IMG/VR virus record: IMGVR_UViG_3300045988_122638 | DNA from: a virus | Direction: 5' to 3' (one strand) | DNA length: 57,749 bases | Shown here: piece by piece, positions 1-57,749 of the stretch | Position numbering within the stretch: position 1 is the stretch's first letter | Layout of the letters: each line of letters opens with the position of its first letter | Translations under genes and position numbers: made by a program | The notes under the pieces: model-generated | What the model was told of the DNA's origin: nothing | The model's database searches: none | The model's input: only the letters and a program-made list of their open reading frames with translations

Positions 1-55
1 TGCAAATATCTCTAATGCAGCTCCTATTATTACTAATGAAGTTGCTGAGCGTAAT
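1..55. repeat. Terminal direct repeat; nt 1-55 are identical to nt 57695-57749 (overlap of a circular assembly)
   Basis: The string tgcaaatatctctaatgcagctcctattattactaatgaagttgctgagcgtaat is read at both window ends. A long ORF stays in frame across the join. Confidence 0.95.
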
Positions 56-2505
56 AATTTAGTCGGTTTAATCTGTTTCATCAGAAATTGAAATCCGGCA
101 AACGCTAATAGCATTCCACTGATTCCCGATAAACCTTTTCCCAATTCAAGCCAACTATATTGTGATAACTCTCCACACACTGATGCCAATATTTTTAGAG
201 CAGTAGCCATTATTACCATCTGAGCAGCTCCGCTCTTTAACTTCTTTCCATATTTGCCCATTGCAATTGCCGCCGATACGACTATAGCCATAAGTCCTAA
301 TATACCGGTTAGTCCAATCGCTAATTGGTTCCATTCAAGATCCGATATTTTTTTCAAGGCGCTCGCCAAAATCAGTACCGAGGTAGACATAGCAATCATT
401 ACACCTACTGATTTTAATGCACCTTTGCTTTTACCTGCTATTTTTTCGAATATTGCCATTGCTCCCATTAATTCTCCAAATAGAACAGTTATGGCTACCA
501 ATGCAGATGTCAAGCGTTTAGGGTCGATCATGGACAATACTAATAAGGAAGCTGCCAGCACTCCTATGGCTATTGCAATCTTTTTCAAAGTATCTGCCTT
601 TACACTTTTTTGCAGACTCTCTAAAGAATCTTTTACAGTGCCAAATATGGATTTTATGTGATCTATTATACTGGTCGAATTGTCAAATGAGTCGGCAATA
701 CCGCTTATAAATTTCTTTATTTTCACAATAACAGTTGCTAATAAACCACCATTCACAATGTCTAAAAAAGATTTTATATCACCATTATGAAAAGCATCTT
801 TAAAAGCATTACCTATACCTTGAATAGTATTTGCAAGTGATGCTCTTACCCCAGATGTCATATTCCAAATATTTTTCAGAACATCGACGATATCTTTAAA
901 TCCGTGAATATCTATTTTATCACTTAAAACCGAAACAAATTCTTTGACTCGATCAATTGCTCCTCCTACAAAACCGATTACAGTATTGATTGCGTTCCCA
1001 AATATGTTAGTCTCTTTTATAGAATTATGTAACTTCGAAATCCATTCACCTACAGAACTCGATACGTTTAAAACGCTATCACCCAATCCTGTAAAATGAC
1101 TAAACAATTGTACTATTGCTGATACGACATTTTTTATTATTGTAACTCCTATACCCAGTATAGAAAAGACACCTTTAAATACTGACTTTAATTTATTGGC
1201 TTGCTCTTCGCTTATTTTGAATTTTTCAGATAAACTTTTTATCTTTTCTGTCACCTTAACAAGTTGCTCAACTGTAATTGGCGGAAACACATCTGTGAAA
1301 GCCTCTTTTACAGAGTTTAAAATTGTAACAAGTCCTTCGAAGACATTTTTTACTGAATCAATTATCATCGTACGTCCGCCGGAATCTTTCCAACCTTGCA
1401 AAAGATTATTTCTTGCATCTGCGGATTGTTGAATCATATTACCTAACTGATCAGACACTGAAGTCCAAAGTGATTTTGCTTCTTCAAAGTCACCAATTAA
1501 TATTTCCCATGTTTGCGTCCAACCTGATTGATTTGCTTCTTTTAAAGTGTCAATCAATTGAGTAAAAGTTTTTACCTTTGTTGCTGCATCATTAGCAGTT
1601 TGACCGAGTTTCATTATTTCTTGTGCCTGTTCCGCTGTATATCCCATAGATGTTAGCTGTTCTTCGGTCAAATCGCCAGTAAACTTAGATAGGGTTTCTG
1701 TCAATATTTCAGAAGATAACCACCCTTTTTGTAAGGTTTCTCTAAATGAGCCTTCATCTTTTATCATTTGATCTATGGCGATTCCATGTACACGAGCTGT
1801 TTCTTTTAAAGCATCCTGAAATACTTGTCCACCCATACCAGCATTAACAACTGAATTCCAGTCCTGCAATTTTACAGTTCCTGCAGCCAATGCCTGCGAC
1901 AACTGATACATTGCTGTACTTGCTTGCTGTGAAGTCGATCCTGATACCGCAGCCAAATTAGCAATACCTTTAATTGCGGCAACAGAAGTATCCAAATCAA
2001 CACCGGCAGCAGTAAAAGTACCTATATTACGTGTCATTTCCGTAAAGTTGTAAATAGTCATATCAGCATAATGGTTTAGTTCATCTAAAGCATTATTTAC
2101 CTGTTCAAGGGTTGTACCCTTTGACGACGTATTAGCTAAAATGGTCTGAACAGCATTGATTTGAGTTTCATACTCTTGAAATCCCGATTTGGCAGCACTA
2201 ATAAGTGAATTTGCAATACTCGTTCCCGCTTGCATTGCTGCATTCGTAAGATTTACTAATGCTGTTGTAGCCGCAACTTGCATCGCTGAAAATTTAACAC
2301 CGACAGTATCTGTTTCATTACCAATATGTGAAAAAGTTACTTTATTTGCTGCGGATGTTATGTTTTCCAAGCCCGTTGCCACATCTTTTAATTTTAATTT
2401 TTCTTTAAGCTTGTCTAATGTGGACATACTTGTGGCAACATTTCTCTCAAAATTACGATTATCAAACCTCATTTCTGCAACTCTGCTATCAATTAACGTA
2501 CTCAT
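1..2505 (-). CDS. Tail tape measure protein, N-terminal 835 codons. Absent from the ORF track because it runs off the window edge; continues at nt 57694.
   Basis: ATG at 2505 forms an ATGA overlap with the upstream stop and follows a GGAGGGAGG RBS. I checked every in-frame triplet down to nt 1 and found no stop. Translation starts MSTLIDSRVAEMRFDNRNFERNV and has Ala/Gly-rich hydrophobic segments typical of tape measures. Confidence 0.9.
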   Translation of the reverse strand, partial: MSTLIDSRVAEMRFDNRNFERNVATSMSTLDKLKEKLKLKDVATGLENITSAANKVTFSHIGNETDTVGVKFSAMQVAATTALVNLTNAAMQAGTSIANSLISAAKSGFQEYETQINAVQTILANTSSKGTTLEQVNNALDELNHYADMTIYNFTEMTRNIGTFTAAGVDLDTSVAAIKGIANLAAVSGSTSQQASTAMYQLSQALAAGTVKLQDWNSVVNAGMGGQVFQDALKETARVHGIAIDQMIKDEGSFRETLQKGWLSSEILTETLSKFTGDLTEEQLTSMGYTAEQAQEIMKLGQTANDAATKVKTFTQLIDTLKEANQSGWTQTWEILIGDFEEAKSLWTSVSDQLGNMIQQSADARNNLLQGWKDSGGRTMIIDSVKNVFEGLVTILNSVKEAFTDVFPPITVEQLVKVTEKIKSLSEKFKISEEQANKLKSVFKGVFSILGIGVTIIKNVVSAIVQLFSHFTGLGDSVLNVSSSVGEWISKLHNSIKETNIFGNAINTVIGFVGGAIDRVKEFVSVLSDKIDIHGFKDIVDVLKNIWNMTSGVRASLANTIQGIGNAFKDAFHNGDIKSFLDIVNGGLLATVIVKIKKFISGIADSFDNSTSIIDHIKSIFGTVKDSLESLQKSVKADTLKKIAIAIGVLAASLLVLSMIDPKRLTSALVAITVLFGELMGAMAIFEKIAGKSKGALKSVGVMIAMSTSVLILASALKKISDLEWNQLAIGLTGILGLMAIVVSAAIAMGKYGKKLKSGAAQMVIMATALKILASVCGELSQYSWLELGKGLSGISGMLLAFAGFQFLMKQIKPTKLLRSATSLVIIGAALEIFA

Positions 2506-2885
2506 GAAGTGATAACCTCCCTCCATAATTCCGAAGCCAGTTGTTCGAAAATTGGTTGAATGGCAGGGTTTATATAATCTCTCCCTTGTACATATCCGCC
2601 ATTACGAGTTCCATGACCATATTGCAATATAATAGCTATGGGTACTCCTTTATTTTCATTCGAATTATAAAACTCGATAGCAACCGATTCGCTGTTTTTT
2701 TTTACTTTATAAAACCACGAAGACGCAGTTTTACCAGAATTAATAGGGGTTGCTGATTTTAAAGCACTAACACCTTTTTGACCATATCGATTGAAAATAT
2801 CTATTTTAAACACATTTTTTAATTTTCCAAAGTATTTATCTACCTTAGCAAAATCGCCCTTATGCCTAAAGCTTATAATTGACAT
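2502..2885 (-). CDS. HK97 gp10-like head-tail/tail-completion protein
   Basis: 127 aa. Pattern SGKTASSW...YGHGTRNGGYVQGRDY resembles the gp10 family. Translationally coupled to the tape measure. Confidence 0.5.
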   Translation of the reverse strand: MSIISFRHKGDFAKVDKYFGKLKNVFKIDIFNRYGQKGVSALKSATPINSGKTASSWFYKVKKNSESVAIEFYNSNENKGVPIAIILQYGHGTRNGGYVQGRDYINPAIQPIFEQLASELWREVITS

Positions 2886-2892
2886 TTTTTAT

Positions 2893-3453
2893 TCACCCCT
2901 TTGAGTTGTATTTTTCTCGTCGTTTTGCATTTCTAACGGCATTTTCTTTCATAATTTCACTCTTACTCTTTTTTCTTGGTTTTCTGTTTTTTATTTCGAA
3001 TATTTTTATAAGTGTGAACAAACGATTGATATGCCATTTTTGACACTCCATTGGTACATTAAAGGTTATCATTATATAATAAATAAGTTCACTTGTTAAA
3101 AATTCTCCTGTTCGACTTGACGGTTGAGTGTCGTGTATAACTGTAGCAGTCATAGGTGATTCGATATAGTTTCGTATGTCTGTTAGATTTTTCGACGTTA
3201 AACGATTATATACATCATCGCTTACATTCTGTGTAATTGTCATGCATTTTATATAATCTAAAGTTTCCTCATATGTCTTTTCTTTTTTTGATAGAAAAGG
3301 CACTTGCCATTTAGATTCCCATTTTGAAAGGGACACTAAAGAATGCTCCAACATCAATTTTTGCTCTTTTTTAGACACAATAAATTCTTCATGTTCTTCA
3401 TCCCATCGTTCTTCAGCAGGTATAATTATTTGAAGCATTCTTCTTCCTCCCAT
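2893..3453 (-). CDS. Tail assembly chaperone-like protein (likely start ATG 3438)
   Basis: Lies between the major tail protein and the tape measure. GGGAGGAAG RBS precedes ATG 3438. Basic C-terminal tail. Confidence 0.5.
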   Translation of the reverse strand: MGGRRMLQIIIPAEERWDEEHEEFIVSKKEQKLMLEHSLVSLSKWESKWQVPFLSKKEKTYEETLDYIKCMTITQNVSDDVYNRLTSKNLTDIRNYIESPMTATVIHDTQPSSRTGEFLTSELIYYIMITFNVPMECQKWHINRLFTLIKIFEIKNRKPRKKSKSEIMKENAVRNAKRREKYNSKG

Positions 3454-3461
3454 TTATTTTC

Positions 3462-3884
3462 TTAATTATTGATATTGGTTCCGTCCATCAATGACTTTTG
3501 GTTAACCAGATTCGTTTTTTTACTGATTTCCGCCGGGACGATACCATTCATGAATTCGATAGCCTTATCGGTATCCGTAATGAATTCTATGAATAAATTT
3601 GAGTATGCTTCTGTTTGGCAAAATTCTTCGGTTATAGCCTCTGACTTGATAAATCTTTTTCCATCCGGGCTCTTTTGTCCGTATGATTTTCTGATAAAAT
3701 CATCAAATACTTTCATCATCGTCGGCACATCATTGGCTTGAACGATTCTGGTTATCATTTCTGAGAAGCCGCCTCTTGTGCCCAATTCCATTTTCATAAG
3801 TTCCGCTGTAGTAAGATTAAACCAAAAATCTTCGGTTCTGCTTACTCCGTTATAATCTGTATAAGTTATAGTTTTTTTAATCAT
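3462..3884 (-). CDS. Tail assembly chaperone
   Basis: 140 aa directly downstream of the major tail protein. Motif TYTDYNG...FWFNLTTAELMKMEL is typical of siphovirus chaperones. Confidence 0.6.
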   Translation of the reverse strand: MIKKTITYTDYNGVSRTEDFWFNLTTAELMKMELGTRGGFSEMITRIVQANDVPTMMKVFDDFIRKSYGQKSPDGKRFIKSEAITEEFCQTEAYSNLFIEFITDTDKAIEFMNGIVPAEISKKTNLVNQKSLMDGTNINN

Positions 3885-3900
3885 AATATTATTCTCCTTT

Positions 3901-3938
3901 CAAATAAAAAAATAAGGGACGGTTAATAGTCCGTCCCT
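3901..3938 (-). terminator. Rho-independent terminator after the major tail gene
   Basis: Minus strand: AGGGACGG-actattaa-CCGTCCCT followed by TATTTTTTTATTT. Confidence 0.75.
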
Positions 3939-3949
3939 TTAAATATGTT

Positions 3950-4657
3950 TTAGCCTACAATTGATGTATCAGTTGGTTTAAGAATTCCAATAATTTCTTC
4001 CGGCAATGGAAGTCTTGCTTCGGCATCAGCTGTACCGTAAAGAATATCTTCAATTGCTTTCATTATCTTTGGATCGGTCTTCGTGCTGTCAAATGTCATG
4101 ATTGCGGTTGGTTTAAATGGATTACCATCTTCATCCACTCCTGGAATATCTACTGGTGTAGTAGAAATTTCCCAACTCATAGTAATCGCTTCAGGTGAAT
4201 CATTGATTGTTGCATAGTTTTTCTCTGATGGTGTAGCCATACATCCATACACGATATGTAACTTGTATCCGTAATCGTTTCCATCTACGTCATTACCCAA
4301 AGTGGTAACATACGACAATCCAAACATCTTACGCTTTTGCTGACCGATTGTTACACCCGCAACTATTGACTTAGAACCATCGCACTCTGCAAATTCCTCA
4401 GGATACATATATGCCTCAAGTGTTGCCGCAAAATCCTCTGCAGACATAATATTCAAATACTTAATATCATCAGCGTATATAGGTGTTGCTTCTGCTCCCG
4501 ATGGGCTTTCTGTTACAGCGGTCAAACCGTTCCAAGGCACACCTTTTGGATATTGGGTAGCTCCTTGTTTGTCCTTTGACGCAGGATACAACACTCCCTT
4601 TTTTGTACCGGTTTCATATAGTCTTTCACCGATCTTATCCCATGTTAGTTTACTCAT
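3950..4657 (-). CDS. Major tail protein
   Basis: 235 aa. YETGTKKGVLYP...GVPWNGLTAVTESPSGAE...YADDIKY matches the common siphovirus major tail family. Followed by a terminator and the chaperone genes. Confidence 0.85.
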   Translation of the reverse strand: MSKLTWDKIGERLYETGTKKGVLYPASKDKQGATQYPKGVPWNGLTAVTESPSGAEATPIYADDIKYLNIMSAEDFAATLEAYMYPEEFAECDGSKSIVAGVTIGQQKRKMFGLSYVTTLGNDVDGNDYGYKLHIVYGCMATPSEKNYATINDSPEAITMSWEISTTPVDIPGVDEDGNPFKPTAIMTFDSTKTDPKIMKAIEDILYGTADAEARLPLPEEIIGILKPTDTSIVG

Positions 4658-4673
4658 TCAAGTAGTCCTCCTT

Positions 4674-4979
4674 TTAATAATAAATTTTAAATATATCATG
4701 ATTAAGGTTATCAGATACAAAATGTTGTTGCAATCTGCACAATGGTATATTAGCTAATTGCTTCGACACTTCGCTATCAGGATCCTTATCTATGACCGTT
4801 AATAAATATGCGTTATTCTGTTTATAAACGGCATCGTTTGCAAAACGATTTTTTATTTCGGTTCGTTCGTAAACTATAGCCGGATATTTCATTTTAACAG
4901 ATTCCGGTGGTTGGAAATATACATTTCTACTGCCTAAAATCTCGCATAAAAACTCATGCAATTCATATCTAGTTTTCAT
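4674..4979 (-). CDS. Head-tail joining / tail terminator-like protein
   Basis: 101 aa. Called from its position between the capsid and major tail genes. Confidence 0.4.
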   Translation of the reverse strand: MKTRYELHEFLCEILGSRNVYFQPPESVKMKYPAIVYERTEIKNRFANDAVYKQNNAYLLTVIDKDPDSEVSKQLANIPLCRLQQHFVSDNLNHDIFKIYY

Positions 4980-5286
4980 TATATATACCTCCCACCGTTA
5001 AATTTAGTCGAGGGTACCTAACCTCAACATTTGTGATTTTCCATTTAGTACCCTCAAACTCGATATACTTCATTAAATGAAAATTATCTTTAGCAAATGA
5101 ATCGGCTATAATGCTAAATTCATTAGCTATCGAAACATCATCGTTTACTTTATCCGATGTTTGAAATCTATAAGAATTTCTCAATAAATCCCCGTAATAT
5201 TCACGTTCCATTATTTGATCCATCCATACACCGGGCTTAGTTTCCTGCGTCATAGCATAACCGATTTTCCCAAAGAATTTTGTCAT
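4969..5286 (-). CDS. Head-tail joining protein
   Basis: 105 aa. Called from position downstream of the capsid gene; overlaps the next ORF. Confidence 0.4.
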   Translation of the reverse strand: MTKFFGKIGYAMTQETKPGVWMDQIMEREYYGDLLRNSYRFQTSDKVNDDVSIANEFSIIADSFAKDNFHLMKYIEFEGTKWKITNVEVRYPRLNLTVGGIYNEN

Positions 5287-5306
5287 TTTGAATTTCTCCT
5301 ATAATA

Positions 5307-7187
5307 TCAGCCGACTATGTTGCGAGAATCGGCTGTCACATCTTCTTCAATTGCAATAGCCGAATAAACTCTTGTAAGTGCTCCTGAGCATCTAGTTTCA
5401 AGAAGTGATTTTTCTTGATTGAATTCGATGTCAAACTGTGTAAAATGAGTGACTTCTCCGCCCTTTGTAGCACCCAAAGAATAATCTGCAAGATTTACAA
5501 TAATGCCAAGAATTTTCTTCTTCTTAGAATCTGTAGTTGTTCTTGTCTTGCCTTCAAACTGCTCGGCTGTATAGATATTACCAACATTAAGTGCTGAAGC
5601 AAGCTCTGCTTTTGATGAGTAGATTCTTCTACCATTCATATCGCGAGCAAGTAACATAACATTCAACATGTGTGGCGTCATAAAGAAATCAGGTGTACCA
5701 CTTCCTTTGTAGTTTTCTCTCGCATGAAGAACCGTATTAATAATTGCCTCTGCGTAGATATAGTTTTCTCCAAAACTTACACCCGTTCCAGTACCCTGAA
5801 GTTCCTTCTTAGCTTTATCAATATCAAGATCTACGTGAATTGTATATAGATCGTCATCTGTCCAAATCGGTCTGATTTTGTCTGGTGCAATCTTATCCTC
5901 AGCACCTTCGTCACGACCGTCTCCGAGCATCATTGCCGTAGCAAGTTCTTCGTTAAGCATTATTCTATCAATATTATATAGATATTTCACATAATCGAAA
6001 TCTGTAATATCGATGATATCATCTCGGTGAAGAGCATTCTTTACATATACAGTCTGTGGATCAGTTGTTCTTCTTACAAGTTTGAAGTTTCCTGCAAGAC
6101 TCTTCTCTTTACCCTTCTTATAGCCCTTTGCTCTTAAATCATTAATATTTCTTATATCGACTTGGCTGGTTCTTATTCTTGAGATAGGGCTCTTATGTAC
6201 CTTACTCATAACAACCGAGATCCAATCCTGATCGTTTGTGATGATTTCCGGCGCACCAGGACGAACTTCTTGATATTCAGGGAATAACATGGTTACATTA
6301 CCTGTTCCGTTTTGAGTGAATCCACCACTCAAAGCGTCATGTTGCAACCCATTGCTATCGGCATAAATTTCTAGTGCCGTTTGTAGACTGCCGACTTGAC
6401 TTGATTTAGCCAACTTAATAATGTCCTCTTGGACGCTATGCGATAGATAATCCTGTTTTCTTTCATCGTTATCAAATACGTTATGCTTCATATTTCCGTC
6501 TCCTTTTTTATCGTCATCGTCGTTTTCGTTTTTATTCGCGTCTTCCAACGCCATTCCAATAAGTGCATACACAACTTCTTGTTGTTCTTCTGTTAATTCA
6601 TTAAAAACTTCTTGAATATTTTTTTCTTTTTTTCTTTTTTTTTCTTTTTTCTCGTTATCATCTCCATTTTCTTTTTGTTGGTCTAATTCTTCCTTGTTCA
6701 TTTTGTTTCCCCCGCTTTCTTTTTCGCTTGAATGATAGATCACAAGTGCATTTTCGTCATAGTTTGCCCATAATCCATCGTCCTCATCTTCACCATGAGC
6801 CATAACGAAGTCGATATACGCCCCTGGATTAGATCCCGCCAGCACGAGACTTAGTTCTTTTATAGAACCATGTATCACGTCGCCACCGACTTGCTTCAGT
6901 TTATTAGCATAAATTGATAACGACCTTACATCGCCGTTATGTACTAGTTGTTTTGCATGCTCGCCTTCCTCTGTATCATTAAATGTACAATAGGCGTATA
7001 CACCATCTTTGCGATTCTCTAATAAAGCATGTCCTAAAACCGCCTGTGAATCTTTATGGTTATGGTTCCAAATCAAAGGAACCGTTGCTCCGTCGTTATC
7101 TTTGAACGCATCTTTTCGGATGGTTCTACCATCTTCGCATAATAAATCATTTCTAGTGGCATAACCACTAAAATCATAATTATTCAT
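5307..7187 (-). CDS. Prohead protease / scaffold-like linker / HK97-fold major capsid protein fusion
   Basis: N-terminus (PLIWNHNHKD...ELSLVLAGSNPGAYI) looks like an HK97-type (S78/U35) prohead protease. A charged low-complexity linker follows (KKEKKRKKEK, DDDDKKGD). The C-terminal ~400 aa are capsid-like. No separate protease or capsid gene exists elsewhere. Confidence 0.7.
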   Translation of the reverse strand: MNNYDFSGYATRNDLLCEDGRTIRKDAFKDNDGATVPLIWNHNHKDSQAVLGHALLENRKDGVYAYCTFNDTEEGEHAKQLVHNGDVRSLSIYANKLKQVGGDVIHGSIKELSLVLAGSNPGAYIDFVMAHGEDEDDGLWANYDENALVIYHSSEKESGGNKMNKEELDQQKENGDDNEKKEKKRKKEKNIQEVFNELTEEQQEVVYALIGMALEDANKNENDDDDKKGDGNMKHNVFDNDERKQDYLSHSVQEDIIKLAKSSQVGSLQTALEIYADSNGLQHDALSGGFTQNGTGNVTMLFPEYQEVRPGAPEIITNDQDWISVVMSKVHKSPISRIRTSQVDIRNINDLRAKGYKKGKEKSLAGNFKLVRRTTDPQTVYVKNALHRDDIIDITDFDYVKYLYNIDRIMLNEELATAMMLGDGRDEGAEDKIAPDKIRPIWTDDDLYTIHVDLDIDKAKKELQGTGTGVSFGENYIYAEAIINTVLHARENYKGSGTPDFFMTPHMLNVMLLARDMNGRRIYSSKAELASALNVGNIYTAEQFEGKTRTTTDSKKKKILGIIVNLADYSLGATKGGEVTHFTQFDIEFNQEKSLLETRCSGALTRVYSAIAIEEDVTADSRNIVG

Positions 7188-8424
7188 TTTGATTTTCTCC
7201 TTCCTTTTCTTGTTGTACTAATGGCTTATTTTCATTAAGCATTTCTGGCGATTGGTTGATGTTACTATTGATTAGCATATCTGCTTTCGGATCGTCAGAA
7301 GGTTTCATACCTATAATTTGTCGCATTTCATTCGAAGTCAATATTTCATTTCGAGTAAGCTTATCTGCAATTTCTGCCAAATCAGATACCGGTACAAGCT
7401 TAAATGGATCCCTATAATAACGTATGGATTGTCCTTGTGTTCTTGCTGTTTTTGTAAGAAATTTTCGTTTCATTTCATCCGCAACAGCAGCAACCATAGG
7501 TTCTATAGTGCGAGAATAATAATTCAACATAGTCTTATCATCAGCAGTACCATCCATGATAGTTTGAGTTATTCCTAACTGGCTATATAGCATACTCGTC
7601 AAATACTCAATCTGTTTCATTAGATTATTTTCCACCGAACGATTTAACTGTGTTATTTTTTCTGTGCCATCTGTATAAGCAATACCATATTTAGAACCTG
7701 ATAATTGTTCTTCTATGTCTTTACGACGTTCCTCAGCTTGTTTTTTTCGTGCTTCGGTTTTTATTACATACGGCAATTGGATTATTAAGTCTAATTTTCC
7801 AGAACTGGCTTGTTCGTCTACTCCGTCTAATAAAGACAATTTCCTTATCAAGCGTTGCATTGTCGAATTAGGCTCATTTATAACTGCGTATAAAGGATTC
7901 TCCACGATGCCTATATTTTTTTTAGCTAACCATATATCCTCTTTCCTTCCGGATATTTCGTTATACAATCTAACTTTTACTGAATCAGTTCTCCAATCAA
8001 TTATTTGTCCGGTACGCATTGATAAAATATCATATGAATTACTAATATTCGGATCAAGCGTAGTATCTACCGGAACAATAGCAACACATCCTTCGTCCAA
8101 CAATGATGAGTATATATCCTGCATGAATGCTCTGGCTGTTTGATCAATATTGGCTTCTAGTGTCAAACAGTTATTAAGACTGGAATCCATCATTTCTGTA
8201 TAACGATCATTCGCGTCTAACCGAACATGTTTTATATCTATAGATGCCGCATCCATAGATATTCGGTTATATATCGATGTCGCTATGGAACGTTCGTTGC
8301 GTCCTGAGAATCTAGCTCTATCCGGTCGATACGAATATGTATTTATTTGAGGTTTATATACCACAGTTGGATCTTTGTTCATAAAAGCGTTCCAGCCATG
8401 CTGGAGTCTACTAAATATATTCAC
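7180..8424 (-). CDS. Portal protein
   Basis: 414 aa, located between terminase large subunit and the protease-capsid gene. Acidic C-terminus. Confidence 0.75.
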   Translation of the reverse strand: MNIFSRLQHGWNAFMNKDPTVVYKPQINTYSYRPDRARFSGRNERSIATSIYNRISMDAASIDIKHVRLDANDRYTEMMDSSLNNCLTLEANIDQTARAFMQDIYSSLLDEGCVAIVPVDTTLDPNISNSYDILSMRTGQIIDWRTDSVKVRLYNEISGRKEDIWLAKKNIGIVENPLYAVINEPNSTMQRLIRKLSLLDGVDEQASSGKLDLIIQLPYVIKTEARKKQAEERRKDIEEQLSGSKYGIAYTDGTEKITQLNRSVENNLMKQIEYLTSMLYSQLGITQTIMDGTADDKTMLNYYSRTIEPMVAAVADEMKRKFLTKTARTQGQSIRYYRDPFKLVPVSDLAEIADKLTRNEILTSNEMRQIIGMKPSDDPKADMLINSNINQSPEMLNENKPLVQQEKEGENQNE

Positions 8425-8451
8425 TCTAAATTCCTCCCTTTATTTTTAAAT

Positions 8452-8475
8452 AAAAAAAAAGCTGCTATTAGCAGC
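8452..8475 (-). terminator. Hairpin plus T9 between terminase and portal genes
   Basis: Minus strand: GCTGCT-aat-AGCAGC followed by TTTTTTTTT. Confidence 0.55.
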
Positions 8476-8496
8476 ACTTAATAAGCGAGTAAAATA

Positions 8497-10242
8497 TTAT
8501 TCAAATGCTTCTCTGTTTATTTTGAATGCCACAAATGCATCCATCATAGCTGCAACAGCATCGATTTTTTCCTCGTATCTTTTTTTCAGAAGCTTTCTGT
8601 TACCATTAGTGTCTTCCATAACGATGCTATTACCCATAGCCCACGACATAAGTTCTTCATCGAATAACAACAAACGTTCCTCAGCTAGTTTTTTTAATTC
8701 GCCCAATGGAACCGATTCCGTTTTTACACCCTGAATTACTTTTTCAATTCCATAAGGACCATTTTCGGTAGCCCATCTTGCAACAAACTCCTTTGCATTA
8801 TAAGGGTCGAACCCAAAGCAACGAACATCGTATTCATTTTCAACTGTAAATTTATCTAGATCGTCGTAAACTTCCATCATGTCAAGTACAACACCTGGTA
8901 ATACCGCTAAACTACCCTCGTTGATAAATTCTTCATATTTTACTCTCATCGCTTGGGGTAATTTCATCAAAGTCATTTCAGAAATATAATTTCTTGTCTT
9001 AACTCCAAAACTACCATTAGATAATGGGAACAAGAAAGTAAACGCACAAAAATCATCACCTTGTGATAAGTCAGCACCTAGTGAACATGGCAATTTCCAA
9101 TAATCTCTTTTTCTGTGTGGAATTGTTTCTTCATATGTAAAATAGTACGTATAACCTTCCATAGGCAACCCGAAACGTTTTGCCAAAATATCATTTCTTG
9201 CTGCCGGTGCTTTTTCCGCTCTTTCTACATCGATTTGATACGCTTCATAACTGACTGTCTTTCCCAAATTGGGATTGGCTTTTATCCACATATCAGGATT
9301 AGCAACCTCATCAACAGAATCAAGTTTATACCACCAGATAGATACGTGCGGATTAATGTATTCTCCCTTGAGAATGTCCATTAACTCCATTTTGATTGTA
9401 TCGCCAGGACCGTTACGAACGGTACCTTCCGAACTGACAGCAATGATTAAATAATCATCGTTTTTTGATGCACCTTGTTCGAGTGCACCTATGACATCTT
9501 CTCGTACATCTCCGGAAAGCCATTCGTCAACTGTATTTATCTTACTGTTCAAGCCTTGAAGTTTATCAATTGACATTGGCCTGATTTCAACCAACGAACC
9601 TGTAAGAAAATTTTCTACTCCTTTTTTGGTCGAGGCTAATTTCATTCGGTTTGCTTTAGAGCCTGTTGTATTCTGCAGCGAACCTTCTGTTAAAAACTTA
9701 AATAACGGTCCTCGTGCTCTCATTATTGCAGTTCGCATTGGCGCTAACACTTCTTCAGCTTGTCTCATAGTCGGGGATGTATGCACTTGATGTGTTGTTG
9801 ATGTGTCAACATTCAAATAGTATTCGTGCATATAGGATTCATATTGTGATTTTGCAGCGCCTCTGCCGACTATTAAAAATTGCTTGTTAATCAGTCTCTT
9901 TTTCACAGTTTTATGAACATAATGACCTCCATGTCCATCAGGATTTGGTTCGTATACATCTTTATCCACGAAATAATACCATCCGAAAACTTGCTCTCCC
10001 CATAATTTAAATGATTCAAGCAATGTTAAATCAGAACCGTCAGTTAGAGTTAATTCTGCCTCGCAAAACTTTATCCAGCCCTCAACTGCCTGATCGTCAT
10101 AATATATTCCGGGATTCGCAATAAGATCGTCTATCCTATACATCTCCATGCCGACTTCTTTGCATACCGGTATTTCTCCCCTAATTACAGCATCTCTAAA
10201 CATACCGTAATATTTAGGTACAGCAGTATTCGACAATGCCAT
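8497..10242 (-). CDS. terL: Terminase large subunit
   Basis: 581 aa. Walker-A-like LIVGRGAAKS, a C-terminal nuclease-like region, and position upstream of portal. Confidence 0.85.
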   Translation of the reverse strand: MALSNTAVPKYYGMFRDAVIRGEIPVCKEVGMEMYRIDDLIANPGIYYDDQAVEGWIKFCEAELTLTDGSDLTLLESFKLWGEQVFGWYYFVDKDVYEPNPDGHGGHYVHKTVKKRLINKQFLIVGRGAAKSQYESYMHEYYLNVDTSTTHQVHTSPTMRQAEEVLAPMRTAIMRARGPLFKFLTEGSLQNTTGSKANRMKLASTKKGVENFLTGSLVEIRPMSIDKLQGLNSKINTVDEWLSGDVREDVIGALEQGASKNDDYLIIAVSSEGTVRNGPGDTIKMELMDILKGEYINPHVSIWWYKLDSVDEVANPDMWIKANPNLGKTVSYEAYQIDVERAEKAPAARNDILAKRFGLPMEGYTYYFTYEETIPHRKRDYWKLPCSLGADLSQGDDFCAFTFLFPLSNGSFGVKTRNYISEMTLMKLPQAMRVKYEEFINEGSLAVLPGVVLDMMEVYDDLDKFTVENEYDVRCFGFDPYNAKEFVARWATENGPYGIEKVIQGVKTESVPLGELKKLAEERLLLFDEELMSWAMGNSIVMEDTNGNRKLLKKRYEEKIDAVAAMMDAFVAFKINREAFE

Positions 10243-10261
10243 AAACGTTCACTCCTTATTA

Positions 10262-10780
10262 CTATCCCTTTAATTCCTTAATTGCAAGAGCTATTCCGAG
10301 TGCTGAACTGCCTACACCCAAAACAGTTCCGCCTATTTCTAGGGCATCTTCTACATAACGTCGTCCTTTTGATATTTTTTCTTTTTTATTAAACAAACGT
10401 TTATACTGTTGCTCTAGATTTTCTCTTTCAATCTTTTCACGAAGTTGCTGATTTGTCATGTTTTTTAGATTCATTTCATTCGAACTATGTCGTGATCTTG
10501 TATTTTGTTCTATATTCTTTGCCTGTTTTAATAAATCAGAAGATGTATCAACAACTCTTCTAGCTCTATTTAGATCCTCTTTAACCCAACGTTTCGGGTC
10601 TGGTCCGTCTATTCTGATCCGATTATCTTTTTTTTTAGAATTATTTTCTCTTACATCTCGGTCATATCTATTTTTGCCGGCGTTAGTAAGACTACCGTCT
10701 TTGTTCTGATAACGCCTTACACCCCACTTCATTCCTAAGATTCCGTGATGATATAGTTGATCATCTATCATGAATATCAT
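10262..10780 (-). CDS. Protein with N-terminal HHGILGMKWGVRRY motif and C-terminal hydrophobic segment
   Basis: 172 aa. The motif is shared with ORF 21524..22450. The middle is basic coiled-coil. C-terminus is GGTVLGVGSSALGIALAI. Confidence 0.6.
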   Translation of the reverse strand: MIFMIDDQLYHHGILGMKWGVRRYQNKDGSLTNAGKNRYDRDVRENNSKKKDNRIRIDGPDPKRWVKEDLNRARRVVDTSSDLLKQAKNIEQNTRSRHSSNEMNLKNMTNQQLREKIERENLEQQYKRLFNKKEKISKGRRYVEDALEIGGTVLGVGSSALGIALAIKELKG

Positions 10781-10792
10781 CTCCTTCCTTGA

Positions 10793-11143
10793 CTATTCAA
10801 AACTTTTAGAAATATTAAGTCGAAACTCGAGTTCGTTTATGGTTCTGTTAAACGACTCCATAACAGCATTACTTGATGGTGGATCGAACAGCATCCGTAC
10901 TTTTAATTGAACATATGTTTTTACCAATTCCAATGTTGCGTCTTCATCAGATATGTAATCAGACCATTTTGCAGTTTTATCGTGTATAGAAAAACCTTTA
11001 TCAGGTCCAACTCCTAATTGAGCAAGTATAGAAAAAGTAGAATTAATGTGAGTTATTATATCGATATCGAAATGCTCGTATTCCTCTGATATGCCCAACA
11101 TTTTTTTTATAGTAGTTAATATGCTATCTGTCATGCCAATCAC
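10793..11143 (-). CDS. gp6-like head-tail connector (DNA-packaging adaptor) protein
   Basis: 116 aa. TIKKMLGISEEYEHFDIDIITHINS resembles the N-terminus of gp6-type connectors. Confidence 0.45.
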   Translation of the reverse strand: MIGMTDSILTTIKKMLGISEEYEHFDIDIITHINSTFSILAQLGVGPDKGFSIHDKTAKWSDYISDEDATLELVKTYVQLKVRMLFDPPSSNAVMESFNRTINELEFRLNISKSFE

Positions 11144-11489
11144 CTTTTGTGTTGAGATCTATGTAATTTTTCATACAATAACCGACAGATCCAAATTCAG
11201 TTTCCACATAAGCCCATTCGTCATTAGTGATATTTTCATCAACGATAACTCTTGTGTGTTTTGGCAACTCTGATATTATTCTACTATCAACATACGGTTC
11301 CTCTCTTAACCTTAACTTATCGCATCCGCATACAATTCCGTATGTTATTTTATCTTCCGGCTCATCAACCGTTGTTTCTACGCAATCCGAGTTTTCATCA
11401 TACAAAATTTCTTTTTCAAGAACTTCCTCTGGTATTTTATTGTTTTTACTCATTTTGATTTTCTCCTTTTTTATTATTTCCACGGACAT
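11124..11489 (-). CDS. SH3b-domain protein (likely start ATG 11453)
   Basis: LRLREEPYVDSRIISELPKHTRVIV...WAYVETEFGSVGYCMKNYI has a bacterial SH3 pattern. AAAGGAG RBS precedes ATG 11453. Confidence 0.55.
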   Translation of the reverse strand: MSVEIIKKEKIKMSKNNKIPEEVLEKEILYDENSDCVETTVDEPEDKITYGIVCGCDKLRLREEPYVDSRIISELPKHTRVIVDENITNDEWAYVETEFGSVGYCMKNYIDLNTKGDWHDR

Positions 11490-11893
11490 GTATCGTTTTT
11501 AGTACGAACCTTAGGCGTACATATTAATAAACTTTCATCTCCGTAATGTATAGCATTATGGGTATCGTTTGTGGTGCATACAACATTCTCTAAATCAAAC
11601 ACGCATGGATTACGATTAATAATGTCATCTCTACTTATAGGATTAATATGATGTATCGTTATCGGTCCATATATTTCATACCCAATCGTAGCAAGATCGC
11701 ACCCACAATCTCTGATTATAACCTTATCTCTGAATCTCATCCATTCAGCTGAATGATAGAGTGCTTGATTTATATATCTATCAAACCCAAATGTTTCCTT
11801 TCCGACATATCCGTTCAATTGAAGATACTTAAATCTATCTATGTATCTGTCAAACGTTATCAATTCAGAATATGTTTTAATCATCGCTATCAT
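11474..11893 (-). CDS. HNH endonuclease, packaging-associated
   Basis: CGCD...ITIHHINPI...NDTHNAIHYG is an HNH motif. Sits inside the packaging module. Confidence 0.7.
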   Translation of the reverse strand: MIAMIKTYSELITFDRYIDRFKYLQLNGYVGKETFGFDRYINQALYHSAEWMRFRDKVIIRDCGCDLATIGYEIYGPITIHHINPISRDDIINRNPCVFDLENVVCTTNDTHNAIHYGDESLLICTPKVRTKNDTCPWK

Positions 11894-12212
11894 CTCGTCC
11901 GCTATAGCCTTTTAAAGCATTCATTGCGTTTTCGTATAATTCTTCTATTCTTTGAGCAGAATGAAGATTCTCCGTCTTGGCGGTTATTAAATCTTTTTGT
12001 TTTTCAAGTATCTCTCGTTCCAACTTCTCTTTTGTTGAAGCTAGCTTAAGAAAGTGAGAAATGACTTGAGACGATGCTGTTCCATCTCTCAATTGCTGTT
12101 CAGCAAGATCTACTGCCAAAGATATAAGTTGATTTTCCCTCGCTTCCGGCGAAGTTGCAACTCTATTTTTCTTGGCATTTGGAATAGCGTTTGTTTTTTT
12201 TATTTTAGCCAT
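11877..12212 (-). CDS. Putative terminase small subunit / DNA-binding packaging protein
   Basis: 111 aa, first gene after the long non-coding region. ENQLISLAVDLAEQQLRDGTASSQVISHFLKL resembles small terminase-type proteins as I remember them. Not verified. Confidence 0.35.
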   Translation of the reverse strand: MAKIKKTNAIPNAKKNRVATSPEARENQLISLAVDLAEQQLRDGTASSQVISHFLKLASTKEKLEREILEKQKDLITAKTENLHSAQRIEELYENAMNALKGYSGRDDSDD

Positions 12213-12266
12213 ACTTTGGTCATCCTTTCTGAAAGATTGGTATTATAAGATTATCGTTCTTACGTA

Positions 12267-12405
12267 GTTTTCATGTAGCACTCAAAGAGGTTCATAAAGT
12301 TATATGACTCTATTCGCCGAAAGGAGTTAAGCGCGATCCAAAAACAAACAAAAACCAACACCGCATCAACAACCTTATGAACCTTTTAGAATACTACATG
12401 AAAAT
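12267..12405. repeat. Long imperfect inverted repeat: 31-nt arms at 12267-12297 and 12375-12405, 77-nt loop
   Basis: Arm 1 is gttttcatgtagcactcaaagaggttcataa. The reverse complement of arm 2 is attttcatgtagtattctaaaaggttcataa. About 25 of 31 positions match. Confidence 0.7.
12292..12318 (-). promoter_or_regulatory. Degenerate 12th copy of the 26-nt motif, with spacing 1 nt shorter; possible late or packaging promoter
   Basis: Minus strand: GGCGAATAGAGTCATATAACTTTATGA. The CA and TTATGA blocks are in register and the GCGAA block is shifted by 1. Lies about 80 nt upstream of ATG 12212. Confidence 0.3.
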
Positions 12406-12427
12406 ATAAAACGTTTTTTAAAAATTG

Positions 12428-12490
12428 CCCCCGGAGAATTTTCAAGGAGGCGGGCGATGAGGGAGGGGGGTGCTAATTTTGAGACCCCCC
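12428..12490. other. GC-rich island with G6/C6 hairpin; candidate cos/pac site
   Basis: ccccggag...ggaggcgggcgatgagggaGGGGGGtgctaattttgagaCCCCCC sits in an otherwise AT-rich 650-bp non-coding region upstream of the packaging genes and the HNH gene. Confidence 0.4.
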
Positions 12491-12897
12491 TTACACCTCA
12501 AAGCCGAACATTACAATGCAACGACTATTGACCATGATATTCTATCTATACCGTCATTTTTAAATCATAAAATTTTCATTATCATACAATATATCGACTT
12601 ATTAATGTGTTTTGTATCTTTTTATGATGGCACAAAAGTGTCACTCTTTTATGGTAGCTTATACGATGGCATACACTTACATATTCGCATTCCACTAATA
12701 GAGGTTTAGTATAGAACAACACATTAAATGAATGCTAATGTCTTCATACTGCTAAATCAATGTTTATAGCCAAACATGATCGAAGCCATTATATCTCAGT
12801 AAATGTCAAACTGCTTTTATACTTCTGTCAAAGTATCATCATCTATTTTTAGATATTGCCGTTTTTTCATGATAATTACTTCAAAGCTCAACAAATT

Positions 12898-13146
12898 CTA
12901 TGACGATTTAAATTTTTTAGTGACTTTTTTATAAATGTTCATAAAATCATATTTAATAATTTCATCAATTGCTCGTTCAATTTCACGATCGTTTTCTTCT
13001 TCACTTAATTGATCAGAAGTATGAGAAACGCGATCCAAATACGAACAGGAATTGTAACCTTTGTCAAGATCGAACATATACCATTGATCGAATTGGTCAA
13101 ATGGATCGAACGGATTATCGATTGTGGTTAACGCACATTTAATCAT
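12898..13146 (-). CDS. Conserved small phage protein (TTIDNPFDPFDQFDQW motif), function unknown
   Basis: 82-aa ORF, last gene before the non-coding region. Confidence 0.6.
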   Translation of the reverse strand: MIKCALTTIDNPFDPFDQFDQWYMFDLDKGYNSCSYLDRVSHTSDQLSEEENDREIERAIDEIIKYDFMNIYKKVTKKFKSS

Positions 13147-13162
13147 AACTTCACACTTCCTT

Positions 13163-15919
13163 TCAACTATTTAAATATTTCGAAACTGTTGATGTTGACT
13201 TTCCTAAAACTTCTGCGATTTCAGCATTTGTATAACCTGATGCAGCCAAAGCTTTGATTCTACTAACTTGAGCAGAGGATAACGCACCATTAGACTTAGG
13301 GGTAGCCTTTTGTCTTATTACATCTTGATCCGCATACCTTAGTATCTTTGTCAATTTGGAATCGCTTACTGCACCAGACTGAATAGCTTCCCATTCTTTA
13401 TCTGTTATGTTAATTCGCGTACCTTTTCCGCTTGCACCGACTGCTATACGAGCCTTGTTAATGGCAATTTGTTTTACTTTTTTCAATGCTTTCTTATCTT
13501 TTTCTAATTCTGGATTAGCTTGTTTTTTCGCCTTTACTTCAGAATTAGCAAGAACTTGAGCTCTTCTTTCTCTCGGTGCATTAAGTGCAGCAAGATTTAG
13601 TTTCGCATTTAATGAATCCACTTCTGACTGATAGATACGTTTGGCGTTTGCATTGGTAGCAAGTCTACCAGTATATACCGCCTCCTTACGAGCATCGTTA
13701 GCCATGGCTTTCATTTTATTAGCATAATCAGCATATGCATTCTCCTTAGGGTGTCCCGATGACAGCTTATGTGCATCGTCTGTTACTGACATCAATGACA
13801 CATTCGTCATCGCTTGTTTGGTCTTTCCGGTCTTCGGATCAACGTATGTTCTGCCTGACTCTTTGTATAATATGGTCCCCTCAGGTTTGGTAGGATCATA
13901 CCAACTCTTTCCTTTTTGATTTATTCTCCCTGAACCTTTTCTTTCAGGCACTTGAGTCTCTTGCTTACGTCTTGATAGTAGGGTTGACGCCCCGCTCTCT
14001 TTTAATTCTCCATCCATGTTTTGATGACGCTGGTAGGTCTTCTTTAGCAAGGCTATATCGTTGTCTTTTTCGGATTGTTTATAATCTAATTTGTGCTTTT
14101 CAGCATCAATTACTACCATACTATGTTTTACAGCTTTAGCTATATCTTTCTCAGGTGCCCCGCGCAGTGTCATATCAGTTATAAGATTTGACACTATGCC
14201 CATTTGTTTTTGGGTTTCGCTTTTAGTCATGACTTTCATTCCCTCATGATAAGCATACTGAGTCTTAGGATCGAATCCCTCCAAATCTTTTAACGGTGGT
14301 GTTGATTTTATACGAACTTTATTGTTTACTGGTATAACTGTTACTTGATCGCCATCAAAATCAGCCCCTGATAATCGTTCAGCCACTTTAGCGTTAATAC
14401 CAACGGCATCGACAACATTTCCCAATATCCTTTTCGCTGATGGATTTTTATTATTAACCGTCAATACCGGTATTTCAAATGTACCACCATGAGGAAAACG
14501 AATTAATGCCACCTGTTCACCGTTTTTATAGTTAGGAGCATATACTTCTGTTTCTTTCATTGCCGATATAGGTAAAATAACTTGAGTATTCTGCCTAGGC
14601 AATGCGGCTGCTTGTAAATGTACCGCCGCTGCATCACAATCATTTGCAAAATCCATTAACATTTTCTTTTTTACCGTCGGATTAGTAAGAGATTTTATCT
14701 CTGAGTATTCTGCCTCTCTATCTGCATATGTTAAATCCAGCTGTTTCTTTATCATACTCAAAGGTTGCTTCGATAAAAATTGCTGGGATAGATTTCTTGA
14801 CATCGTATCCCAATCCCCTTCTTCTTTAAGTTTGTTAATGGCAGAAAGTTTTTTAGTTCCATCTTTAGGATCTATATATTCACTTTGACCATTGGCTTTG
14901 ATTAATGCACCAAACGGATTTTCAGGATCATCTTTTATTGGTTTTAACACATTCATTTTATCGGTCCCCGACTTTTTATTTGTATTAAACACGATATCTA
15001 CTCCATCTGGAATATCATCAGAATACATAGCCATACCTTTCAAGTAATGGGTACCGTCTACAAGTATACGTACTTGCGCGTAGTGTGAATTTCCTAAATC
15101 CAAATCGGGTACACCACGTCTTATTTCGATGACACCATCCTTATTCAAACCGCCCTCATCACCATAGCATATACTAATTCTTCTAGAATCTATACTGGTT
15201 GGCTTTTTTAATTCGTTGAATGTTGCACCACCATCAGTAGAATGATAATTACCCAAAGATTGCACATCACCCATATTTTGATATACATCTCTATATTCAA
15301 TTTCCGGATTACACAAAACTTTAGTGTTCGATTGCTGATGGGCATTAGTCACTTGAGGAATTCCTACACCATAAACGTTGTATCCCTCACGTTCCAAAAT
15401 ATAAAGAGCTTCTTTCATAGTATTTTCCGATATACCAATCTCTCGCTCTGCACCGGCACCAACATCTATCATACTTTTTTTCTTTAATTCTTTCTTTAAA
15501 ATATCAGCAGCTTTTTGAGCACGATTTGCTCTTTCGGCAGTATTGTCGTTCAAAAGTGAACGAACAGAAGAATCATATTGGTATCCCATGATTTTTGCAA
15601 TTTCATTAAGGGATTTACCATCCGCTCTTAGTGATTTAGCACGGTCAACTTCCAATTGACGTCGTTCATGCGACGCTAATTGTTTTTGCACTCTGTATTG
15701 GGTAGTGCTTAAACCCAATTCATGTGCGATTTCAGTTTCCGTCATACCAGATTTTTTTAGTTCATCTATTCTAGATAGAAAATCTCCGCTATGTTGAAAC
15801 GGATTTTCTCCACTCCCCCACGGGTAACGTCCTGAGTGTCGTGGTGTACCATAATGGGCTAATGCCTTACCACTGGAACCGCAACCAAAATATGATTTTA
15901 TTTCGTCTATAATACTCAT
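13163..15919 (-). CDS. YonO/QDE-1-like single-subunit two-barrel RNA polymerase with N- and C-terminal HTH modules
   Basis: 918 aa. LIRFPHGG (aa 472-479) lies upstream of SGADFDGDQVTV (DFDGD = aa 520-524, nt 14348-14362), which is the beta-prime/RdRP-type metal-binding signature. HTH-like units: MTETEIAHELGLSTTQYRV, KSLNEIAKIMGYQYDSSVRSL and C-terminal YTNAEIAEVLGKSTSTVSKYL. Confidence 0.65.
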   Translation of the reverse strand: MSIIDEIKSYFGCGSSGKALAHYGTPRHSGRYPWGSGENPFQHSGDFLSRIDELKKSGMTETEIAHELGLSTTQYRVQKQLASHERRQLEVDRAKSLRADGKSLNEIAKIMGYQYDSSVRSLLNDNTAERANRAQKAADILKKELKKKSMIDVGAGAEREIGISENTMKEALYILEREGYNVYGVGIPQVTNAHQQSNTKVLCNPEIEYRDVYQNMGDVQSLGNYHSTDGGATFNELKKPTSIDSRRISICYGDEGGLNKDGVIEIRRGVPDLDLGNSHYAQVRILVDGTHYLKGMAMYSDDIPDGVDIVFNTNKKSGTDKMNVLKPIKDDPENPFGALIKANGQSEYIDPKDGTKKLSAINKLKEEGDWDTMSRNLSQQFLSKQPLSMIKKQLDLTYADREAEYSEIKSLTNPTVKKKMLMDFANDCDAAAVHLQAAALPRQNTQVILPISAMKETEVYAPNYKNGEQVALIRFPHGGTFEIPVLTVNNKNPSAKRILGNVVDAVGINAKVAERLSGADFDGDQVTVIPVNNKVRIKSTPPLKDLEGFDPKTQYAYHEGMKVMTKSETQKQMGIVSNLITDMTLRGAPEKDIAKAVKHSMVVIDAEKHKLDYKQSEKDNDIALLKKTYQRHQNMDGELKESGASTLLSRRKQETQVPERKGSGRINQKGKSWYDPTKPEGTILYKESGRTYVDPKTGKTKQAMTNVSLMSVTDDAHKLSSGHPKENAYADYANKMKAMANDARKEAVYTGRLATNANAKRIYQSEVDSLNAKLNLAALNAPRERRAQVLANSEVKAKKQANPELEKDKKALKKVKQIAINKARIAVGASGKGTRINITDKEWEAIQSGAVSDSKLTKILRYADQDVIRQKATPKSNGALSSAQVSRIKALAASGYTNAEIAEVLGKSTSTVSKYLNS

Positions 15920-15922
15920 GAC

Positions 15923-16480
15923 TTACTCCTCTCGTTCTTTCATTTTTGTTATAATCTTATCGGAAACAACTATTCGATCCATTATAGGTGCAATATCTTC
16001 GGCGGTAGGAACATCATATATAATTTCGTCGTTTTGATAAATTCGAAGTTCCATACCAATTTCACCCGGTTTAATTCCATATTCCAAACAAAAAAGAGCA
16101 GCGTATATTCGTAACTGCTCCATATGTGCCGGAATTACTCCAGTCTTCAAATCGTGTATTCTTAAAAAGTTGTTTTTAAATATAATAGCATCAGCTGTAC
16201 CAAAACAATTATCTGAGTAATATAAAATTTGTTCAGGTATCATTCTGAACCCTATAGCATCATTTACATAAGAATTCAAGGTTTTCTTAGATCTTGGAAG
16301 TTTTTGCGACAATCTTATACATTGTGCCGCAAATTCATGTAACTCAGTTCCTCTTTGAATAGCGAGAAATTTAGAATACGATTCTGCTATTTTATCATCA
16401 GAATATCTAATCCAATGATATTTACTAGCACCTAAGAAAGCATGTCTACCTTCAAGATTCGAATGCTTGTTGAAGTTCAT
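15923..16480 (-). CDS. PD-(D/E)XK (RecB/Cas4-like) nuclease
   Basis: GTADAIIF...LRIHDLKTG...QLRIYAALF fits the D...D/ExK...Q..Y pattern. Confidence 0.6.
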   Translation of the reverse strand: MNFNKHSNLEGRHAFLGASKYHWIRYSDDKIAESYSKFLAIQRGTELHEFAAQCIRLSQKLPRSKKTLNSYVNDAIGFRMIPEQILYYSDNCFGTADAIIFKNNFLRIHDLKTGVIPAHMEQLRIYAALFCLEYGIKPGEIGMELRIYQNDEIIYDVPTAEDIAPIMDRIVVSDKIITKMKEREE

Positions 16481-16742
16481 TCAATACTTCCTCCTTATTC
16501 TCTGGACAAATAAATCTTGAGAATGACATCTCATTCATTCTGTCCACGTAATATTCTTGATTTGGTCGTTTCTTTTCGTTCGCTGATTTTTTGCATTCCA
16601 GAGTCGCCCATCTATCTTTATAAAATATTGTTAAATCGGGTAATCCTTGAATGTCGTTAGCATCGTTTTTTGTAACTATACAACCTGGGAACATTTCTTT
16701 AAGCTCTTTTTTTAATTTAGCTTGGAAATTTCTCTCTAACAT
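16452..16742 (-). CDS. VRR-NUC domain nuclease
   Basis: 96 aa. GLPDLTIFYKDRWATLECKK...RPNQEYY is a VRR-NUC-type PD-(D/E)XK motif. Confidence 0.6.
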   Translation of the reverse strand: MLERNFQAKLKKELKEMFPGCIVTKNDANDIQGLPDLTIFYKDRWATLECKKSANEKKRPNQEYYVDRMNEMSFSRFICPENKEEVLNELQQAFES

Positions 16743-16815
16743 TCTTTAAATTCTCCTTTCTGCAAAAATATAAAAAGAAAATGATGCGTATTTTTTTACG
16801 TATATCTCCTTCTCT

Positions 16816-16841
16816 CCATAAAAGGGCATGTTTTTTTCGCG
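16816..16841 (-). promoter_or_regulatory. Conserved 26-nt promoter-like motif, copy 1
   Basis: Minus strand: CGCGAAAAAAACATGCCCTTTTATGG. Directly follows a terminator and lies about 75 nt upstream of ATG 16742. Confidence 0.6.
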
Positions 16842-16842
16842 T

Positions 16843-16878
16843 ACGAAAAGAAAGAGCCTGTGTAGTTAACACAAGCTC
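16843..16878 (-). terminator. Rho-independent terminator
   Basis: Minus strand: GAGCTTGTGT-taact-ACACAGGCTC followed by TTTCTTTT. Confidence 0.75.
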
Positions 16879-16915
16879 TCAATAAAAAATATAAATTATC
16901 ATTTAACAAAAGTCA

Positions 16916-17266
16916 TTATAACTTTTCGTTATATATTTCTTCGTACTCATAGTTATCATTAAAATTTTCTCTTTCAATTTGATTATATACTGTACGTTCT
17001 CGAACATTGTTTCCGCACACTGGGCATATCCACCTACCATCGAGCACATCTGTTTTACCTTGTTGAAAATCCATATATTCATCACATTTGTTGCATTTCA
17101 CAAATAAAGGAATATCATCGTGATTTCTCTTTGAAGATGGTATTAACTTAATGACGTCTTCAAATATAACTTTAGATTTTCCTATACGTGTTCCATAACC
17201 GAATTCAAATCCTGAATGTTTGTATTGTTTGTAAAGTTTTTCATATTCTTTATCATGTGTTGTCAT
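16916..17266 (-). CDS. Zn-ribbon protein (start ATG 17266)
   Basis: ACGGAGGG RBS. Motifs CNKCDEY...CPVCGN. The track ORF 16916..17317 extends upstream into the promoter. Confidence 0.65.
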   Translation of the reverse strand: MTTHDKEYEKLYKQYKHSGFEFGYGTRIGKSKVIFEDVIKLIPSSKRNHDDIPLFVKCNKCDEYMDFQQGKTDVLDGRWICPVCGNNVRERTVYNQIERENFNDNYEYEEIYNEKL

Positions 17267-17305
17267 ATTCAATCCCTCCGTTCTTATTATATTAAATCTA
17301 TTATT

Positions 17306-17334
17306 ATTATAACACATTCATTCGGTTAATTCAA
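17306..17334 (-). promoter_or_regulatory. SigmaA-type promoter (TTGAAT-17-TATAAT, TGn-extended)
   Basis: Minus strand: TTGAATtaaccgaatgaatgtgtTATAAT, about 35 nt upstream of ATG 17266. Confidence 0.6.
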
Positions 17335-17434
17335 TGAGTTTAAATGTCAAAACAAACTTATTGGTCAAAAACCCGTTTATTTTTCTTGTACTATATATAT
17401 TTATATATTTTTTTATTCGCAATTAAATATAAAT

Positions 17435-17633
17435 AAAAGTGGGTATTTGACCACAAGTCCTTACAAACCGCATAGGTAAGCCATTTTTACGTGGTCATTT
17501 TTGTTTAAAAAGTGGGCTAAAAGTGGGCATTTGGCCATTTTTATTGCCGTTTTCAACTTGAAAATATACAACAAATCTATTGATGATTAACGTATTTTTT
17601 TATAAAAGTGGGCATTTGGTCATTTTTATAAAA
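17435..17633. repeat. Iteron-like direct repeats AAAGTGGGCATTTGGYCATTTTTAT; candidate origin or operator array
   Basis: Full copies at 17519-17545 and 17605-17631. Degenerate copy at 17435-17454. Half-sites at 17480-17503 and 17507-17520. All lie in a 345-bp AT-rich intergenic region. Confidence 0.7.
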
Positions 17634-17662
17634 TATAAATGTCCAAAAAATTTCAAATACAC

Positions 17663-17848
17663 CTATTGCTTTTTTCGTTCCATTGGACACCATTCTCGAC
17701 ATTGCGGATATGAGTCTTCAATGCATTTATTACAAATTATACTATGTCGCCCTTTATCGGGAATATCTTCTTCGAATTCTTTGATGATAGTTGTCCAGTT
17801 TCCATCCTCTTTACGAACAGGACACGACATTTTAGATTTTACTTTCAT
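17663..17848 (-). CDS. Small Cys-rich protein
   Basis: 61 aa with its own sigmaA-type promoter. Contains CP...CNKC...C..WC. Confidence 0.6.
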   Translation of the reverse strand: MKVKSKMSCPVRKEDGNWTTIIKEFEEDIPDKGRHSIICNKCIEDSYPQCREWCPMERKKQ

Positions 17849-17870
17849 CGTTTTTCACTCCTTTTTGTAT

Positions 17871-17899
17871 ATTATATCATACTTTAGCTGAAAAGTAAA
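17871..17899 (-). promoter_or_regulatory. SigmaA-type promoter (TTTACT-17-TATAAT)
   Basis: Minus strand: TTTACTtttcagctaaagtatgaTATAAT, upstream of ATG 17848. Confidence 0.55.
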
Positions 17900-17922
17900 A
17901 GGCCATGTTTATGACCTCTTAC
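17888..17922 (-). terminator. Rho-independent terminator, second conserved family, copy 1
   Basis: Minus strand: GTAAGAGG-tcataaacatgg-CCTTTTAC followed by TTTT. Similar to the copy at 38183-38215. Confidence 0.6.
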
Positions 17923-17935
17923 CCTTAGGAACTGA

Positions 17936-18133
17936 CTACGATATTGATATTAATATTCTATAGCGTTCGTTCAGCTTTTCGAATAAATCGTCGTCCACTG
18001 CTATACTGATATGAAATTCAATTCTCCCTTTACTGTTCATAACAGTTTCTACGAATCCTTGAATTTTTTTAGCATACAACATTCTTAGACATAATCCAAG
18101 TTGCTTATTATTTACCGCTAAAAAATACTTCAT
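17936..18133 (-). CDS. Hypothetical protein
   Basis: 65-aa ORF immediately downstream of motif copy 2 and a GGAAGGAG RBS. Confidence 0.6.
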   Translation of the reverse strand: MKYFLAVNNKQLGLCLRMLYAKKIQGFVETVMNSKGRIEFHISIAVDDDLFEKLNERYRILISIS

Positions 18134-18148
18134 AATATCACACTCCTT

Positions 18149-18174
18149 CCATAAAGGAAAATGAAAATTTTGCG
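18149..18174 (-). promoter_or_regulatory. Conserved 26-nt promoter-like motif, copy 2
   Basis: Minus strand: CGCAAAATTTTCATTTTCCTTTATGG. Its 3' end runs into the RBS GGAAGGAG. Confidence 0.55.
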
Positions 18175-18204
18175 AATATCGTAATTCTTTTAATAATATA
18201 ACCT

Positions 18205-18390
18205 TTATACAGACAATATGTATTTCACATTTTCGCGTGGAATGATTGCTAATGTTCTAAAAGAGTTATCTTTTTTAACCTCTTTGCAGACAATATAATT
18301 CGGATCAGCATAGTCAATTTCATTACAATTCTCATCAAAATCGAATCTAATTCCATCTTTCAAATATACTTCAAAATATCCTATCTCCAT
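18205..18390 (-). CDS. Hypothetical protein
   Basis: 61-aa ORF overlapping the upstream ORF. Confidence 0.55.
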   Translation of the reverse strand: MEIGYFEVYLKDGIRFDFDENCNEIDYADPNYIVCKEVKKDNSFRTLAIIPRENVKYILSV

Positions 18391-18590
18391 GTTTTACCCG
18401 TCCTCCTATCTGTTAAAATTATTCTTTCTTCAATTTCAAAATCTGCTAATTTGCAAATATAAAAAATCGTATGCAATAATTTATGAAACCGTTCGTCCTC
18501 ATCTTCTATATTTTTTAAAGCCTTATATGCTGTGGGATCATTGCAGCCTGATGCATTTTCTCTTAACAATTTCTCTTTATTGATCTCCAT
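18381..18590 (-). CDS. Hypothetical protein
   Basis: 69-aa ORF in a chain of overlapping ORFs. Confidence 0.55.
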   Translation of the reverse strand: MEINKEKLLRENASGCNDPTAYKALKNIEDEDERFHKLLHTIFYICKLADFEIEERIILTDRRTGKTWR

Positions 18591-18789
18591 GCTCTATCTC
18601 CTTTTCGGCATATTTATTAACAATATTTTTCAGGCTACTATTATCCGAAGATTTTTTAGATGACTCTAGGAATTTTCCATAAGCTTTTACTTGCGTACAA
18701 GTTTCTATACACTTTGCAATCCTGTCAATCAATATGTATATACACAGGAATGCAATTCCAACTAAAATTATTACTTTTGAAAATATCAT
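18577..18789 (-). CDS. Small membrane protein
   Basis: 70 aa. N-terminal TM helix IILVGIAFLCIYILI. Confidence 0.55.
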   Translation of the reverse strand: MIFSKVIILVGIAFLCIYILIDRIAKCIETCTQVKAYGKFLESSKKSSDNSSLKNIVNKYAEKEIEHGDQ

Positions 18790-18992
18790 TCCGCTTTACC
18801 TCCTCTGATATTTACAACGCCTGTGCATCCATCAGCCAATATAACTTTGGCATCTGACGGGAAGCATTTTAAGACTTTACTAATCTCCGCCGCACAAAGC
18901 GGTCGTCTTAACCCATCGTCATTATACGTTCTTAATTCCACTGTGTTTGAAATCTGCGAATATACAATATCCACTATATTTTTTCTAATCAT
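18786..18992 (-). CDS. Hypothetical protein
   Basis: 68-aa ORF coupled to the upstream stop. Confidence 0.55.
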   Translation of the reverse strand: MIRKNIVDIVYSQISNTVELRTYNDDGLRRPLCAAEISKVLKCFPSDAKVILADGCTGVVNIRGGKAE

Positions 18993-19461
18993 TATCTTTC
19001 ATCCCTTTCACTTTGTTCTGTAATTAATTCTGAATATGGTAATTTCTTTATCCAATCACAAAATATAACCCACTCATCGAGTTTGTGGTTACGACGAGAC
19101 TTATAAATATTTGCCAAGACTTCATAGTTCAGCATGACCGTCCGTCTCTGATTATAAGAGCTCGGCAAGAGCTGGATTATCTGCCACCAATATAATTTGT
19201 CTTTGGTTTCGAGATACTTTTCGCGATAACGATTTAACCCCACAATAGTGCTTAACAAATGCGTCATTGGTGTCCATTGAGGTTTTCCATCGCAAGTGGG
19301 AGCGCAAGCTAAAGCCGAATAAAGTTCGAGTTGCGTCGGAGAAGATTGTAAAAGATGCTCACAGCTGAAATCGTCGAGTTCAAACTCCTTATCCGCAATC
19401 TTATGCATTGTCGAACAAGAGTTTGCGACAGTACCTACTTTATACGTATCAAATTCTTTCC
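18992..19461 (-). CDS. ThyX-like (Thy1-superfamily) protein, exon 2
   Basis: The reading frame is open upstream of the track ATG back to nt 19461 (..GG AAA GAA TTT GAT.. = (W)KEFDTYKVGTVANSCSTMHK). The C-terminus MLNYEVLANIYKSRRNHKLDEW resembles ThyX. Confidence 0.6.
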
Positions 19462-19615
19462 CATTAATGGACTATCTTTTACCATGATATTTATCATAGG
19501 ACACCATTTCGGTTTTCATGGGCTTCGTTTCCTAAAACCCAGCTACGTATCAATAGCAGCCCTACTCCCCCGCCCGGAAGGCATAGGGGATAGCCTCTAC
19601 AGGTTCATTTCGAAA

Positions 19616-19647
19616 TAAATAAAAAGAAAGAGCCCTTGTTAGGACTC
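19616..19647 (-). terminator. Conserved cassette terminator, copy E
   Basis: Minus strand: GAGUCC-uaacaa-GGGCUC followed by UUUCUUUUU. The ORF stop TAA lies in the loop. Confidence 0.65.
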
Positions 19648-19851
19648 CCCTTCTGATTTTTTGTGATCCTTAATGCATTTAGCGACCCAGCACATGTTGG
19701 ATGCTATTACGCCAACTAAAGCACCAGCCATGATTCCTTTCGTCGTTCCTTGATGTAATGCCTCATCGTAGAACGCGGTAAGTGTATCACCATGTGTTTT
19801 TAGTAATTCGTTAATAGTATCAATTCGTTCTTTCGTCATTTTAAATTTCAT
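19639..19851 (-). CDS. Intron-embedded small membrane protein (70 aa); not a homing endonuclease
   Basis: AAAGGAG RBS. Translation MKFKMTKERIDTINELL... with hydrophobic GIMAGALVGVIASNMCWVA. The track ORF to 19950 includes intron core and promoter. Confidence 0.6.
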   Translation of the reverse strand: MKFKMTKERIDTINELLKTHGDTLTAFYDEALHQGTTKGIMAGALVGVIASNMCWVAKCIKDHKKSEGES

Positions 19852-19865
19852 AAATATCACTCCTT

Positions 19866-19891
19866 TCATAATAGGAGTTGTTTTTATCGCG
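19866..19891 (-). promoter_or_regulatory. Conserved 26-nt promoter-like motif, copy 4 (inside the intron)
   Basis: Minus strand: CGCGATAAAAACAACTCCTATTATGA, followed by AAGGAG and ATG 19851. Confidence 0.55.
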
Positions 19892-20002
19892 AATATATTT
19901 TCGAAATGTTTCCCACGGGATTCCAATGGGTGGTTCCCCGTTAGCCGCATAAGCGACCCCTAGCGATAACTAGGAAAAGTGTTTCATTGGCAGAAAGAAT
20001 CT

Positions 20003-20309
20003 ACCAATAAAGTGGTGCAGTAATATCAACATACACAGTAATCATCCGCATAAATTTACGATGGTCTGTACCGGCATTGCGAAGTTTCTTCATGAGGTCG
20101 AGGTCGTTAGGGCCAATGCATATACAGTTAGGTCTAACTGAAAATTCATTTTTACACCCAGCGCATCGATTTGAGTAATTTTTATCCGTTAGTTCCTTAA
20201 GAATAGTGCAACGATAGCTATCACTCTTCTCCCAAGAATTCATCGGATTGCGCATACCTCTAATTGCAGCCTCCCATCCCATTACTTCTACATTTTCAAT
20301 TTTGATCAT
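20003..20309 (-). CDS. ThyX-like (Thy1-superfamily) protein, exon 1
   Basis: 102 codons plus 1 nt. The apparent stop TAG (20003-20001) is created by the intron's 5' end (TGG T|AG). Confidence 0.6.
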
Positions 20310-20562
20310 TGTTTTCTCCTTTCAAATCAGCATTTTTCAAAACCTCGGCGATGCTTCCGAGCGGTTCGCGAAGTCCTATAAAATATCCGTATTCTATGAA
20401 ACGCTCTGTGTATAATATGAGGTCATCCATATCTGAACGGCTCAAATTTTTCACACCGCATACAGTAAAGCAAGACCTCTCATCCCAGTTATCAATTTTT
20501 CTTTCGAGCATTGCCAAGAATTTTCTTGCTTTATCTCTTCTTTCGTTACCCATTATTATCAC
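20296..20562 (-). CDS. Hypothetical protein
   Basis: 88-aa ORF overlapping both neighbours. Confidence 0.55.
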   Translation of the reverse strand: MIIMGNERRDKARKFLAMLERKIDNWDERSCFTVCGVKNLSRSDMDDLILYTERFIEYGYFIGLREPLGSIAEVLKNADLKGENNDQN

Positions 20563-20962
20563 TCCAAATCACTATCAATTCTGAATATAAATCACCTTCA
20601 ATGAGAAGCCGTGAGCCGTTTACGAGTGTCTCATCTCTGAACAGCTCTTTTGCGGCTTCAAGCTTGATGACCGAATATCTGAATGTCGGGTAAAAAGGGG
20701 TTCCGTTCTGCACCTTGATGGGCATTAAATTCTTATACGGCTGATTTTTTGTCACTTCAATAAATACAACACCCATATTGAATTTAGCCTGACATTCTTC
20801 ACATGGTTCATAGTCAATGACAGCATTTCTCGGTGCTCCCGCATCATCTTTAAGTTTGCCAAGAAGAGCAATTTCGTTCTTTTCTTCACCGCACCAACAG
20901 CAGATAGGAATACACGGATTTACCCCATGTTTGGGTGATAATTTGAGCTCTTTTTTACTCAT
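20546..20962 (-). CDS. Cys-rich (Zn-binding) protein
   Basis: 138 aa. CCWCG...CEEC. AAAGGAG RBS. Downstream of motif copy 3. Confidence 0.6.
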   Translation of the reverse strand: MSKKELKLSPKHGVNPCIPICCWCGEEKNEIALLGKLKDDAGAPRNAVIDYEPCEECQAKFNMGVVFIEVTKNQPYKNLMPIKVQNGTPFYPTFRYSVIKLEAAKELFRDETLVNGSRLLIEGDLYSELIVIWSDNNG

Positions 20963-21034
20963 AACTTTTTACTCCTTTCAAAATATAAAAAAGTTAAGAC
21001 CCGATGTTTCCACCGAGTCTTTCGTTTGGGTTTC

Positions 21035-21060
21035 CCATAAAGGAACCTGCATTTTTCGCG
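21035..21060 (-). promoter_or_regulatory. Conserved 26-nt promoter-like motif, copy 3
   Basis: Minus strand: CGCGAAAAATGCAGGTTCCTTTATGG, about 70 nt upstream of ATG 20962. Confidence 0.55.
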
Positions 21061-21121
21061 TAGGTAAAAAAATGCCCCGAACTGCTTTATACACAATTCG
21101 GAGCATTCGTTTGCAAAAGTA

Positions 21122-21280
21122 TCACTCATCGACAATTTCAAAATTATCGGGAGGATATAAATAATCTTCACCACTATCATCTATCAACCTGTACCAACCT
21201 CTTTCAACAGCAAGAACTGCATAGATTTTATTGTGAGTAAGCACAAGTTAATCTGTTTTTCCTTTCCAACGGACTTTCAT
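21122..21280 (-). pseudogene. Small SH3-like protein ORF interrupted by an in-frame TAA (codon 11)
   Basis: ATG 21280 has a GGTGG RBS. Reading is MKVRWKGKTD-TAA-LVLTHNKIYAVLAVERGWYRLIDDSGEDYLYPPDNFEIVDE, all in one frame. The GTG at 21244 has no RBS. Confidence 0.4.
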
Positions 21281-21311
21281 GATTTAATACCACCAAGGCA
21301 TTTGTCTTTAT

Positions 21312-21521
21312 TCATGATATGATTTGAATCGATACAATATCATGTTCCGGAAATTCTACAGACTTTCCTATCAATGGACCATTCTCGCATCTGATAGCGA
21401 TGCTTTCTTCTTCCGGTTCGTTATCTTCCGGATAAAAATAATCCGTGACCTTACCTTCAAATGTTTCTCCGTTTTTTGAAACTATACGAACTTTTTTTTC
21501 ATAGTATTCATTTAATGACAT
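21312..21521 (-). CDS. Small beta-rich protein, unknown function
   Basis: 69-aa ORF coupled to the upstream gene. Confidence 0.55.
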   Translation of the reverse strand: MSLNEYYEKKVRIVSKNGETFEGKVTDYFYPEDNEPEEESIAIRCENGPLIGKSVEFPEHDIVSIQIIS

Positions 21522-21523
21522 AT

Positions 21524-22450
21524 TTAGTCCTCCAATCTTGGGTATATATGTGTTCCGGTTTTGGAATATATGATGATGGCTTTATTTGTCTTTGTTTCTT
21601 TTCCATTTACCGGATTAACGTGCGTTCCGATATTCTCATTATCGGTGACCATTTCTTTGTTTGTCCATTTTCCGTTTGAATCAAGTTTTGCTTCACCCGT
21701 TCCACTTAATTTGTCTACCAGTTTCTGAGCAAAATCCAAATCACCATTCAAATAACTTCTTCCCGGTTTATGAGCGTCAAACGCGTGACGAAGCTGTTTT
21801 TCACGATTGATTTTTGTAGAAACCTCACCTGATCTTATTGCATCTTCTACTATTGTATCATGTTTTTCAGCTTTGTCAAGCGGATAAGGCGGTCCGTTTT
21901 TCACGCCCCACTTCTGACCTTTTATGCCGTGATGTGCAAGTGTGGTTAATCCAAGTCGTTCGCGTAATTGTTCAAGAATATCCTCGACAGTTTTCCTTGT
22001 CTTGGGAGAAAGCTTTATGTAATCGGAATGTTCATCATACCAATTAAATATCTCACCAAGGTCACCCTTTTGCCAGCTGAATGACCACCAGTCGCATATC
22101 ATCTCGATAATATAATTATATGGCATATCAAGGATAATTTCGCCCTCGCTTGGGTCGTCGTTGATGAGCACCCAATACTGCCAATGATGAGGGTTTCGGT
22201 GAATGTGACGAAGCCATGCTCTTTTAAATTCTTCCATTACCTCATACGAACGATTGTTACCATAGAAATAGGTGTCATAAGCCAAGTATTCATCATCATT
22301 GTTCTTTGACGAATCGTGGTCAAATATGATCTGCCAGCTTGCATCGGGCTGTCCTGTCAGAACCGTCGGCAAATTTGTCAGAAGCCATTCAAAACCTCTT
22401 TTGACATTGTTTCGATGCTGCTGCAAATACTGGTCATATTCGTAACTCAT
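21524..22450 (-). CDS. Multidomain ('polyvalent'-type) protein: N-terminal His-rich domain, HHGIKGQKWGV motif, C-terminal nuclease-toxin-like domain
   Basis: 308 aa. HIHRNPHHWQYW in the N-terminal half, LAHHGIKGQKWGVKNGPPYPL in the middle, and a C-terminus ending IIIYSKTGTHIYPR. Domain names are from memory and uncertain. Confidence 0.5.
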   Translation of the reverse strand: MSYEYDQYLQQHRNNVKRGFEWLLTNLPTVLTGQPDASWQIIFDHDSSKNNDDEYLAYDTYFYGNNRSYEVMEEFKRAWLRHIHRNPHHWQYWVLINDDPSEGEIILDMPYNYIIEMICDWWSFSWQKGDLGEIFNWYDEHSDYIKLSPKTRKTVEDILEQLRERLGLTTLAHHGIKGQKWGVKNGPPYPLDKAEKHDTIVEDAIRSGEVSTKINREKQLRHAFDAHKPGRSYLNGDLDFAQKLVDKLSGTGEAKLDSNGKWTNKEMVTDNENIGTHVNPVNGKETKTNKAIIIYSKTGTHIYPRLED

Positions 22451-22707
22451 CGGACTGTACCTCCATTTCTCCGATATTTTTTATCAACAGTTTTATAACT
22501 CACCCAAGTATGATAACCACATATTTCACACAAATAACCTCGTTCGCCCTTACAGTTAATTGCCCAATCTCTTAACGGATTACCACAACACGGACATATA
22601 CCAATATTAAAAAATTTCTTTTCAATATATATACCTCTTAATGGCAAACTAATTATCGACAACATACCAGCTACTAATACGATATAACATACAATATTAT
22701 CATCCAT
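22447..22707 (-). CDS. Membrane-anchored Zn-ribbon protein
   Basis: 86 aa. TM segment CYIVLVAGMLSIISL, then CPCCGN...CEICGY. Confidence 0.55.
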   Translation of the reverse strand: MDDNIVCYIVLVAGMLSIISLPLRGIYIEKKFFNIGICPCCGNPLRDWAINCKGERGYLCEICGYHTWVSYKTVDKKYRRNGGTVR

Positions 22708-22927
22708 CTTGTTCTTCGTCCTTTCCTTCGTCCTTTCCTTTATTTAATTCTTTGACCGCATTGCTCTTTCGTGCGTTCGACATTATGTGCGATATCTCAC
22801 TCTCATTTTTTGCCTGTCTGATTTTTTTAACTATTTCATAAGGATATAATAGTTCCTTTGCTGCTCTTATGGCATACTTTTTATAATCGAAAAACGTTAC
22901 CGGAACTTTTTCTTTTTTTGCACCCAT
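22700..22927 (-). CDS. Hypothetical protein
   Basis: 75-aa ORF with an acidic/basic tail. Confidence 0.5.
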   Translation of the reverse strand: MGAKKEKVPVTFFDYKKYAIRAAKELLYPYEIVKKIRQAKNESEISHIMSNARKSNAVKELNKGKDEGKDEEQDG

Positions 22928-22933
22928 AACTTT

Positions 22934-23116
22934 CTACCTTTCTGCTATTCGTGCACCACAGTGTCTACAATATTTGTCGTATAAATTTATGTGTCCGCCA
23001 CAATTACCACAAGTTACTTCCACACACTCTTTTCGTCTCATCTTTCGATTTTCTATAGGATTTACAAATGCTATGATTGGTTTTATTCCTATCTTTCTGT
23101 TTTGCTTTGTTTTCAT
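22934..23116 (-). CDS. Small Zn-ribbon protein
   Basis: 60 aa. CGNCGG...CRHCG. Confidence 0.55.
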   Translation of the reverse strand: MKTKQNRKIGIKPIIAFVNPIENRKMRRKECVEVTCGNCGGHINLYDKYCRHCGARIAER

Positions 23117-23209
23117 AACTTCTCATCTCCATTAATAATTTATTTTCAATATATTATTTAAACACCTTTTACTCGTTCATACCATCGTTTATTCTTTGTT
23201 ATACTCTTT

Positions 23210-24256
23210 TCACTGCTCTTGTCGTTTCTTTGCCATCTCTTTACGTTCATCATATTCAGTTTTATCAATCTCATCAAAGCCTACTAGAGCATTTTTGAAA
23301 TAACGGTTAATCTCAATCCGACGTCCATGAGGATCAATGGCATACAGCAGACCCATAGTGTCAAAAGAACCATTCTTAGAATCCGTAAGAAAATCTTCTG
23401 TGTAAACCTTAAACGACTTATCAAACGGAATATAGGGCATTCTAATAGGATATAATTCATTCATAACACGATCAACCAGTCCACAATGATAGCTAGCATT
23501 GTGATTATCGTTGTTTATACAACAATATCGGTCCACATCGCTATAGGTAACAGTACCATCTTCCGCAACATACTTAAAAAAAGAGCTCATTCTTTTGCAC
23601 TGATACTGCTTTATACTACCATCGTCATCAAGAGTACACAGATTCCATGCATCTTCGGTATCTTCAATAGGCATAAGGGGCTTACGATCTATCATACGGT
23701 TTAGAATAGTCTTAGTAAAGCCGATACTCATACCAGAGTGTCCGTCCTTACAAAGACTTTTGAATGCCTTTAAAGCACTCTCGTAGCAGGCACAACCGTA
23801 ATCCCATTCACCATCTTTTCGTTCTGGCGCCTCATGCTTACACGCCAAAGCAACCTCATTCTCAGCCCATAATTCCATATTGGATTTTTCTCGAAATAAC
23901 TCTATCATTAGATTGCGGTCGTCTATGTACTCATTTGCAAATATCTTTCTGGAATCCCCGCCGAATGCTTCAATAATCTCTGGAAGATTCTCATTTACAG
24001 CATCGAAAGTCAAACCTTGTGCTTTGCACCACTCTACTGCCTGTCGCGTCTGATCTTCATTTCGACTAGTCCAAAGAATTAACTTGTCCCCATTAGACTG
24101 TCTCTTTTTCAGATATGCAATCAAATTCTTGTTCGGCTCGCCGATATCAGGATACTTATTCGTACATAAAGTCCCATCAAAGTCTACAGCAATAATATTC
24201 TTTTTTGTTTGTTTTATATCTCCGTTGTCTATACGCTCTGTAACATATTTACTCAT
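23210..24256 (-). CDS. HAD-superfamily phosphatase-like N-terminal domain plus unknown C-terminal domain
   Basis: IIAVDFDGTLC is the DxDGT HAD motif I, with LILWTSRNED further on. 348 aa. Confidence 0.55.
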   Translation of the reverse strand: MSKYVTERIDNGDIKQTKKNIIAVDFDGTLCTNKYPDIGEPNKNLIAYLKKRQSNGDKLILWTSRNEDQTRQAVEWCKAQGLTFDAVNENLPEIIEAFGGDSRKIFANEYIDDRNLMIELFREKSNMELWAENEVALACKHEAPERKDGEWDYGCACYESALKAFKSLCKDGHSGMSIGFTKTILNRMIDRKPLMPIEDTEDAWNLCTLDDDGSIKQYQCKRMSSFFKYVAEDGTVTYSDVDRYCCINNDNHNASYHCGLVDRVMNELYPIRMPYIPFDKSFKVYTEDFLTDSKNGSFDTMGLLYAIDPHGRRIEINRYFKNALVGFDEIDKTEYDERKEMAKKRQEQ

Positions 24257-24414
24257 CTTTTTTCTCCTTTTTTATAATTAATTGGCACGTGAGAATTTAA
24301 AACGTACGGTTGCTCTATACATTCATTACACGGTTCCTCACGTTCGTCTTTATTTTTATAAATACACGTTTTACAATAGTCGTTAAAATATACCTCTTGA
24401 TAGTCTACTTCCAT
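24253..24414 (-). CDS. Small Zn-ribbon protein (53 aa; below the track cutoff)
   Basis: ATG 24414 overlaps the helicase stop and its TGA overlaps ATG 24256 (ATGA). Translation MEVDYQEVYFNDYCKTCIYKNKDEREEPCNECIEQP... Confidence 0.5.
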   Translation of the reverse strand: MEVDYQEVYFNDYCKTCIYKNKDEREEPCNECIEQPYVLNSHVPINYKKGEKR

Positions 24415-25628
24415 TTAAGATACCTCGATTCATTAAATTTTTTCTTACTTTCCAGAGCCTTACTAATGGCTAAATCAATCCCGCTTCGAGATTTTAAATG
24501 ATAGTAATATAAATCTGAAAAGGGCGTATTTAATCTATCTATTCGTCCGGCAGCTTGAGCCATAACCTTATAACTATAATTTTGACTATAAAATATAATA
24601 GTATCGGTTTTAACACAGTTCCACCCCTCGCAACCTGCATTATACTGTACTAAATATACCCAACGGGTACTCTCTGGAATAGGCTGATGTTTGTGTCCGT
24701 TCCATTCTGCGATTTCAACATCGTCGCCATACGAAATTTCCTTTAATATTTCCAACTCGTAATCAAAGTTGTAAAATATAATTAGTTTCGGATGTTTTTC
24801 GAATAGTTCACAGACTGCTACTTGACGTGAGTCATCACTATTAACTATTCTCCTTAATAAATAACATAACTCGCTCGCGGTTTCCACCGGTTTATCCTTA
24901 TATGGGTTCCAACGATTACGCATAGTATCCTTGTATGTCAAAATATCATACTTTGTATATATATCTTCATGATGTGATACTGTTTTCCTACGAAAATCCA
25001 TAGTTATCAAAATTTTATTTCGTAACCGAATTAAGCGTCCCGTATTAATGTATCTGTCTATTTGAGGGAATTTACTAAATCGTTTATATATGATGTGTTC
25101 ACGAGTAAATTCAGTTCGATTTTTATAAAAACCATTAGCTATGAATACCGGAATATAATCTTGCCAAGTATCGCCAGGCGTCGCCGACAATAAAATCCAT
25201 TCATTATCTTTGGTTATCTTTAGGAAAGCCTTTACCCATGTACCACTTCCGACAACTCTTTGCTCATCAAATATAAAGAACGCATTCTTGATATTCTCGT
25301 ATTTTTTTATGTTGTTCCATGAATCAACTATAACTTTATTGCTGTATAAATTTACATCCTTATTTGTAGAAAGTAAAAACGGTATCATATCAGCTTCCCA
25401 TTCTTTCGTATCTCTTTTTCGTGCCGTAGTGATAACATATAAGTCTTTTACATCGTTATCATCCATTGGTACATATTCATCACTATCAATATCTCCACCA
25501 TTTTGGACATAATAATATCCGAGTGCCGTTCGAGATTTACCACTTCCCACGCCACCACACAAGATACATCCATTTTGCATTCTTTCGATTGCACTTTTTT
25601 GATAATCCCGTAATCCGATTTTTGACAT
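24405..25628 (-). CDS. Superfamily-2 (SNF2/DEAD-like) helicase
   Basis: Motif I CGGVGSGKS, motif II FIFDEQ, C-terminal helicase motif AAGRIDR. Confidence 0.75.
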   Translation of the reverse strand: MSKIGLRDYQKSAIERMQNGCILCGGVGSGKSRTALGYYYVQNGGDIDSDEYVPMDDNDVKDLYVITTARKRDTKEWEADMIPFLLSTNKDVNLYSNKVIVDSWNNIKKYENIKNAFFIFDEQRVVGSGTWVKAFLKITKDNEWILLSATPGDTWQDYIPVFIANGFYKNRTEFTREHIIYKRFSKFPQIDRYINTGRLIRLRNKILITMDFRRKTVSHHEDIYTKYDILTYKDTMRNRWNPYKDKPVETASELCYLLRRIVNSDDSRQVAVCELFEKHPKLIIFYNFDYELEILKEISYGDDVEIAEWNGHKHQPIPESTRWVYLVQYNAGCEGWNCVKTDTIIFYSQNYSYKVMAQAAGRIDRLNTPFSDLYYYHLKSRSGIDLAISKALESKKKFNESRYLKWK

Positions 25629-25643
25629 TTTTATCCTCCGTAT

Positions 25644-25913
25644 TTAATACTCATTTGGAAATAGAATCGTTATTACACTTCTGTCCCACTCTGTTATAAT
25701 CCAGATTGTAACATCTGTATTTTTTTGTGTATAAACAGCTAAAATTCTATCACCACATGTATCACCCCAGTCACCACTGGTATATCTAGCCAACGATTCC
25801 TCTACAAATTTTTTAAATTCGTTATCTTGCTCTATTTTGTCGTTTATCCTATTGGTACATACAAGTCGTCCTAAAGAAAAATTAGACAACATTGGAATTT
25901 TTATAGTTAGCAT
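25644..25913 (-). CDS. GDWG-motif small protein (family seen on plasmids and phages), unknown function
   Basis: Start ATG 25913 after an AAAGGAG RBS. Motifs ...YTSGDWGDTCGD...IWIITEWDRSVITILFPNEY. Confidence 0.55.
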   Translation of the reverse strand: MLTIKIPMLSNFSLGRLVCTNRINDKIEQDNEFKKFVEESLARYTSGDWGDTCGDRILAVYTQKNTDVTIWIITEWDRSVITILFPNEY

Positions 25914-25930
25914 GATTATAACTCCTTTCG

Positions 25931-25965
25931 AATAAAACAAAGAGTGCCTATTTTAGCATAGACAC
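25931..25965 (-). terminator. Rho-independent terminator after the SSB gene
   Basis: Minus strand: GTGTCTAT-gctaaa-ATAGGCAC followed by TCTTTGTTTTATT. Confidence 0.6.
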
Positions 25966-25983
25966 CCCTTGCGAATATCTTTT

Positions 25984-26439
25984 TTATTGTTTAGATGCAT
26001 ACTTTTCCGCAAATTCATCTTCTTGAATAGTTACATACATAGTTTTCAGATAAGCCTTTATGCCGCTTTTACCGTTTGCTTCCCATTCATAAGGATTCAA
26101 AATAAGATCCACGTTGATTATATCTGCAAAATCAAGCGTCTCGATACTTTCCTCATCAAGTTGTGTCTGTGCCCTTTTGGTTACCATTATGATTTTAGGC
26201 GGAATATTTCGGAAGCTTACCGAAACCTGAATATAATGCTTTGATTCTTCATCTTCGTCTCTAGCCGGAAGAATTTTTACATTCCAACCATCTCTGGCTA
26301 ATTGTTCAGCCTCATCCGCGTCATCTATTATCACACAAAAATTTCTGTCTCCGGCTCTGTTGTATTTACTCTCGTTTCCTGCGAAATTTCTAAATATAAT
26401 TCTTGCATTTTCTATAGCTAAATTTTCTACTCTTGACAT
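25984..26439 (-). CDS. Single-stranded DNA-binding protein (T7 gp2.5/DUF2815-like)
   Basis: Start ATG 26439. [29 protein letters not shown] pattern, acidic C-terminus, and position next to the polymerase. Confidence 0.5.
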
Positions 26440-26465
26440 TTTTGTTACCTCTTTCTTCATTGTTA

Positions 26466-29400
26466 TTAATTTACAAACCATTCAAAATCACCATATTGTG
26501 AAATATCACAAATGGCATCGTTGACCATATTTTCATAATAAGAGCGATCGATATCTGCTTCTTTTCCGAGTTCTTTTACCATCTCGGCTTCAAGCCATCT
26601 GTATCCCTTACTACCTCCTGCGGCATAATATTTGCCGTCTTTTTCTCTCATTAAAAGTCCGCCATTACATCCCTGTTTTATAGGGCAAAATTGCCCGACT
26701 TTTCCGATAAATACATAGTTATGCGATTCTTCCTCTTTTTTACGAAGTTCGGAATATCTTTCGCCGGCATATTCAGTATCATACTTATACGATTTAAGCA
26801 CTTTTTCCATATTCTCAGAATCTTCAGAATCCCAAGCCTTATGTAATTTTGTTAATTCTTTTTCCTCTTCAATTGTTAATTGAGGCAATTTCTCATTCAT
26901 ATCCAAATATAAACTAGAAGTCACACTATTTGTTACGCACATATCCTCGAAAACAATATCCTCTTTACTAAATAGCGTTTTAAATACATATGGTACTTGA
27001 AACTGTGTTCCTGTGGCAGTCCATTCTCCGGCATGCTTTCCGTCTTTATACTTTGCGATATAAACAGCATCGTTTACAAGACACATTCTGTCGTATGTAG
27101 CCTCATGCTCAAATATATAACCATACATTTTACCATAATCTGATACAAACTGAATAATCTCAGGCGTTGCGTTTGGAATTTTTATCGAATCGGTTTTTAT
27201 ATGAGCAACTGTGAATCCTCTTGCTTGTACTTCATGTTTTAGATTAACCATGAATAAAGCACCACGTTTTGCGACGATATTGTCGACATTTCGATTATCT
27301 TTAAATGGATTATCGAATTTCGCTGCTGTTAAGCCATAAACTGAATTAATAGCGATTTTCAAAGCCTGAGCCAAATCTGCTGCAGCTCCCTCATCTGTAA
27401 GATACTTTGTCAACTTTCCATCCAGCATTGTTTTGGCAGTCTCAAAATCATTGTGCTTAATCGCAACACGAGCATCTCTTATTTCCTGAAACCGTTTTGT
27501 ATATTCACAGCCAAATAACTGTTCAGCTATAATACTGCTCGGATGCATAGAAGCAATATCCAATAACGCAATGTTACTATACATACCTGGTTCGGAATAC
27601 ACATATCCTCCCTCACCGATTTCTTCACCTCTATACATGGATTTTCCGAATTTAAATTCATAACCCGGAAATATAGGTCTATTCTGATTATCAAATCTGG
27701 TATAATCATCAAATCCGTCCATTAGAATATCGTCACTCGATGGAAGTCCCATATCACGATAATTAAATTGTTCCTGCGGCTTTCTGTTCTTACCAAATAT
27801 AATTCTTGTTGTAAGAGAATTTGTTGTATCGTTCACAGTCATGCCCGCCACATCAGCTAATATCTCTCTGGCAATAAAATCTGCTTTTCTGGCATTAAAT
27901 ACAGCTTCCGTCGCAATAACATCGTTATCACAATATTCTGCAACTTTTGCCCATAATTCTTTAGGTACCGGTTGATCCCAAGGCAATCCGAGTTCCTGAT
28001 GGTGAATACCCAATTCAATTTCAAACTTCTTTAATGATTGTTTTTTACTTGAAAAATCATAAACATCTGTATATGATACATTGTATGCCTCTCCAAAGAA
28101 ACAATTAGGACTGCCATTAATTATTTTCTGTGATAAATTATACAACTGTTCATTTGTATAACCCATTAGCCGTGCGTAGAGTATATGGTTATCATATCTT
28201 CGGCAGTTAAACCCAACCAGTCTGAATCTCATAAGTTCTTCTACCTCAGCCGGTGACGGATTAATCATCCGTACAACAGGCTTACCCTTACCCTCAAATT
28301 TCCAATTGACTAAGAATAAATTAGGGAAGACTTCTACATCGTAGAAAATAAGCTTTGCATCGTCATTATTTTTTCCGACAGATGGTTCCTCTGATTTAAA
28401 ATTCATTTTACTTACAAGCTTTATACAGTAATCCGATTGATTTGTACTATTAGCAGCAAACGCTAGTATAGCATTTCTCATATCGGTAACGTCATATTTC
28501 AAACCACTATCATAAGCATCGTCCAATATTTTATGTATAAAATCAATACTCGGTTTTGTTGCTGGATGGATTTCTTTATTAAGATTACGCTTTATTAATG
28601 TTCTAAGTCCCTTTTCGCTTTTAACAGCTTCTATATTTATCATTTTGTTTTCTCCTTTCAATGGTAATCCAGAGCTAATTGTTGCAATAGGTAAATCATT
28701 ACACCTAGACAGTTTACGTCTTAATGAACTTTTTCCTATAAAAACTTTAATTTCTATATCTTCGTCATATATTCTACTTAGGCGTGTTGGATCTCCCGTG
28801 TAAATATAATGAAGATGGATACCCGCTCCACTTTTGCTTAACTCAGCATATGTAGCTGGCCATTTACTAGCCGCCTCTAGATTTTTTTCGAATGATTTTT
28901 TTCCGTTTTCATCTTTGATATCAAAATCAATTACTATATGATTTTCTGGAACTTTTACATAATGAAGTTTAGTTGTATCGATGCTCGATAGTTTAGTTGT
29001 TACCTCGTCCCAAGGTTTCATCGGTGTTTCATTACTATTCGCATACTGAGCAATACAATCCGCATATTCTCTATCAAATATAGATTCTTGACTGACAAAC
29101 GCAATTGAACTGTCACCATTATTTTTATCTTGATTAATAACTGTCAAATTATCAATTTTGACAGTTTTAAACCCACTGTAATATGACCTGACACGAGTTC
29201 CATCGTTCAATGTATGACGTTCTTTATAATCCTTAAAGTAATTCTTTAGCTCTTCCTTAAAAGCTCTTTGTGATAACGGATAAGGCACTTTTGCTTCGTC
29301 ACAATACTGTTTATACATTTCCCAAGCAGCTTTTAATGTTGTTCCGTTTTCTTTAGAAAATATATAATACGAATCTGTTATGTAATTATAAAAATCGTTG

Positions 29401-30449
29401 GACGCACTCATCATACTTATGGGTATATAATCATCATAATACCCGGTGTTGTCTAAATATAAATCTAGGCAATGATTTGCTATAGCTCCTAATTCAAAAT
29501 CGATTTGCTTTACAATAGTTTTGTATTCTTTCGGGCTAAGTTTGTTTCCCGACGGAGATACATCTATTAGTCTTCGAATCAATCCTGATTTTGCATCTGT
29601 AATTTTAACAGGCTTATTTGTTCCCATAAATAAGAAACACTTGAAGCGATTAGAATATGTAGACTTGAATTTCTCATTAACAGTCATTAACTCATGTGAT
29701 ACCAGACTATTCAATCTTGTATTATCTTCGATTCTTGACAGATCACCATCATGTTGTATAGCAACTAACGGATTGCTCTTAAAAGCCTCCAACGCAAAAG
29801 AGTTACTACTCGATCCCAATGCTTTTGCATCAAATACCGAATAGTAACCCTGAAATAATTGTTGTATAATATTTAAAACTGTTGATTTACCAGTACCGGC
29901 TGCTCCGTACAGAACCATAAACTTTTGAATATGTTTAGAATCACCTGCTACTATTGAGCCAATAGCCCACTCAATCTTATGACGTTCTTCTTCAGAATAT
30001 AAAGTTGACATGAGTTTATCATATGCTGAAATATCTCCTTTTTCGAGAGGATAATTCAGTCTTTTGCTTGCATAATCTTTTTTATTTGTTGGACTATTTG
30101 AAAATATAAGTTTTTCGTCCAGCATATGAAAATTATCTCTCATCTGCTTTTGACAATACTTATGCCATGAGTCTATCATGCCTGACTCTGCGTCCCACAT
30201 ATGTAATATCTTCACCGTTCCTTCAAAACGTTCTTTATTTTCCTTAGCGAATACGTCTAATTCTTCATCTATTAATTGCAACGCATCTTGTTCGTCCGTA
30301 GACCATAAGCCACGCTTTTCAATCCAGATAGCATAGAAATCACCACCTCTAATCATGAGATCGGAACTTTTTTTAATGATGAACTTTGGATATATTTCGA
30401 TCACACCCTTTTTGCTACATCTTGTAGCAACAATCATAAAGTCAATCAT
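26466..30449 (-). CDS. Replication fusion protein: SF3 (D5-like) helicase, AEP primase-like domain and family-B DNA polymerase
   Basis: Walker A GAAGTGKS (aa 182-189), Walker B IQHDGD, motif C FMGTN. AEP-like IVIDFD and SGAGIHLH (aa 505-547). ExoI YDVEVF (703), Exo[12 protein letters not shown], ExoIII YCDNDV. PolB motif A DIASMHPS (964), [10 protein letters not shown] (1031), C IKTDS (1084). Confidence 0.8.
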
Positions 30450-30609
30450 TATTTTGTCTACTCCTTATCTTTTTATAAATTGCATAAGTTCCTGCGAGTA
30501 AAATCGCCACCGTTATTTTTCTTTGAAATGCTATTTGCTTATTAAGGCATTCCTCGATATTCTTTAAACGATCTATAGTCATATGCATTTCTATAATTGT
30601 TTTATCCAT
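30442..30609 (-). CDS. Small membrane protein
   Basis: Start ATG 30609 after a GGAGG RBS. TM segment VAILLAGTYAIY. Confidence 0.5.
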   Translation of the reverse strand: MDKTIIEMHMTIDRLKNIEECLNKQIAFQRKITVAILLAGTYAIYKKIRSRQNND

Positions 30610-30628
30610 ATACAGATCACCTCCCTCC

Positions 30629-31162
30629 TCATAAAATATCATTCAAATACCACAACATTTGATACCAAATTTCAACATTTCTCAAATCTCCATGTCCGTG
30701 TACTTTAAATAGTCCACCTGTTCCGTCTCGTTTATAATCTCTATCTAGGAAACGAAATATAATTCTTTCTACATGATCAGTATCAATTATACCGTCGTGC
30801 ATAGTCCCCAGACCGAGATTATCAATCATTTTCCAAAACCAAACACTAGTTCTATCACCAATATCGGGATCATCCATTATTTGTTCTTCCATTTTCATTG
30901 AGAGAGCAACCATCATTTCTAGTACACTACACGGACGATCATCGAGATAAGATGCAATCATCGCGCTCTCGTAACCGTTTTCATAACCAAAACGATAACG
31001 AAGATTTATACCATCTTCTGCTCTATCGGCATCCATATCAATTAAATTATAAAAATCTATATCATACAGCTGACAAAGTAATATTTTATACGATCCCCGA
31101 GATGGTTTTACGAGCTGATACATCCATCTAAAATATTCATTAATCAACTCATCTTTTGTCAT
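30629..31162 (-). CDS. Hypothetical protein
   Basis: 177-aa ORF. Confidence 0.6.
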   Translation of the reverse strand: MTKDELINEYFRWMYQLVKPSRGSYKILLCQLYDIDFYNLIDMDADRAEDGINLRYRFGYENGYESAMIASYLDDRPCSVLEMMVALSMKMEEQIMDDPDIGDRTSVWFWKMIDNLGLGTMHDGIIDTDHVERIIFRFLDRDYKRDGTGGLFKVHGHGDLRNVEIWYQMLWYLNDIL

Positions 31163-31675
31163 TTATACCTCCACTTTGTATGGTGTTTTGGCTATCACAT
31201 CAACATAACGTCTTGGATCTCTTACAATCTCATAATAGACCTGTAAATTATGATTTACAACCATAACAACATCTTCTTCATAGTCGCCGAAATGATCTAG
31301 TGCATCGTCCACTATTTTTCTAATATCATTAATGATATTATTGTCATCGTCAGCTAAAAAACCGTCAGTGTAATATGTAAGTTCAATTTTATCATAATCT
31401 AGATTATCTCCGAATTCATCGGGTGATATAACTTGTATTGACTTTGTCTCATTATATCTTATCGGGCTATATCCGCTTTGTTTTATTATTGACTCGGCAG
31501 TATTAGCATCCACTTGATTCGACACTTCTTCTTGAACATCTTGTTTCTTTTTGTATACTTCTTTTACTGATTCAATTTCCTCTTGTGCTAAATCTTCGTA
31601 CTTCTTTTTTAATGCTATATATGTTGCGCCGCATCCGCAAATAGCACCACAAACAAAAAACATAAAATTTCTCAT
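31163..31675 (-). CDS. Membrane-anchored protein
   Basis: 170 aa. N-terminal TM FMFFVCGAICGCGATYIAL. GAGGAGG RBS. Confidence 0.6.
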   Translation of the reverse strand: MRNFMFFVCGAICGCGATYIALKKKYEDLAQEEIESVKEVYKKKQDVQEEVSNQVDANTAESIIKQSGYSPIRYNETKSIQVISPDEFGDNLDYDKIELTYYTDGFLADDDNNIINDIRKIVDDALDHFGDYEEDVVMVVNHNLQVYYEIVRDPRRYVDVIAKTPYKVEV

Positions 31676-31687
31676 AATAATCCTCCT

Positions 31688-31837
31688 CTACTCCTCTTTA
31701 CCAATAGACATTACCGTTATTGCTAATCCTCCAAATAAAGCAGAAATACTCAATAGTATTCCCCCAGTAATATGACGTTTTCTCGGTGTGTCAAGCATTT
31801 CATCCAGCATATAAATAATGTTATCTATTCCTTCCAT
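31688..31837 (-). CDS. Small membrane peptide (49 aa; below the track cutoff)
   Basis: GAGGAGG RBS. Translation MEGIDNIIYMLDEMLDTPRKRHITGGILLSISALFGGLAITVMSIGKEE. Confidence 0.45.
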   Translation of the reverse strand: MEGIDNIIYMLDEMLDTPRKRHITGGILLSISALFGGLAITVMSIGKEE

Positions 31838-31925
31838 AATTAATGCCTCCTCTCAACACTGCCAATCCACCTATGAAACAAATTCCGGAGATTGTTGCAA
31901 ATATAAAACTCAAACCGTTATGCAT
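31821..31925 (-). CDS. Small hydrophobic peptide (34 aa)
   Basis: AGGAGGTG RBS. Translation MHNGLSFIFATISGICFIGGLAVLRGGINYGRNR. Confidence 0.35.
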   Translation of the reverse strand: MHNGLSFIFATISGICFIGGLAVLRGGINYGRNR

Positions 31926-32214
31926 TTATAACACCTCCTACTCTTAATGCTTGCTTGAATTCCTCATCCTGCAAAAGATTACTGTCACCTTTATATATAA
32001 CTTTCTGTTCTCTAACGGCGTATATAGGTGCAGGATGTTCTTTATCCCATCGGCATAATTCATCAAGTATCTTATTTTTATGTTCGAACAGTTTTTTTCT
32101 GCGTTCATATTTTCTTTTTGCTTTTATTTTGTTAAATTGATAGTTTTTTAAACACACAATGACACCGCTACCAGCTACTATCAATCCAAATATCATCGCT
32201 TGTCCCATGCTCAT
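31918..32214 (-). CDS. Membrane-anchored protein
   Basis: 98 aa. N-terminal TM MIFGLIVAGSGVIVCL. Confidence 0.55.
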   Translation of the reverse strand: MSMGQAMIFGLIVAGSGVIVCLKNYQFNKIKAKRKYERRKKLFEHKNKILDELCRWDKEHPAPIYAVREQKVIYKGDSNLLQDEEFKQALRVGGVINA

Positions 32215-32221
32215 ACTCCTT

Positions 32222-32740
32222 TTAAAATATAATTTTTTCGATTTTGGCTATCTTGCCGTTAAGAGGCATGTACACATTACAATTACCATATAGTTTTATC
32301 ACATTAGGCAATTTACGAGTGTCAACTATAAACTCGATAACGTCATCATTATAACTCCACTGATGAGTCGAATTTGTGTCACTATCGTCTTTTTGGTCAG
32401 CCAAGCAACCATAGAATATATTACCAGTATCAGTTGTAATTCTATATTTAGAACCAATTTCTGTACCGTAATGACTGCCCATAGCTATCAAATAGTAATC
32501 ATCAGTTATTCCCAAATCACGTTCGCCATCACAACGCATAAAACCGTCATAATCAGACCAACCCCAACGATCAATATATTTATACTGATCGCTGGACTGA
32601 CTTGTAATTGTTCGGTAATCCATATATGTTTTAAATGAGCTGTCTATATTTGGTGTTGACAATTCTATGTACTCATCAGCCGAAACTGATACTGAATTCA
32701 ATGCTACTGTCGCTAATAATATAGCTAATATTTTTCTCAT
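32222..32740 (-). CDS. Secreted protein (signal peptide), unknown function
   Basis: MRKILAILLATVALNSVSVSADE is a signal peptide. 172 aa. Confidence 0.6.
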   Translation of the reverse strand: MRKILAILLATVALNSVSVSADEYIELSTPNIDSSFKTYMDYRTITSQSSDQYKYIDRWGWSDYDGFMRCDGERDLGITDDYYLIAMGSHYGTEIGSKYRITTDTGNIFYGCLADQKDDSDTNSTHQWSYNDDVIEFIVDTRKLPNVIKLYGNCNVYMPLNGKIAKIEKIIF

Positions 32741-32751
32741 GATCTTTCCTC

Positions 32752-33699
32752 CTATATTAAATCGTATATTGGTCCGTCCACATTAAATGTTAATATAACT
32801 GTTGGGTCGTCCCCATCCAAGAAATTACGATTTTCTTGTTTTGTGTAATCGTAAATTCCAAAATCAACATAACCATCGCCTTTATAATCAGGATCATCCG
32901 GTCTATAAACCCATCCAACTATCTGTCCGGCTTTAGTTCTCTCATATCCGAGTTGATCATACAACTCGTTCAAGAAAATATGCCCTCTACTTTGAAGAAC
33001 ATCATTTGCCCAATTTTGAACCGATCGCAATACGTATAGATTATGGTCTGCATCTTTTTCCCAACCATCATTACCGGCATCGTAAACTCGTCTATACTCG
33101 GATGAAGCTATATCATCGATAATTGTAACGTTTTTTTCAACTGTTTTTTCTTCACCATTTTCATCTACAATTGTTTCGGTAACGGTTTCCGTTCTCACTC
33201 CGCACTTTAATTCTTTATCGATTTTCTCACCAAATCTTGTGATAACACGTTTGCGATAATCTTTAAAATTATTATCGATAGCCGTGTATGCAGCCATCAA
33301 AGCAACGTTACGCTTACGAAGTACATTATGAGCAGCTAATATGGACGCGATGCTTATTGCTCCTAACACGACTGCCGGCGCATAAATCTTAGCTAATTCC
33401 AGACCTGTTTTGGCGTATGTTATACTTAAGTCTTTTTTACAATCGTCCGCTGTATACTCCTCAATTATAAGTTCACCATCTTTATCGGTAGTTATTTGGC
33501 CTTTTTCTTCAGCAGCGTGTATCTTGTCAACGTTGTTTTTTGTCTCGTTCAATATATCATCGATTTTAGTAGTAGCTTTGCAAGCCATAACCGCACTTAC
33601 CACTGTTCCAGCAATACCCGCAACCATCATGATTTCAGGGCTGTGTTTTTTTATTTGTAATCCTATTCTATTTATAGTTCTTGTAATTTTCGCATTCAT
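32752..33699 (-). CDS. Two-TM paralog family protein, member 1 (315 aa)
   Basis: Shares IKKHSPEI..GIAG...KAT, a second TM helix and a C-terminal LNELYDQLG...GQIVGW block with ORFs 35372..36136 and 36694..37461. Confidence 0.7.
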   Translation of the reverse strand: MNAKITRTINRIGLQIKKHSPEIMMVAGIAGTVVSAVMACKATTKIDDILNETKNNVDKIHAAEEKGQITTDKDGELIIEEYTADDCKKDLSITYAKTGLELAKIYAPAVVLGAISIASILAAHNVLRKRNVALMAAYTAIDNNFKDYRKRVITRFGEKIDKELKCGVRTETVTETIVDENGEEKTVEKNVTIIDDIASSEYRRVYDAGNDGWEKDADHNLYVLRSVQNWANDVLQSRGHIFLNELYDQLGYERTKAGQIVGWVYRPDDPDYKGDGYVDFGIYDYTKQENRNFLDGDDPTVILTFNVDGPIYDLI

Positions 33700-33701
33700 A
33701 A

Positions 33702-33965
33702 TTATTTATTCTCCTTTTCTTTGTTTTCGTTTAAAGATCTCACATGATCTATTAGATGCACTAAATACCACTCAGCTTTCTCCAGATCTTGGATGCCGTT
33801 TTTATTCTTCCAACGGCAAATATATTTTATGACATTTCCCGTATCCGTAGCTTCAACACCTTTTAATTCAGAAGTAAAAGCCTCAATCACATCAATTACT
33901 TCCATACCATTTTTTGATTTATAATGCGATGGATGACTCACCATCACATCTTTTGATTCATACAT
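33702..33965 (-). CDS. DUF3310-family phage protein
   Basis: SHPSHYKSKNGMEVIDVIEAF...GNVIKYICRWKNKNGIQDLEKAEWYL matches the DUF3310 pattern. Confidence 0.75.
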   Translation of the reverse strand: MYESKDVMVSHPSHYKSKNGMEVIDVIEAFTSELKGVEATDTGNVIKYICRWKNKNGIQDLEKAEWYLVHLIDHVRSLNENKEKENK

Positions 33966-33968
33966 AAA

Positions 33969-34145
33969 TCATCCCTCCTTTAGAATTGCCGTTAATCCTC
34001 CAAAGTTCTTTTCAGATTCCAAATATAATCTTTTTATAGCTCCTTGTAATGTTTTCGAACGTACTGCTTTCTGCTTTCGTTCCGATACCAACATACCGTC
34101 TATAATTCTTGTGTATACTATATACTCCAAAATATATGTTTTCAT
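33969..34145 (-). CDS. Hypothetical small protein (start ATG 34145)
   Basis: AAAGGAG RBS, 58 aa. The longer track ORF overlaps the upstream gene. Confidence 0.5.
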   Translation of the reverse strand: MKTYILEYIVYTRIIDGMLVSERKQKAVRSKTLQGAIKRLYLESEKNFGGLTAILKEG

Positions 34146-34159
34146 AATAATCTCCTTTC

Positions 34160-34747
34160 TTAATCTATCGCTAAAGCTCTTGGTAATTTTAAAATATAAC
34201 CGTCTCGCACCCGAACAACGCTTGATCCTCTTAGATCTATCCAACCGTAGTTGTTACAAGTATAGTTGTGTGTCGTTATGCTTGCCAAGTCATATAATTC
34301 GGCTACTGACACGACTTTATATTGATTTAGAATATCATACATCGCATCTAGTACAGCTTCTGCATCGCCCCTCGTTTCGAATATAATTTCATCATAGTCA
34401 AAATTATTACGAACCACTGGTGATCTGTAATCTCTACTTCTGTCATCATAATATCGACTGTAAGAAACTTTAGACGAATTACCTTTCTTATTTTTTATTT
34501 CGCCATACAACAGCATATTAGTGCCATTAGTAACAATATCCGATACTAGCTTTTTTGCAGCCGGTAATAATACTTCTGAGAAAATATAACTTTTCACATT
34601 GCTGACATCTTCACTAAGAAATGTATCAGATAACTTGCGCATGCCTGATTTTTTCTTAGTTGATGTTTTTCCTGAAACTACTTTCTCTACTTTTTTTTCT
34701 GCAACTTCTTCTCTAGCTTTATGCGAATTAGATGGATAATTTTCCAT
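34160..34747 (-). CDS. Conserved phage protein, function unknown
   Basis: 195 aa. PSNSHKAREE...FDYDEIIFETRGDAEAVL...YGWIDLRG pattern is common in Bacillota phages. Confidence 0.6.
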   Translation of the reverse strand: MENYPSNSHKAREEVAEKKVEKVVSGKTSTKKKSGMRKLSDTFLSEDVSNVKSYIFSEVLLPAAKKLVSDIVTNGTNMLLYGEIKNKKGNSSKVSYSRYYDDRSRDYRSPVVRNNFDYDEIIFETRGDAEAVLDAMYDILNQYKVVSVAELYDLASITTHNYTCNNYGWIDLRGSSVVRVRDGYILKLPRALAID

Positions 34748-34761
34748 AATTGTCCTCCTTT

Positions 34762-34953
34762 TTATTGAACTAATTCTATTTTTCCAGGCAACGAAACTCT
34801 TGCCCCTGCTGTCAAATTATTGTTTTTCTTATACTGATACGCCAAGTTACTTCTAGCTTTTGTTTCTGATGCAGCATATGTTGTCCCGATCCAATTTGTT
34901 TCAACGATTGTGTCAAATCTTTTTATCGGACCTTTATATATGTATTTGTTCAT
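34762..34953 (-). CDS. Hypothetical small protein
   Basis: 63-aa ORF. Confidence 0.55.
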   Translation of the reverse strand: MNKYIYKGPIKRFDTIVETNWIGTTYAASETKARSNLAYQYKKNNNLTAGARVSLPGKIELVQ

Positions 34954-34974
34954 GTTTTAATATTCCTTTCAACA

Positions 34975-35016
34975 AAAAAATAAAAGAGAAAATACCTAGT
35001 TAAAGGTATCTTCTCT
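34975..35016 (-). terminator. Rho-independent terminator (12-bp stem)
   Basis: Minus strand: AGAGAAGATACC-tttaacta-GGTATTTTCTCT followed by TTTATTTTTTT. Confidence 0.75.
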
Positions 35017-35046
35017 TTTTCGAACTCTGTTCAGTTTTTATTTGGA

Positions 35047-35292
35047 TCATTCTTCCTCTTCAACGATTTCATTTTCATTGTCCGAAACCACCATAACTGG
35101 CTGTTCATTTTTTGCCTTGTGCTTGTCCCATACTCGTTTTACTTGCTTAGCACCCATAATAGCTGCACATGCCAATGCACCTCCGATTATTATGCCCAAG
35201 CCTATTGGCTTTCCCGAACGCCTTTCCATTACGTTTTCCAATGTTTCCGCAACAGTGTCAACTGCCTCGTTCGTCATAAGTTCTTCATTCAT
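35047..35292 (-). CDS. Small membrane protein (start ATG 35292)
   Basis: AAGGAGG RBS. MNEELMTNEAV... with TM IGLGIIIGGALACAAIMGA. The track ORF extension covers motif copy 8. Confidence 0.6.
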   Translation of the reverse strand: MNEELMTNEAVDTVAETLENVMERRSGKPIGLGIIIGGALACAAIMGAKQVKRVWDKHKAKNEQPVMVVSDNENEIVEEEE

Positions 35293-35336
35293 TTTATTTT
35301 CCTCCTTAAAATATAAAAACTTGAAAGATTGTTCTT

Positions 35337-35362
35337 CCATAATACAAATTGTTTTTTTCGCG
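35337..35362 (-). promoter_or_regulatory. Conserved 26-nt promoter-like motif, copy 8
   Basis: Minus strand: CGCGAAAAAAACAATTTGTATTATGG, about 45 nt upstream of ATG 35292. Confidence 0.6.
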
Positions 35363-35371
35363 TGTCCAGTT

Positions 35372-36136
35372 TTAGCAATAGTCATACTCTGGTGACACTG
35401 CGTATTCTATAGCTAAGCATGGATTTCCATCGTCCGCCAATAGTGGCACATATGATATATCTATTAGACCTCTATCTATATTCCAACCTAATTGGTCACC
35501 CATTTTAGTAAAACTCAACCCGAGTTCATAATAGAAATCGTTCAAAGATATATATGACTCGCTAAGCATTCGCCTGTTTAGTTCATTTACTATTTTTTTA
35601 ATAGTATCTATATCAGACTTAAAATATCGACCACTCACCGAATCATAGCAAAGTGTATCTCCTTTTGATGTAATAATAACCTCTTTATTAGCCATTGGAT
35701 TATTCTCTATTTTTTCTTTTACGATTTTTGTTTTTATTTCTTCAGCCTTTTTTTCGCCTACAGTCTCTGCTACTTTTTCTTGATAACTTTTTAATGTAGC
35801 TTCGGTCATAGCATAAACACTTGCTAATGCCGTATTTCTCTTGAAACTTACTGTTGACGCTCCTATCAAACATGTCGCCGACATCAATATCGTTATTGCA
35901 GACGGAATATAACATTTCCAAGTACATTTTACAACCTCTATCGGCTGTAATTTACTTACTTGTTGTTCATCTTTTTCGCATTCGATATTCTTCAAAGCTT
36001 TAGGTGTGGCTTTTACAGCCATCACTGTAGCAGAAATCATACCGGCAATTCCTATACCTGTTAGTATTTCAGGACTATGCTTTTTTATTTTTCTACCTAT
36101 ATTTTTTGTTATAACTGACAAATTTTTGTTCATCAT
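35372..36136 (-). CDS. Two-TM paralog family protein, member 2 (254 aa)
   Basis: IKKHSPEILTGIGIAGMISATVMAVKATPKAL and LNDFYYELG...GDQLGW blocks. Confidence 0.7.
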   Translation of the reverse strand: MMNKNLSVITKNIGRKIKKHSPEILTGIGIAGMISATVMAVKATPKALKNIECEKDEQQVSKLQPIEVVKCTWKCYIPSAITILMSATCLIGASTVSFKRNTALASVYAMTEATLKSYQEKVAETVGEKKAEEIKTKIVKEKIENNPMANKEVIITSKGDTLCYDSVSGRYFKSDIDTIKKIVNELNRRMLSESYISLNDFYYELGLSFTKMGDQLGWNIDRGLIDISYVPLLADDGNPCLAIEYAVSPEYDYC

Positions 36137-36146
36137 ACTTCTCCTT

Positions 36147-36440
36147 TCAATTATTGATTAACTGGTCTATTATATCATTTGATACTGTAACAGCTGTTGC
36201 AAATATGTGTTCTGTTTTTTCATTCAGTGTTGAAAGTCTATACATTTCATCCCTAAATCTTTCAACCGCACATAACGGTGGTGTTAATTTATCTCTCGAT
36301 AAAATATCAATGAGTTCTTTTGCCGCCCATTTAGAATTTGAAACGGTCAGAAAAGAAAAACCGTACCATGTACCTATTTCATCCAGATAATATATATAAT
36401 TTTTTATAATTTCAACCGCTGATTCATTTGGCGACTTCAT
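36147..36440 (-). CDS. Hypothetical protein (start ATG 36440)
   Basis: GAAGGGAG RBS. The track start at 36458 abuts the terminator T-tract. Confidence 0.55.
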   Translation of the reverse strand: MKSPNESAVEIIKNYIYYLDEIGTWYGFSFLTVSNSKWAAKELIDILSRDKLTPPLCAVERFRDEMYRLSTLNEKTEHIFATAVTVSNDIIDQLINN

Positions 36441-36458
36441 ATGCATATCTCCCTTCAT

Positions 36459-36488
36459 TAAAAAAGAAAAGAGTCCTTGTTAGGACTC
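36459..36488 (-). terminator. Conserved cassette terminator, copy D
   Basis: Minus strand: GAGTCC-taacaa-GGACTC followed by TTTTCTTTTTT. Confidence 0.65.
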
Positions 36489-36494
36489 ATCTTC

Positions 36495-36647
36495 TTATTG
36501 TTTATCGGCGACTGCCTTTGCGACTTCCTTTGCAATTGTTTCTTTCATTTCCGCTTTTTCTGTAAAGCTACTTGCGATAGGTACCGCAATAGCTAATATA
36601 GATATAATCGGTTTTGCTACTTTCATAACTTGCTTAATGTTTATCAT
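36495..36647 (-). CDS. Small membrane peptide (50 aa; below the track cutoff)
   Basis: GGAGGTG RBS. Translation MINIKQVMKVAKPIISILAIAVPIASSFTEKAEMKETIAKEVAKAVADKQ. Confidence 0.5.
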   Translation of the reverse strand: MINIKQVMKVAKPIISILAIAVPIASSFTEKAEMKETIAKEVAKAVADKQ

Positions 36648-36664
36648 AATGCATTCACCTCCCT

Positions 36665-36690
36665 TCATAATAGAGATTGTTATTTACGCG
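36665..36690 (-). promoter_or_regulatory. Conserved 26-nt promoter-like motif, copy 5
   Basis: Minus strand: CGCGTAAATAACAATCTCTATTATGA, then AGGGAGGTG and ATG 36647. Confidence 0.55.
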
Positions 36691-36693
36691 TGT

Positions 36694-37461
36694 TCACAAC
36701 CAACCATCGAGATAATCCGATGTTGGAGCAAAGGGCATGGAAATTAAACATACTTCCATTCCATCATCTGTTGTTATAAAATCGTGTTCAAAATCAACCC
36801 AGCTATAGCCATAAAACGCCATACCTGCATCTATACTCCAACCTATCGTGTCTCCACCTTTGATCTTATCTATTCCTAAAAAATCATATAATTCATTTAA
36901 CGTAGCATATCCGCGTAAAGTAAAATTTCTATTAAAATGATACTCTGCAGATATCACATCTACTTTATTCGATTCAAAATATCTTTTTGAAAACATATCA
37001 TAAAATAAACTTTTTTCTTCTGAAGACACCTCAGGTTTTGTATCACGATAAATATCTTTAGCCATTTCTTTATCTACAGCAGCATCATCTCCATACATTT
37101 CATTAACTTTATCTCTATACTCTGTATATGATTTTTGTAATAATGCATAAGCGCTTATGAGAGATGCTTGTTGCTTTTTATTAAGAATATTAGCACCTAA
37201 TATACAAGCTATAGTTGAAACACCTATAATTATAGTAGGTAGATATATATGAGTCGTAGTTATGATTTTTTCTTTATTCGATAATTTATCACCTTTTTCT
37301 TTTTCTGCCTCTTCTATAGAATATAAAGCTTTAGGTGTCGCTTTAATTGCACTAACAGCAGTAATAACTACACCTGCCGTACCTATACCAGTAAGAATGG
37401 TAGCTACGTTTTTCTTAATGAAACATCCTGTTTTACTTAATAATTTATTCATTCTATTCAC
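36694..37461 (-). CDS. Two-TM paralog family protein, member 3 (255 aa)
   Basis: FIKKNVATILTGIGTAGVVITAVSAIKATPKAL and LNELYDFLG...GDTIGW blocks. Confidence 0.7.
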   Translation of the reverse strand: MNRMNKLLSKTGCFIKKNVATILTGIGTAGVVITAVSAIKATPKALYSIEEAEKEKGDKLSNKEKIITTTHIYLPTIIIGVSTIACILGANILNKKQQASLISAYALLQKSYTEYRDKVNEMYGDDAAVDKEMAKDIYRDTKPEVSSEEKSLFYDMFSKRYFESNKVDVISAEYHFNRNFTLRGYATLNELYDFLGIDKIKGGDTIGWSIDAGMAFYGYSWVDFEHDFITTDDGMEVCLISMPFAPTSDYLDGWL

Positions 37462-37474
37462 CTCCTCCCATCAG

Positions 37475-37508
37475 AAAAAATAAAAGAAAAGAGCCCTTGT
37501 TAGGACTC
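37475..37508 (-). terminator. Conserved cassette terminator, copy C
   Basis: Minus strand: GAGTCC-taacaa-GGGCTC followed by TTTTCTTTTATTTTTT. Confidence 0.65.
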
Positions 37509-37515
37509 TGTTTTC

Positions 37516-37734
37516 TTATTGTTCATTGGGAACAACAGAATTGAGTAATTTTTCAAGTCTGTCTGTGAATTCCCTTTGTTTATCCACACATGCCATTCCT
37601 GTTGTAGATAGTTCGGCGGTTTTTGAAGCGATCATAGCTACTAAAGGATCGTTTGGTCTCTCCTCAATTAGCTTACACACTAAAAATCCTACCTCTCCAA
37701 TCTCCCGGAATAATTTTTTTGTTGTTTCTAACAT
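37516..37734 (-). CDS. Hypothetical small protein (cassette C cargo)
   Basis: 72 aa with an AAAGGAG RBS, flanked by motif copy 9 and terminator C. Confidence 0.6.
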   Translation of the reverse strand: MLETTKKLFREIGEVGFLVCKLIEERPNDPLVAMIASKTAELSTTGMACVDKQREFTDRLEKLLNSVVPNEQ

Positions 37735-37776
37735 AATAATTCTCCTTTCAAAATATAAACTCGTGGTCTATTGTTT

Positions 37777-37802
37777 CCATAATACGTATTGTTTTTTTCG
37801 CG
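37777..37802 (-). promoter_or_regulatory. Conserved 26-nt promoter-like motif, copy 9
   Basis: Minus strand: CGCGAAAAAAACAATACGTATTATGG, about 40 nt upstream of ATG 37734. Confidence 0.6.
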
Positions 37803-37806
37803 TGTT

Positions 37807-38169
37807 TTAAATATAACGTCTATCGAATACCGTTTCCCATCTCTCTCGTGATAAAGGCTTCATTTTCAGAGCCCACATTATTTGCCGAACTGTAACCGTT
37901 GGATATAATCCGTCGTCAGAACACTTTTTTGATCGTTGTTCAAAATAGCCTTTAAAATAAGGATGTAAATATATTTCATCAGTAAGCCACGGATCGACTT
38001 CGCTCCACCATGTACTTTTTGTTTCAACATCATATCTCTGCTGTATTACAGCTAAACCTTTTTCGTCAATTTTATATAACGTACAACTGTCGTAAACCGG
38101 ATGATTACAAATATAAAGTTTTCCATACATAGATAAGTAAATAGGTGGCTTTTCGTAATGATAACGCAT
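37807..38169 (-). CDS. Conserved phage protein (MRYHYEKPPIY...), unknown function
   Basis: Start ATG 38169 after a GGAGG RBS. 120 aa. Confidence 0.6.
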   Translation of the reverse strand: MRYHYEKPPIYLSMYGKLYICNHPVYDSCTLYKIDEKGLAVIQQRYDVETKSTWWSEVDPWLTDEIYLHPYFKGYFEQRSKKCSDDGLYPTVTVRQIMWALKMKPLSRERWETVFDRRYI

Positions 38170-38182
38170 TTTATGCCTCCAA

Positions 38183-38215
38183 GGATAAAAGTAAAAGACC
38201 ATGTTGATCTTTTAC
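38183..38215 (-). terminator. Rho-independent terminator, second conserved family, copy 2
   Basis: Minus strand: GTAAAAGA-tcaacatgg-TCTTTTAC followed by TTTTAT. Confidence 0.6.
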
Positions 38216-38236
38216 TCCGGAACTATAACTTATCAA

Positions 38237-38701
38237 TTACTTCCTCGGCTTAAATTTACTCCATAAACTTCTAAATGTTGTCGATGTAAATATACCTTTT
38301 TCCTCAAACTTAAAACCTTTCTTTAGCCAGACACTATAAAACACAATCGGTATTATGATTTCTGCCGCCGCTATTCCCGCTTTGAAATATCGATCTTTAA
38401 CCTGTTCTTTAAGCTGTTCTGCTTTGAATTGTTCCTCGCAACTACGAGCATCGTTTTCCGCATCTAATTGTTTTTCTTTTATTATTAACTCATCAGACTG
38501 CAGAGTATTTTCCATCTCGCGTCGTTCTTTCTTTTCTTCAAATTCCAGCCCCATTCTAGTCTCATCGATTTTTAAACGGTACAACGTGTTTAAATCATCT
38601 ATTGCTAACTGCTTTTCTTTCGATCCGTCATCTAGCGTTTTTAGACTTTCAATTTGTGCTATAATTTCCTCATCTAACAAATCTTTAATGTTTTTTTTCA
38701 T
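38237..38701 (-). CDS. Coiled-coil protein with C-terminal TM segment (start ATG 38701)
   Basis: AAAGGAG RBS. MKKNIKDLLDEEI... with hydrophobic GIAAAEIIIPIVFYSVWL. Confidence 0.6.
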   Translation of the reverse strand: MKKNIKDLLDEEIIAQIESLKTLDDGSKEKQLAIDDLNTLYRLKIDETRMGLEFEEKKERREMENTLQSDELIIKEKQLDAENDARSCEEQFKAEQLKEQVKDRYFKAGIAAAEIIIPIVFYSVWLKKGFKFEEKGIFTSTTFRSLWSKFKPRK

Positions 38702-38738
38702 TTTAGCTCTCCTTTCAAAAATATAATTTTTCATAGTT

Positions 38739-38764
38739 CCATAAAAGAAACTGTTTTTTATGCG
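38739..38764 (-). promoter_or_regulatory. Conserved 26-nt promoter-like motif, copy 10
   Basis: Minus strand: CGCATAAAAAACAGTTTCTTTTATGG, about 35 nt upstream of ATG 38701. Confidence 0.55.
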
Positions 38765-38830
38765 GTTCTTATCTATCCTTTACCACAATAATAAAATAAC
38801 ATATATTATTGTAACCTGCGTGCTGAAAAT

Positions 38831-38862
38831 AAACAAAAAAGAAAGAGCCCTTGTTGGGACTC
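38831..38862 (-). terminator. Conserved cassette terminator, copy B
   Basis: Minus strand: GAGTCC-caacaa-GGGCTC followed by TTTCTTTTTTGTTT. Confidence 0.65.
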
Positions 38863-38868
38863 AATCCT

Positions 38869-39165
38869 TTAATCTGTTGAATAAATACTACCGTTCATAG
38901 TTTTAGGAATACAAGAAATATCCCAAACTCGAATAACTTTCAGTTCGTTTATCAATGAGCACCATTCGGTATTAGAAGCTTTAAATACTATATGCCATAT
39001 ACGACCATCTGACCAAATCCTAATACGTCCATATAATAATGTTTTGACGCAATTCCGATTTTTGTTAATAACCTCTATGGTTTTTAGTACATCATCTTCA
39101 AATACAATAAAATGATGAGTTTTGATTATGAACTTATTCATAAGTTTGTTAAGTGTATTGTTCAT
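38869..39165 (-). CDS. Hypothetical protein (cassette B cargo)
   Basis: 98 aa with an AGGAGGAG RBS, flanked by motif copy 6 and terminator B. Confidence 0.6.
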   Translation of the reverse strand: MNNTLNKLMNKFIIKTHHFIVFEDDVLKTIEVINKNRNCVKTLLYGRIRIWSDGRIWHIVFKASNTEWCSLINELKVIRVWDISCIPKTMNGSIYSTD

Positions 39166-39180
39166 ATTTATCTCCTCCTA

Positions 39181-39206
39181 TCATAATAGGGTATGATAAA
39201 TATGCG
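39181..39206 (-). promoter_or_regulatory. Conserved 26-nt promoter-like motif, copy 6
   Basis: Minus strand: CGCATATTTATCATACCCTATTATGA, then TAGGAGGAG and ATG 39165. Confidence 0.55.
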
Positions 39207-39211
39207 TAGGT

Positions 39212-39628
39212 TTATCTTCTATACTTACTTAACAAATAGAAGAATCGTCTATATCTATCATAATATATATCCCTTGAACAAGGCATATTCATTTGTAATC
39301 GAAGAGCTTCATATGATAATCCTTGTGTAACAGCTTTAAATATATAACTTGCCAACTCGATATCTGCATCATTTGCCGCCTTATTAACCATATCCATTCT
39401 TTCGCGATAGTATAATCTTTTTTCCACAGTTTCAGCTGTATAGTCCGTTATTTTATTTGTTTGACTGTTTTTCTTTAAATCAGAAATCTTAGTAAAATCT
39501 GATAACTCGTTATATTGTTTTTCCCACAATGGGTACTGTAAGCAAAAATGTTTTAATTCGTAATAACGATGTTCATTGATGTAGTATTTGTTCTTTTCAG
39601 AAATTTTTGGTCGTATAGTTGTACTCAT
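39212..39628 (-). CDS. Sigma-70 region-4-like / ArpU-RinA-type phage transcriptional activator (start ATG 39628)
   Basis: 138 aa. YYELKHFCLQYPLWEKQY... and a C-terminal HTH-like GLSYEALRLQMNMPCSRDIYYDRYRRFF. Assigned from memory of the pattern. Confidence 0.45.
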   Translation of the reverse strand: MSTTIRPKISEKNKYYINEHRYYELKHFCLQYPLWEKQYNELSDFTKISDLKKNSQTNKITDYTAETVEKRLYYRERMDMVNKAANDADIELASYIFKAVTQGLSYEALRLQMNMPCSRDIYYDRYRRFFYLLSKYRR

Positions 39629-39629
39629 T

Positions 39630-39914
39630 CTATTTCTTTTCTCCTTTCCATATGTACCCAGTTTCTTTATATAGTTTTTGGGGCGAAATATAGTAATTGA
39701 TTCTACCATATCTCGAATCCATTTCTTTTATAGTTTTTACAACCTGACCTTTTCTGGTTGCTGTTCCTATTGGCAACCACCCAACTATAATTCCTGCTCG
39801 AACCCAATGTGCCTCTTTTCCGTATACTCTTGCTGCTACTGCAACCGGTACCGATCCATCAGCAAATTTAATGTCATTCATTGGTTCTTTTTCGTTAACG
39901 TTTTGTTCTTGCAT
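39630..39914 (-). CDS. HTH DNA-binding protein; first early gene, possibly Cro- or excisionase-like
   Basis: 94 aa. VAVAARVYGKEAHWVRAGIIVGWLPIG is an HTH-like pattern. Directly downstream of a sigmaA-type promoter. Confidence 0.45.
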   Translation of the reverse strand: MQEQNVNEKEPMNDIKFADGSVPVAVAARVYGKEAHWVRAGIIVGWLPIGTATRKGQVVKTIKEMDSRYGRINYYISPQKLYKETGYIWKGEKK

Positions 39915-39939
39915 CTGCGTTCGTCTCCTTTCAACTGCT

Positions 39940-39968
39940 ATTCTAGCTTAAAAATGACTTTTTGTAAA
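39940..39968 (-). promoter_or_regulatory. SigmaA-type early promoter (TTTACA-17-TAGAAT)
   Basis: Minus strand: TTTACAaaaagtcatttttaagcTAGAAT, about 25 nt upstream of ATG 39914. The palindrome AGTGGAAATATCCACT (39978-39993) lies just upstream. Confidence 0.6.
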
Positions 39969-40059
39969 AACACATCGAGTGGAAATATCCACTTTTTTCT
40001 GTAATCAAAAAAACTCCTTTCTTAAATATAAATTACGATGTTGGTTTTATAAAAAAGAG

Positions 40060-40133
40060 AATGGCATGCAAGAATCGAACTTGCGACCCTCAGATAGATA
40101 TATCTGCCGCTCTACCAACTGAGCTAATGTCTT
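40060..40133 (-). tRNA. tRNA-like gene with an atypical 8-nt anticodon loop and 2 acceptor-stem mismatches; possible attP partner or pseudo-tRNA
   Basis: Minus strand: AAGACAT-TA-GCTC-AGTTGGTA-GAGC-G-GCAGA-TATATCTA-TCTGA-GGGTC-GCAAG-TTCGATT-CTTGC-ATGCCAT-T. D and T arms are canonical. Motif copy 11 lies 5 nt upstream and CTCTTTTTT follows downstream. Confidence 0.45.
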
Positions 40134-40138
40134 TCTCT

Positions 40139-40164
40139 TCATAATACGCCTTGTAAATTTCGCG
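40139..40164 (-). promoter_or_regulatory. Conserved 26-nt promoter-like motif, copy 11 (drives the tRNA-like gene)
   Basis: Minus strand: CGCGAAATTTACAAGGCGTATTATGA. Confidence 0.55.
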
Positions 40165-40179
40165 TATTAGTGTTAAAAT
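40151..40179 (+). promoter_or_regulatory. SigmaA-type promoter (TTGTAA-17-TAAAAT) giving a near-leaderless mRNA for ORF 40190
   Basis: TTGTAAatttcgcgtattagtgtTAAAAT. The ATG is 11 nt after the -10 box and has no SD. Overlaps motif copy 11 on the opposite strand. Confidence 0.5.
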
Positions 40180-40189
40180 ATGTTACGTC

Positions 40190-40513
40190 ATGATTAAAAT
40201 AAATGAAAAATATTGTCCTATTTGTAAAAATAAGTTGAAATACTACGACAGTGTAAAAAGAATAGTGAAAACTAAAAGAGGGAAAACTAAAAAGATTGTA
40301 ATTCGCAGACTTCGTTGCAGTTCGTGTAAATCATTACATAGAGAGCTCCCAAGTTCAATAATACCATATAAAGAATATGAGTCTGAAATAATCATTGGTG
40401 TAATTGAAGGTCTGATTACTCCTGAAACTCTAGGATACGAAGACTATCCTTGCGAGATGACTATGAATCGTTGGATCAACGAAAAAAATAGACTTTTAAA
40501 AATGTATTTTTAG
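40190..40513 (+). CDS. Zn-ribbon protein, possibly DUF6431-like; candidate lysogeny-side regulator
   Basis: CPICKN...RRLRCSSCKSLHRELPSSIIPYKEY. Same strand as the integrase and directly upstream of it. Confidence 0.5.
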   Translation: MIKINEKYCPICKNKLKYYDSVKRIVKTKRGKTKKIVIRRLRCSSCKSLHRELPSSIIPYKEYESEIIIGVIEGLITPETLGYEDYPCEMTMNRWINEKNRLLKMYF

Positions 40514-40522
40514 ATGTAGGAG

Positions 40523-40551
40523 TTGACAATTCCTACACTTTGATGTATAAT
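40523..40551 (+). promoter_or_regulatory. Consensus sigmaA promoter for the integrase (TTGACA-17-TATAAT)
   Basis: TTGACAattcctacactttgatgTATAAT. The -35 box is embedded in the inverted repeat GTAGGA-N9-TCCTAC. Confidence 0.7.
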
Positions 40552-40584
40552 TTTTGCTAAAAACTATGACAGGAGAGAAAAAAC

Positions 40585-41817
40585 ATGTTAATGCCATGTC
40601 CCGAATGTGCTTTAAATGTTAGCGACAAAGCAATATATTGCCCTCATTGTGGCTTTCCTTTAAAGCCAGAGAAATTACCAAAAAAAATGAAAGGAAAAAA
40701 TAATAAAAGAAGAAGATTGCCAAACGGTTTTGGTCAAATAAGTGAAATTAAGAATAGAAAGTTACGTAATCCATTTCGTGCAATGATTACTGTTGGTAAA
40801 ACAGAAACAGGAAGAAGTATTTGCAAACCACTCAAACCGCAATCATATTTTCCTACTTATAACGCCGCATACGAGGCGTTAATAGAATATAATAAGAATC
40901 CATACGACCTTGATGTAGCTATCACAGTCTCAGAACTATACGAAAAATGGACAAGTGAATACTTTAAAACATTAAAATCAGCATCGAGTATTCGTACGAT
41001 CACTTCCGCATGGTCTTATTGTTCATCGATATACAATATGAGAGCCAAGGATATTAGGGCTCGACACATCAAAGGATGTATGGACGATGGTGTAGCTATA
41101 ATAAAAGGTGAAAAACGACTGCCTTCTGCGAATATGCAATCCCGAATAAAATCGCTATTTAACCTGATGCTAGACTATGCATTAGAATACGAAATAGTAG
41201 ATAGAAATTATGCTCGAACTTTTAATACTTCATCCGATGTTTTAAAAGAATGTGAAGAAAACTCCGACAGTCATATAACATTTTCGGACGAAGAAATATC
41301 AATATTGTGGGATAATCTTTATAAAGTTCCATATGTCGATATTTTGTTAATACAATGCTATTCTGGATGGCGACCGCAAGAACTTGGTTTAATTGAACTA
41401 AAAAATATAGACTTTAAAAACAATACTTTTATTGGTGGAATGAAAACCGAAGCCGGAACAGAAAGAATTGTTCCGATACATTCAAAAATAAAAGAGCTTG
41501 TTAAATTTAGATATGACGAAGCAGTTAGACTGCATAGTAAATATCTTTTTAACTGCCCTGAATCAAAAAATAGTGTCAACCTTACATATGACAAATATAG
41601 AAGCCGTTTCAAAAAAATTATAGAATGTTTAAATTTAAACCCCGAACACAAACCACATGACGGTAGAGTATATTTTGTTACAACAGCAAAAAAATATAAC
41701 GTAGACCAATTTGCTATAAAATATATTGTTGGACACAAAATCAATGATTTGACAGAAAAAGTCTATACAAAAAGAGAAGCATCCTGGTTAAAAACAGAAA
41801 TAGAAAAGATTAACTGA
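40585..41817 (+). CDS. int: Tyrosine recombinase / phage integrase with N-terminal Zn-ribbon and AP2-like arm-binding domain
   Basis: 410 aa. CPECALNV..CPHCG, then RLPNGFGQISEIKNRKLRNPFRAMITVG. The catalytic region has WRPQE...HKPHDGRVYF...GHKINDLTEKVY. Confidence 0.85.
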   Translation: MLMPCPECALNVSDKAIYCPHCGFPLKPEKLPKKMKGKNNKRRRLPNGFGQISEIKNRKLRNPFRAMITVGKTETGRSICKPLKPQSYFPTYNAAYEALIEYNKNPYDLDVAITVSELYEKWTSEYFKTLKSASSIRTITSAWSYCSSIYNMRAKDIRARHIKGCMDDGVAIIKGEKRLPSANMQSRIKSLFNLMLDYALEYEIVDRNYARTFNTSSDVLKECEENSDSHITFSDEEISILWDNLYKVPYVDILLIQCYSGWRPQELGLIELKNIDFKNNTFIGGMKTEAGTERIVPIHSKIKELVKFRYDEAVRLHSKYLFNCPESKNSVNLTYDKYRSRFKKIIECLNLNPEHKPHDGRVYFVTTAKKYNVDQFAIKYIVGHKINDLTEKVYTKREASWLKTEIEKIN

Positions 41818-41835
41818 TTTACAGTTTTAGTTGTG

Positions 41836-41877
41836 TAGGAATTTAAGTATAGGAGTAGTGTAGGAGTAATGTAGGAA
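41836..41877 (+). repeat. Four direct copies of (T)GTAGGA(A/G)T; candidate integrase arm-type sites
   Basis: tgtaggaat..tataggagt.gtgtaggagt.atgtaggaat. The same hexamer forms the inverted repeat over the int promoter -35 box. Confidence 0.45.
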
Positions 41878-41902
41878 TTGCATACATTACTCCACCTTTT
41901 TT
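41863..41902 (+). terminator. Rho-independent terminator of int
   Basis: GGAGTAATGTA-ggaattgca-TACATTACTCC followed by ACCTTTTTT. Confidence 0.8.
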
Positions 41903-42087
41903 AACTTTTTACCACTCCGTAAACACGCATGCTTACTATGTTTATTAGAACTTACCGGCCTTTGCAGCTTCCTCTACGGAAACATATAAAGTTAGGTTTC
42001 AAGCCATTTTGAGATCAAAAATGTATGTATAGTGTATGTTTAACCTATACTTTTTCATTTCTGATACGGTCGCATAACATCAAACTG

Positions 42088-42303
42088 CTAGTTATCTGAC
42101 TCTTTCTGTTTATTATATTGGCTCGTACTTAAACCTAATACAACTCCCAGAAATGTATCTATTGCGGTTATTGATCCCACAACTTGTTCGCCATATGGAA
42201 GATTCCATATTTGTGCCAAAGCAAAATATAAAGTTCCCAAAGCAGGTAATAGATATGTAGCAATCCATTTCAATACGTCATACGTCTTGTCATTCATTTT
42301 CAT
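42088..42303 (-). CDS. Holin (phi-LC3/Phage_holin_1-like; start ATG 42303)
   Basis: 71 aa. VLKWIATYLLPALGTLYFALAQIWNLPYGEQVVGSITAIDTFLGVVLG. GGGGG RBS. Confidence 0.75.
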   Translation of the reverse strand: MKMNDKTYDVLKWIATYLLPALGTLYFALAQIWNLPYGEQVVGSITAIDTFLGVVLGLSTSQYNKQKESDN

Positions 42304-42317
42304 AAAAATACCCCCTA

Positions 42318-43133
42318 TCAAATCTTCACATTTATAATTTTGGCAATCAATTTTACTGTTCTGTGTATTACAACACACATCCATAGCTTGGCATCTGTTA
42401 GATTTAAACCATTTCCGGTACCCGATATGATACCTTTATCTATGCACCATTGAACAGCCTCTTTTGCCCAACCAGGCATATTTTCATCCACAAAATTATA
42501 AATCATTGGATTTTTCAAAATTTTCACTTCTTCTTTCAAAGATGCAATTTCTTCTCCCATTTTGTTTATAATTTCATCATAATTTTTCATATCATCATCC
42601 TCGTTTCCGGCTTGACCTGTTATTCCTTTACATATTGCTGATGCCATCTTCTTAGCACCAATACTTTTGTATTCATCTGCATCATCCGTATCAACAAAGC
42701 AACATTCAACTAACATGGCTTTAGCATTACTTCTTCTAACGACATATAAGTTTGAACCATCTTTTATGCCTCGGTTTTTAAATCCCAATTCATGAATAGC
42801 TTTGCAAGTATTCTCTGCCTCTGGAAATATTTTTCCTCCGTATGTAAATACCTCTGTTCCTCTACCGCCACCACTATTGAAATGAATTGATACAAACAAA
42901 TCTAGCGGATGTGCATTAGCCATATCTATTATTTGTCTTAAATTAGACGTCGTTGATGGAGCATAATCATTCGTACAGTCATGCACAGTATGCCCCTGCG
43001 ATTTTAACATATCGATAAGAATTTTTCCTACAGCCCGAGTTTCTACACTTTCATCAATACGTCCAACAGCTCCACAGCCTGGTTGTCCGCTAACAGTGTG
43101 TCCACAGTTTATACCTATTCTCATACATAACAC
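42318..43133 (-). CDS. N-acetylmuramoyl-L-alanine amidase (Amidase_3) endolysin
   Basis: MRIGINCGH...DLFVSIHFNSGGGRGTEVF is the Amidase_3 signature. The C-terminal binding domain is of unknown type. Confidence 0.85.
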   Translation of the reverse strand: MLCMRIGINCGHTVSGQPGCGAVGRIDESVETRAVGKILIDMLKSQGHTVHDCTNDYAPSTTSNLRQIIDMANAHPLDLFVSIHFNSGGGRGTEVFTYGGKIFPEAENTCKAIHELGFKNRGIKDGSNLYVVRRSNAKAMLVECCFVDTDDADEYKSIGAKKMASAICKGITGQAGNEDDDMKNYDEIINKMGEEIASLKEEVKILKNPMIYNFVDENMPGWAKEAVQWCIDKGIISGTGNGLNLTDAKLWMCVVIHRTVKLIAKIINVKI

Positions 43134-43141
43134 TTCCTTTT

Positions 43142-43453
43142 TTAAAAACCTATATGAGTAAATATGTATCCGACAATTATACCAACCACGGTGGTAACAG
43201 CATGAGATAATAATTTACGCCACATCTCTCCATCCCTATTCTCCAGCACTTCAAGACGTTTACCTTGGCGAACCTGCTCTTTTAGCATACTCTCCATGTT
43301 TAATGCAAGTTTCTCAATAGACGTGTTAAGAGCATTAAGACGCTCGATACTCTCTTCTAAAAGTTCCAAGCGTCTATTTTGTCGACTATGTTCTTCCTCT
43401 ATTCGTCTACGAAATTCTTCATGTTCAGCTCTTGTAATCGGTGTATCCAACAT
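43142..43453 (-). CDS. XhlA-family lysis-associated membrane protein
   Basis: 103 aa. Coiled coil plus C-terminal TM (WRKLLSHAVTTVVGIIVGYIF), located in a PBSX-like lysis cassette. Confidence 0.65.
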   Translation of the reverse strand: MLDTPITRAEHEEFRRRIEEEHSRQNRRLELLEESIERLNALNTSIEKLALNMESMLKEQVRQGKRLEVLENRDGEMWRKLLSHAVTTVVGIIVGYIFTHIGF

Positions 43454-43602
43454 TACTCACCACCGTTTATTAGTTGTATTAATTCCTTGTATTGCTCATC
43501 GGTAATACGATTAGCCAACAGAAAAACATCCAATTTATCTTTCATTTCATTTTTATCGTATTTACCGCTTGCGATTATTTTTTTGCAATAACCATAAGTC
43601 AT
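43453..43602 (-). CDS. XkdX-like small protein (49 aa; below the track cutoff)
   Basis: GAGGAGGAAA RBS. Translation MTYGYCKKIIASGKYDKNEMKDKLDVFLLANRITDEQYKELIQLINGGE. TAATG overlap with xhlA-like start. Confidence 0.5.
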   Translation of the reverse strand: MTYGYCKKIIASGKYDKNEMKDKLDVFLLANRITDEQYKELIQLINGGE

Positions 43603-43617
43603 ATCATTTCCTCCTCT

Positions 43618-43998
43618 TTACAATCCCAATTCCATTTTAGACATTCTGTAATCTATATCAAGATTAAATTCGTCTTGTGTTTGCGGTAGTGATGCATTAT
43701 AAGCCTCAAGACTTCCGCACGCAGCAATATCATCAAGTTCTTTCTGTACGTTATCTGTTGTTAGTTCGATACCCTCCATCCATGCATAGTCTGAAGTATC
43801 AAGTTCTTCTTTTGAAACAATCGAAATTAATTTATGCTTTGGTACAAAGTTAACTTCTAGTTCATGCAATCCATCCGAATCAACACAATGAGTTTCATCT
43901 ACGTAATCAGTCTTATTAATATCGAGATATCGTCTAACAACAACTTTATGAGTATTTAAACATATTTTATTGTCCTTTATAAAAAACTTATCATTCAT
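43618..43998 (-). CDS. Hypothetical protein (XkdW-position, tail-fibre-associated)
   Basis: 126 aa, between the fibre genes and XkdX-like gene. Confidence 0.45.
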   Translation of the reverse strand: MNDKFFIKDNKICLNTHKVVVRRYLDINKTDYVDETHCVDSDGLHELEVNFVPKHKLISIVSKEELDTSDYAWMEGIELTTDNVQKELDDIAACGSLEAYNASLPQTQDEFNLDIDYRMSKMELGL

Positions 43999-44002
43999 AT
44001 TC

Positions 44003-45460
44003 CTATTCCTCCATTGAACTTATTGCTTGCATATTAGCATTCACTATATTTCCGCTTATATCAGAACCGGTAGGAGTGGAACTTGTTAATGAGTATCGAG
44101 ATATGTTTCCTTTTACACTCGAATAGTGATTAAACGAGAATATATTACTTTTATTATTGTATACCATATTATTAGCGAATATAGCACAGTATTGTGTATA
44201 CACGCCCGTTGTATTGTATTGAGTAAATACAATTATATTATTATCTACGATATAGTACCCGAAGTAAATGGTTGTACCCGTTATTACTATTTTGCAATTA
44301 GATATAGTACCAGAGCCACTTCTTGTTTGAGTTGGACTCGTGCATTTTACATAAGAAGAATCTATTGTCATTCCTGTAGCAGCACCATCGTTTGATATAA
44401 ATTGTGGGCTTATTAATTTACAACCTGTAGCTCTACCACTGCAGTTATAGAATATGTTTATATTATAACTGCCTGATGATCTTTTGGCTCTTGCGACCAA
44501 TAAATTAGCAAGTATTTTACAATCTCTAAATACCGCACCGCATTCCCCATCATTATCGTTGAATGTTATGTTTGTATTGAGACGATTTATATGTATATTA
44601 CCTCTTGTAGCAATTGCTGTTGGATTATGGGTTACCGTACCTGATTTTATTGAGACATTGAAATCACAATTATCAAGATACAGGTTATCTGTTCCGACTA
44701 AATTGAATATGCCGTTCTCTATATTACTAGCCTCAATACTACAATCTTTAAAAGTAATATTATTGTTACCACTTGAATTTATAAGTGTTGATGAAACATT
44801 TATCGTTGTTCCAGGACCCATGCCCTCAATTATTATTTTTTTACCGCTCAGTGATAAAGGACCTTTAATAGTATAGTCACCCTCTAAAACTGTAATTTTA
44901 CCACCGATATATAATTGATTAATGGCTTGCTGGAATATAGAAGTGTGATCCTGATTATCCGGACAAATATAATTAGCTAACCATTGGTGTTGAGAGTCTC
45001 TACAAGCAATCGTAATTGATGTTGGCGGAGCAAGTTTTTCATTACCCACCAAGTCATTCACATCACTTGTTAAGTCATCCATGGATGCATAACCATTACT
45101 TGGAAAATAACTACCTGTTGCACCGGTTGCTCCTTGTGGTCCTCTTATACATGCTTTGTACTGCCATCTCGCTGTTGTTCCGCTACCTGCAGTCGAACAT
45201 TGATAAATATATCCGTACGAAGTGTTTAGATAAATATCGCCAACTTTAACCAATGGGCAAGAAGTATACGAATATGTGCTTGATGTACTGGTGCCGCTCA
45301 TAGCAGTACCCGTATACCATTGACTTCCACCCATATTCACATTACCACTTCCGGTGCCCATAAAAAATTCACGAGAATCGGTGGTATATGCCGGTTCTCC
45401 TGCCGAAAGAGTTGGCAATTTAGATTTTAACCCTCTTCTTAATAAGATTTTGTTCGCCAT
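44003..45460 (-). CDS. Receptor-binding / tail spike protein with beta-helix (pectate-lyase-like) repeats
   Basis: The N-terminus MANKILLRRGLKSKLPTLSAGEPAYTTD is shared with the upstream gene. Repeats of the type NITFKDCSIEASN..LYLDNCDFNVS follow. Confidence 0.65.
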   Translation of the reverse strand: MANKILLRRGLKSKLPTLSAGEPAYTTDSREFFMGTGSGNVNMGGSQWYTGTAMSGTSTSSTYSYTSCPLVKVGDIYLNTSYGYIYQCSTAGSGTTARWQYKACIRGPQGATGATGSYFPSNGYASMDDLTSDVNDLVGNEKLAPPTSITIACRDSQHQWLANYICPDNQDHTSIFQQAINQLYIGGKITVLEGDYTIKGPLSLSGKKIIIEGMGPGTTINVSSTLINSSGNNNITFKDCSIEASNIENGIFNLVGTDNLYLDNCDFNVSIKSGTVTHNPTAIATRGNIHINRLNTNITFNDNDGECGAVFRDCKILANLLVARAKRSSGSYNINIFYNCSGRATGCKLISPQFISNDGAATGMTIDSSYVKCTSPTQTRSGSGTISNCKIVITGTTIYFGYYIVDNNIIVFTQYNTTGVYTQYCAIFANNMVYNNKSNIFSFNHYSSVKGNISRYSLTSSTPTGSDISGNIVNANMQAISSMEE

Positions 45461-45473
45461 GGATTAAACCTCC

Positions 45474-46139
45474 TTAAAATGTTCCTCCATCTATTGTACT
45501 TGTTGAGTCCAATTTAGAGTTCCATGCTGTTTTTTCTGCATCTGAAACAAAGCGATGCGTTGAATCTTGTGTAATCATACTTGCCGGATGTGATGTCGGA
45601 TGTGTGTAATTCGACAAACCTGCAAGCTTCTCTTTTTCCGCTGTTGTATAATCCTCAGTTGAAAGTTGTTTACCGTCTACTTTGTCAACTTTCTTATTAA
45701 GTTCCTCTACCGTTGCATAGCCGCTTAAATCAACAGTTGTGTCATCAAGCAATACTACTTCCGAATCAACTTTAGCATAAATATCATAGTGATTAGTCTT
45801 GCCATTCATAACAAGATACAATACGTTATCTTCTGCTGTTTCTGTAGATGGAACGCTGTCAACTTTCTTGAATGACGCGTGTCCTGTTGCTGCAATTGCT
45901 GCCGCTACGGTAGTAGCAACTTCACTTTCTGTTTGAAACTTACTGTCGTTCGTCAACTCTGAAACCTTTGTCGGAACTGTTACATCCGGATTCAGAAGAA
46001 TGTTTGATCCACCATTGCCTGCATAAAGAGCAATTTTTGTTTTGTCATCATTATAAGCAAGTGCCAATTCGCCCTCTGCTAGTGTTAGATTTGAAAGATT
46101 TTTGATTAAACCTCTTTTGATTAAAATTGTGTTTGCCAT
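45474..46139 (-). CDS. Tail fibre protein (start ATG 46139)
   Basis: MANTILIKRGLIKNLSNLTLAEGELALAYND is an N-terminal fibre motif. TGGAGG RBS. Confidence 0.65.
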   Translation of the reverse strand: MANTILIKRGLIKNLSNLTLAEGELALAYNDDKTKIALYAGNGGSNILLNPDVTVPTKVSELTNDSKFQTESEVATTVAAAIAATGHASFKKVDSVPSTETAEDNVLYLVMNGKTNHYDIYAKVDSEVVLLDDTTVDLSGYATVEELNKKVDKVDGKQLSTEDYTTAEKEKLAGLSNYTHPTSHPASMITQDSTHRFVSDAEKTAWNSKLDSTSTIDGGTF

Positions 46140-46158
46140 TTTGAATTCCTCCATTTTT

Positions 46159-46941
46159 TTAATATTTTCCGCCATCTAAGACAGCGTTTACTTGTGTTGA
46201 TATCTTCAACGGTTCGAAATCTCCACAATCAAACTCATCTGTCGGTTCATTGTCGAAATCTCCACCATCAAATTCTATTTCATCATAGTCTTGCTCAAAT
46301 AAACCACCGTCGTATATTACAATACCAAGTGCAGTTTGTAAAAGCATTATTTCTCGCATCAAAGATGCTATCTGTTCGTTATTATAAGCAGCATGTTCAT
46401 CAAGTTGTTCCTGTGTCACCTGTTCCTTAATGCCATTCCATTTTTCAATGTCTGTAGAACTAATCCCATCAAGAACTTCCTTGTTATCGTGCGTATGTGC
46501 TTTTGATTTTAGAGTGCTTATATCTTCACTCATAACCTCATCAGTTTTAACTCGTTCGTTTATTCGTTCGGATAAATCCTTATCTGCATTGGATCGTTTT
46601 GTCACTTCGTCATTCAGTGCCGCTCTATTAGAGTCTGCTGCCGAACGTGCGTCAACCGCTTTGTCATGCGCTATTTTAACCGCATATGGAGTTGCCGCCA
46701 CCGAGTTTGAATCATTAGAAGTATTACTTACACTGTCTGATAAAGTTACATGACCTGAAACACTGCCCGTTGCTTTTGCGTTCGAATGATCTGTAAGGTC
46801 GGTACGCAACTTCTTGCAGGACTCTGTATTTGACTCTGTTTCTTTGTTTACAGCATTAATAGAGTCATATAATGCTGTTCGTACTTCTCTGCCGTAAATA
46901 GCAGACTTGATTTTGTTTAACCAATCGGATATATTCGCCAT
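46159..46941 (-). CDS. Baseplate upper / tail fibre protein (BppU-N-like N-terminus)
   Basis: WLNKIKSAIYGREVRTALYDSINAVN motif, then a coiled-coil shaft. Confidence 0.6.
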   Translation of the reverse strand: MANISDWLNKIKSAIYGREVRTALYDSINAVNKETESNTESCKKLRTDLTDHSNAKATGSVSGHVTLSDSVSNTSNDSNSVAATPYAVKIAHDKAVDARSAADSNRAALNDEVTKRSNADKDLSERINERVKTDEVMSEDISTLKSKAHTHDNKEVLDGISSTDIEKWNGIKEQVTQEQLDEHAAYNNEQIASLMREIMLLQTALGIVIYDGGLFEQDYDEIEFDGGDFDNEPTDEFDCGDFEPLKISTQVNAVLDGGKY

Positions 46942-46943
46942 GG

Positions 46944-47321
46944 TTATCCCTCCTCGTCTTCAAGCATCCATTCAAGCTTTAGTATTTCCTCACCGCTTAA
47001 GATGCCTATGACCTCGTTGTAATTGAGCTTCATAAACTCAACCTCATGCTTGATAGTTGCAATTTCAGAAAACTCCTTTTCAAATTCTTTAAAATGTTCT
47101 GATTTCGGAGTTACAACTATTCTGCCTGTCAGCTCACCGTTGATTATTTCTTTCTCGCCATACTTAGTTATAAGCTCTTGCTTGATTTGAAAATATTCAG
47201 TAAGTGCCGTGTTTAATAGGCGAGTATTTCTGGCGGCAACATAGCCGACTTTGTCTACATGCCCGAGTACTGATTGTACTTGTCCGAGCATAGTTTCCAT
47301 TTCAACATTCATTAGTTTCAT
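46944..47321 (-). CDS. Hypothetical tail-module protein
   Basis: 125-aa ORF coupled to the downstream fibre gene. Confidence 0.5.
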   Translation of the reverse strand: MKLMNVEMETMLGQVQSVLGHVDKVGYVAARNTRLLNTALTEYFQIKQELITKYGEKEIINGELTGRIVVTPKSEHFKEFEKEFSEIATIKHEVEFMKLNYNEVIGILSGEEILKLEWMLEDEEG

Positions 47322-47356
47322 ATAGTTTTAATCACCTCCGTTGTTGAAAAATTGCA

Positions 47357-47387
47357 TAAAAAAAAGAAGGAGCCCTTGTTAGGACTC
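47357..47387 (-). terminator. Conserved cassette terminator, copy A
   Basis: Minus strand: GAGTCC-taacaa-GGGCTC followed by CTTCTTTTTTTT. Confidence 0.65.
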
Positions 47388-47457
47388 TTTGGTTTTTGTT
47401 TATTTCTTTATACGTTTGATTCCATATTCACAAGTAATCATAACTTATCACTCCTTT

Positions 47458-47483
47458 CCATAATAGGAGCTGTTATTTTTGCG
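47458..47483 (-). promoter_or_regulatory. Conserved 26-nt promoter-like motif, copy 7 (overlaps the XRE stop codon)
   Basis: Minus strand: CGCAAAAATAACAGCTCCTATTATGG. Followed only by a 13-codon mini-ORF (47400-47441) and terminator A. Confidence 0.55.
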
Positions 47484-47943
47484 TATGTTTAAGTTCTTTT
47501 TCTGTCCAAATTTTTAAAGTTTCGATAGATTTCGAAATATTTTGAAGTTCGGTTTCGATTTTCACAAAATCGCTTAGTTCACTCTCATCAATTTTACCGT
47601 CTGAACTTATTTCTATTAACCTTTCCTGTTGACGTTTTATAGAATTTAGTGATGCAATTAACGGTAAAACTATTTTTTCCAGTTCCAATTCTTTGTCAGC
47701 AATAGGAAAAACATATCGTTTACCTATTTCACATTCCTCTGTGCAATATTTATTACACAACATAGGTTTATCATAAACTTCAGATAAAATTACTACTTCG
47801 TTCGGATAAATGCGTAACTTATCATTTTCGATACGTTCAAGTCGTGATGCATCAATCTTTCGTACTCCGTTGTCGTCTGTCATAGCACATACTTCTTCTC
47901 TGGATAATCCGCTTTCTTGCCTTATCTTTTTATATACATTCAC
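47473..47943 (-). CDS. XRE-family HTH transcriptional regulator (candidate CI-like repressor)
   Basis: 156 aa with a GTG start. IRQESGLSREEVCAMT...LERIENDK is the HTH, followed by a C-terminal coiled-coil. Has its own consensus sigmaA promoter. Confidence 0.75.
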   Translation of the reverse strand: MNVYKKIRQESGLSREEVCAMTDDNGVRKIDASRLERIENDKLRIYPNEVVILSEVYDKPMLCNKYCTEECEIGKRYVFPIADKELELEKIVLPLIASLNSIKRQQERLIEISSDGKIDESELSDFVKIETELQNISKSIETLKIWTEKELKHTQK

Positions 47944-47978
47944 TACACATATACCCCCACCGAAAATATTTCTATAAC

Positions 47979-48007
47979 ATTATATCATAATCCGCATTTT
48001 TTGTAAA
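47979..48007 (-). promoter_or_regulatory. SigmaA-type promoter of the XRE gene (TTTACA-17-TATAAT)
   Basis: Minus strand: TTTACAaaaaatgcggattatgaTATAAT. Confidence 0.65.
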
Positions 48008-48068
48008 TAACAGTAAGAACATTTTCATTTTTTGCAAAATTCGACTGTGTATTTCACACTTATTGTTA

Positions 48069-48097
48069 TCGACATCAAATATAGAATATGGTATATT
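48069..48097 (+). promoter_or_regulatory. SigmaA-type promoter for the plus-strand mini-operon (TCGACA-17-TATATT, TGn-extended)
   Basis: TCGACAtcaaatatagaatatggTATATT, divergent from the XRE promoter. Confidence 0.55.
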
Positions 48098-48135
48098 TAT
48101 GTTAACAAATAAATCAATAGAGGAGGTTGAACACA

Positions 48136-48288
48136 ATGCCAAAATTAAACCCACCAACCGATGACTGGGAAGATGATGAATCCTTATGTGTCTGGGATGC
48201 CGCCGATATATGGATGTCCAGTGGATATGACGAAGATTATATGTTCGGATATACCGAAGAAGAATTAAAAAAAGCTTTAAACATGTAA
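48136..48288 (+). CDS. Very acidic 50-aa protein
   Basis: AGGAGG RBS at 48121. Translation MPKLNPPTDDWEDDESLCVWDAADIWMSSGYDEDYMFGYTEEELKKALNM. Confidence 0.55.
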   Translation: MPKLNPPTDDWEDDESLCVWDAADIWMSSGYDEDYMFGYTEEELKKALNM

Positions 48289-48308
48289 AATAGAAAGGAG
48301 TTACACAT

Positions 48309-48443
48309 ATGAAAGCAAATGATTTTATGTATAAGAATGATGCAGGAAAAGACGTATGCGGTGCTGCTGCTTTTAACCATTACGTCTTTACAGAATGTGG
48401 CGGAATTGACGGTTTTGTTGAAAAATACAAAGTTTCTGTTGTA
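48309..48443 (+). CDS. Small protein (44 aa)
   Basis: AAAGGAG RBS. Translation MKANDFMYKNDAGKDVCGAAAFNHYVFTECGGIDGFVENTKFLL. Confidence 0.45.
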
Positions 48444-48503
48444 ATATCGCCGTTATTATCATTTTTTAAAAATTTATTACATTGATTGAGAGGAGTGAGT
48501 CTG

Positions 48504-48626
48504 CATGGATACAAATGCTGCTATAATAACAACGGTTGCGCTTGGTTTATGCTTTATATATGCCAATGTCCATCCGAATTCGCTTAGCGAAATAACTGAT
48601 GCAATCAAAAAACTATCACAGGCATA
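48504..48626 (+). CDS. Small membrane peptide (40 aa)
   Basis: GAGAGGAG RBS. Translation MDTNAAIITTVALGLCFIYANVHPNSLSEITDAIKKLSQA. Confidence 0.45.
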
Positions 48627-48636
48627 AAAAGTACAA

Positions 48637-48667
48637 AAGAGCCCGTATCGTTATGATATAGGCTCTT
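48637..48667. terminator. Bidirectional terminator between convergent genes
   Basis: AAGAGCC-cgtatcgttatgatata-GGCTCTT, flanked by A-rich sequence upstream and T-rich (ATTCTTT) downstream. Confidence 0.6.
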
Positions 48668-48680
48668 ATTCTTTATAAAA

Positions 48681-49676
48681 CTATACTAATTGTAAGTTAC
48701 GTTTTATTCCTCTCAAGTGATACTGCATCTCTTTACTCATGTATTCAATGGACATCCCACCTACATATGGATCAAATTCACTTTCTATAGGTATTTGTCC
48801 GTTATTGAGCATTTCTTCCACCTTTCGTATACCATTTACGCTATTACCATTAGAGCAAGTCATAGCATATAATGTTATGACAGGTTTTTCATACGTTTTT
48901 GAATACCCTTCATATATTCCAGATATTTTCACATCACTATAAAGGCAACCTTCAAAATCGCTCTTATGCCCTATTCCATATTCCTCCACATTTAAACATA
49001 CCATCCATTCAGTGTTTTCCGCATTTTTCAAACATCCTAACCACACATCATTATCGGATGTTGAAATCACCTCTTTAATTTTTTCGATAGAAACCAGTTT
49101 ACCTGTTATTTCAACAAACTCACCAGTTTTGTATTGAGAGTAATATGTATCTTCAGTCACTTTATCACCTTCATTCTCTGAAACATAACTCTTAGAAGTA
49201 TCTATTGAAATGCTATTTTCTTCACCATTCCACTCTACGCTGAAATCCAACAATTCACCTATATCTCTCAGCTTAAAATAATTGCTGTCATCGATAAGAT
49301 ATGCCTGCAATTGAACCACTTCGCCGTTTTTTAAAATCGTAGAACTCGTAGGCTCTGTTTGAACATTGTCACCATCTCCGATTTCCATTTCGCCTCCGAC
49401 AGCGATATATGGCTGTCGACTCGTCAATGAAACCGTATTCAAAACCTCGTTATACCCTATAGAAAACTGTTTTTCTGTCGCATTTAAAACATATGCCAAA
49501 TCACGAAGTTTAAAATAGTTGTTTCCGTTAATATTATAAGAATCAAATTTAATGTTATTCCCGTTTACCAACACAGTAGAGGTAGTCGGAACAGCTTCAT
49601 CGGCCGATACCGAAATAGCTGTTACACTTGTCAGTATCATTATAGCCGATAGTATTTTACATATCATCTTTTTCAT
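48681..49676 (-). CDS. Secreted moron protein with two copper-amine-oxidase-N-like 'stalk' repeats
   Basis: Signal peptide MKKMICKILSAIMILTSVTAISVSADE. Repeats VLVNGNNIKFDSYNINGNNYFKLRDLAYVL and ILKNGEVVQLQAYLIDDSNYFKLRDIGELL. Confidence 0.7.
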   Translation of the reverse strand: MKKMICKILSAIMILTSVTAISVSADEAVPTTSTVLVNGNNIKFDSYNINGNNYFKLRDLAYVLNATEKQFSIGYNEVLNTVSLTSRQPYIAVGGEMEIGDGDNVQTEPTSSTILKNGEVVQLQAYLIDDSNYFKLRDIGELLDFSVEWNGEENSISIDTSKSYVSENEGDKVTEDTYYSQYKTGEFVEITGKLVSIEKIKEVISTSDNDVWLGCLKNAENTEWMVCLNVEEYGIGHKSDFEGCLYSDVKISGIYEGYSKTYEKPVITLYAMTCSNGNSVNGIRKVEEMLNNGQIPIESEFDPYVGGMSIEYMSKEMQYHLRGIKRNLQLV

Positions 49677-49715
49677 AACCTTATCCTCCTAATTAATATA
49701 ATTTTTGTATATTTG

Positions 49716-49744
49716 ATTATAGCATATGTTTTAAATTTATGCAA
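49716..49744 (-). promoter_or_regulatory. Consensus-like sigmaA promoter of the secreted-protein moron (TTGCAT-17-TATAAT, TGn)
   Basis: Minus strand: TTGCATaaatttaaaacatatgcTATAAT, about 40 nt upstream of ATG 49676. Confidence 0.65.
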
Positions 49745-49751
49745 GAAAATA

Positions 49752-52247
49752 TTACCTATTTACGACAAAACCATTTTGAATCTTTACACTTATTGTTTTT
49801 GTATAATCGACTGTTCCATCTGCAGTTATAAAACCTGGTTTTACCAATAAAATTGGATCATCTAATGTAATACTGCCAGATATATTGTTCTTACTGTTTA
49901 CTGGATCTATTACAAAATTCTTCAATTCGCGACCTCTTAAATCTAAATTGCCATGCATATAGAAATTACCCGCTTTGTATTGTCCATAATCTTTAGCAGC
50001 ATAGATAAATTGAGCGGTGTATTTTTCATCGGTATATTTTTCTTTATATCCCCAAACAATAGCAGCACCATCGGGTTCCAAGCTCATAGACAGAATCTTT
50101 TTACTCGGTTCGTTTTCCCATTGAGTTGTTCCGATTTTACCGACATTCGTTTTTTCATTGACGAGTACCAGTCCGCTTTTATCCAAAGTTATACAGTCAT
50201 TATGCAGATTATCCGCCTCGATGACGAAACCACCTATATAACCTTTAACAGCTCTTAATTCTCCATTGTCATTAACACTGAATGAGCTATTTCCCAAATC
50301 TATAGAGCCTTTCTTTATAACCATACTTCCGCCTTTATTCAAATTCCACACGACATTTCCGTCTTGCGACATTAATACGCCTGTGCGAACTCTATCTGCA
50401 CTCATATGACCGACGGTTATACGATTCGCGACAATCGCACCGTCCATAGTTATACCGAGATTTAGCTTATATGGTTTTCCGTTGTTCCAAAAGGTATCGG
50501 TTTTATCATCGGTATCGCCTTGAGGAGCATCCCGATCGGCATATTCCGTATAATGACCGAGGCCGTTAACGTTCCATATCCAAAAGTGTTCCGAACGTGT
50601 ATAGTCCTTACCCGAAGAAACAACTAAAGCCTCTGAATGTTGTCCATTTTGATTATTTGTAATCAATGACACATAACCGTTTGTATTCTCCCTCAGCATT
50701 TTATCGGCGTTTGCTTGTGCGTTCTTTAATATTGTAGAATGCGGTGATTCTATCTCCGAAGACACCGAACTCATTGTTTCAGATAACGAAGATGTACCTG
50801 AAGTATTCAAAAGAGTCTTTTCGAGAGTATATTTTGCACTGTCAGGCTTATCAAGCTCTATGCTCAGTTCAGTTACCGTAAACAAGGTATTCATTCCGTG
50901 TGGATAAGAAATACATCTTATACGATCAAGAATTTTTACCGGCTCGTTAATATTCGACAAATATCGCAAATCGACTGCCGATACTTCAAGAGTCATTTGG
51001 TCAAACTGATGTTCTTTGATATAATCTCGCGTCTTCTTTAATAGTTCGATTGAATCCTTTGTCTCGCTGAAATCCGCAACGGCTTCAACTCGTCCGTATA
51101 TGTCTTTAAGACAATAGAACTCCTCATTTTCGTTCTTCAAGTACACATTCGCATATGTTCCGTCTGTTTCGATCTTAGCGGTAATTGTAGATGTAACCTT
51201 ATTATCGCTATCGATACTGTAATCAAGGAATTCAACCATAACAGTATCTTTCTTATTTGTTTTGGTGTCTACTCGTATCGTAGGAACAGTAACCGAGTTA
51301 TCCAACGTCTTACTTTCGATAATAATATAACCGTCTTTATCTACTTTGTATTTATAGACTAAATTTCCGTTTTCGTCTTTTTTGTCGGGATAAATGTAAA
51401 TCAAATTTCCATCTTCATTGTGAGTAAGTTTTCCGTCTTTATCTCGCTCATAATATCCGATTTCTTCTTTATCAACCACATCTCCCTTAGGAATATCAGA
51501 CAGCGTTACATAAGTATCAAACGCATCTGAATCCTCGGTTGATTCCTGTTCTACGGTTGCACCTCTTGGGATTAAGACCGTTGCCAAATCTGTTAAATCC
51601 CAATTCTTTGTAAAATCTAAAAGATTATCTCCGAATCTTATAATTTGCGAGTTCTCATTAAGTTGGTATTCTTCTTTTATCAGACTTATACATTTCTTAT
51701 CGCCAATTCTTTTTATACAGAGATGACATTCAAAAGCATTGACAACATTTTCGTTTATAGCATCTAATGTCTTTCCGTAATCGGTAACAATTTCTTCTGT
51801 AAATGGCTCGTTGTAGTTATAGATATATGCTTCATCAATGTAAAACTTATATCTTTCTTCATCATCGCCATATCGTTTATTATGGTTGTCCAAAACAGAA
51901 GTCAGAAAACTTCCGACAGTCGTTCCCTCCGGATACTTTGCTTGAGGTTGAATTGTATCATTCAAATATGACAGTTCACCCTCACAAGTTAAAGTTCGGT
52001 TATTCCAGAAATTCATTTTTTCAGAGAGTATTCTGCCTCTCCATAATTCTTGTTTGTCCCGATATACGATTATTTCAGATGCCATACGTTTCAATATATC
52101 ATATCCGGCGTTTCCCGGTGGAAGAGTTATTTCCAGAGAGCCTGCGGCATTGTCCTTTAACGTAAGTTTTGGACTGTCTGCTTTTCGGCTCTCTGTAGGA
52201 GATACATCACTGTAAATCATAACACCGTCACCCATTATACTATACAT
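49752..52247 (-). CDS. Tail-associated lysin / minor structural protein (Tal; prophage-tail N-terminal domain)
   Basis: 831 aa. LTLKDNAAGSLEITLPPGN...IIVYRDKQELWRGRIL is the typical N-terminus of Tal or 'phage minor structural protein'. Confidence 0.75.
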   Translation of the reverse strand: MYSIMGDGVMIYSDVSPTESRKADSPKLTLKDNAAGSLEITLPPGNAGYDILKRMASEIIVYRDKQELWRGRILSEKMNFWNNRTLTCEGELSYLNDTIQPQAKYPEGTTVGSFLTSVLDNHNKRYGDDEERYKFYIDEAYIYNYNEPFTEEIVTDYGKTLDAINENVVNAFECHLCIKRIGDKKCISLIKEEYQLNENSQIIRFGDNLLDFTKNWDLTDLATVLIPRGATVEQESTEDSDAFDTYVTLSDIPKGDVVDKEEIGYYERDKDGKLTHNEDGNLIYIYPDKKDENGNLVYKYKVDKDGYIIIESKTLDNSVTVPTIRVDTKTNKKDTVMVEFLDYSIDSDNKVTSTITAKIETDGTYANVYLKNENEEFYCLKDIYGRVEAVADFSETKDSIELLKKTRDYIKEHQFDQMTLEVSAVDLRYLSNINEPVKILDRIRCISYPHGMNTLFTVTELSIELDKPDSAKYTLEKTLLNTSGTSSLSETMSSVSSEIESPHSTILKNAQANADKMLRENTNGYVSLITNNQNGQHSEALVVSSGKDYTRSEHFWIWNVNGLGHYTEYADRDAPQGDTDDKTDTFWNNGKPYKLNLGITMDGAIVANRITVGHMSADRVRTGVLMSQDGNVVWNLNKGGSMVIKKGSIDLGNSSFSVNDNGELRAVKGYIGGFVIEADNLHNDCITLDKSGLVLVNEKTNVGKIGTTQWENEPSKKILSMSLEPDGAAIVWGYKEKYTDEKYTAQFIYAAKDYGQYKAGNFYMHGNLDLRGRELKNFVIDPVNSKNNISGSITLDDPILLVKPGFITADGTVDYTKTISVKIQNGFVVNR

Positions 52248-52250
52248 TGA

Positions 52251-53201
52251 TTATAACCTCCCCACTCTAAAATCTATTGAAATAGTACCTACTCCTTTAA
52301 AATACATTTTATACGGTCTGGTTTGTCCATAGAAAATGAAATCAGGAGCAAATGTTGTTCCGCCTTTAAAATTCATTGTGATGTCAATATCCAAATATGA
52401 ATTGACAAATCGAATATCTATACCTTTATCCAATTTACCGCAACTGCTTTCAGGGCATCTCAATATTCCGTTATTATAGGTTAATAACTTATGATGAGTC
52501 GGGCATTTTGGTTTAAATGTTATCATTGGTGAAATTGGAACACCACCAAAGAAAGTATTCAATGAATCAGAATCCAAAGTATATGGTGGAAATTGCATTT
52601 CACTAAATCCATTTTGATTATCTATTTCTATATCAGTGCATGTGGTATCCCAAGTAACTCCTGTTTCAAAGTTAAACGGATCCCACAGCCAATCAGAAGT
52701 AGATGATGATATATTCCATTTAAACGGATTCACATTGTACCCGATTGTTATAACAGACCAAGTATCATCTGACTCCCACGAATCTACTGTAAAACGCCCT
52801 TGATAAAACCATGTTGGATCATCGTCCAAAACCGCATATAAGCATTTTCCATGTAAATACTCCATAATTTCCGAATACCTTTGAGCCCAACGATTACGAT
52901 CATTCGACTCTAAAACAATACGGTTACCGACCTCGTAATCATTCATAACCTTAAATTTAAATGTACCGGTACGGTTATTGTACGTTGGGTAACGCGTAAG
53001 AGCCTCCGATAAATCCAGAGATCCGTTTCCTCCCGGTACATCTATATAATTTGTCTTTGGTTCGGGTGGAGCAAAGACCGGACGGGATTCGGCTAATATA
53101 TGCCAATCATCCCATGTATTTTTACAGTCCACTTTTGTATTCTTATCATGCGATTTTAGAATATCGTCAGGACTTTTAAAAAATGTTATCGATTGAATCA
53201 T
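52251..53201 (-). CDS. Distal tail protein (Dit)
   Basis: 316 aa immediately after the tape measure (ATGA coupling). Pattern DWHILAESRPVFAPPEPKTNYIDVPGGNGSLDLSE. Confidence 0.75.
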   Translation of the reverse strand: MIQSITFFKSPDDILKSHDKNTKVDCKNTWDDWHILAESRPVFAPPEPKTNYIDVPGGNGSLDLSEALTRYPTYNNRTGTFKFKVMNDYEVGNRIVLESNDRNRWAQRYSEIMEYLHGKCLYAVLDDDPTWFYQGRFTVDSWESDDTWSVITIGYNVNPFKWNISSSTSDWLWDPFNFETGVTWDTTCTDIEIDNQNGFSEMQFPPYTLDSDSLNTFFGGVPISPMITFKPKCPTHHKLLTYNNGILRCPESSCGKLDKGIDIRFVNSYLDIDITMNFKGGTTFAPDFIFYGQTRPYKMYFKGVGTISIDFRVGRL

Positions 53202-56200
53202 ATATTACCTCTCCTTTTCATCATTGCTGCTACACCAAGACTTCTGTCCATTTCAGGACTTATTGCGCCGACCAATTCGCCTGTATCCATCACGACTTGT
53301 AATTGACTTACTTTATCTACCAAGTCAGACAAATCACTTTTCAAGCCGTCTATTGCATCTACAATCTGACCGTTTGATTGTGTATTCGCATCTGCCAACT
53401 TTGATATAGCATCGCCAAACTGATATGCTAATCCATTTTGATTTTTAGACACAACACTCATTCCTAGAGCAATACTTCTGTTTGCCGAAAGTGTGCTATC
53501 CACTTGATTAAGCCCATTCTGCACATTTGTCATATCCAAAATAGGACTTATGGTTGGTGTTATCTCCATATCGCTATCGATTATTGTAGACATATCACTT
53601 ATCAATCTGCTTACAGACTGAATTGTACCGCGTGCCATATCCGCACTCGCTTTAGAAGCATCATCACTTCGATTAGTAATACCGCCTATCAAACCTTCAA
53701 CCATATATTCGCCAATTCTGGCAAATACTCTCGATGGTGAGTGTATCTCGGCAGTATCTTGAGTTATTTCCGTTCCGGCAGAAATAAGACTCTCCAAAGT
53801 TTTAAGAAATTCAGGTTGTTTGCTTTCTACACCCTCAATTAATCCATCAACCATATATTCGCCGAGTTCATCCCAACCGGCAGAACCTAAAACCGTGCTG
53901 GCTATAGAAACAATTTCTTGGAATTTCTCTTCGGTATCGTCTTTGATAGCGCCGATATTCTTTAAGAAAGCATCTTTTAATTCACTGAGTTTTTCGTCAG
54001 TGTCTTTCTTCAATTCGTCCAAATCTGAATTATATGTGGTTTTAAGTTCTTTAATCTGGCTATTTGTTTCTTTGCGTAAGTCGGTTAATTCATCAGTTGC
54101 TCTGTCTGTTGCTTCTTTATGCTTTTCAGCCCACAAATTTGCATATTGCGAAAGTTGGGCATCAGTCATAGAATTCAAGCCTCGAATATTAGCAATAGCT
54201 GATGGTCCCATTTCCTGAAGTTCTTCTATCAATGCTTGGTTTAGTCCTCGTTTAGATAGTTGTTGAAGTGTATCGTCCCAATCCTCAAACTCTGCAACTT
54301 GATCTTGAAGATTTTTTGTCAATTCGGAAACACCGGTTTTTCCTTTTTGCTCCACCTTATCAAACAAACCATATGCATTATAAAGTGACTGAATCCTTGA
54401 ATTGAGGGTATCCGAATAATTATCTTCCAGTTCTTTAATGTCCTGTTCGAGTTTTTCGTTTAATTCCTTTTCTTTCTCGACGTAATCATCCTTAACATTT
54501 TGACAATCATCAAGAAAGTCTTTATAAGCGTTGTAGATTTCTTTTTGCGTGGCATAGATTTCTTTTTCGTACTTTTTACGTGTTTCCTTATTTCGCTTAC
54601 CGTATTTATTCAGCATACGAGTATTCCACGCTAATTTGTCGGCTAAAGAATATTCCCCACGATCCTCTTGGTCTTGAATCCAATCCATAGAATTCTGATA
54701 ATTAGCATCGTCCAGTAGTTTCTTAAGGTATTCGCCCTCTTTAACTGCATTGGACCATGCAACCGAACCCTCATCTAAAGTTGCAATCAGACGTTTGTTA
54801 GCTTCTATCTCGTCTTCCAACGCATCTATATTACCGTCAATAAGTTCGTGTTTTAGATCGTAAATCTTTTTATCGATTTCTATTCGTTCTTCACTACCGT
54901 CTTCATATCTTGCCTGAACCCGTTCCCAAGCTTCAAGTTCGCCTTTAGTGTCCAAACGATTATAATCTTTTTCAGTTTCAATCCAATTCTTAGATGTACT
55001 ATATTCCGCATCTTTTAACAACTTACGAAGATATATACCTTCTTTTACAGCATTAGAATAAGCAACTGTTCCTTCTTCCAATGATGCTATTAAGTCATCA
55101 TTAGCCTGAATTTCTCTTTCCAGTGCATATACATCTCCATCAATAAGTTCGTGTTTCAGATCGTAAATCTTTTTATCGATTTCTGCTCGTTCGTCTGTAC
55201 CCTCAATGTATCGCTCTTGAACTCGTTTCCAAGCCTCGAGTTCCTCTTTGGTACTCATACGATTGTAATCTTTTTCTTTATCGATCCAATCCTTAGAATT
55301 CTGATAATCCTCTTCTCTTAATTCCTTAAGAACTGCATAAGCATTCTTTTCAGCCTTCAGTCTCTCTTCGCTACCCTCAGAGTATTTTGAAATCATAGTA
55401 TCCCATATTTCAAGTTCCTCCGCCAAACTCAACTCGTCGAAAGACTTTGCTTCTTCTACCCATTTTTCGACATCATCAAAAGACTTTTTCGCCACACTCT
55501 TAACTTTTGCTGCTGACGCTTCAGTTTCATCAACTGCTCTATATGCGTTATCTCGTATACCGTTTGCTAAGCCTTCACCGATATATCTACCGATTGCTAT
55601 AAAAGCCCTAGATGGAGAATGTATTCCTAACGCTTCTTTTGCGGCAGCTAATGAACTTGTAGCCAAGCTTACTGCGGCAGCTATAGCCGAAGAACTACCC
55701 GAGCTAATACCCGACGCTAGTCCTAATGCCATGTTATAACCTGCTGCTCTATAACCACCCACTTGATTATTTGCGCTATTTATGCCGGCTGATGCCATGT
55801 TGTTTATAGCGGACATAACTGTCACACTAGACGATACTATTCCTATAGCCAAAGAATTCCCCAAATTAGCACCGCTTGATTGGAATTCTCCCATTCTGCT
55901 TTGCAATGCCGAAGCTGCTGATTCAACTATTAACGATACCGCTTGTGAAATGTTTCCCGATGCAGAAATGAGTGAATTTACAAAATCGTTTATTCCTTGC
56001 GTTCCGGCTGAAGCAAATGCCGTATTTAGAGAGGATAAACTATTGTATAGTCCTGAAAAATCTGCCCCGCTAATATCATTAACAAAAATCATAAGATTTT
56101 CCCCGAAAGATTTCAAAGAATCTCCATAATTTTGTAGACTATCGACACCACTAGTATCATTGACTAATTCTGCCAACATTTTTCCTGCGTTTACAGACGC

Positions 56201-57694
56201 TTCGATGCCTCCGGTGTTAATACCAGATACTATATCTCCGTAATTCTTTATTGCATTTCCGAACGAAATTATTTGTGTACCAAAATCGCCTATATCATTA
56301 TTACCAGCTAGCATTCCAGCTAACCCGCCTGAGTTCGGAAGAGTCTTTGCCAGTTCAGATAGAGCTTTTCCAGCCGCGACGGATGCTTCGATACCACTTG
56401 TATCTATACCCGATACAGTATCGCCATATCCTTTTATTGCTTCGCCGAACACTTTTAATTGAGTGCCAAACTGTGCAAAAGATGATTCACCAGTTAGCCA
56501 TGAAGTTATCGATTCTAACAGCCCTGCACCAGTCAGTGCCAAAATTGTATTTGTTAATGTCTGTATATTAGATAGCACACTACCATCTATGTTCTTAGCA
56601 CCTTCTATAAACGGCGACAAATTCGTCATAAACATAGAAAGATTGGATGCCATCTCTGGTAATGCAGATGTGGTGCCGTCAAGAAATCCTCCTGCAATTC
56701 CGCCTATAAATTGGCCAATTGCTGTACCGATTATTTGAAGAAAATCCCCACCTTCGGATATCAGCCATTCTAATCCGGGTATTTGAGATAAAGCACCTAA
56801 TGCAGCAATCACAAGTGACAATTCTGCAACAACCGCTCCAAATGCCAACACTCCAACCATTGCCCCTGCTGCCAACGCCGTCATAGCATTTAATGCCAAC
56901 ATAAATGCTGTAATAGCAGCTATACCTGTAATAAATGATTCAGCACTAATATTACCCAATGCTTCAACCGCACTTTCAGCTATGCTCTTAAAAATATCAA
57001 ATAATAAAGTGACTATTTTAGGTGAATATGTTTTAACGGTCTCTAATACTCCGACTATTATTTTGAAAATACCGTCTGCTAACGCTGGTATACATTCTAC
57101 ACAAATATTGATGGCTTCCAACAATAATGCTTTAAAGGCTTGTCCTATTGCTGGTGCACTCAGTATAATAGCATTACATATACCTACAATAGCTTCTGCT
57201 ATGACACCAACCATTGAAGGTATTAGTTCTAATATGCCAGTTATCGTGACACTTAAAGCTTCTACAAAAGCGGCCGCTCCTACTGCCCCAGCAGTTGACA
57301 ATATCGAAAAAGCAGTTGCAAACGCCATAACTCCCGCACCTGCCGCCAAACATGCCACACCTAGCAATGCAACCGCACCACTAATAGCCAATATAACCGG
57401 TGCTACTGGTCCCAAAGCATATCCTGCAACTCCTATAATTGCCATTGTAGCAGCTATTGAAACTATTCCCTTTACTATTTCTCCAACAGACATACTACCT
57501 AAAGATTGTAATACCGGTACCATAAGATTTAATGCTGTAGCCATGATCACCAAAGCTGCTGAGCTTGCCAGTATATTGCCAGACATACCCGATAGCAATT
57601 CGAATCCGGCGCATATAGCTAATATACCAGCTATTGCAGCTCCTGCTTTACCTAAATCAGGCCATTGCATCTGTCCAAATTTACTACATACATC
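53198..57694 (-). CDS. Tail tape measure protein, C-terminal 1,498 codons (continuation of nt 2505..1 across the circular junction)
   Basis: The frame is open from the window end. 57694 is in frame with the track ORF starting at 57670 (..DVCSKFGQ-MQWPD..). Contains two HSPSR(A/V)F..IG.Y..EGL motifs and coiled-coil repeats. Confidence 0.9.
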   Translation of the reverse strand, partial: DVCSKFGQMQWPDLGKAGAAIAGILAICAGFELLSGMSGNILASSAALVIMATALNLMVPVLQSLGSMSVGEIVKGIVSIAATMAIIGVAGYALGPVAPVILAISGAVALLGVACLAAGAGVMAFATAFSILSTAGAVGAAAFVEALSVTITGILELIPSMVGVIAEAIVGICNAIILSAPAIGQAFKALLLEAINICVECIPALADGIFKIIVGVLETVKTYSPKIVTLLFDIFKSIAESAVEALGNISAESFITGIAAITAFMLALNAMTALAAGAMVGVLAFGAVVAELSLVIAALGALSQIPGLEWLISEGGDFLQIIGTAIGQFIGGIAGGFLDGTTSALPEMASNLSMFMTNLSPFIEGAKNIDGSVLSNIQTLTNTILALTGAGLLESITSWLTGESSFAQFGTQLKVFGEAIKGYGDTVSGIDTSGIEASVAAGKALSELAKTLPNSGGLAGMLAGNNDIGDFGTQIISFGNAIKNYGDIVSGINTGGIEASVNAGKMLAELVNDTSGVDSLQNYGDSLKSFGENLMIFVNDISGADFSGLYNSLSSLNTAFASAGTQGINDFVNSLISASGNISQAVSLIVESAASALQSRMGEFQSSGANLGNSLAIGIVSSSVTVMSAINNMASAGINSANNQVGGYRAAGYNMALGLASGISSGSSSAIAAAVSLATSSLAAAKEALGIHSPSRAFIAIGRYIGEGLANGIRDNAYRAVDETEASAAKVKSVAKKSFDDVEKWVEEAKSFDELSLAEELEIWDTMISKYSEGSEERLKAEKNAYAVLKELREEDYQNSKDWIDKEKDYNRMSTKEELEAWKRVQERYIEGTDERAEIDKKIYDLKHELIDGDVYALEREIQANDDLIASLEEGTVAYSNAVKEGIYLRKLLKDAEYSTSKNWIETEKDYNRLDTKGELEAWERVQARYEDGSEERIEIDKKIYDLKHELIDGNIDALEDEIEANKRLIATLDEGSVAWSNAVKEGEYLKKLLDDANYQNSMDWIQDQEDRGEYSLADKLAWNTRMLNKYGKRNKETRKKYEKEIYATQKEIYNAYKDFLDDCQNVKDDYVEKEKELNEKLEQDIKELEDNYSDTLNSRIQSLYNAYGLFDKVEQKGKTGVSELTKNLQDQVAEFEDWDDTLQQLSKRGLNQALIEELQEMGPSAIANIRGLNSMTDAQLSQYANLWAEKHKEATDRATDELTDLRKETNSQIKELKTTYNSDLDELKKDTDEKLSELKDAFLKNIGAIKDDTEEKFQEIVSIASTVLGSAGWDELGEYMVDGLIEGVESKQPEFLKTLESLISAGTEITQDTAEIHSPSRVFARIGEYMVEGLIGGITNRSDDASKASADMARGTIQSVSRLISDMSTIIDSDMEITPTISPILDMTNVQNGLNQVDSTLSANRSIALGMSVVSKNQNGLAYQFGDAISKLADANTQSNGQIVDAIDGLKSDLSDLVDKVSQLQVVMDTGELVGAISPEMDRSLGVAAMMKRRGNI
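54560..55470. repeat. About 303-bp tandem repeats inside the tape measure gene (3 or more units)
   Basis: Recurring ccaat(c/t)c(t/a)tagaat(t/g)... at about 54678, 54981 and 55285. Protein repeats KDWIDKEKDYNRMSTKEELEAWKRVQERY...KKIYDLKHELIDG occur twice almost verbatim. Confidence 0.8.
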
Positions 57695-57749
57695 TGCAAA
57701 TATCTCTAATGCAGCTCCTATTATTACTAATGAAGTTGCTGAGCGTAAT
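57695..57749. repeat. Second copy of the 55-nt terminal repeat (redundant with nt 1-55)
   Basis: Identical string at both window ends. Confidence 0.95.

Follow-up and report, generated by a model that had tools for sequence, protein, structure and literature searches.

A phage family of predicted single-chain two-barrel RNA polymerases with helix-turn-helix units and a conserved candidate promoter motif

Single-chain two-barrel RNA polymerases (RNAPs) are seen as models for the enzyme ancestral to every cellular RNA polymerase. Three of them, YonO, gp64 of P23-45 and gp66 of crAss-like phages, are DNA-dependent phage RNAPs that use start sites or promoters of their own. The paper on YonO states as open how the YonO-like branch finds its promoters, and the phage 1706 branch was given as YonO-like in 2010. 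The family considered here (phrog_4291) has already been described: Koert et al. published in 2021 its DxDGD motif, its homology to RNA-dependent RNA polymerases (RdRPs) and its helix-turn-helix units (HTHs) at both ends. Most actinophage GenBank records label its members "helix-turn-helix DNA-binding protein"; a database label also reads "RNA-dependent RNA polymerase". In the literature, where subscription papers were thinly covered, we found no experimental work on the family (biochemistry, transcript mapping), no virion proteomics and no earlier description of the motif presented below.

The window, i.e., the whole stretch of 57,749 nt that was analysed (IMGVR_UViG_3300045988_122638), belongs to a temperate phage with an integrase and a GC content of 35%, and is identical to public metagenome contigs; relatives occur on contigs of 130–297 kb. 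It encodes a 918-aa protein (Table 1) whose residues 18–917 align with positions 10–906 of the 909 in the phrog_4291 profile. The family is present in 250 isolated phages, falls into at least 954 clusters when grouped at 50% identity, and occurs in prophages of gut Clostridia; it takes in the "HTH protein" of the actinophage supercluster and proteins of Lactococcus 1706-like phages and of Faecalibacterium phage FP_oengus. The protein is therefore not new, and the HTH-flanked core, which a preliminary description of the sequence had singled out as unusual, is a family-wide feature published in 2021.

Comparison with HMMs and of an AlphaFold2 (AF2) model (pLDDT 87.2, pTM 0.80) by Foldseek revealed similarity to double-psi beta-barrel polymerases. 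The best Foldseek matches are QDE-1 (E = 1.2e-8), RDR2 (1e-7) and the P23-45-type enzymes P74 gp62 and P32 gp64 (about 1e-6), all with a probability of 1.00 and E-values from 1e-8 to 3.5e-6. Matches to crAss gp66 (6e-3) and to the largest subunits of Pol I/II (5e-3 to 3e-2) are weaker, and viral RdRP-like and P23-45 models likewise match the fold. The matches to QDE-1, RDR2 and the P23-45-type RNAP thus support the two-barrel reading. The Pfam RdRP family PF05183 matches aa 510–614 only, with 17.2 bits (E = 0.0023), below the 23.8-bit gathering threshold; it is found at E ≤ 0.01 in 27 of 50 family members (best 2.9e-6). By this measure the protein is a distant relative of PF05183, not a member. 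Against PDB sequences, phmmer with the protein gave no polymerase match, and a profile of 100 homologues gave HTH matches only. As for the earlier label "YonO/QDE-1-type", the superfamily holds and QDE-1 is the best fold match, but there is no special closeness to YonO: hhalign found nothing between the family profile and the single YonO sequence, and the match between the two family profiles (E = 0.026, probability 1.9%, 83 columns) is non-significant and limited to the catalytic barrel. As judged from sequence, the protein is not a member of the YonO family and is no closer to YonO than to other two-barrel enzymes.

The catalytic signature SGADFDGDQVTV occupies aa 517–528. Its DFDGD was correctly placed by the preliminary description at aa 520–524 (nt 14348–14362, where the minus strand reads GATTTTGATGGCGAT), as was LIRFPHGG (aa 472–479), whose R474 precedes D520 by 46 residues. 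In 100 diverse homologues (46–58% identity), R474, P476, H477, S517, G518, A519, D520, D522, G523 and D524 are invariant on the beta-prime side, and so are D261, G262, R284, K294 and G295. Because of this invariance, the signature motifs are not a product of chance. D261, R284 and K294 come in the same order as in beta-type barrels and lie within beta-strands of the model, which suggests that they are the catalytic residues of the beta-like barrel. They and the strands also fit the proposal that a segment at about aa 262–316, with the strings VIEIRRG (aa 263–269), THYLKGMAMY (aa 290–299) and NTNKK (aa 312–316), is the second, beta-like barrel. In the two helices past the catalytic barrel, M573, G574, N578, L579, D582, M583, A596, D605, K608 and H609 are invariant in the same homologues; these helices probably correspond in position to the bridge-helix region found in QDE-1-like enzymes. 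In the N-terminal motif, G24, S29, G30 and R31 are invariant, and H22, Y32, G35–G37, P40 and Q42 are at least 90% conserved; no other ORF of the window has a second copy (GRYPWGSG). The window has no other RNAP subunit gene among its ORFs of at least 348 aa, which encode the tape measure, tail, primase-polymerase, capsid/protease, TerL, portal, integrase and helicase proteins and two proteins (485 and 348 aa) of no clear function and no polymerase match.

Three strings of the protein (aa 59–77, 102–122 and 896–916) had been likened to sigma region 4 and HTH_23. The C-terminal unit (consensus SGYT..EIA..LG.S.STV.K) exceeds the Pfam thresholds for HTH_38 (46.2 bits, cutoff 27), Sigma70_r4_2 (27.2 bits, cutoff 25.7) and HTH_23. 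N1 (consensus G.S..EIA...G.ST..LR) and N2 are under the Pfam thresholds in the 918-aa protein (HTH_28, E = 0.028); they were recovered with an HMM of the family's own C-terminal HTH and are helix bundles in the AF2 model. R120 of N2 is present in 90 of the 100 homologues. These profile matches denote a generic HTH resemblance and are not evidence of sigma function. Taken with the Foldseek matches, the RdRP hits in family members and the invariant residues, the detection of the three HTHs bears out the initial reading of a phage single-chain two-barrel RNAP with three HTH units.

The gene order is conserved: endonuclease, Cas4 exonuclease, RNAP and small acidic protein, then the genome end and the late module. 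The acidic phrog_4303 protein, which has no Pfam match, is always directly downstream of the RNAP (67 phage records, from Arthrobacter to Faecalibacterium phages). An equivalent of the leader hairpin, with another sequence, is present in 7 of the 9 relatives folded, and in FP_oengus a terminator-like hairpin followed by the motif is arranged as in the window. The TGGCCAAAAAC iterons of relatives are absent from the window.

Table 1. Features of the RNAP gene, its operon and the motif copies in the window (positions in nt)
Feature	Position	Strand	Evidence
Single-chain two-barrel RNA polymerase, phrog_4291 family, 918 aa	13163..15919	-	ATG start; phrog_4291 E = 0; AF2; Foldseek QDE-1
Conserved but disordered N-terminal motif HYGxxRxSGRYPWGSGxxP(Y/F)QH, aa 20–43	15791..15862	-	Conservation; pLDDT <50
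HTH unit N1, aa 47–80	15680..15781	-	Family C-HTH HMM aa 49–73, i-E 2.8e-5; helices 47–56, 61–67, 72–99
HTH unit N2, aa 93–125, recognition helix ES(S/T)(V/I)R with R120	15545..15643	-	Family C-HTH HMM aa 91–112, i-E 1e-3; helices 104–111, 116–123
Beta-like double-psi beta-barrel region, about aa 245–366, proposed D261/R284/K294	14822..15187	-	Invariant D261-G262, R284, K294-G295; beta-strands 248–366 (model)
Beta-prime-like double-psi beta-barrel, aa 444–531, R474-x-P476-H477 and SGADFDGD (D520, D522, D524)	14327..14590	-	Invariance; hhalign pairing with YonO barrel; Pfam RdRP match
Two highly conserved helices past the catalytic barrel, aa 566–609	14093..14224	-	Invariant residues; model helices 566–585, 590–609; within Pfam RdRP match
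C-terminal HTH, aa 878–917, HTH_38/HTH_23/sigma-70 region-4-like	13169..13288	-	Pfam HTH_38 E = 3.8e-12
Operon gene 1, endonuclease (VRR-Nuc/resolvase-like)	16452..16742	-	phrog_93 E = 2.5e-15; synteny
Operon gene 2, Cas4-family/PD-(D/E)XK exonuclease	15923..16480	-	phrog_3953 E = 2.7e-83; DUF2800; synteny
Last operon gene, acidic 82-aa protein, phrog_4303	12898..13146	-	phrog_4303 E = 2e-36
Leader hairpin from motif 3' end into U-run; terminator/attenuator-like or 5' stabiliser	16771..16818	-	RNA fold -12.8 kcal/mol, z -2.7
Terminator-like hairpin and T-run ending the upstream unit, just ahead of the motif	16845..16880	-	Sequence read
Motif copy CGCGAAAAAAACATGCCCTTTTATGG, directly upstream of the RNAP operon	16816..16841	-	Pattern search, PWM; orthologous copies in relatives
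Motif copy	18149..18174	-	PWM 25.4 bits
Motif copy	19866..19891	-	Pattern search, PWM
Motif copy	21035..21060	-	Pattern search, PWM
Motif copy, head of replication-gene block	35337..35362	-	Pattern search, PWM
Motif copy	36665..36690	-	Pattern search, PWM
Motif copy	37777..37802	-	Pattern search, PWM
Motif copy	38739..38764	-	Pattern search, PWM
Motif copy, weaker	39181..39206	-	PWM 25.0 bits
Motif copy at leftward lytic gene start, back to back with integrase region	40139..40164	-	PWM
Motif copy upstream of tail-fibre-like and lysis genes	47458..47483	-	Pattern search, PWM

The motif is 25–26 nt long, CGCG-N6-ACA-N5-T(A/T)T(A/T)ATG(G/A). A pattern search gave 8 matches in the window (0.03 expected). 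The PWM scores have a bimodal distribution; 11 sites reach at least 25 bits, and all of them are on the coding strand. FP_oengus has 12 copies (0.07 expected), Arthrobacter phage Arcadia 8 and Streptomyces phage Bilo 4; Lactococcus P078 has at least 9 copies of a variant. A copy lies ahead of the RNAP operon in all 14 genomes aligned (the window and 13 relatives), two further relatives have degenerate or variant forms, and relative L011 also has a copy ahead of its TerL module. This recurrence of the motif in relatives infecting Actinobacteria and Firmicutes, ahead of the endonuclease–exonuclease–RNAP operon, is new here. A blind scan of IMG/VR yielded 118 motif-bearing stretches, of which 115 belonged to this phage lineage; the motif is thus essentially specific to it. 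The motif does not occur in FP_Epona, a phage that shares its host with FP_oengus but lacks this kind of RNAP, nor in the part of SPbeta that was examined. The aligned copies show no conserved -35 or extended -10. The sigma -11 position is a T in all FP_oengus copies; in the window and the actinophages, the 3' portion matches a -10 hexamer well (TATTAT or TATAAT). The canonical TTGACA-17-TATAAT promoters of the window lie by the integrase and by a regulator that is not conserved.

Since the motif recurs in relatives, always before the RNAP operon, is devoid of sigma-A hallmarks and is essentially lineage-specific, it is a candidate promoter for the RNAP. The protein is probably an active, DNA-dependent single-chain two-barrel RNAP of a large phage-specific family, with the 26-nt motif as its best candidate promoter. 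In the proposed mechanism, the beta-like barrel (D261, R284, K294) and the beta-prime-like barrel (R474, P476 and D520/D522/D524, which would bind Mg) would form the catalytic centre, and the enzyme would most likely transcribe the phage's own genes independently of the host polymerase. Sequence-specific DNA binding would come from the three sigma-region-4-like HTH units, which would make a separate sigma factor unnecessary. Initiation would occur at or just past the terminal ATG(G/A) of the motif, which appears to head 11 transcription units on the coding strand; that the RNAP operon is among them suggests a self-amplifying expression. The motif makes the polymerase–sigma fusion envisaged in the preliminary description more plausible and does not prove it.

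A more complete scenario is offered tentatively, as somewhat less than an even chance. The RNAP would be self-sufficient and promoter-specific, its HTHs reading a 25–26-nt promoter co-inherited with it in siphophages of Actinobacteria and of Firmicutes. Most lytic units and its own operon would be under its control, a positive-feedback switch gated by the leader hairpin-terminator, and the lysogeny genes would use ordinary host promoters. Several observations count against the reading of the motif by the RNAP. The gap at 12213–12897, before the main structural operon, has no copy (best PWM score 5.5 bits), and HTH-N2 covaries weakly with the CGCG box (among three lineages that lack R120, the box is lost in two and kept in one, which with n = 3 is suggestive only). 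The motif follows the phage lineage as a whole and not just the RNAP gene, which leaves room for a different conserved factor as its reader. As the RNAP operon depends on the motif and the phage is temperate, another factor must fire the first promoter after induction, unless there is basal expression or virion delivery. The good -10 in the window and actinophage copies means that the host enzyme could use them.

An alternative, which we consider unlikely, is a division of labour as in SPbeta. The RNAP would transcribe only the late (packaging/structural) operon from an unrecognised promoter near 12.2–12.9 kb, and the motif would be a host sigma-A promoter of the -10 type with an upstream half bound by a different phage regulator. 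YonO does transcribe only the late operon, and here too the RNAP gene is just upstream of the late module, across a long noncoding gap. The motif heads early units beside the integrase, which prophage induction must fire without pre-existing phage polymerase, and TATTAT or TATAAT would serve as a -10. However, the copies are without a conserved -35 or an extended -10, with a T at -11 in FP_oengus; phages of Actinobacteria and Firmicutes alike share their upstream half, and a further DNA-binding protein conserved throughout the lineage was not seen. The HTH_3 regulator of the window (47473–47943) was rejected as the motif reader, as it is not conserved in the lineage. Moreover, the motif is also found ahead of the TerL module (L011) and of tail-fibre and lysis genes (window), and the 12.2–12.9 kb gap corresponds to a genome or contig end in relatives, so that it may be a cos region rather than a promoter region.

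It is improbable that the enzyme has a non-transcriptional role, either as an RNA-dependent RNA polymerase or in forming primers or R-loops for replication or recombination with the neighbouring nucleases. Its closest solved relatives are RdRPs of RNAi, QDE-1 has a dual template use, and in several relatives the region just upstream is rich in iterons and resembles an origin. Yet the phage has its own primase-polymerase and no RNA-silencing partners, the characterised phage members of the fold are all DNA-dependent transcriptases, and three dsDNA-type HTH units with a lineage-specific promoter-like motif fit transcription better. Least probable is a DNA-binding regulator with a relic polymerase core: most actinophage records annotate only an HTH protein and only HTH domains match Pfam above threshold, but the catalytic residues are all invariant, as are about 50 further positions of the core, among clusters that share ≤50% identity. 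Such invariance would not be expected of an inactive domain of about 700 aa.

The family is far larger than that of YonO and is found in hundreds of phages that infect Arthrobacter, Gordonia, Streptomyces and Lactococcus and can be cultivated. With such phages, built-in DNA-binding modules and a conserved candidate promoter, the promoter question is directly testable with existing strains. If the more complete scenario above is true, the QDE-1/YonO-like single-chain branch would have its first defined pair of enzyme and promoter, and the enzyme would be a polymerase–sigma fusion made by nature. Its confirmation would provide an orthogonal transcription system for Actinobacteria and Firmicutes and correct the misleading labels "RNA-dependent RNA polymerase" and "HTH DNA-binding protein".

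Among known systems, QDE-1 and the eukaryotic cellular RdRPs (PF05183; PDB 2J7N and 7Y7P; RDR2, 7W82), also single chains, are the best structural match. QDE-1 appears to have the same eight active-site residues, with an R-to-D spacing of 45 instead of 46; the beta-type barrel residues are D709, R738 and K743 in QDE-1 and D837, K979 and K987 in Rpb2, to which D261, R284 and K294 are proposed to correspond. Unlike the phage protein, QDE-1 has no HTH modules; it is a eukaryotic enzyme of RNA silencing that takes RNA or ssDNA as its template. YonO, of similar size (839 aa), is likewise a single-chain two-barrel phage RNAP encoded immediately ahead of the late operon, from which a long noncoding gap separates it, and its family shares the signatures DG...VR...KG (D249-G250, R266, K271-G272) and RxPH...DxDGD. 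The YonO family differs by an invariant C-terminal CxxC...CxxC (C799, C802, C816, C819) and a consensus without an HTH-like segment, whereas the protein studied here ends in an HTH. The non-virion RNAP gp64 of P23-45 (P74 gp62, 8F5M; P32 gp64, 8F72) is a single-chain two-barrel phage enzyme that works from its own conserved promoter motif; however, it has about 600 aa, its promoter is GC-rich, its gene is first transcribed by the virion RNAP, and the paper mentions no HTH modules. The virion RNAP gp66 of crAss-like phage phi14:2 (6VR4) is two-barrel, QDE-1-like and phage-encoded, but its solved chain has 2,166 residues, it is packaged and injected, and its fold match is weak. The T7-type single-subunit RNAP has an unrelated right-hand fold. 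It is a functional analogue only, with one polypeptide and a conserved promoter-like element of about 25 nt before many phage units. The closest counterparts are full-length homologues with the same HTH–core–HTH architecture. The "putative RNA polymerase" of FP_oengus (AUV56548.1) is 55% identical; those of the actinophage supercluster (Arthrobacter AM/AU/AW, Gordonia DJ, Rhodococcus CC, Microbacterium EL, Streptomyces BI) and of the Lactococcus 1706-like phages are 37–50% identical. In all three groups the synteny and the promoter-like motif are as in the window, and the differences lie in sequence divergence and host only.

The 918-residue open reading frame singled out in the preliminary description is real, and all the strings quoted from it are present at their positions (Table); R474 lies 46 residues upstream of D520. 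The protein matches phrog_4291 over its full length (E=0), a PHROGs family labelled 'RNA-dependent RNA polymerase'. Searches with tblastn detect near-full-length homologues in 250 isolated phage genomes, from hosts such as Arthrobacter (95), Gordonia (55), Streptomyces (54) and Lactococcus (13), as well as Curtobacterium, Microbacterium, Rhodococcus and Faecalibacterium. All of them are less than 60% identical to the query, the closest being that of the Faecalibacterium phage FP_oengus (55.5%), and they are annotated as 'HTH DNA-binding protein', 'RNA-dependent RNA polymerase' or 'putative RNA polymerase'. A word-indexed search of metagenome protein collections gives at least 8,000 candidates (E ≤1e-5), and the family forms at least 954 clusters at 50% identity (E ≤1e-30); a sequence identical to the window polymerase is already public. 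Relatives also occur in GTDB genomes of Oscillospiraceae, Faecalibacterium, Christensenellaceae and Lachnospiraceae, and the fact that some of them sit on contigs of 130-297 kb indicates prophages.

In an alignment of 100 representatives (46-58% identical to the query), R474, P476, H477, S517, G518, A519, D520, D522, G523 and D524 are invariant, as are D261-G262, R284, K294-G295 and a block of helix residues within aa 573-609. The AlphaFold2 model calculated from this alignment is confident (mean pLDDT 87.2, pTM 0.80). The structures of the PDB that Foldseek matches to it are QDE-1 (E 1.2e-8, probability 1.00), maize and Arabidopsis RDR2 (E 1e-7 to 3.5e-6), the Thermus phage RNA polymerases of the non-virion type, P74 gp62 and P32 gp64 (E about 1e-6), the crAss-like phi14:2 gp66 (E 6e-3) and the largest subunits of Pol I and Pol II (E 5e-3 to 3e-2). 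A library of viral structure models agrees with this picture, and the proposal that the protein is a two-barrel polymerase is thus upheld. Eight residues are common to all two-barrel RNA polymerases, namely D709, R738, K743, R962, P964, D1007, D1009 and D1011 in QDE-1 (PMC2919709). Five of them are unambiguously placed here (R474, P476, D520, D522 and D524). For the remaining three we infer D261, R284 and K294 as the most likely residues, because they are invariant, lie in predicted β-strands and follow the 'DG...VR...KG' pattern seen in the YonO family (D249-G250, R266 and K271-G272 in the latter).

The eukaryotic RdRP family of Pfam (PF05183) matches aa 510-614 of the query below threshold, and membership in it was rejected for that reason; 27 of 50 family members match the Pfam RdRP family, with a best value of 2.9e-6.

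Only the C-terminal helix-turn-helix (HTH) unit scores above the Pfam thresholds (HTH_38, E 3.8e-12; HTH_23; Sigma70_r4_2, just over the cut-off). A hidden Markov model of the family's C-terminal HTH also finds aa 49-73 (i-E 2.8e-5) and aa 91-112 (i-E 1e-3) of the query, and detects two or more units in 56 of the 100 members. The N-terminal segments are helix bundles in the AlphaFold2 model and all three units have one type of consensus, G-x-S/T-x-x-E-I-A-x-x-x-G-x-S-x-S/T-x-V/L-R/K. The three HTH modules seen earlier are therefore real and family-wide, and they are probably paralogous. Residues 1-45 are predicted to be disordered, and in spite of this the motif HYGxxRxSGRYPWGSGxxPYQH which they contain is almost invariant. 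Its HYGxxRxSGRYPWGSG part was found in no other open reading frame of the window. The motif could be a signal for docking, packaging or processing.

Bases 1-55 are repeated exactly as bases 57695-57749, which identifies the window as a circularly closed assembly of about 57,694 bp. It is a siphophage genome (roughly 57.7 kb) with nearly all its genes on the (-) strand. PHROG searches identify tape measure, tail, TerL, portal and capsid/protease genes, a primase-polymerase fusion, a helicase and, on the (+) strand, an integrase. They reveal no second polymerase-like gene among the ORFs of at least 348 aa, which agrees at that length with the claim that the genome has no other RNA polymerase subunit gene. 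The full length of a 626-aa protein is covered by a match to phrog_3270, 'head maturation protease'. FP_oengus and the Streptomyces phage Bilo have counterparts that carry the annotation major capsid protein, and the 626-aa protein probably represents a protease/scaffold-capsid fusion of a kind typical for the lineage.

The order endonuclease, Cas4-like exonuclease, polymerase, acidic 82-aa protein is kept in FP_oengus, in the Arthrobacter phage Arcadia, in Bilo and in metagenomic relatives, whereas in the Lactococcus phage P078 other genes replace both nucleases. The acidic protein (phrog_4303) accompanies the polymerase across phyla, from Arthrobacter to Faecalibacterium phages, always immediately downstream; it is possibly a cofactor or an inhibitor of the host RNA polymerase. 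A noncoding gap of 685 nt separates the operon from the late module, which consists of phrog_4259, an HNH endonuclease and then the TerL-portal-capsid genes. The gap is probably a cos/terminus region rather than primarily a promoter region, because the genomes or contigs of actinophages and of one linear metagenomic relative end in the equivalent gap. It also contains a GGGGGG...CCCCCC inverted repeat. In relatives, an iteron-rich, AT-cored noncoding region (TTTGGCCAAAAACCCAC, GTGGCCAAAAAC, TGGGCCAAA, TTTGTCCCAT) that looks like a replication origin lies just upstream of the putative promoter of the polymerase operon; these iteron sequences were not found in the window.

Table. Coordinates of the features discussed (window positions unless a relative's sequence, L-number, is named)
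Feature	Position	Strand	Remark
Polymerase, 918 aa	13163-15919	-	phrog_4291
DFDGD	14348-14362 (aa 520-524)	-	
LIRFPHGG	aa 472-479		
HTH-like strings	aa 59-77, 102-122, 896-916		
HYGxxRxSGRYPWGSGxxPYQH	15791-15862 (aa 20-43)	-	
Endonuclease	16452-16742	-	first in polymerase operon
Cas4-like exonuclease	15923-16480	-	between endonuclease and polymerase
Acidic 82-aa protein	12898-13146	-	directly downstream of polymerase; no Pfam match
Noncoding gap	12213-12897		between polymerase operon and late module
GGGGGG...CCCCCC inverted repeat	near 12470-12495		
626-aa protein	5307-7187	-	
DUF6431 zinc-ribbon protein	40190-40513	+	E 2.3e-28; directly upstream of integrase
TTGACA-17-TATAAT	40523-40551	+	before integrase; 12/12
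TTTACA-17-TATAAT with TG	48007-47979	-	before HTH_3 regulator; 11/12
HTH_3 regulator	47473-47943		
26-nt motif, 11 copies	16816-16841, 18149-18174, 19866-19891, 21035-21060, 35337-35362, 36665-36690, 37777-37802, 38739-38764, 39181-39206, 40139-40164, 47458-47483	-	first copy: polymerase operon
Terminator-like hairpins	19621-19662, 36462-36503, 37482-37523, 38836-38877, 47361-47402		T-run on (-) strand
Leader hairpin, window	16771-16818	-	
Leader hairpin, relatives	L005 9085-9131; L007 27707-27747; L013 9102-9139; L017 9086-9132		
Iteron-rich regions, relatives	L001 6290-6480; L003 4680-4920; L141 8200-8560; L140 1670-1950		

The window contains a 26-nt promoter-like element, CGCGAAAAAAACA-N5-TATTATGG (general form CGCG-N6-ACA-N5-TWTWATG(G/A)), which is matched eight times with three mismatches or fewer (0.03 expected). 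A position weight matrix retrieves 11 sites of at least 25 bits, all on the coding strand, and the next best score is 17.7 bits. The sites lie 5-225 nt from the start of the downstream gene, and in four of them the ribosome-binding site starts directly after ...TATG(G/A). A terminator-like hairpin borders the operon copy on one side, and the opening gene of the polymerase operon on the other. The motif has neither a conserved -35 hexamer nor an extended -10, and in FP_oengus all copies have a T where the essential -11 A of sigma would stand. Canonical sigma-70-type promoters precede the integrase (a perfect one) and the HTH_3 regulator, a gene which interrupts the tail/lysis region and is not conserved in the lineage; thus, the lysogeny-type genes use host-type promoters, and the lytic units carry the 26-nt motif. 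There are also five near-identical terminator-like hairpins (GAGTCCTAACAAGGGCTC followed by a T-run). Several of these are only 60-250 nt downstream of motif copies, so that in some promoter-terminator pairs the enclosed unit is very short or missing.

Elements of like architecture recur in distant relatives: 12 copies of CGCGAAAAAWnCA-N5-CTTTATGG in FP_oengus (0.07 expected), eight of CGCGTAAATTACA-N5-TATAATG in Arcadia, four of CGCAnGWTTTACA-N5-TATAATG in Bilo and at least nine of a variant, TTTAAGTTTTACA-N5-TATAATGA, in P078. All of these copies keep to the coding strand, and most belong to the early/middle region. Each of the 14 aligned genomes has one copy immediately before the polymerase operon; among the 14 are 10 of 10 GTDB loci (51-65% protein identity), whose DNA is otherwise no longer similar. 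Neither FP_Epona, a phage of the FP_oengus host species that does not have this polymerase, nor the SPbeta region examined contains the motif. When 2.9 million viral contigs were scanned blindly for the exact pattern, at least 118 motif-bearing stretches were recovered; 115 of the 118 share proteins with known members of the lineage, and 24 include the polymerase itself within the few kb that a stretch spans. The motif is therefore an essentially specific marker of the polymerase-bearing lineage, whose hosts belong to two phyla (Actinobacteria and Firmicutes).

The predicted transcript from the operon copy would open with a series of purines (GGAGAGAAGGAGA), which pair with pyrimidines further downstream that are followed by U's. 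Eight of ten folded sequences, the window among them, show a hairpin of this kind, with loops and stems that differ in sequence. Such a hairpin could act as an attenuator or as a 5' stabiliser, and its start right at the end of the motif is consistent with initiation at this point.

In the simplest reading, the polymerase would be a DNA-dependent RNA polymerase which finds the 26-nt element through its HTH modules and would transcribe most of the lytic units, its own operon included. When the helix of the second N-terminal unit reads ES(S/T)(V/I)R, the motif has a CGC(G/A/T) box (15 of 15 such enzymes); among the three lineages that lack R120 of this helix, the box is lost in P078 and L141 and CGCA is kept in L140. 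This covariation is suggestive only, considering the size of the test (n=3). Four observations weigh against the simplest reading. The motif tracks the whole phage lineage, so that another factor could read it instead. Since the phage is temperate and motif copies also stand at the head of the first lytic units beside the integrase, some transcription after induction has to begin before any phage enzyme is present. The 3' half of the motif makes a decent -10, both in the window and in the actinophages. Finally, the matrix scan finds no copy upstream of the main structural operon of the window. The relative L011, however, carries a copy before the TerL module, and another precedes the tail-fibre and lysis genes in the window.

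The YonO sequence was taken from the SPbeta record, and an alignment of its family was built for profile comparison. The phrog_4291 profile does not match the single YonO sequence. Against the YonO profile it aligns over 83 columns of the catalytic barrel only (E 0.026, probability 1.9%), LIRFPH being paired with ILRSPH and ADFDGD with FDNDGD. Unlike this polymerase, the YonO family has an invariant C-terminal CxxC...CxxC, and no HTH-like segment appears in the consensus of its alignment. From this limited match and this different C-terminus, the polymerase is like YonO in kind and stands outside the YonO family. This agrees with Ruprich-Robert and Thuriaux (2010), in whose list the phage 1706 proteins make up one of five 'YonO-like' families that are mutually distant.

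Koert et al. (bioRxiv 10.1101/842583, 2021) described the present family as the signature gene of the actinophage supercluster together with the Lactococcus and Faecalibacterium phages, and reported a match to PF05183 by HHpred, a second RNA polymerase motif, the DxDGD loop and HTH units at both ends. The HTH-flanked architecture, previously presented as unusual, had thus been published on computational grounds; our literature search found no experimental study of any member. The observation and core interpretation of the preliminary description are right. The protein adds a new member to a family already described by computation, rather than representing a new kind of system. According to the YonO paper of 2017, the promoter of YonO, and whether YonO alone recognises one, remain unknown. 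What is new here is a conserved, lineage-specific promoter-like element, which makes promoter finding by YonO-like single-chain RNA polymerases directly testable in cultivable phage-host pairs.

What the first reader, a model, noticed from the sequence alone, without database searches (positions are those of the whole stretch)
16816..47483. Eleven copies of a fixed-spacing 26-nt motif, all intergenic and all on the minus strand: a candidate phage-specific promoter class
Minus-strand sequences of the 11 copies:
1. CGCGAAAAAAACATGCCCTTTTATGG (16841-16816)
2. CGCAAAATTTTCATTTTCCTTTATGG (18174-18149)
3. CGCGAAAAATGCAGGTTCCTTTATGG (21060-21035)
4. CGCGATAAAAACAACTCCTATTATGA (19891-19866)
5. CGCGTAAATAACAATCTCTATTATGA (36690-36665)
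6. CGCATATTTATCATACCCTATTATGA (39206-39181)
7. CGCAAAAATAACAGCTCCTATTATGG (47483-47458)
8. CGCGAAAAAAACAATTTGTATTATGG (35362-35337)
9. CGCGAAAAAAACAATACGTATTATGG (37802-37777)
10. CGCATAAAAAACAGTTTCTTTTATGG (38764-38739)
11. CGCGAAATTTACAAGGCGTATTATGA (40164-40139)

The three conserved blocks are CGCr at positions 1-4, CA at 12-13 and TTATGr at 21-26. They keep identical spacing in every copy, about one helical turn apart. Every copy lies just after a stop codon or terminator and upstream of a gene start.

The genome also has ordinary TTGACA-17-TATAAT promoters (int, XRE, the moron, early genes), so this is a second promoter class.

In five copies the motif runs straight into the Shine-Dalgarno sequence (TTATGGAAAGGAG). 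A sigma70-style start 7 nt after TATTAT would therefore delete the RBS. Initiation at the G of TTATGr, as in T7-like promoters, would keep it. In copy 11 that G is 6-7 nt before the 5' end of the tRNA-like gene.

Two hypotheses, both inference: the motif is read by the phage YonO-like RNAP, or by host RNAP carrying the phage sigma-like factor (39212-39628). The second gives a possible cascade: sigmaA, then sigma-like factor, then motif promoters (including the RNAP gene behind copy 1), then late genes.
Basis: partly seen in the sequence, partly recalled or inferred. Interest (0 to 1): 0.85.

Follow-up and report, generated by a model that had tools for sequence, protein, structure and literature searches.

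The report
Promoter class of polymerase-encoding phages
Eleven copies of a 26-base signal sit just ahead of genes in this gut-phage genome, and the same signal recurs in related phages of very different bacteria that all encode one unusual single-protein RNA polymerase, so it is most likely the start signal that polymerase reads.

Summary
CGCR-N7-CA-N7-TTATGR occurs 11 times, all on the minus strand, against 0.06 expected. There are no one-mismatch copies. A matrix trained only on relatives recovers exactly these 11 sites.

The motif is not private to this genome. The same 26-nt geometry, always on the gene strand, recurs in 79 IMG/VR relatives (68 vs 0 by strand) and in phages FP_oengus, KeaneyLin, 1706 and HotFries. 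A motif-only scan of IMG/VR returns almost only this lineage.

The lineage's signature gene is here at 13163-15919. It encodes a 918-aa QDE-1/YonO-type two-barrel polymerase with an invariant DFDGD and three helix-turn-helix units.

Ribosome-binding sites, tRNA 5' ends and a conserved leader hairpin begin at motif positions 25-28. Transcription must therefore start at or before about G25, not about 7 nt after the TATAAT-like hexamer. No -35 is conserved.

Best reading (about 0.6): a compact -24 to +2 promoter read by the phage's own polymerase. The "sigma-like" gene has no sigma features and no detected homologue in the two lytic relatives tested, which keep the motif. No start-site or biochemical data exist, and I found no published description of the motif.

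The parts
16816..16841 (-). Motif copy 1 (CGCGAAAAAAACATGCCCTTTTATGG). It has the highest score and lies 99 nt upstream of the endonuclease-exonuclease-polymerase operon. It is the best conserved copy across relatives.
16772..16817 (-). Leader hairpin whose 5' arm starts at motif position 25, followed by a T-rich tail. It is either a 5'-terminal stabiliser or an attenuator.
   Evidence: in 35 of 43 distinct relatives the hairpin starts at motif positions 25-27; mean dG -15.6 vs -8.0 for shuffles
18149..18174 (-). Motif copy. It runs directly into the SD of the 65-aa gene 17936-18133.
19866..19891 (-). Motif copy. It runs directly into the SD of a roughly 70-aa gene that ends at terminator 19650-19627.
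21035..21060 (-). Motif copy that follows terminator 21108-21070. Its leader holds a second terminator-like hairpin (21021-20996) before gene 20546-20962.
35337..35362 (-). Motif copy 10 nt after the stop of a DUF6353 gene. It heads the long replication operon.
36665..36690 (-). Motif copy that runs directly into an SD. It heads a single-gene cassette ending at terminator 36488-36471.
37777..37802 (-). Motif copy heading the cassette for the 72-aa gene 37516-37734, which ends at terminator 37509-37490.
38739..38764 (-). Motif copy that follows terminator 38862-38845, ahead of a 154-aa gene (phrog_15866).
39181..39206 (-). Motif copy that runs directly into an SD. It heads the cassette for the 98-aa gene 38869-39165.
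40139..40164 (-). Motif copy in the divergent region next to the integrase module. Position 26 lies 5 nt before the tRNA-like gene.
40059..40133 (-). tRNA-like gene driven by the copy above (Rfam tRNA, 39.2 bits; 6-nt anticodon loop).
47458..47483 (-). Motif copy in the tail/lysis region. It heads a mini-unit of SD, a 13-codon ORF and terminator 47387-47370.
13163..15919 (-). 918-aa single-subunit two-barrel RNA polymerase candidate. It has DFDGD at residues 520-524, two N-terminal HTH units (about 47-123) and one C-terminal sigma-region-4-like HTH (about 880-917).
12898..13146 (-). 82-aa protein (phrog_4303) that lies directly after the polymerase gene in all four reference phages. It is a possible accessory factor of unknown function.

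Best explanation
The 26-nt motif is a compact promoter. If transcription starts at G25, it spans about -24 to +2. It is read by the phage's own single-subunit two-barrel (QDE-1/YonO-type) RNA polymerase, the 918-aa protein encoded at 13163-15919.

Proposed working (all inferred): the polymerase's fused helix-turn-helix modules dock on one face of the DNA at CGCR (-24 to -21), at the A-tract and at CA (-13/-12). The T/A-rich TWTWAT (-6 to -1) is melted. RNA starts with the conserved purines at positions 25/26.

The copies drive the small-gene cassettes, a tRNA and the replication operon. The best conserved copy drives the endonuclease-exonuclease-polymerase operon, probably with the late genes behind it, which would give positive feedback.

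Shown: the motif, its bounds, its lineage-wide conservation, its strand and position rules, the polymerase fold and catalytic motif, and the upper bound on the start site.

Inferred: which enzyme binds, the exact +1, and the role of the HTH modules.
For: (1) Non-random and bounded: 11 vs 0.06 expected. A matrix trained on relatives separates the 11 sites (21-46 bits) from everything else (9.2 or less).

(2) Conserved with the polymerase lineage.
- The exact pattern occurs 68 times on the polymerase strand and 0 times on the other in 79 IMG/VR loci whose polymerases are 42-99% identical.
- FP_oengus has 15 copies scoring above 12 bits and KeaneyLin has 9, all on the gene strand. Lactococcus phage 1706 has about 12 and Streptomyces phage HotFries (61% GC) has 6. 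All keep the same 26-nt geometry.
- A scan of 2.9 million viral contigs with the DNA pattern alone gave 118 new loci. 116 of them encode homologues of this window's proteins, 88 the endonuclease and 74 the polymerase.

(3) Flanks are not conserved but the block is, in 28 aligned upstream regions of the polymerase operon.

(4) The geometry is not that of a sigma70 promoter.
- No -35 is conserved (information 0.12 bit or less at -9 to 0, except Y at -1).
- The would-be A-11 is A in only 28% of sites.
- Among 125 distinct copies, the SD core starts at positions 25-28 in about 20 and never earlier than position 25, the earliest start seen.
- The tRNA acceptor 5' end, read from the sequences, falls at position 26-27 in L056, L064 and FP_oengus.
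- The leader hairpin starts at 25-27 in 35 of 43 relatives.
- The RNA 5' end must therefore lie 0-2 nt after the hexamer.

(5) The genome does use canonical TTGACA-like/TGnTATAAT promoters elsewhere, at 17899-17871, 17334-17306, 48007-47979 and 40523-40551. The motif is therefore a distinct class.

(6) The candidate reader is a real polymerase homologue. DFDGD is invariant in 45 sequences. The AlphaFold model matches QDE-1 at E 2.5e-8, then RDR2, with weak matches to cellular RNAP large subunits and crAss gp66. It carries three HTH units, the C-terminal one resembling sigma region 4.

(7) No sigma-like protein is among the proteins shared by all four reference phages.

(8) Precedent: other two-barrel phage polymerases have their own short promoters that reach +1. 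Examples are phiKZ, (-3)TATG(+1), in PMC7618050, and P23-45 in bioRxiv 10.1101/2022.12.01.518664.
Against: There are no transcript 5' ends, no rifampicin test and no in vitro data for any member, so the enzyme assignment is circumstantial.

The polymerase gene itself sits behind a motif copy, so something else must make the first molecules. In the lytic relatives, the early-looking small genes that carry the motif would need pre-existing polymerase. Virion packaging is unproven, and the 1706 record does not label orf75 as structural.

In the actinophage relatives the hexamer is a perfect TATAAT/TANNNT, and their leaders are long. Host sigma-A use cannot be excluded there.

Co-occurrence with the lineage cannot separate the polymerase from other lineage-wide proteins of unknown function: DUF6353 in three copies, phrog_4079 and the 82-aa phrog_4303.

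SPbeta YonO, the only characterised relative in bacteria, uses one late promoter of undefined sequence. It is too distant to transfer evidence; tblastn did not reach it.
Confidence: 0.6

Rival explanations
1. The motif is a promoter read by host RNA polymerase that a phage-encoded specificity factor has redirected. The factor could be a sigma-like protein or an activator. In temperate members it could be the 138-aa protein at 39215-39628. It could also be the HTH modules of the polymerase-like protein acting as a recruiter rather than as an enzyme.
For: The polymerase gene lies behind a motif copy. This is easier to explain if the host enzyme does the work.

The 94-aa and 138-aa genes next to the integrase have their own sigma-A-like promoter (39968-39940) and precede the run of motif copies, here and in FP_oengus.

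The hexamer resembles a -10, and is a perfect TATAAT in KeaneyLin.

The 138-aa protein is all-helical with a C-terminal helix-turn-helix-like trio.
Against: The 138-aa protein has no significant Pfam, NCBIfam or PDB sequence match and no significant structural match. tblastn finds no homologue in KeaneyLin or 1706, which keep the motif.

No sigma-like protein is among the proteins shared by all four reference phages.

The conserved blocks lie at -24/-21, -13/-12, -7 and -6 to +2, and conservation runs through +1. This does not fit any sigma70-family -35/-10 geometry.

The catalytic DFDGD of the polymerase-like protein is invariant. That argues it works as an enzyme.
Confidence: 0.2
2. The copies are ordinary host sigma-A promoters. 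The -10 would be TWTWAT and the -35 weak. The CGCR-A7-CA part would be an operator or UP-like element for a phage regulator.
For: Seven of the 11 copies have TATTAT, which matches 5 of 6 positions of the -10 consensus. One copy scores as TGGACA-18-TATTAT in the consensus scan. The actinophage versions have TATAAT/TATAGT.
Against: The key A-11 is absent in most copies in gut relatives (T in 65%), and FP_oengus uses CTTTAT almost throughout.

No -35 is conserved.

A start about 7 nt after the hexamer would remove the SD in about 20 copies. It would also truncate tRNA acceptor stems and the conserved leader hairpin.

The same upstream block is kept in phages of Clostridia, Lactococcus, Arthrobacter and Streptomyces, including lytic phages that need no immunity operator. 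The block is not palindromic.
Confidence: 0.1
3. The motif is not a promoter. It would be a strand-specific protein-binding or RNA-processing site, for example an RNase cleavage signal, an antitermination site or a nucleoid or replication protein site, placed between cassettes.
For: The evidence is sequence-only, and processing sites are also strand-specific and intergenic. The motif often sits next to terminators.
Against: Several copies follow intrinsic terminators, so downstream genes need a new start. These copies are at 16841, 21060 and 38764.

Copy 40164-40139 lies in a divergent region with no upstream co-oriented gene.

The motif keeps a fixed 0-3 nt distance to SDs, tRNA 5' ends and 5' hairpins. 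That is what a +1 signal predicts.
Confidence: 0.05

Closest known systems
T7/T3/SP6-type single-subunit phage RNA polymerase promoters
   Same: They are compact, contiguous promoters of about 23-26 bp, repeated many times on the gene strand. An upstream binding region is followed by a T/A-rich melting segment directly before a purine +1 and a purine-rich initial transcript. The 1706 version (ACACTATAGTAGAAAG) even resembles SP6/T7 CACTATAG by eye.
   Different: The enzyme here is a two-barrel (beta/beta'-like, DFDGD) polymerase of the QDE-1/YonO type, not a Pol-A-family enzyme. The promoter reaches further upstream (-24) and has three blocks about 10 bp apart. The enzyme carries HTH modules that T7-type enzymes lack.
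Late promoters of the phiKZ and AR9 non-virion multisubunit RNA polymerases
   Same: These are non-canonical beta/beta'-type phage enzymes whose promoter consensus touches the start site. In phiKZ it is (-3)TATG(+1), and in AR9 it lies at -11 to -8 (PMC7618050). The TTATG-R block here has the same form as TATG(+1) if G25 is +1.
   Different: Those enzymes have four or five subunits, including a sigma-like subunit. The phiKZ consensus is only 4-5 bp. AR9 needs uracil DNA. The enzyme here is one polypeptide and the promoter is 26 bp.
SPbeta YonO and its late promoter P_YonO
   Same: YonO is a single-polypeptide two-barrel polymerase of a temperate Firmicutes phage. Its gene sits just upstream of a non-coding gap and the late structural operon (PMC5467207). 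The interval that contains the mapped P_YonO start, between the published primers, holds TCATTTATGAGGG, which resembles the 3' block.
   Different: YonO is too distant for tblastn to reach, and no HTH modules are reported for it. It uses one promoter for one 37-gene operon. Its promoter sequence is undefined, and no CGCR or CA blocks are seen upstream of the candidate site.
Thermus phage P23-45 gp64 and gp96, and crAss-like phi14:2 gp66
   Same: These are single-chain two-barrel phage polymerases, each tied to its own conserved DNA motif upstream of mapped starts. In P23-45 the polymerase gene itself lies within a phage-polymerase-transcribed block (bioRxiv 10.1101/2022.12.01.518664).
   Different: The sequence motifs differ (AT-rich and GC-rich). 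The virion-packaged enzymes are fused to, or are, large virion proteins. There is no evidence here for packaging, and no HTH fusions are described there.
The putative RNA polymerase of the actinophage / Lactococcus / Faecalibacterium supercluster (Koert et al., bioRxiv 10.1101/842583)
   Same: This is the same protein family. It is described there as an HTH protein with an HHpred match to RdRP (95.7%), a DxDGD loop, and HTH domains at both ends, and as the signature gene of the group.
   Different: That work proposes only possible polymerase activity. It reports no promoter, repeat motif or transcription map. The motif described here is not mentioned there, nor in the Arthrobacter phage paper.

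Membership tests
Sigma70/sigma-A promoter | A conserved -35 (TTGACA-like) lies 16-18 bp upstream of the -10. | tested here: not met
   Positions -9 to 0 carry 0.12 bit or less, except Y at -1. The upstream flank is unconserved in 28 aligned relatives.
Sigma70/sigma-A promoter | The -10 hexamer has near-invariant A-11 and T-7. | tested here: inconclusive
   T-7 (position 24) is invariant. Position 20 is A in 28% and T in 65% of relatives' copies. FP_oengus uses CTTTAT, but KeaneyLin uses TATAAT.
Sigma70/sigma-A promoter | Transcription starts about 6-8 nt downstream of the -10. | tested here: not met
   This was tested indirectly. SD cores start at positions 25-28 in about 20 of 125 copies and never earlier than 25. 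The tRNA 5' end, read from the sequences, falls at 26-27. Leader hairpins start at 25-27 in 35 of 43 relatives. No direct TSS data exist.
Sigma54 (-24/-12) promoter | Invariant GG at -24 and GC at -12 (TGGCAC-N5-TTGCW). | tested here: not met
   The block spacing is similar, but GG is absent and position 11 is G in only 14% of sites. From general knowledge, the Actinobacteria hosts lack sigma54.
T7-like phage promoter | It is read by a Pol-A-family single-subunit RNA polymerase encoded by the phage. | tested here: not met
   The only polymerase-like gene found is of the two-barrel QDE-1 type. The resemblance is functional, not membership.
Promoter of a phage two-barrel (YonO/QDE-1-type) RNA polymerase | The phage encodes such a polymerase with an intact catalytic motif. 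| tested here: met
   DFDGD at residues 520-524 is invariant in 45 sequences. Foldseek matches QDE-1 at E 2.5e-8. The PHROG 4291 match is full length.
Promoter of a phage two-barrel (YonO/QDE-1-type) RNA polymerase | The motif co-occurs with the polymerase across phages and lies on the gene strand upstream of genes. | tested here: met
   The pattern-only scan gave 116 of 118 loci from the lineage.
Promoter of a phage two-barrel (YonO/QDE-1-type) RNA polymerase | Primary transcripts start at the motif, and they depend on the phage polymerase and not on host RNAP. | not testable with these tools
   This needs Cappable-seq or dRNA-seq, rifampicin treatment, a polymerase mutant and in vitro transcription.
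Sigma factor (for the 138-aa protein at 39215-39628) | Sigma70 region 2 and/or region 4 domains are detectable by sequence or fold. | tested here: not met
   There is no significant Pfam, NCBIfam or PDB match. The PHROG 11237 family has unknown function. The model has pLDDT 83 and its best Foldseek E is 1.6.
N4 virion-RNAP hairpin promoter | The promoter forms a short DNA hairpin (5-7 bp stem, 3-nt loop) centred upstream of +1. | tested here: not met
   Only the five SD-abutting copies show CTCC...GGAG complementarity around the hexamer. The other six do not.

The most novel reading that the evidence does not exclude
A very large, uncharacterised family of roughly 100-kDa single-polypeptide two-barrel RNA polymerases finds its own 26-bp promoter without any sigma or accessory subunit. 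It would do so through helix-turn-helix modules fused to the catalytic core, one per conserved block. The family reached the 8000-cluster scoring cap in each of two searches, and it occurs in phages of gut Clostridia, Lactococcus and soil Actinobacteria. In temperate gut phages the polymerase would drive its own operon, so the lytic programme would be locked in by a polymerase positive-feedback loop rather than by a cascade of host-polymerase regulators.
Probability: 0.45. Interest if true: 0.85.

Novelty: new variant of a known kind. Interest (0 to 1): 0.72.

Why it matters
Promoters for YonO/QDE-1-type single-chain polymerases are essentially unknown. The SPbeta paper states that the YonO promoter remains to be determined (PMC5467207).

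This finding offers a sharply defined 26-bp candidate promoter, with hundreds of natural variants, for a polymerase family that is abundant in the human gut and in soil phages. That makes several questions directly testable.
- How does a minimal two-barrel polymerase recognise and melt a promoter?
- Can fused HTH modules replace sigma?
- How do temperate gut phages wire their lytic switch?

If confirmed, a roughly 100-kDa polymerase plus a 26-bp promoter that works in both Firmicutes and Actinobacteria would also be a candidate orthogonal expression system. It would also improve the annotation of thousands of phage genomes in which this protein is labelled 'HTH DNA-binding protein' or 'RNA-dependent RNA polymerase'.

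Tried and rejected
(1) A megablast search of the region against GenBank phages found no close relative. Relatives had to be found through the polymerase protein.

(2) Sequence searches of the polymerase and of the 138-aa protein against PDB found nothing. Only the fold search of the polymerase model was informative.

(3) Folding a long segment that included the motif, to locate the hairpin's 5' boundary, was uninformative. The A-tract pairs with downstream T-runs. It was replaced by folding leaders from position 25 with a shuffle control.

(4) I looked for a motif copy between the polymerase operon and the late genes (12213-12897). There is none, only a weak TTTAC-N5-TATAATGG look-alike that scores at background. 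Relatives L006 and L007 do have a copy there.

(5) The element TTATATTTTGAAAGGAG, seen after five long-leader copies, is not tied to the motif in relatives (2 of 14). It is probably just an A/U-rich ribosome-binding region.

(6) The repeated terminator GAGTCCTAACAAGGGCTC is not conserved in the lineage; it appears only in near-identical contigs. It is not evidence for a polymerase-specific terminator.

(7) Literature searches for a described promoter of YonO-like enzymes, phage 1706, FP_oengus or Cluster AM phages found none.

(8) Sigma54-like and N4-hairpin readings were considered and rejected (see the membership tests).

Full report
**Observation.** The pattern CGCR-N7-CA-N7-TTATGR occurs 11 times in the 57.7-kb window. 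All 11 are on the minus strand, at exactly the coordinates given, against 0.06 expected. There are no one-mismatch copies, and the two-mismatch matches are at chance level.

A weight matrix trained only on relatives, with near-identical contigs excluded, gives the 11 sites 21-46 bits. The next best site in the window scores 9.2, and shuffled sequence reaches 14.3 at most. The family is therefore real, complete and sharply bounded.

Nearly all genes are on the minus strand. Each copy lies between genes, directly upstream of one of three things: a ribosome-binding site, a tRNA-like gene, or a structured leader.
- Three copies follow predicted intrinsic terminators.
- One copy (40164-40139) lies in a divergent region beside the integrase module, where no upstream transcript could arrive.

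These points favour a start signal over a processing site.

**What the genome is.** The window looks like a whole, circularly permuted temperate siphophage of gut Clostridia.
- It encodes an integrase, a primase-polymerase, a helicase, a terminase, a portal and a protease-capsid fusion.
- Prophage relatives occur in Oscillospiraceae, Faecalibacterium, Christensenellaceae and Lachnospiraceae MAGs.

The 918-aa ORF at 13163-15919 is a full-length member of PHROG 4291.
- It has DFDGD at residues 520-524, invariant in a 45-sequence alignment.
- Its AlphaFold model (pLDDT 76) matches QDE-1 at E 2.5e-8 and plant RDR2. It matches cellular RNAP large subunits and crAss-like gp66 only weakly.
- It carries two N-terminal HTH units and a C-terminal HTH that resembles sigma region 4.

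This family is the signature gene of the Actinobacteria/Firmicutes phage supercluster described by Koert et al. They suggested polymerase activity but described no promoter.

**Conservation of the motif.**
- In 79 IMG/VR loci found through the polymerase (42-99% identity), the exact pattern occurs 68 times on the polymerase strand and never on the other.
- Faecalibacterium phage FP_oengus has 15 copies scoring above 12 bits, of the form CGCGAAAAATACAGCCTCCTTTATGG. Arthrobacter phage KeaneyLin has 9, of the form CGCGTAAATTACAnGGGCTATAATGA. All are on the gene strand.
- Lactococcus phage 1706 has about 12 copies of C[AG]CA[TA]GTTTTACAnnnnCTATAGTAG.
- Streptomyces phage HotFries (61% GC) has six copies with the same geometry, such as CGCACGTTTTACATGCTTTATAGTGAgacccc.

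In every genome the copies start where the structural/lysis module ends and the small-gene region begins. One copy always sits about 0.9 kb upstream of the polymerase gene, ahead of the endonuclease-exonuclease-polymerase operon. In an alignment of 28 such regions, the 26-33 nt block is conserved and both flanks are not.

A scan of IMG/VR with the DNA pattern alone returned 118 new loci. Of these, 116 encode homologues of this window's proteins: 88 the endonuclease and 74 the polymerase. The motif is therefore a trait of this lineage across two host phyla.

**Where transcription must start.** Across 125 distinct copies, the Shine-Dalgarno core begins at motif positions 25-28 in about 20 of them. 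It never begins earlier than position 25. An example is TTATGGAGGTGATATTTATG in L007.

Reading the flanking sequences, the tRNA acceptor stem begins at position 26-27 in L056, L064 and FP_oengus. In this window the tRNA begins at position 32.

The leader behind the polymerase-operon copy forms a hairpin. Its 5' arm begins at positions 25-27 in 35 of 43 distinct relatives, with mean dG -15.6 against -8.0 kcal/mol for shuffles.

The RNA 5' end must therefore lie at or before about position 25-27. That is 0-2 nt after the TATAAT-like hexamer, not the 6-8 nt required by sigma70-family holoenzymes. Three further points argue against a sigma70 promoter.
- No -35 is conserved.
- The would-be A-11 is A in only 28% of copies.
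- The genome uses clear TTGACA-like/TGnTATAAT promoters elsewhere.

If G25 is +1, the conserved blocks lie at -24 to -21, -13/-12, -7 and -6 to +2. Conservation that runs through +1 resembles T7-type promoters and the phiKZ (-3)TATG(+1) late promoter (PMC7618050).

**Who reads it.** This step is inference. The polymerase is favoured for three reasons.
- It is the lineage's signature enzyme.
- It is catalytically intact.
- It carries three DNA-binding HTH units, while the motif has three blocks about one helical turn apart.

No sigma-like protein is among the proteins shared by the four reference phages. Those proteins are three DUF6353 paralogues, phrog_4079, the DNA polymerase, an annealing protein, the helicase, the endonuclease, the exonuclease, the polymerase and an 82-aa protein directly after it.

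- It has no significant Pfam, NCBIfam or PDB match.
- A confident model has no significant structural neighbour.
- tblastn finds a homologue only in temperate FP_oengus, next to its integrase, and none in lytic KeaneyLin or 1706.

**Weak points.**
- The polymerase gene lies behind a motif copy, so the first molecules must come from something else. Candidates are read-through from the sigma-A promoters at 17899 and 17334, or host use of the hexamer.
- The lytic relatives would need early polymerase, and virion packaging is untested.
- The actinophage hexamers are perfect host -10 boxes.
- I could not separate the polymerase from other lineage-wide proteins of unknown function.

**Comparison and novelty.** The SPbeta paper states that the YonO promoter is undetermined. 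The interval holding the mapped P_YonO start contains TCATTTATGAGGG, a resemblance to the 3' block only.

I found no description of this motif in the searchable literature. It is best filed as a new variant of a known kind. It would be a phage-polymerase promoter, but for an uncharacterised and very abundant family of HTH-bearing single-chain two-barrel polymerases.

**Scores.** I put about 0.85 on 'it is a transcription start signal'. I put about 0.6 on 'it is read by the phage polymerase itself'.

Noticed in passing
window 16772-16817 (-), and the equivalent site in L004-L081: A purine-rich/pyrimidine-rich hairpin starts at the predicted +1 of the polymerase-operon promoter. In about half of the relatives a T-run follows it. 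It could be a 5' stabiliser against 5' exonuclease, or a promoter-proximal attenuator like lambda tR'.
   Followed up: partly
window 19627-19650, 36471-36488, 37490-37509, 38845-38862, 47370-47387 (-): Five near-identical terminator hairpins (GAGTCCTAACAAGGGCTC plus a T-run) close single-gene units that each open with a motif copy. Together they form promoter-gene-terminator cassettes. The hairpin sequence is found only in near-identical contigs (L003, L010), not across the lineage.
   Followed up: yes
window 40059-40133 (-): This tRNA-like gene scores 39.2 bits against Rfam tRNA. ARAGORN reports no normal anticodon, and the anticodon loop appears to have 6 nt. An alternative outer stem, AAGAGAA...UUCUCUU, would start at motif position 26. 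Relatives also place tRNAs directly behind motif copies.
   Followed up: partly
window 17434-17629: Three 27-nt direct repeats (TAAAAGTGGGCATTTGGYCATTTTTAT) are spaced 84-85 nt apart in the most AT-rich, poorly coding stretch, just upstream of the polymerase operon. They look like iterons, so this may be a replication origin or a regulator array.
   Followed up: partly
window 17871-17899 and 17306-17334 (-): Two strong sigma-A-type promoters with an extended -10 (TTTACT-17-TGaTATAAT and TTGAAT-17-TGtTATAAT) precede two small cysteine-rich proteins. They show what host-type promoters look like in this phage, and they are a possible source of the first polymerase transcripts.
   Followed up: partly
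window 47370-47483 (-): A complete mini transcription unit sits inside the tail/lysis region. It consists of the motif, an SD, a 13-codon ORF (MITCEYGIKRIKK) and a terminator. It may encode a small peptide or RNA, or be a decayed cassette.
   Followed up: no
window 12213-12897 (-): A 690-nt non-coding gap separates the 82-aa gene from the late genes. It contains a G/C-rich stretch (GGGGGGTCTC...CCCCCCTCCC) near 12440-12500. In KeaneyLin the physical genome end falls at the equivalent place, so this is probably the cos region. SPbeta has a 1.7-kb non-coding gap at the same position, after yonO-yonN.
   Followed up: partly
window 32752-33699, 35372-36136, 36694-37461 (-): Three paralogous DUF6353 genes (phrog_2152) are conserved in all four reference phages. 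Their function is unknown. Two of them end a few bases before a motif copy.
   Followed up: partly
window 12898-13146 (-): An acidic 82-aa protein (phrog_4303) always lies directly after the polymerase gene, in phages of both Firmicutes and Actinobacteria. It could be a polymerase partner.
   Followed up: partly
L085 about 6430-6445 (SPbeta, minus strand): The interval bounded by the published P_YonO primer-extension primers contains TCATTTATGAGGG. This resembles the TTTATGR block, but there are no upstream CGCR or CA blocks.
   Followed up: partly
window 44003-45460 (-): A 485-aa tail-region protein has an Mtd_N (major tropism determinant N-terminal) domain. This hints at a receptor-binding protein of the type that diversity-generating retroelements target. 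I did not look for a retroelement.
   Followed up: no
window 20972-20988, 32216-32232, 37742-37758 and others (-): TTATATTTTGAAAGGAG recurs just before start codons: 18 matches with 3 or fewer mismatches against 3.8 expected, all on the minus strand. In relatives it is not linked to the promoter motif. It is probably an A/U-rich translation-initiation region.
   Followed up: yes

Follow-up and report, generated by a model that had tools for sequence, protein, structure and literature searches.

Fusion of an SF3 helicase, an AEP primase and a DNA polymerase of family B (PolB) in one polypeptide was first reported by Kazlauskas et al. (NAR 2016; PMC4889955) for gp55 of Lactococcus phage 1706, and the group was given the name HelPrimPolB in a later study (Kazlauskas et al., NAR 2020; PMC7544198). 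Purified GP55, a 'four-in-one replicase', acts as a helicase, an RNA primase, a polymerase and an exonuclease (Zhang et al., NAR 2025; PMC12205980); no additional characterisation of the group came up in the literature searched. It was produced and isolated as one chain of 1317 amino acids which is stable and active at full length and mainly dimeric by SEC-MALS; the wild-type enzyme replicates ssM13 de novo, and no product was obtained with dNTPs alone (PMC12205980). In the same study helicase activity was lost in the K189A mutant, primase activity in D509A (with RNA-primer synthesis gone) and polymerase activity in D949A, while mutations of Y655 and F667 abolished primer synthesis and mutation of D712/E714 abolished the exonuclease. 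GP55 primase and polymerase are able to work in trans (PMC12205980). Removal of the polymerase domain almost abolished helicase activity and removal of the helicase reduced strand displacement (PMC12205980); the domains are regarded as interdependent in cis, because deletion of one impairs the activity of another.

More distant systems share part of this organisation. The NrS-1 gp28 (6A9W, 6K9C), poxvirus D5 and SaPI5 (7OLA) proteins have AEP cores and D5-like SF3 domains homologous to those of the protein described here; all three differ from this protein in that the AEP precedes the helicase and PolB is lacking. The NrS-1 AEP is itself a DNA polymerase which starts synthesis with dNTPs, and the NrS-1 protein has HBD as a helper domain and assembles into rings, whereas GP55-type enzymes make RNA primers and have an unrelated alpha-helical domain (aHD) and a separate PolB (PMC12205980). 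The other known single-chain fusion, Pas55 of Actinoplanes phage phiAsp2, combines an SF3 helicase with a DnaG primase and PolA (PMC4889955); with its DnaG-type primase and family A polymerase it is analogous rather than homologous, and was set apart here by description.

The 1327-amino-acid protein and its family

The DNA analysed (the window) is a circular, complete sequence of ~57.7 kb with a 55-nt terminal overlap, from a metagenome-style assembly. It is the complete genome of a temperate phage of gut Clostridia, a relative of Faecalibacterium phage FP_oengus. Positions 26466..30449 on the minus strand were found to form one ATG-initiated open reading frame (ORF) of 1327 amino acids plus stop codon, with no internal stops and with an AGGAG Shine-Dalgarno (SD) sequence upstream; the ORF listing thus agrees with the single uninterrupted frame reported in an earlier reading of the sequence alone. 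The complete ORF was assigned as a GP55-type (HelPrimPolB) replicase on the basis of PHROG 4210, which matched the protein end to end (2072 bits), and of homology to gp55. BLASTP against gp55 of phage 1706 gave 40% identity between amino acids 19-1321 and 22-1298 (924 bits, E = 0), and it is from this full-length homology to the exemplar that family membership was deduced. The two proteins are in the same length class (1327 and 1317 amino acids) and have an identical domain order (SF3 helicase, PriS-like AEP, aHD, exonuclease, PolB), although they belong to different phage and host lineages, GP55 coming from a Lactococcus phage. The 1327-aa protein also has an insertion of ~60 residues, at amino acids ~1181-1240, which most family members lack.

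The sequence-only reading had implied that this architecture was novel. It was in fact published in 2016, named in 2020 and characterised biochemically in 2025, and the protein is one more member of the HelPrimPolB/GP55 family. That reading was also correct in noting that an AEP usually lies N-terminal to an SF3 helicase, as is the case in 94% of instances (Kazlauskas 2016, PMC4889955).

Eleven motifs had been read along the chain, and an exact-string search located all of them at the positions given, except that the ExoI motif begins at amino acid 702 rather than 703. The key residues K188, N278, R293, D508, D510, H545, E566, D704, E706, D753, D843, D964, K1031, N1035, Y1038 and D1087 were all 100% invariant among 110 full-length representatives sharing <50% identity, so that the motifs are not chance strings. 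Furthermore, every residue reported as essential in GP55 (K189, D509, Y655, F667, D712, E714 and D949) is conserved (as K188, D510, Y652, F664, D704, E706 and D964, respectively), and these positions are 95-100% conserved across the 110 representatives.

Helicase, primase and polymerase modules

Independent profile and fold searches supported the three domains and the order proposed for them, namely a D5-like SF3 helicase (amino acids ~100-420), an AEP core with a helical domain (~461-680) and PolB with a 3'-5' exonuclease (~701-1327). Searches with the single sequence gave very little information on two modules, AEP and PolB: Pfam returned only DUF5906, and a phmmer search of the PDB only Pol II (E = 0.014). 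For these two it took family profiles and structure models. Taken together, sequence, profiles and folds bear out the view that helicase, primase and proofreading DNA polymerase, a near-complete replisome, occur in one chain.

The region preceding the helicase core (amino acids 1-175; 29925..30449, minus strand) comprises an N-terminal region and a D5N-like helical domain, as indicated by PHROG matches and by alignment with the SaPI5 primase-helicase (7OLA), residues 379-770 of which align with positions 37-427 of the family profile (4.6e-16). The C-terminal halves of PHROG 'DNA primase' families match the protein from amino acid ~53. The SF3 P-loop core (amino acids 176-340; 29430..29924, minus strand) was identified by its invariant residues and by Pfam DUF5906 on amino acids 180-293 (51 bits, the cut-off being 27.6; 2.7e-13), and the NrS-1 helicase domain (6K9C) was matched by the family profile at 1.3e-5. 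Its motifs are Walker A GAAGTGKS at 182 (K188), Walker B VAIQHDGD at 229 (D234), motif C FLFMGTN at 272 with sensor-1 N278, and the arginine finger R292/R293. The C-terminal domain of D5-type helicases (amino acids 341-420; 29190..29429, minus strand) lies within the 7OLA alignment and was matched weakly, below the cut-off, by Pfam Pox_D5 on amino acids 352-414 (E 0.0063); it is probably a winged-helix domain, a role suggested by analogy with the description of Kazlauskas 2016 (PMC4889955). From sequence comparison, amino acids ~100-420 are thus assigned as a D5-like SF3 helicase.

Two variable linkers separate the modules: linker 1 (amino acids 421-460; 29070..29189, minus strand), with a conservation of 0.34-0.37 and insertions in the family alignment, and linker 2 (amino acids 681-700; 28350..28409, minus strand), with a conservation of 0.38, ~9 inserted residues per sequence and low pLDDT where the two structure models end. 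Such poorly conserved boundaries, and the ability of GP55 primase and polymerase to act in trans, would suit a polyprotein whose helicase, primase and polymerase are obtained as individual proteins at the linkers, through proteolysis or internal initiation. Neither linker, however, contains an SD sequence with an in-frame ATG, GTG or TTG (the sole strong one is at M603, within the primase module), the gene has no linked protease, and full-length GP55 is stable and active with domains that are interdependent in cis. Release of separate enzymes is consequently considered very unlikely.

The AEP (PriS-like/Prim-Pol) catalytic core occupies amino acids 461-600 (28650..29069, minus strand) and carries motif I IVIDFD at 505 (D508, D510), motif II from 538 (H545) and motif III IEIK (E566). 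An AlphaFold model of amino acids 470-700 had a pLDDT of 90 overall and ~90-97 in the AEP core, and the only significant Foldseek matches to this model in the PDB were six NrS-1 AEP prim-pol entries (probability 0.97-1.00). In a PDB profile search, 7OLA and NrS-1 were matched on the AEP motifs. Pfam Prim-Pol was matched at sub-threshold levels by 26 of 37 family members (best E 2.9e-4) and AEP-TOTE by 12 of 37; the segment of the 1327-aa protein scored 12.7 bits, below the curated cut-off of 22.8 bits for PF09250 (Prim-Pol). As the PF09250 match remains sub-threshold, the domain is classed as a divergent AEP lineage and not as a strict member of PF09250. Its assignment as an AEP core is based on the modelled fold, the motifs and homology to GP55.

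The adjacent aHD (amino acids 601-680; 28410..28649, minus strand), which is needed for priming in GP55, was delimited by the model and the GP55 alignment and is predicted to contain four to five helices. Foldseek returned no significant fold match for amino acids 601-680 alone. Y652 was retained in 104 and F664 in 106 of the 110 representatives. No PriL/HBD/PriCT-type helper domain was found, the Pfam scan giving no PriCT or HBD matches, and the aHD of GP55 is itself unrelated to HBD (Zhang et al. 2025, PMC12205980).

A small AEP core which lacks a PriL/HBD-type helper domain and falls below Pfam thresholds could indicate that one module is degenerate, with the AEP for instance acting as a structural bridge, and that priming falls to a host enzyme or to transcription by the YonO-like RNA polymerase which the phage encodes. 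Against this, all four catalytic AEP residues are the same in each of the 110 representatives, the aHD residues on which priming by GP55 depends are conserved, GP55 D509A loses RNA-primer synthesis and wild-type GP55 initiates replication of ssM13 de novo; a degenerate module is thus given hardly any credence, and an active RNA primase remains the preferred reading of the AEP module.

The 3'-5' exonuclease subdomain of PolB (amino acids 701-890; 27780..28349, minus strand) was recognised by its motifs, their invariance and Foldseek, with ExoI FYDVEVF at 702 (D704, E706), ExoII from 748 (Y752, D753) and ExoIII EYCDNDV at 838 (Y839, D843); a separate PolB N-terminal domain is absent before ExoI. 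The polymerase subdomain, consisting of palm, fingers and thumb (amino acids 891-1327; 26469..27779, minus strand), was assigned from HMMER similarity to Pol II, Foldseek and residue invariance, and contains motif A from 962 (D964), motif B KIAINSVYG at 1031 (K1031, N1035, Y1038, G1039) and a divergent motif C, HIKTDS, at 1083 (D1087), which is likewise divergent in GP55 (HVKTDS). The insertion noted above (window positions 26730-26909) is poorly conserved and is missing from 60-80% of the family in the family alignment. The AlphaFold model of amino acids 688-1327 (pLDDT 91.4, pTM 0.86) gave 234 significant Foldseek matches in the PDB, the best 50 of which were all family-B polymerases, and E. 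coli Pol II was matched by the family profile (8.8e-6). No Pfam model for PolB (DNA_pol_B, DNA_pol_B_exo1) matched the protein even at E <= 1, because its sequence is too divergent for these models. On the evidence of predicted fold, motifs and homology to GP55, amino acids ~701-1327 are assigned as a family-B polymerase with exonuclease.

A divergence of motif C and of the KxY motif from other EpsilonN-like PolBs has been reported for HelPrimPolB (Kazlauskas 2020, PMC7544198). In alignment with Pol II, K1085 replaces the first Asp of DTDS in 108 of 110 representatives, and a candidate KxY motif, 'NDAVY' (N1126, Y1130), assigned by sequence and not mapped on structure, is conserved. The motif-A 'steric gate' position in other family-B polymerases is Tyr (SLYPS); here it is occupied by H969, in 110/110 members. 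It is conceivable, although improbable, that H969 and K1085 confer an unusual active-site chemistry with altered sugar or nucleotide discrimination, which, if true, might take the form of ribonucleotide tolerance or of an efficient take-over of very short RNA primers. In published assays GP55 is an ordinary DNA polymerase with proofreading (PMC12205980). Neither H969 nor K1085 is discussed in the literature examined on the family.

Distribution and genomic setting

A database search for the same architecture, a check suggested by the sequence-only reading, identified it in 252 deposited phage records and in 142 loci of bacterial genomes; 80 of these were retained, almost all of them full-length and with cultured isolates included. 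Prophages are among the relatives, for example those of Hungatella hathewayi WAL-18680 and [Ruminococcus] torques ATCC 27756. The family forms 485 clusters at 50% identity, and proteins of the same length which are 92-99% identical to the predicted replicase (P0001-P0005) were found in independent assemblies. A frameshift or mis-assembly joining separate helicase, primase and polymerase genes, which sequencing errors in a metagenome-style assembly whose ends overlap by 55 nt could produce in principle, is a negligible possibility given these same-length relatives, the uninterrupted architecture in so many records and loci, and the purification of GP55 as one protein. Neither a failure of the profile searches nor an artificial fusion, the two outcomes set beforehand against the fused ORF, was found, and the ORF is considered genuine.

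The closest deposited phage homologue is the 'helicase/polymerase' of FP_oengus (AUV56521; Oengusvirus), with 61.6% identity over the full length. Like the window, FP_oengus has an integrase, a YonO-like RNA polymerase and, downstream of the replicase, an SF2 helicase; its cas4-family nuclease and an exonuclease-family ORF in the window were likened by annotation alone. The 'DNA primase/polymerase' proteins of a supercluster of Gordonia, Arthrobacter, Streptomyces and Rhodococcus phages have 46-53% full-length identity, and kinship among FP_oengus-like and actinophage supercluster phages has been described (bioRxiv 10.1101/842583). There was no megablast match between the 20 kb around the gene and the deposited phages, and because this nucleotide-level similarity is absent the phage is judged from its sequence to represent another species or genus at least. 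Amino acids ~671-1094 were matched at ~23% identity by stand-alone PolB genes of 9g-like coliphages, Enterococcus and Pseudomonas siphoviruses and crAss-like phages, with tblastn matches confined to the PolB region.

Immediately downstream, and overlapping the 3' end of the ORF by 16 nt, is a gene (25984..26481, minus strand) for a PHROG single-strand annealing protein of 165 amino acids (phrog_4787, 6.5e-68), the product of which is a probable replication accessory. In FP_oengus an annotated single-stranded DNA-binding protein (17084-17596) lies downstream of the replicase, with one hypothetical gene between them. An SF2-type DNA helicase of 407 amino acids (24405..25628, minus strand; phrog_62, 5.5e-62) belongs to the same replication module, and a second helicase is also located downstream in phages 1706 (orf67) and FP_oengus. 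Among the ORFs of the window that were scanned, which were all but a few small or structural ones, the only other replication ORFs are this SF2 helicase, the annealing/SSB-like protein and the exonuclease; a second polymerase or primase, a clamp, a ligase or an RNase H did not turn up.

Proposed replication mechanism and significance

With high confidence, the gene is predicted to encode the phage's own DNA replicase of the HelPrimPolB/GP55 'four-in-one' type. By analogy with GP55, the D5-like SF3 helicase would open the duplex, the AEP core and adjacent aHD would synthesise short RNA primers de novo, and these would be extended by the family-B DNA polymerase with its 3'-5' proofreading exonuclease, probably assisted by the annealing/SSB-like protein and the SF2 helicase. 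From the 40%-identical GP55 it is expected that all four activities are genuine, that the primers consist of RNA and not of DNA, that the polymerase owes strand displacement to the helicase and that primase and polymerase can cooperate in trans; the helicase may also prefer UTP/dTTP, and the protein may work as a dimer and not as the hexamer typical of SF3 helicases. DNA primers as in NrS-1, the only AEP fold match, were considered and dropped, as GP55 gives no product on dNTPs alone; an SF3 hexamer carrying six polymerases was likewise dropped, GP55 being mainly dimeric.

Nothing in the sequence suggests a function different from that of GP55; as the two are only 40% identical, details such as helicase nucleotide preference, primase recognition site and oligomeric state may differ. 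The discovery value of the locus is small, since the architecture is already represented in PHROGs, hundreds of annotated phage genomes, two comparative-genomics papers and the 2025 biochemical study. On sequence evidence, the ~57.7 kb phage is considered to replicate with a self-contained GP55-type replicase. As a divergent natural variant, this replicase is of use for family-wide comparisons of helicase nucleotide preference, primase site specificity and oligomeric state, and also toward enzymes for primer-free DNA amplification.

Domain composition of the replicase ORF

The window protein is encoded by a single ATG-initiated ORF of 1327 amino acids (26466..30449, minus strand), preceded by an AGGAG ribosome-binding site and free of internal stops, in agreement with the sequence-only reading. 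All eleven motif strings listed in that reading were found at their residues, save that the ExoI string FYDVEVF begins at amino acid 702 and not 703. Two poorly conserved linkers (aa 421-460 and aa 681-700) were scanned and neither contained a Shine-Dalgarno-plus-start combination; there is therefore no sign of separately translated products.

Searched as a single sequence, the protein reached the Pfam cut-off for DUF5906 alone, a family of D5-like helicase P-loop domains (aa 180-293; 51 bits, cut-off 27.6); a Pox_D5 match at aa 352-414 fell below threshold. Among PDB sequences, phmmer yielded no more than a marginal hit, to E. coli Pol II, spanning motifs A-C. As the single-sequence searches gave weak results, relatives were gathered for profile work. 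The full-length family profile matched the SaPI5 primase-helicase 7OLA (4.6e-16, via its helicase half), the NrS-1 helicase domain (1.3e-5) and E. coli Pol II (8.8e-6). In the region of the AEP (PriS-like/Prim-Pol catalytic core), Pfam Prim-Pol was matched sub-threshold by 26 of 37 family members and AEP-TOTE by 12 of 37, and 7OLA and NrS-1 prim-pol ranked top when the AEP-region profile was compared with PDB sequences, with DxD and SGxGxH as the aligned motifs. In PHROGs, phrog_4210 ('DNA polymerase') matched along the entire protein (aa 2-1326; profile positions 1-1285 of 1304; 2072 bits). When aa 431-700 alone served as query, an exhaustive HMMER search matched 485 clusters (50% identity), and the top matches were nearly all proteins of 1250-1450 aa matched at approximately residues 450-700; the putative primase domain is thus almost exclusive to the helicase-primase-polymerase architecture.

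Residue conservation was counted across 110 aligned full-length representatives. Invariant positions were K188 (Walker A), N278 (SF3 motif C) and R293 (arginine finger) of the helicase; D508 and D510 (motif I), H545 (motif II) and E566 (motif III) of the AEP; D704 and E706 (ExoI), D753 (ExoII) and D843 (ExoIII) of the exonuclease; and D964 (motif A), K1031, N1035 and Y1038 (motif B) and D1087 (motif C) of the polymerase. The AlphaFold model of aa 470-700 (mean pLDDT 90.2) had as its sole significant Foldseek matches six PDB entries of the NrS-1 AEP primase-polymerase (probability 0.97-1.00). The model of aa 688-1327 (pLDDT 91.4, pTM 0.86) had 234 significant matches in the PDB, the best 50 of which were all family-B polymerases (archaeal PolB, Pol II, Pol alpha and ASFV polymerase). 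Profile, fold and invariance evidence therefore supports the three domains first read from the sequence: the SF3 helicase through DUF5906 and the 7OLA and NrS-1 profile matches, the AEP through its NrS-1-only fold matches and PDB profile matches on the motifs, and the family-B polymerase (PolB) through its Foldseek and Pol II profile matches, each with invariant residues. Their positions bear out the order helicase, primase, polymerase.

Recurrence in phages and prophages

That the long ORF arose from an assembly or frameshift error fusing neighbouring genes, a possibility raised with the original reading, is exceedingly improbable, as the architecture recurs in independent assemblies, phages and prophages. 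Proteins of equal length and 92-99% identity were found in independent assemblies, and the database search proposed earlier located the same architecture in deposited phages and bacterial loci. A tblastn search located the gene in 379 phage genomes on deposit, with query coverage of 80% or more in 252 of them; it is annotated as 'DNA primase/polymerase' in Gordonia, Arthrobacter, Streptomyces, Curtobacterium and Rhodococcus phages and as 'helicase/polymerase' in Faecalibacterium phage FP_oengus. In a scan limited to one genome per species, 142 bacterial loci encoded a relative; the 80 kept were nearly all full-length and mostly prophages of gut Clostridia, with cultured carriers including Hungatella hathewayi, [Ruminococcus] torques ATCC 27756, Blautia faecis and Enterocloster lavalensis.

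Integrated copies in long contigs were exclusively from Clostridia. Six replicase contigs of ~50-60 kb (L007, L020, L032, L077, L078 and L082) had been binned into MAGs of other taxa, labelled Tannerellaceae, Parabacteroides, Muribaculum, Bacteroides and even Methanobacteriaceae; these contigs, being of phage size, probably represent free phage genomes assigned to the wrong bins.

Phage genome context

Positions 1-55 and 57695-57749 of the window are 100% identical. A terminal repeat of this kind (k = 55) typically marks an assembly that has closed into a circle, and the window is therefore a complete phage genome of ~57.69 kb, not a fragment. It encodes a large terminase, portal protein, head protease, tape-measure protein, tail proteins and endolysin. 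The integrase (40585-41817) sits with a small Zn-ribbon ORF (40190-40513) on the sole plus-strand block. A tRNA-like gene detected by ARAGORN (40059-40133, minus strand; undefined two-base anticodon) adjoins this block; visual inspection showed an anticodon loop of 6 nt and two mismatches in the acceptor stem, and it is probably a pseudo-tRNA or attachment-site remnant and not a working tRNA.

Genes for an SF2 helicase and an annealing/SSB-like protein adjoin the replicase, and exonuclease and HNH endonuclease genes are also present; searches of the scanned ORFs revealed no additional polymerase or primase and no clamp, ligase or RNase H. The window also encodes a YonO/crAss-like RNA polymerase with HTH domains: a 918-aa ORF (13163-15919, minus strand) with a C-terminal HTH matched phrog_4291 ('RNA-dependent RNA polymerase') at 1237 bits, and its FP_oengus counterpart has been proposed as a YonO/crAss-like RNA polymerase and signature gene of the phage group (bioRxiv 10.1101/842583). 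FP_oengus was the closest deposited phage (61.6% identity at the replicase), but megablast with 20 kb around the gene gave no nucleotide-level match.

Further minus-strand genes were noted. Three PHROG 2152 paralogues (32752-33699, 35372-36136 and 36694-37461; E 5e-83, 3e-84 and 1e-71; function unassigned in PHROGs) are clustered within 5 kb upstream of the replicase. A 348-aa protein (23210-24256), whose gene follows the SF2 helicase downstream and belongs to the replication module, matched HAD-type phosphatase/polynucleotide-kinase-like PHROGs over its N-terminal ~120 aa and, over its whole length, phrog_24386, which has no assigned function. No PHROG matched the 172-aa ORF at 32222-32740, whose N terminus resembles a signal peptide (MRKILAILLATVALNSVSVSA); its product may be a secreted or lysogenic-conversion protein.

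Relation to GP55 and predicted mode of replication

The novelty implied by the original reading does not stand, as the family is already described, named, annotated and biochemically characterised. The fusion was listed as one of two known helicase-primase-polymerase fusions, and the primase was noted to be N-terminal in 94% of primase-helicase fusions (Kazlauskas et al. 2016, PMC4889955), in line with the earlier remark on the normal domain order. The group later received the name HelPrimPolB; it is a divergent EpsilonN-like PolB branch in which MotifC and KxY are unusual, and it is abundant in metagenomes (Kazlauskas et al., NAR 2020, PMC7544198). In its exemplar, GP55 of Lactococcus phage 1706, DNA polymerase activity is abolished by D949A, 3'-5' exonuclease activity by D712A/E714A, the UTP/dTTP-dependent helicase, which confers strand displacement, by K189A, and AEP synthesis of 2-22-nt RNA primers by D509A; priming prefers GTP at 5'-CCAAC-3', gives no product with dNTPs alone and requires a new alpha-helical domain (aHD) in which Y655 and F667 are critical (Zhang et al. 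2025, PMC12205980). GP55 is mainly dimeric, with >1000 homologues, mostly in human-associated phages (same study).

Compared directly, phage 1706 orf55 and the window protein share 40% identity across aa 19-1321 (E = 0). The essential GP55 residues K189, D509, Y655, F667, D712/E714 and D949 correspond to identical residues K188, D510, Y652, F664, D704/E706 and D964, which are 95-100% conserved among the 110 representatives. Motif C (HIKTDS) has Lys for the first Asp of DTDS, fitting the divergence reported for HelPrimPolB. On this sequence evidence, the window protein belongs to the GP55/HelPrimPolB family.

Lys1085 of motif C (27195-27197, minus strand), where other PolBs have the first Asp, was found in 108 of 110 representatives. 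Motif A His969 (27543-27545, minus strand), within SMHPS, was invariant (110/110); in the alignment to E. coli Pol II it takes the place of the steric-gate Tyr of SLYPS. The GP55 paper makes no mention of a steric gate (Zhang et al. 2025, PMC12205980). These two residues may affect sugar selectivity; together they form the one small point apparently not taken up in the literature on the family, and are offered as a lead.

DNA primers as in NrS-1 and a hexamer carrying six polymerases were both considered and dropped, being contradicted by the GP55 data. By homology, the window protein is the phage's replicase. Its folds, motifs and homology were observed here; its activities, nucleotide preferences and oligomeric state would be expected to follow those of the 40%-identical GP55. 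The helicase would open the duplex, the AEP and aHD would synthesise short RNA primers, and PolB would elongate these, correcting errors and displacing the strand ahead with help from the helicase. The enzyme may act as a dimer, with priming by one subunit and extension by the other.
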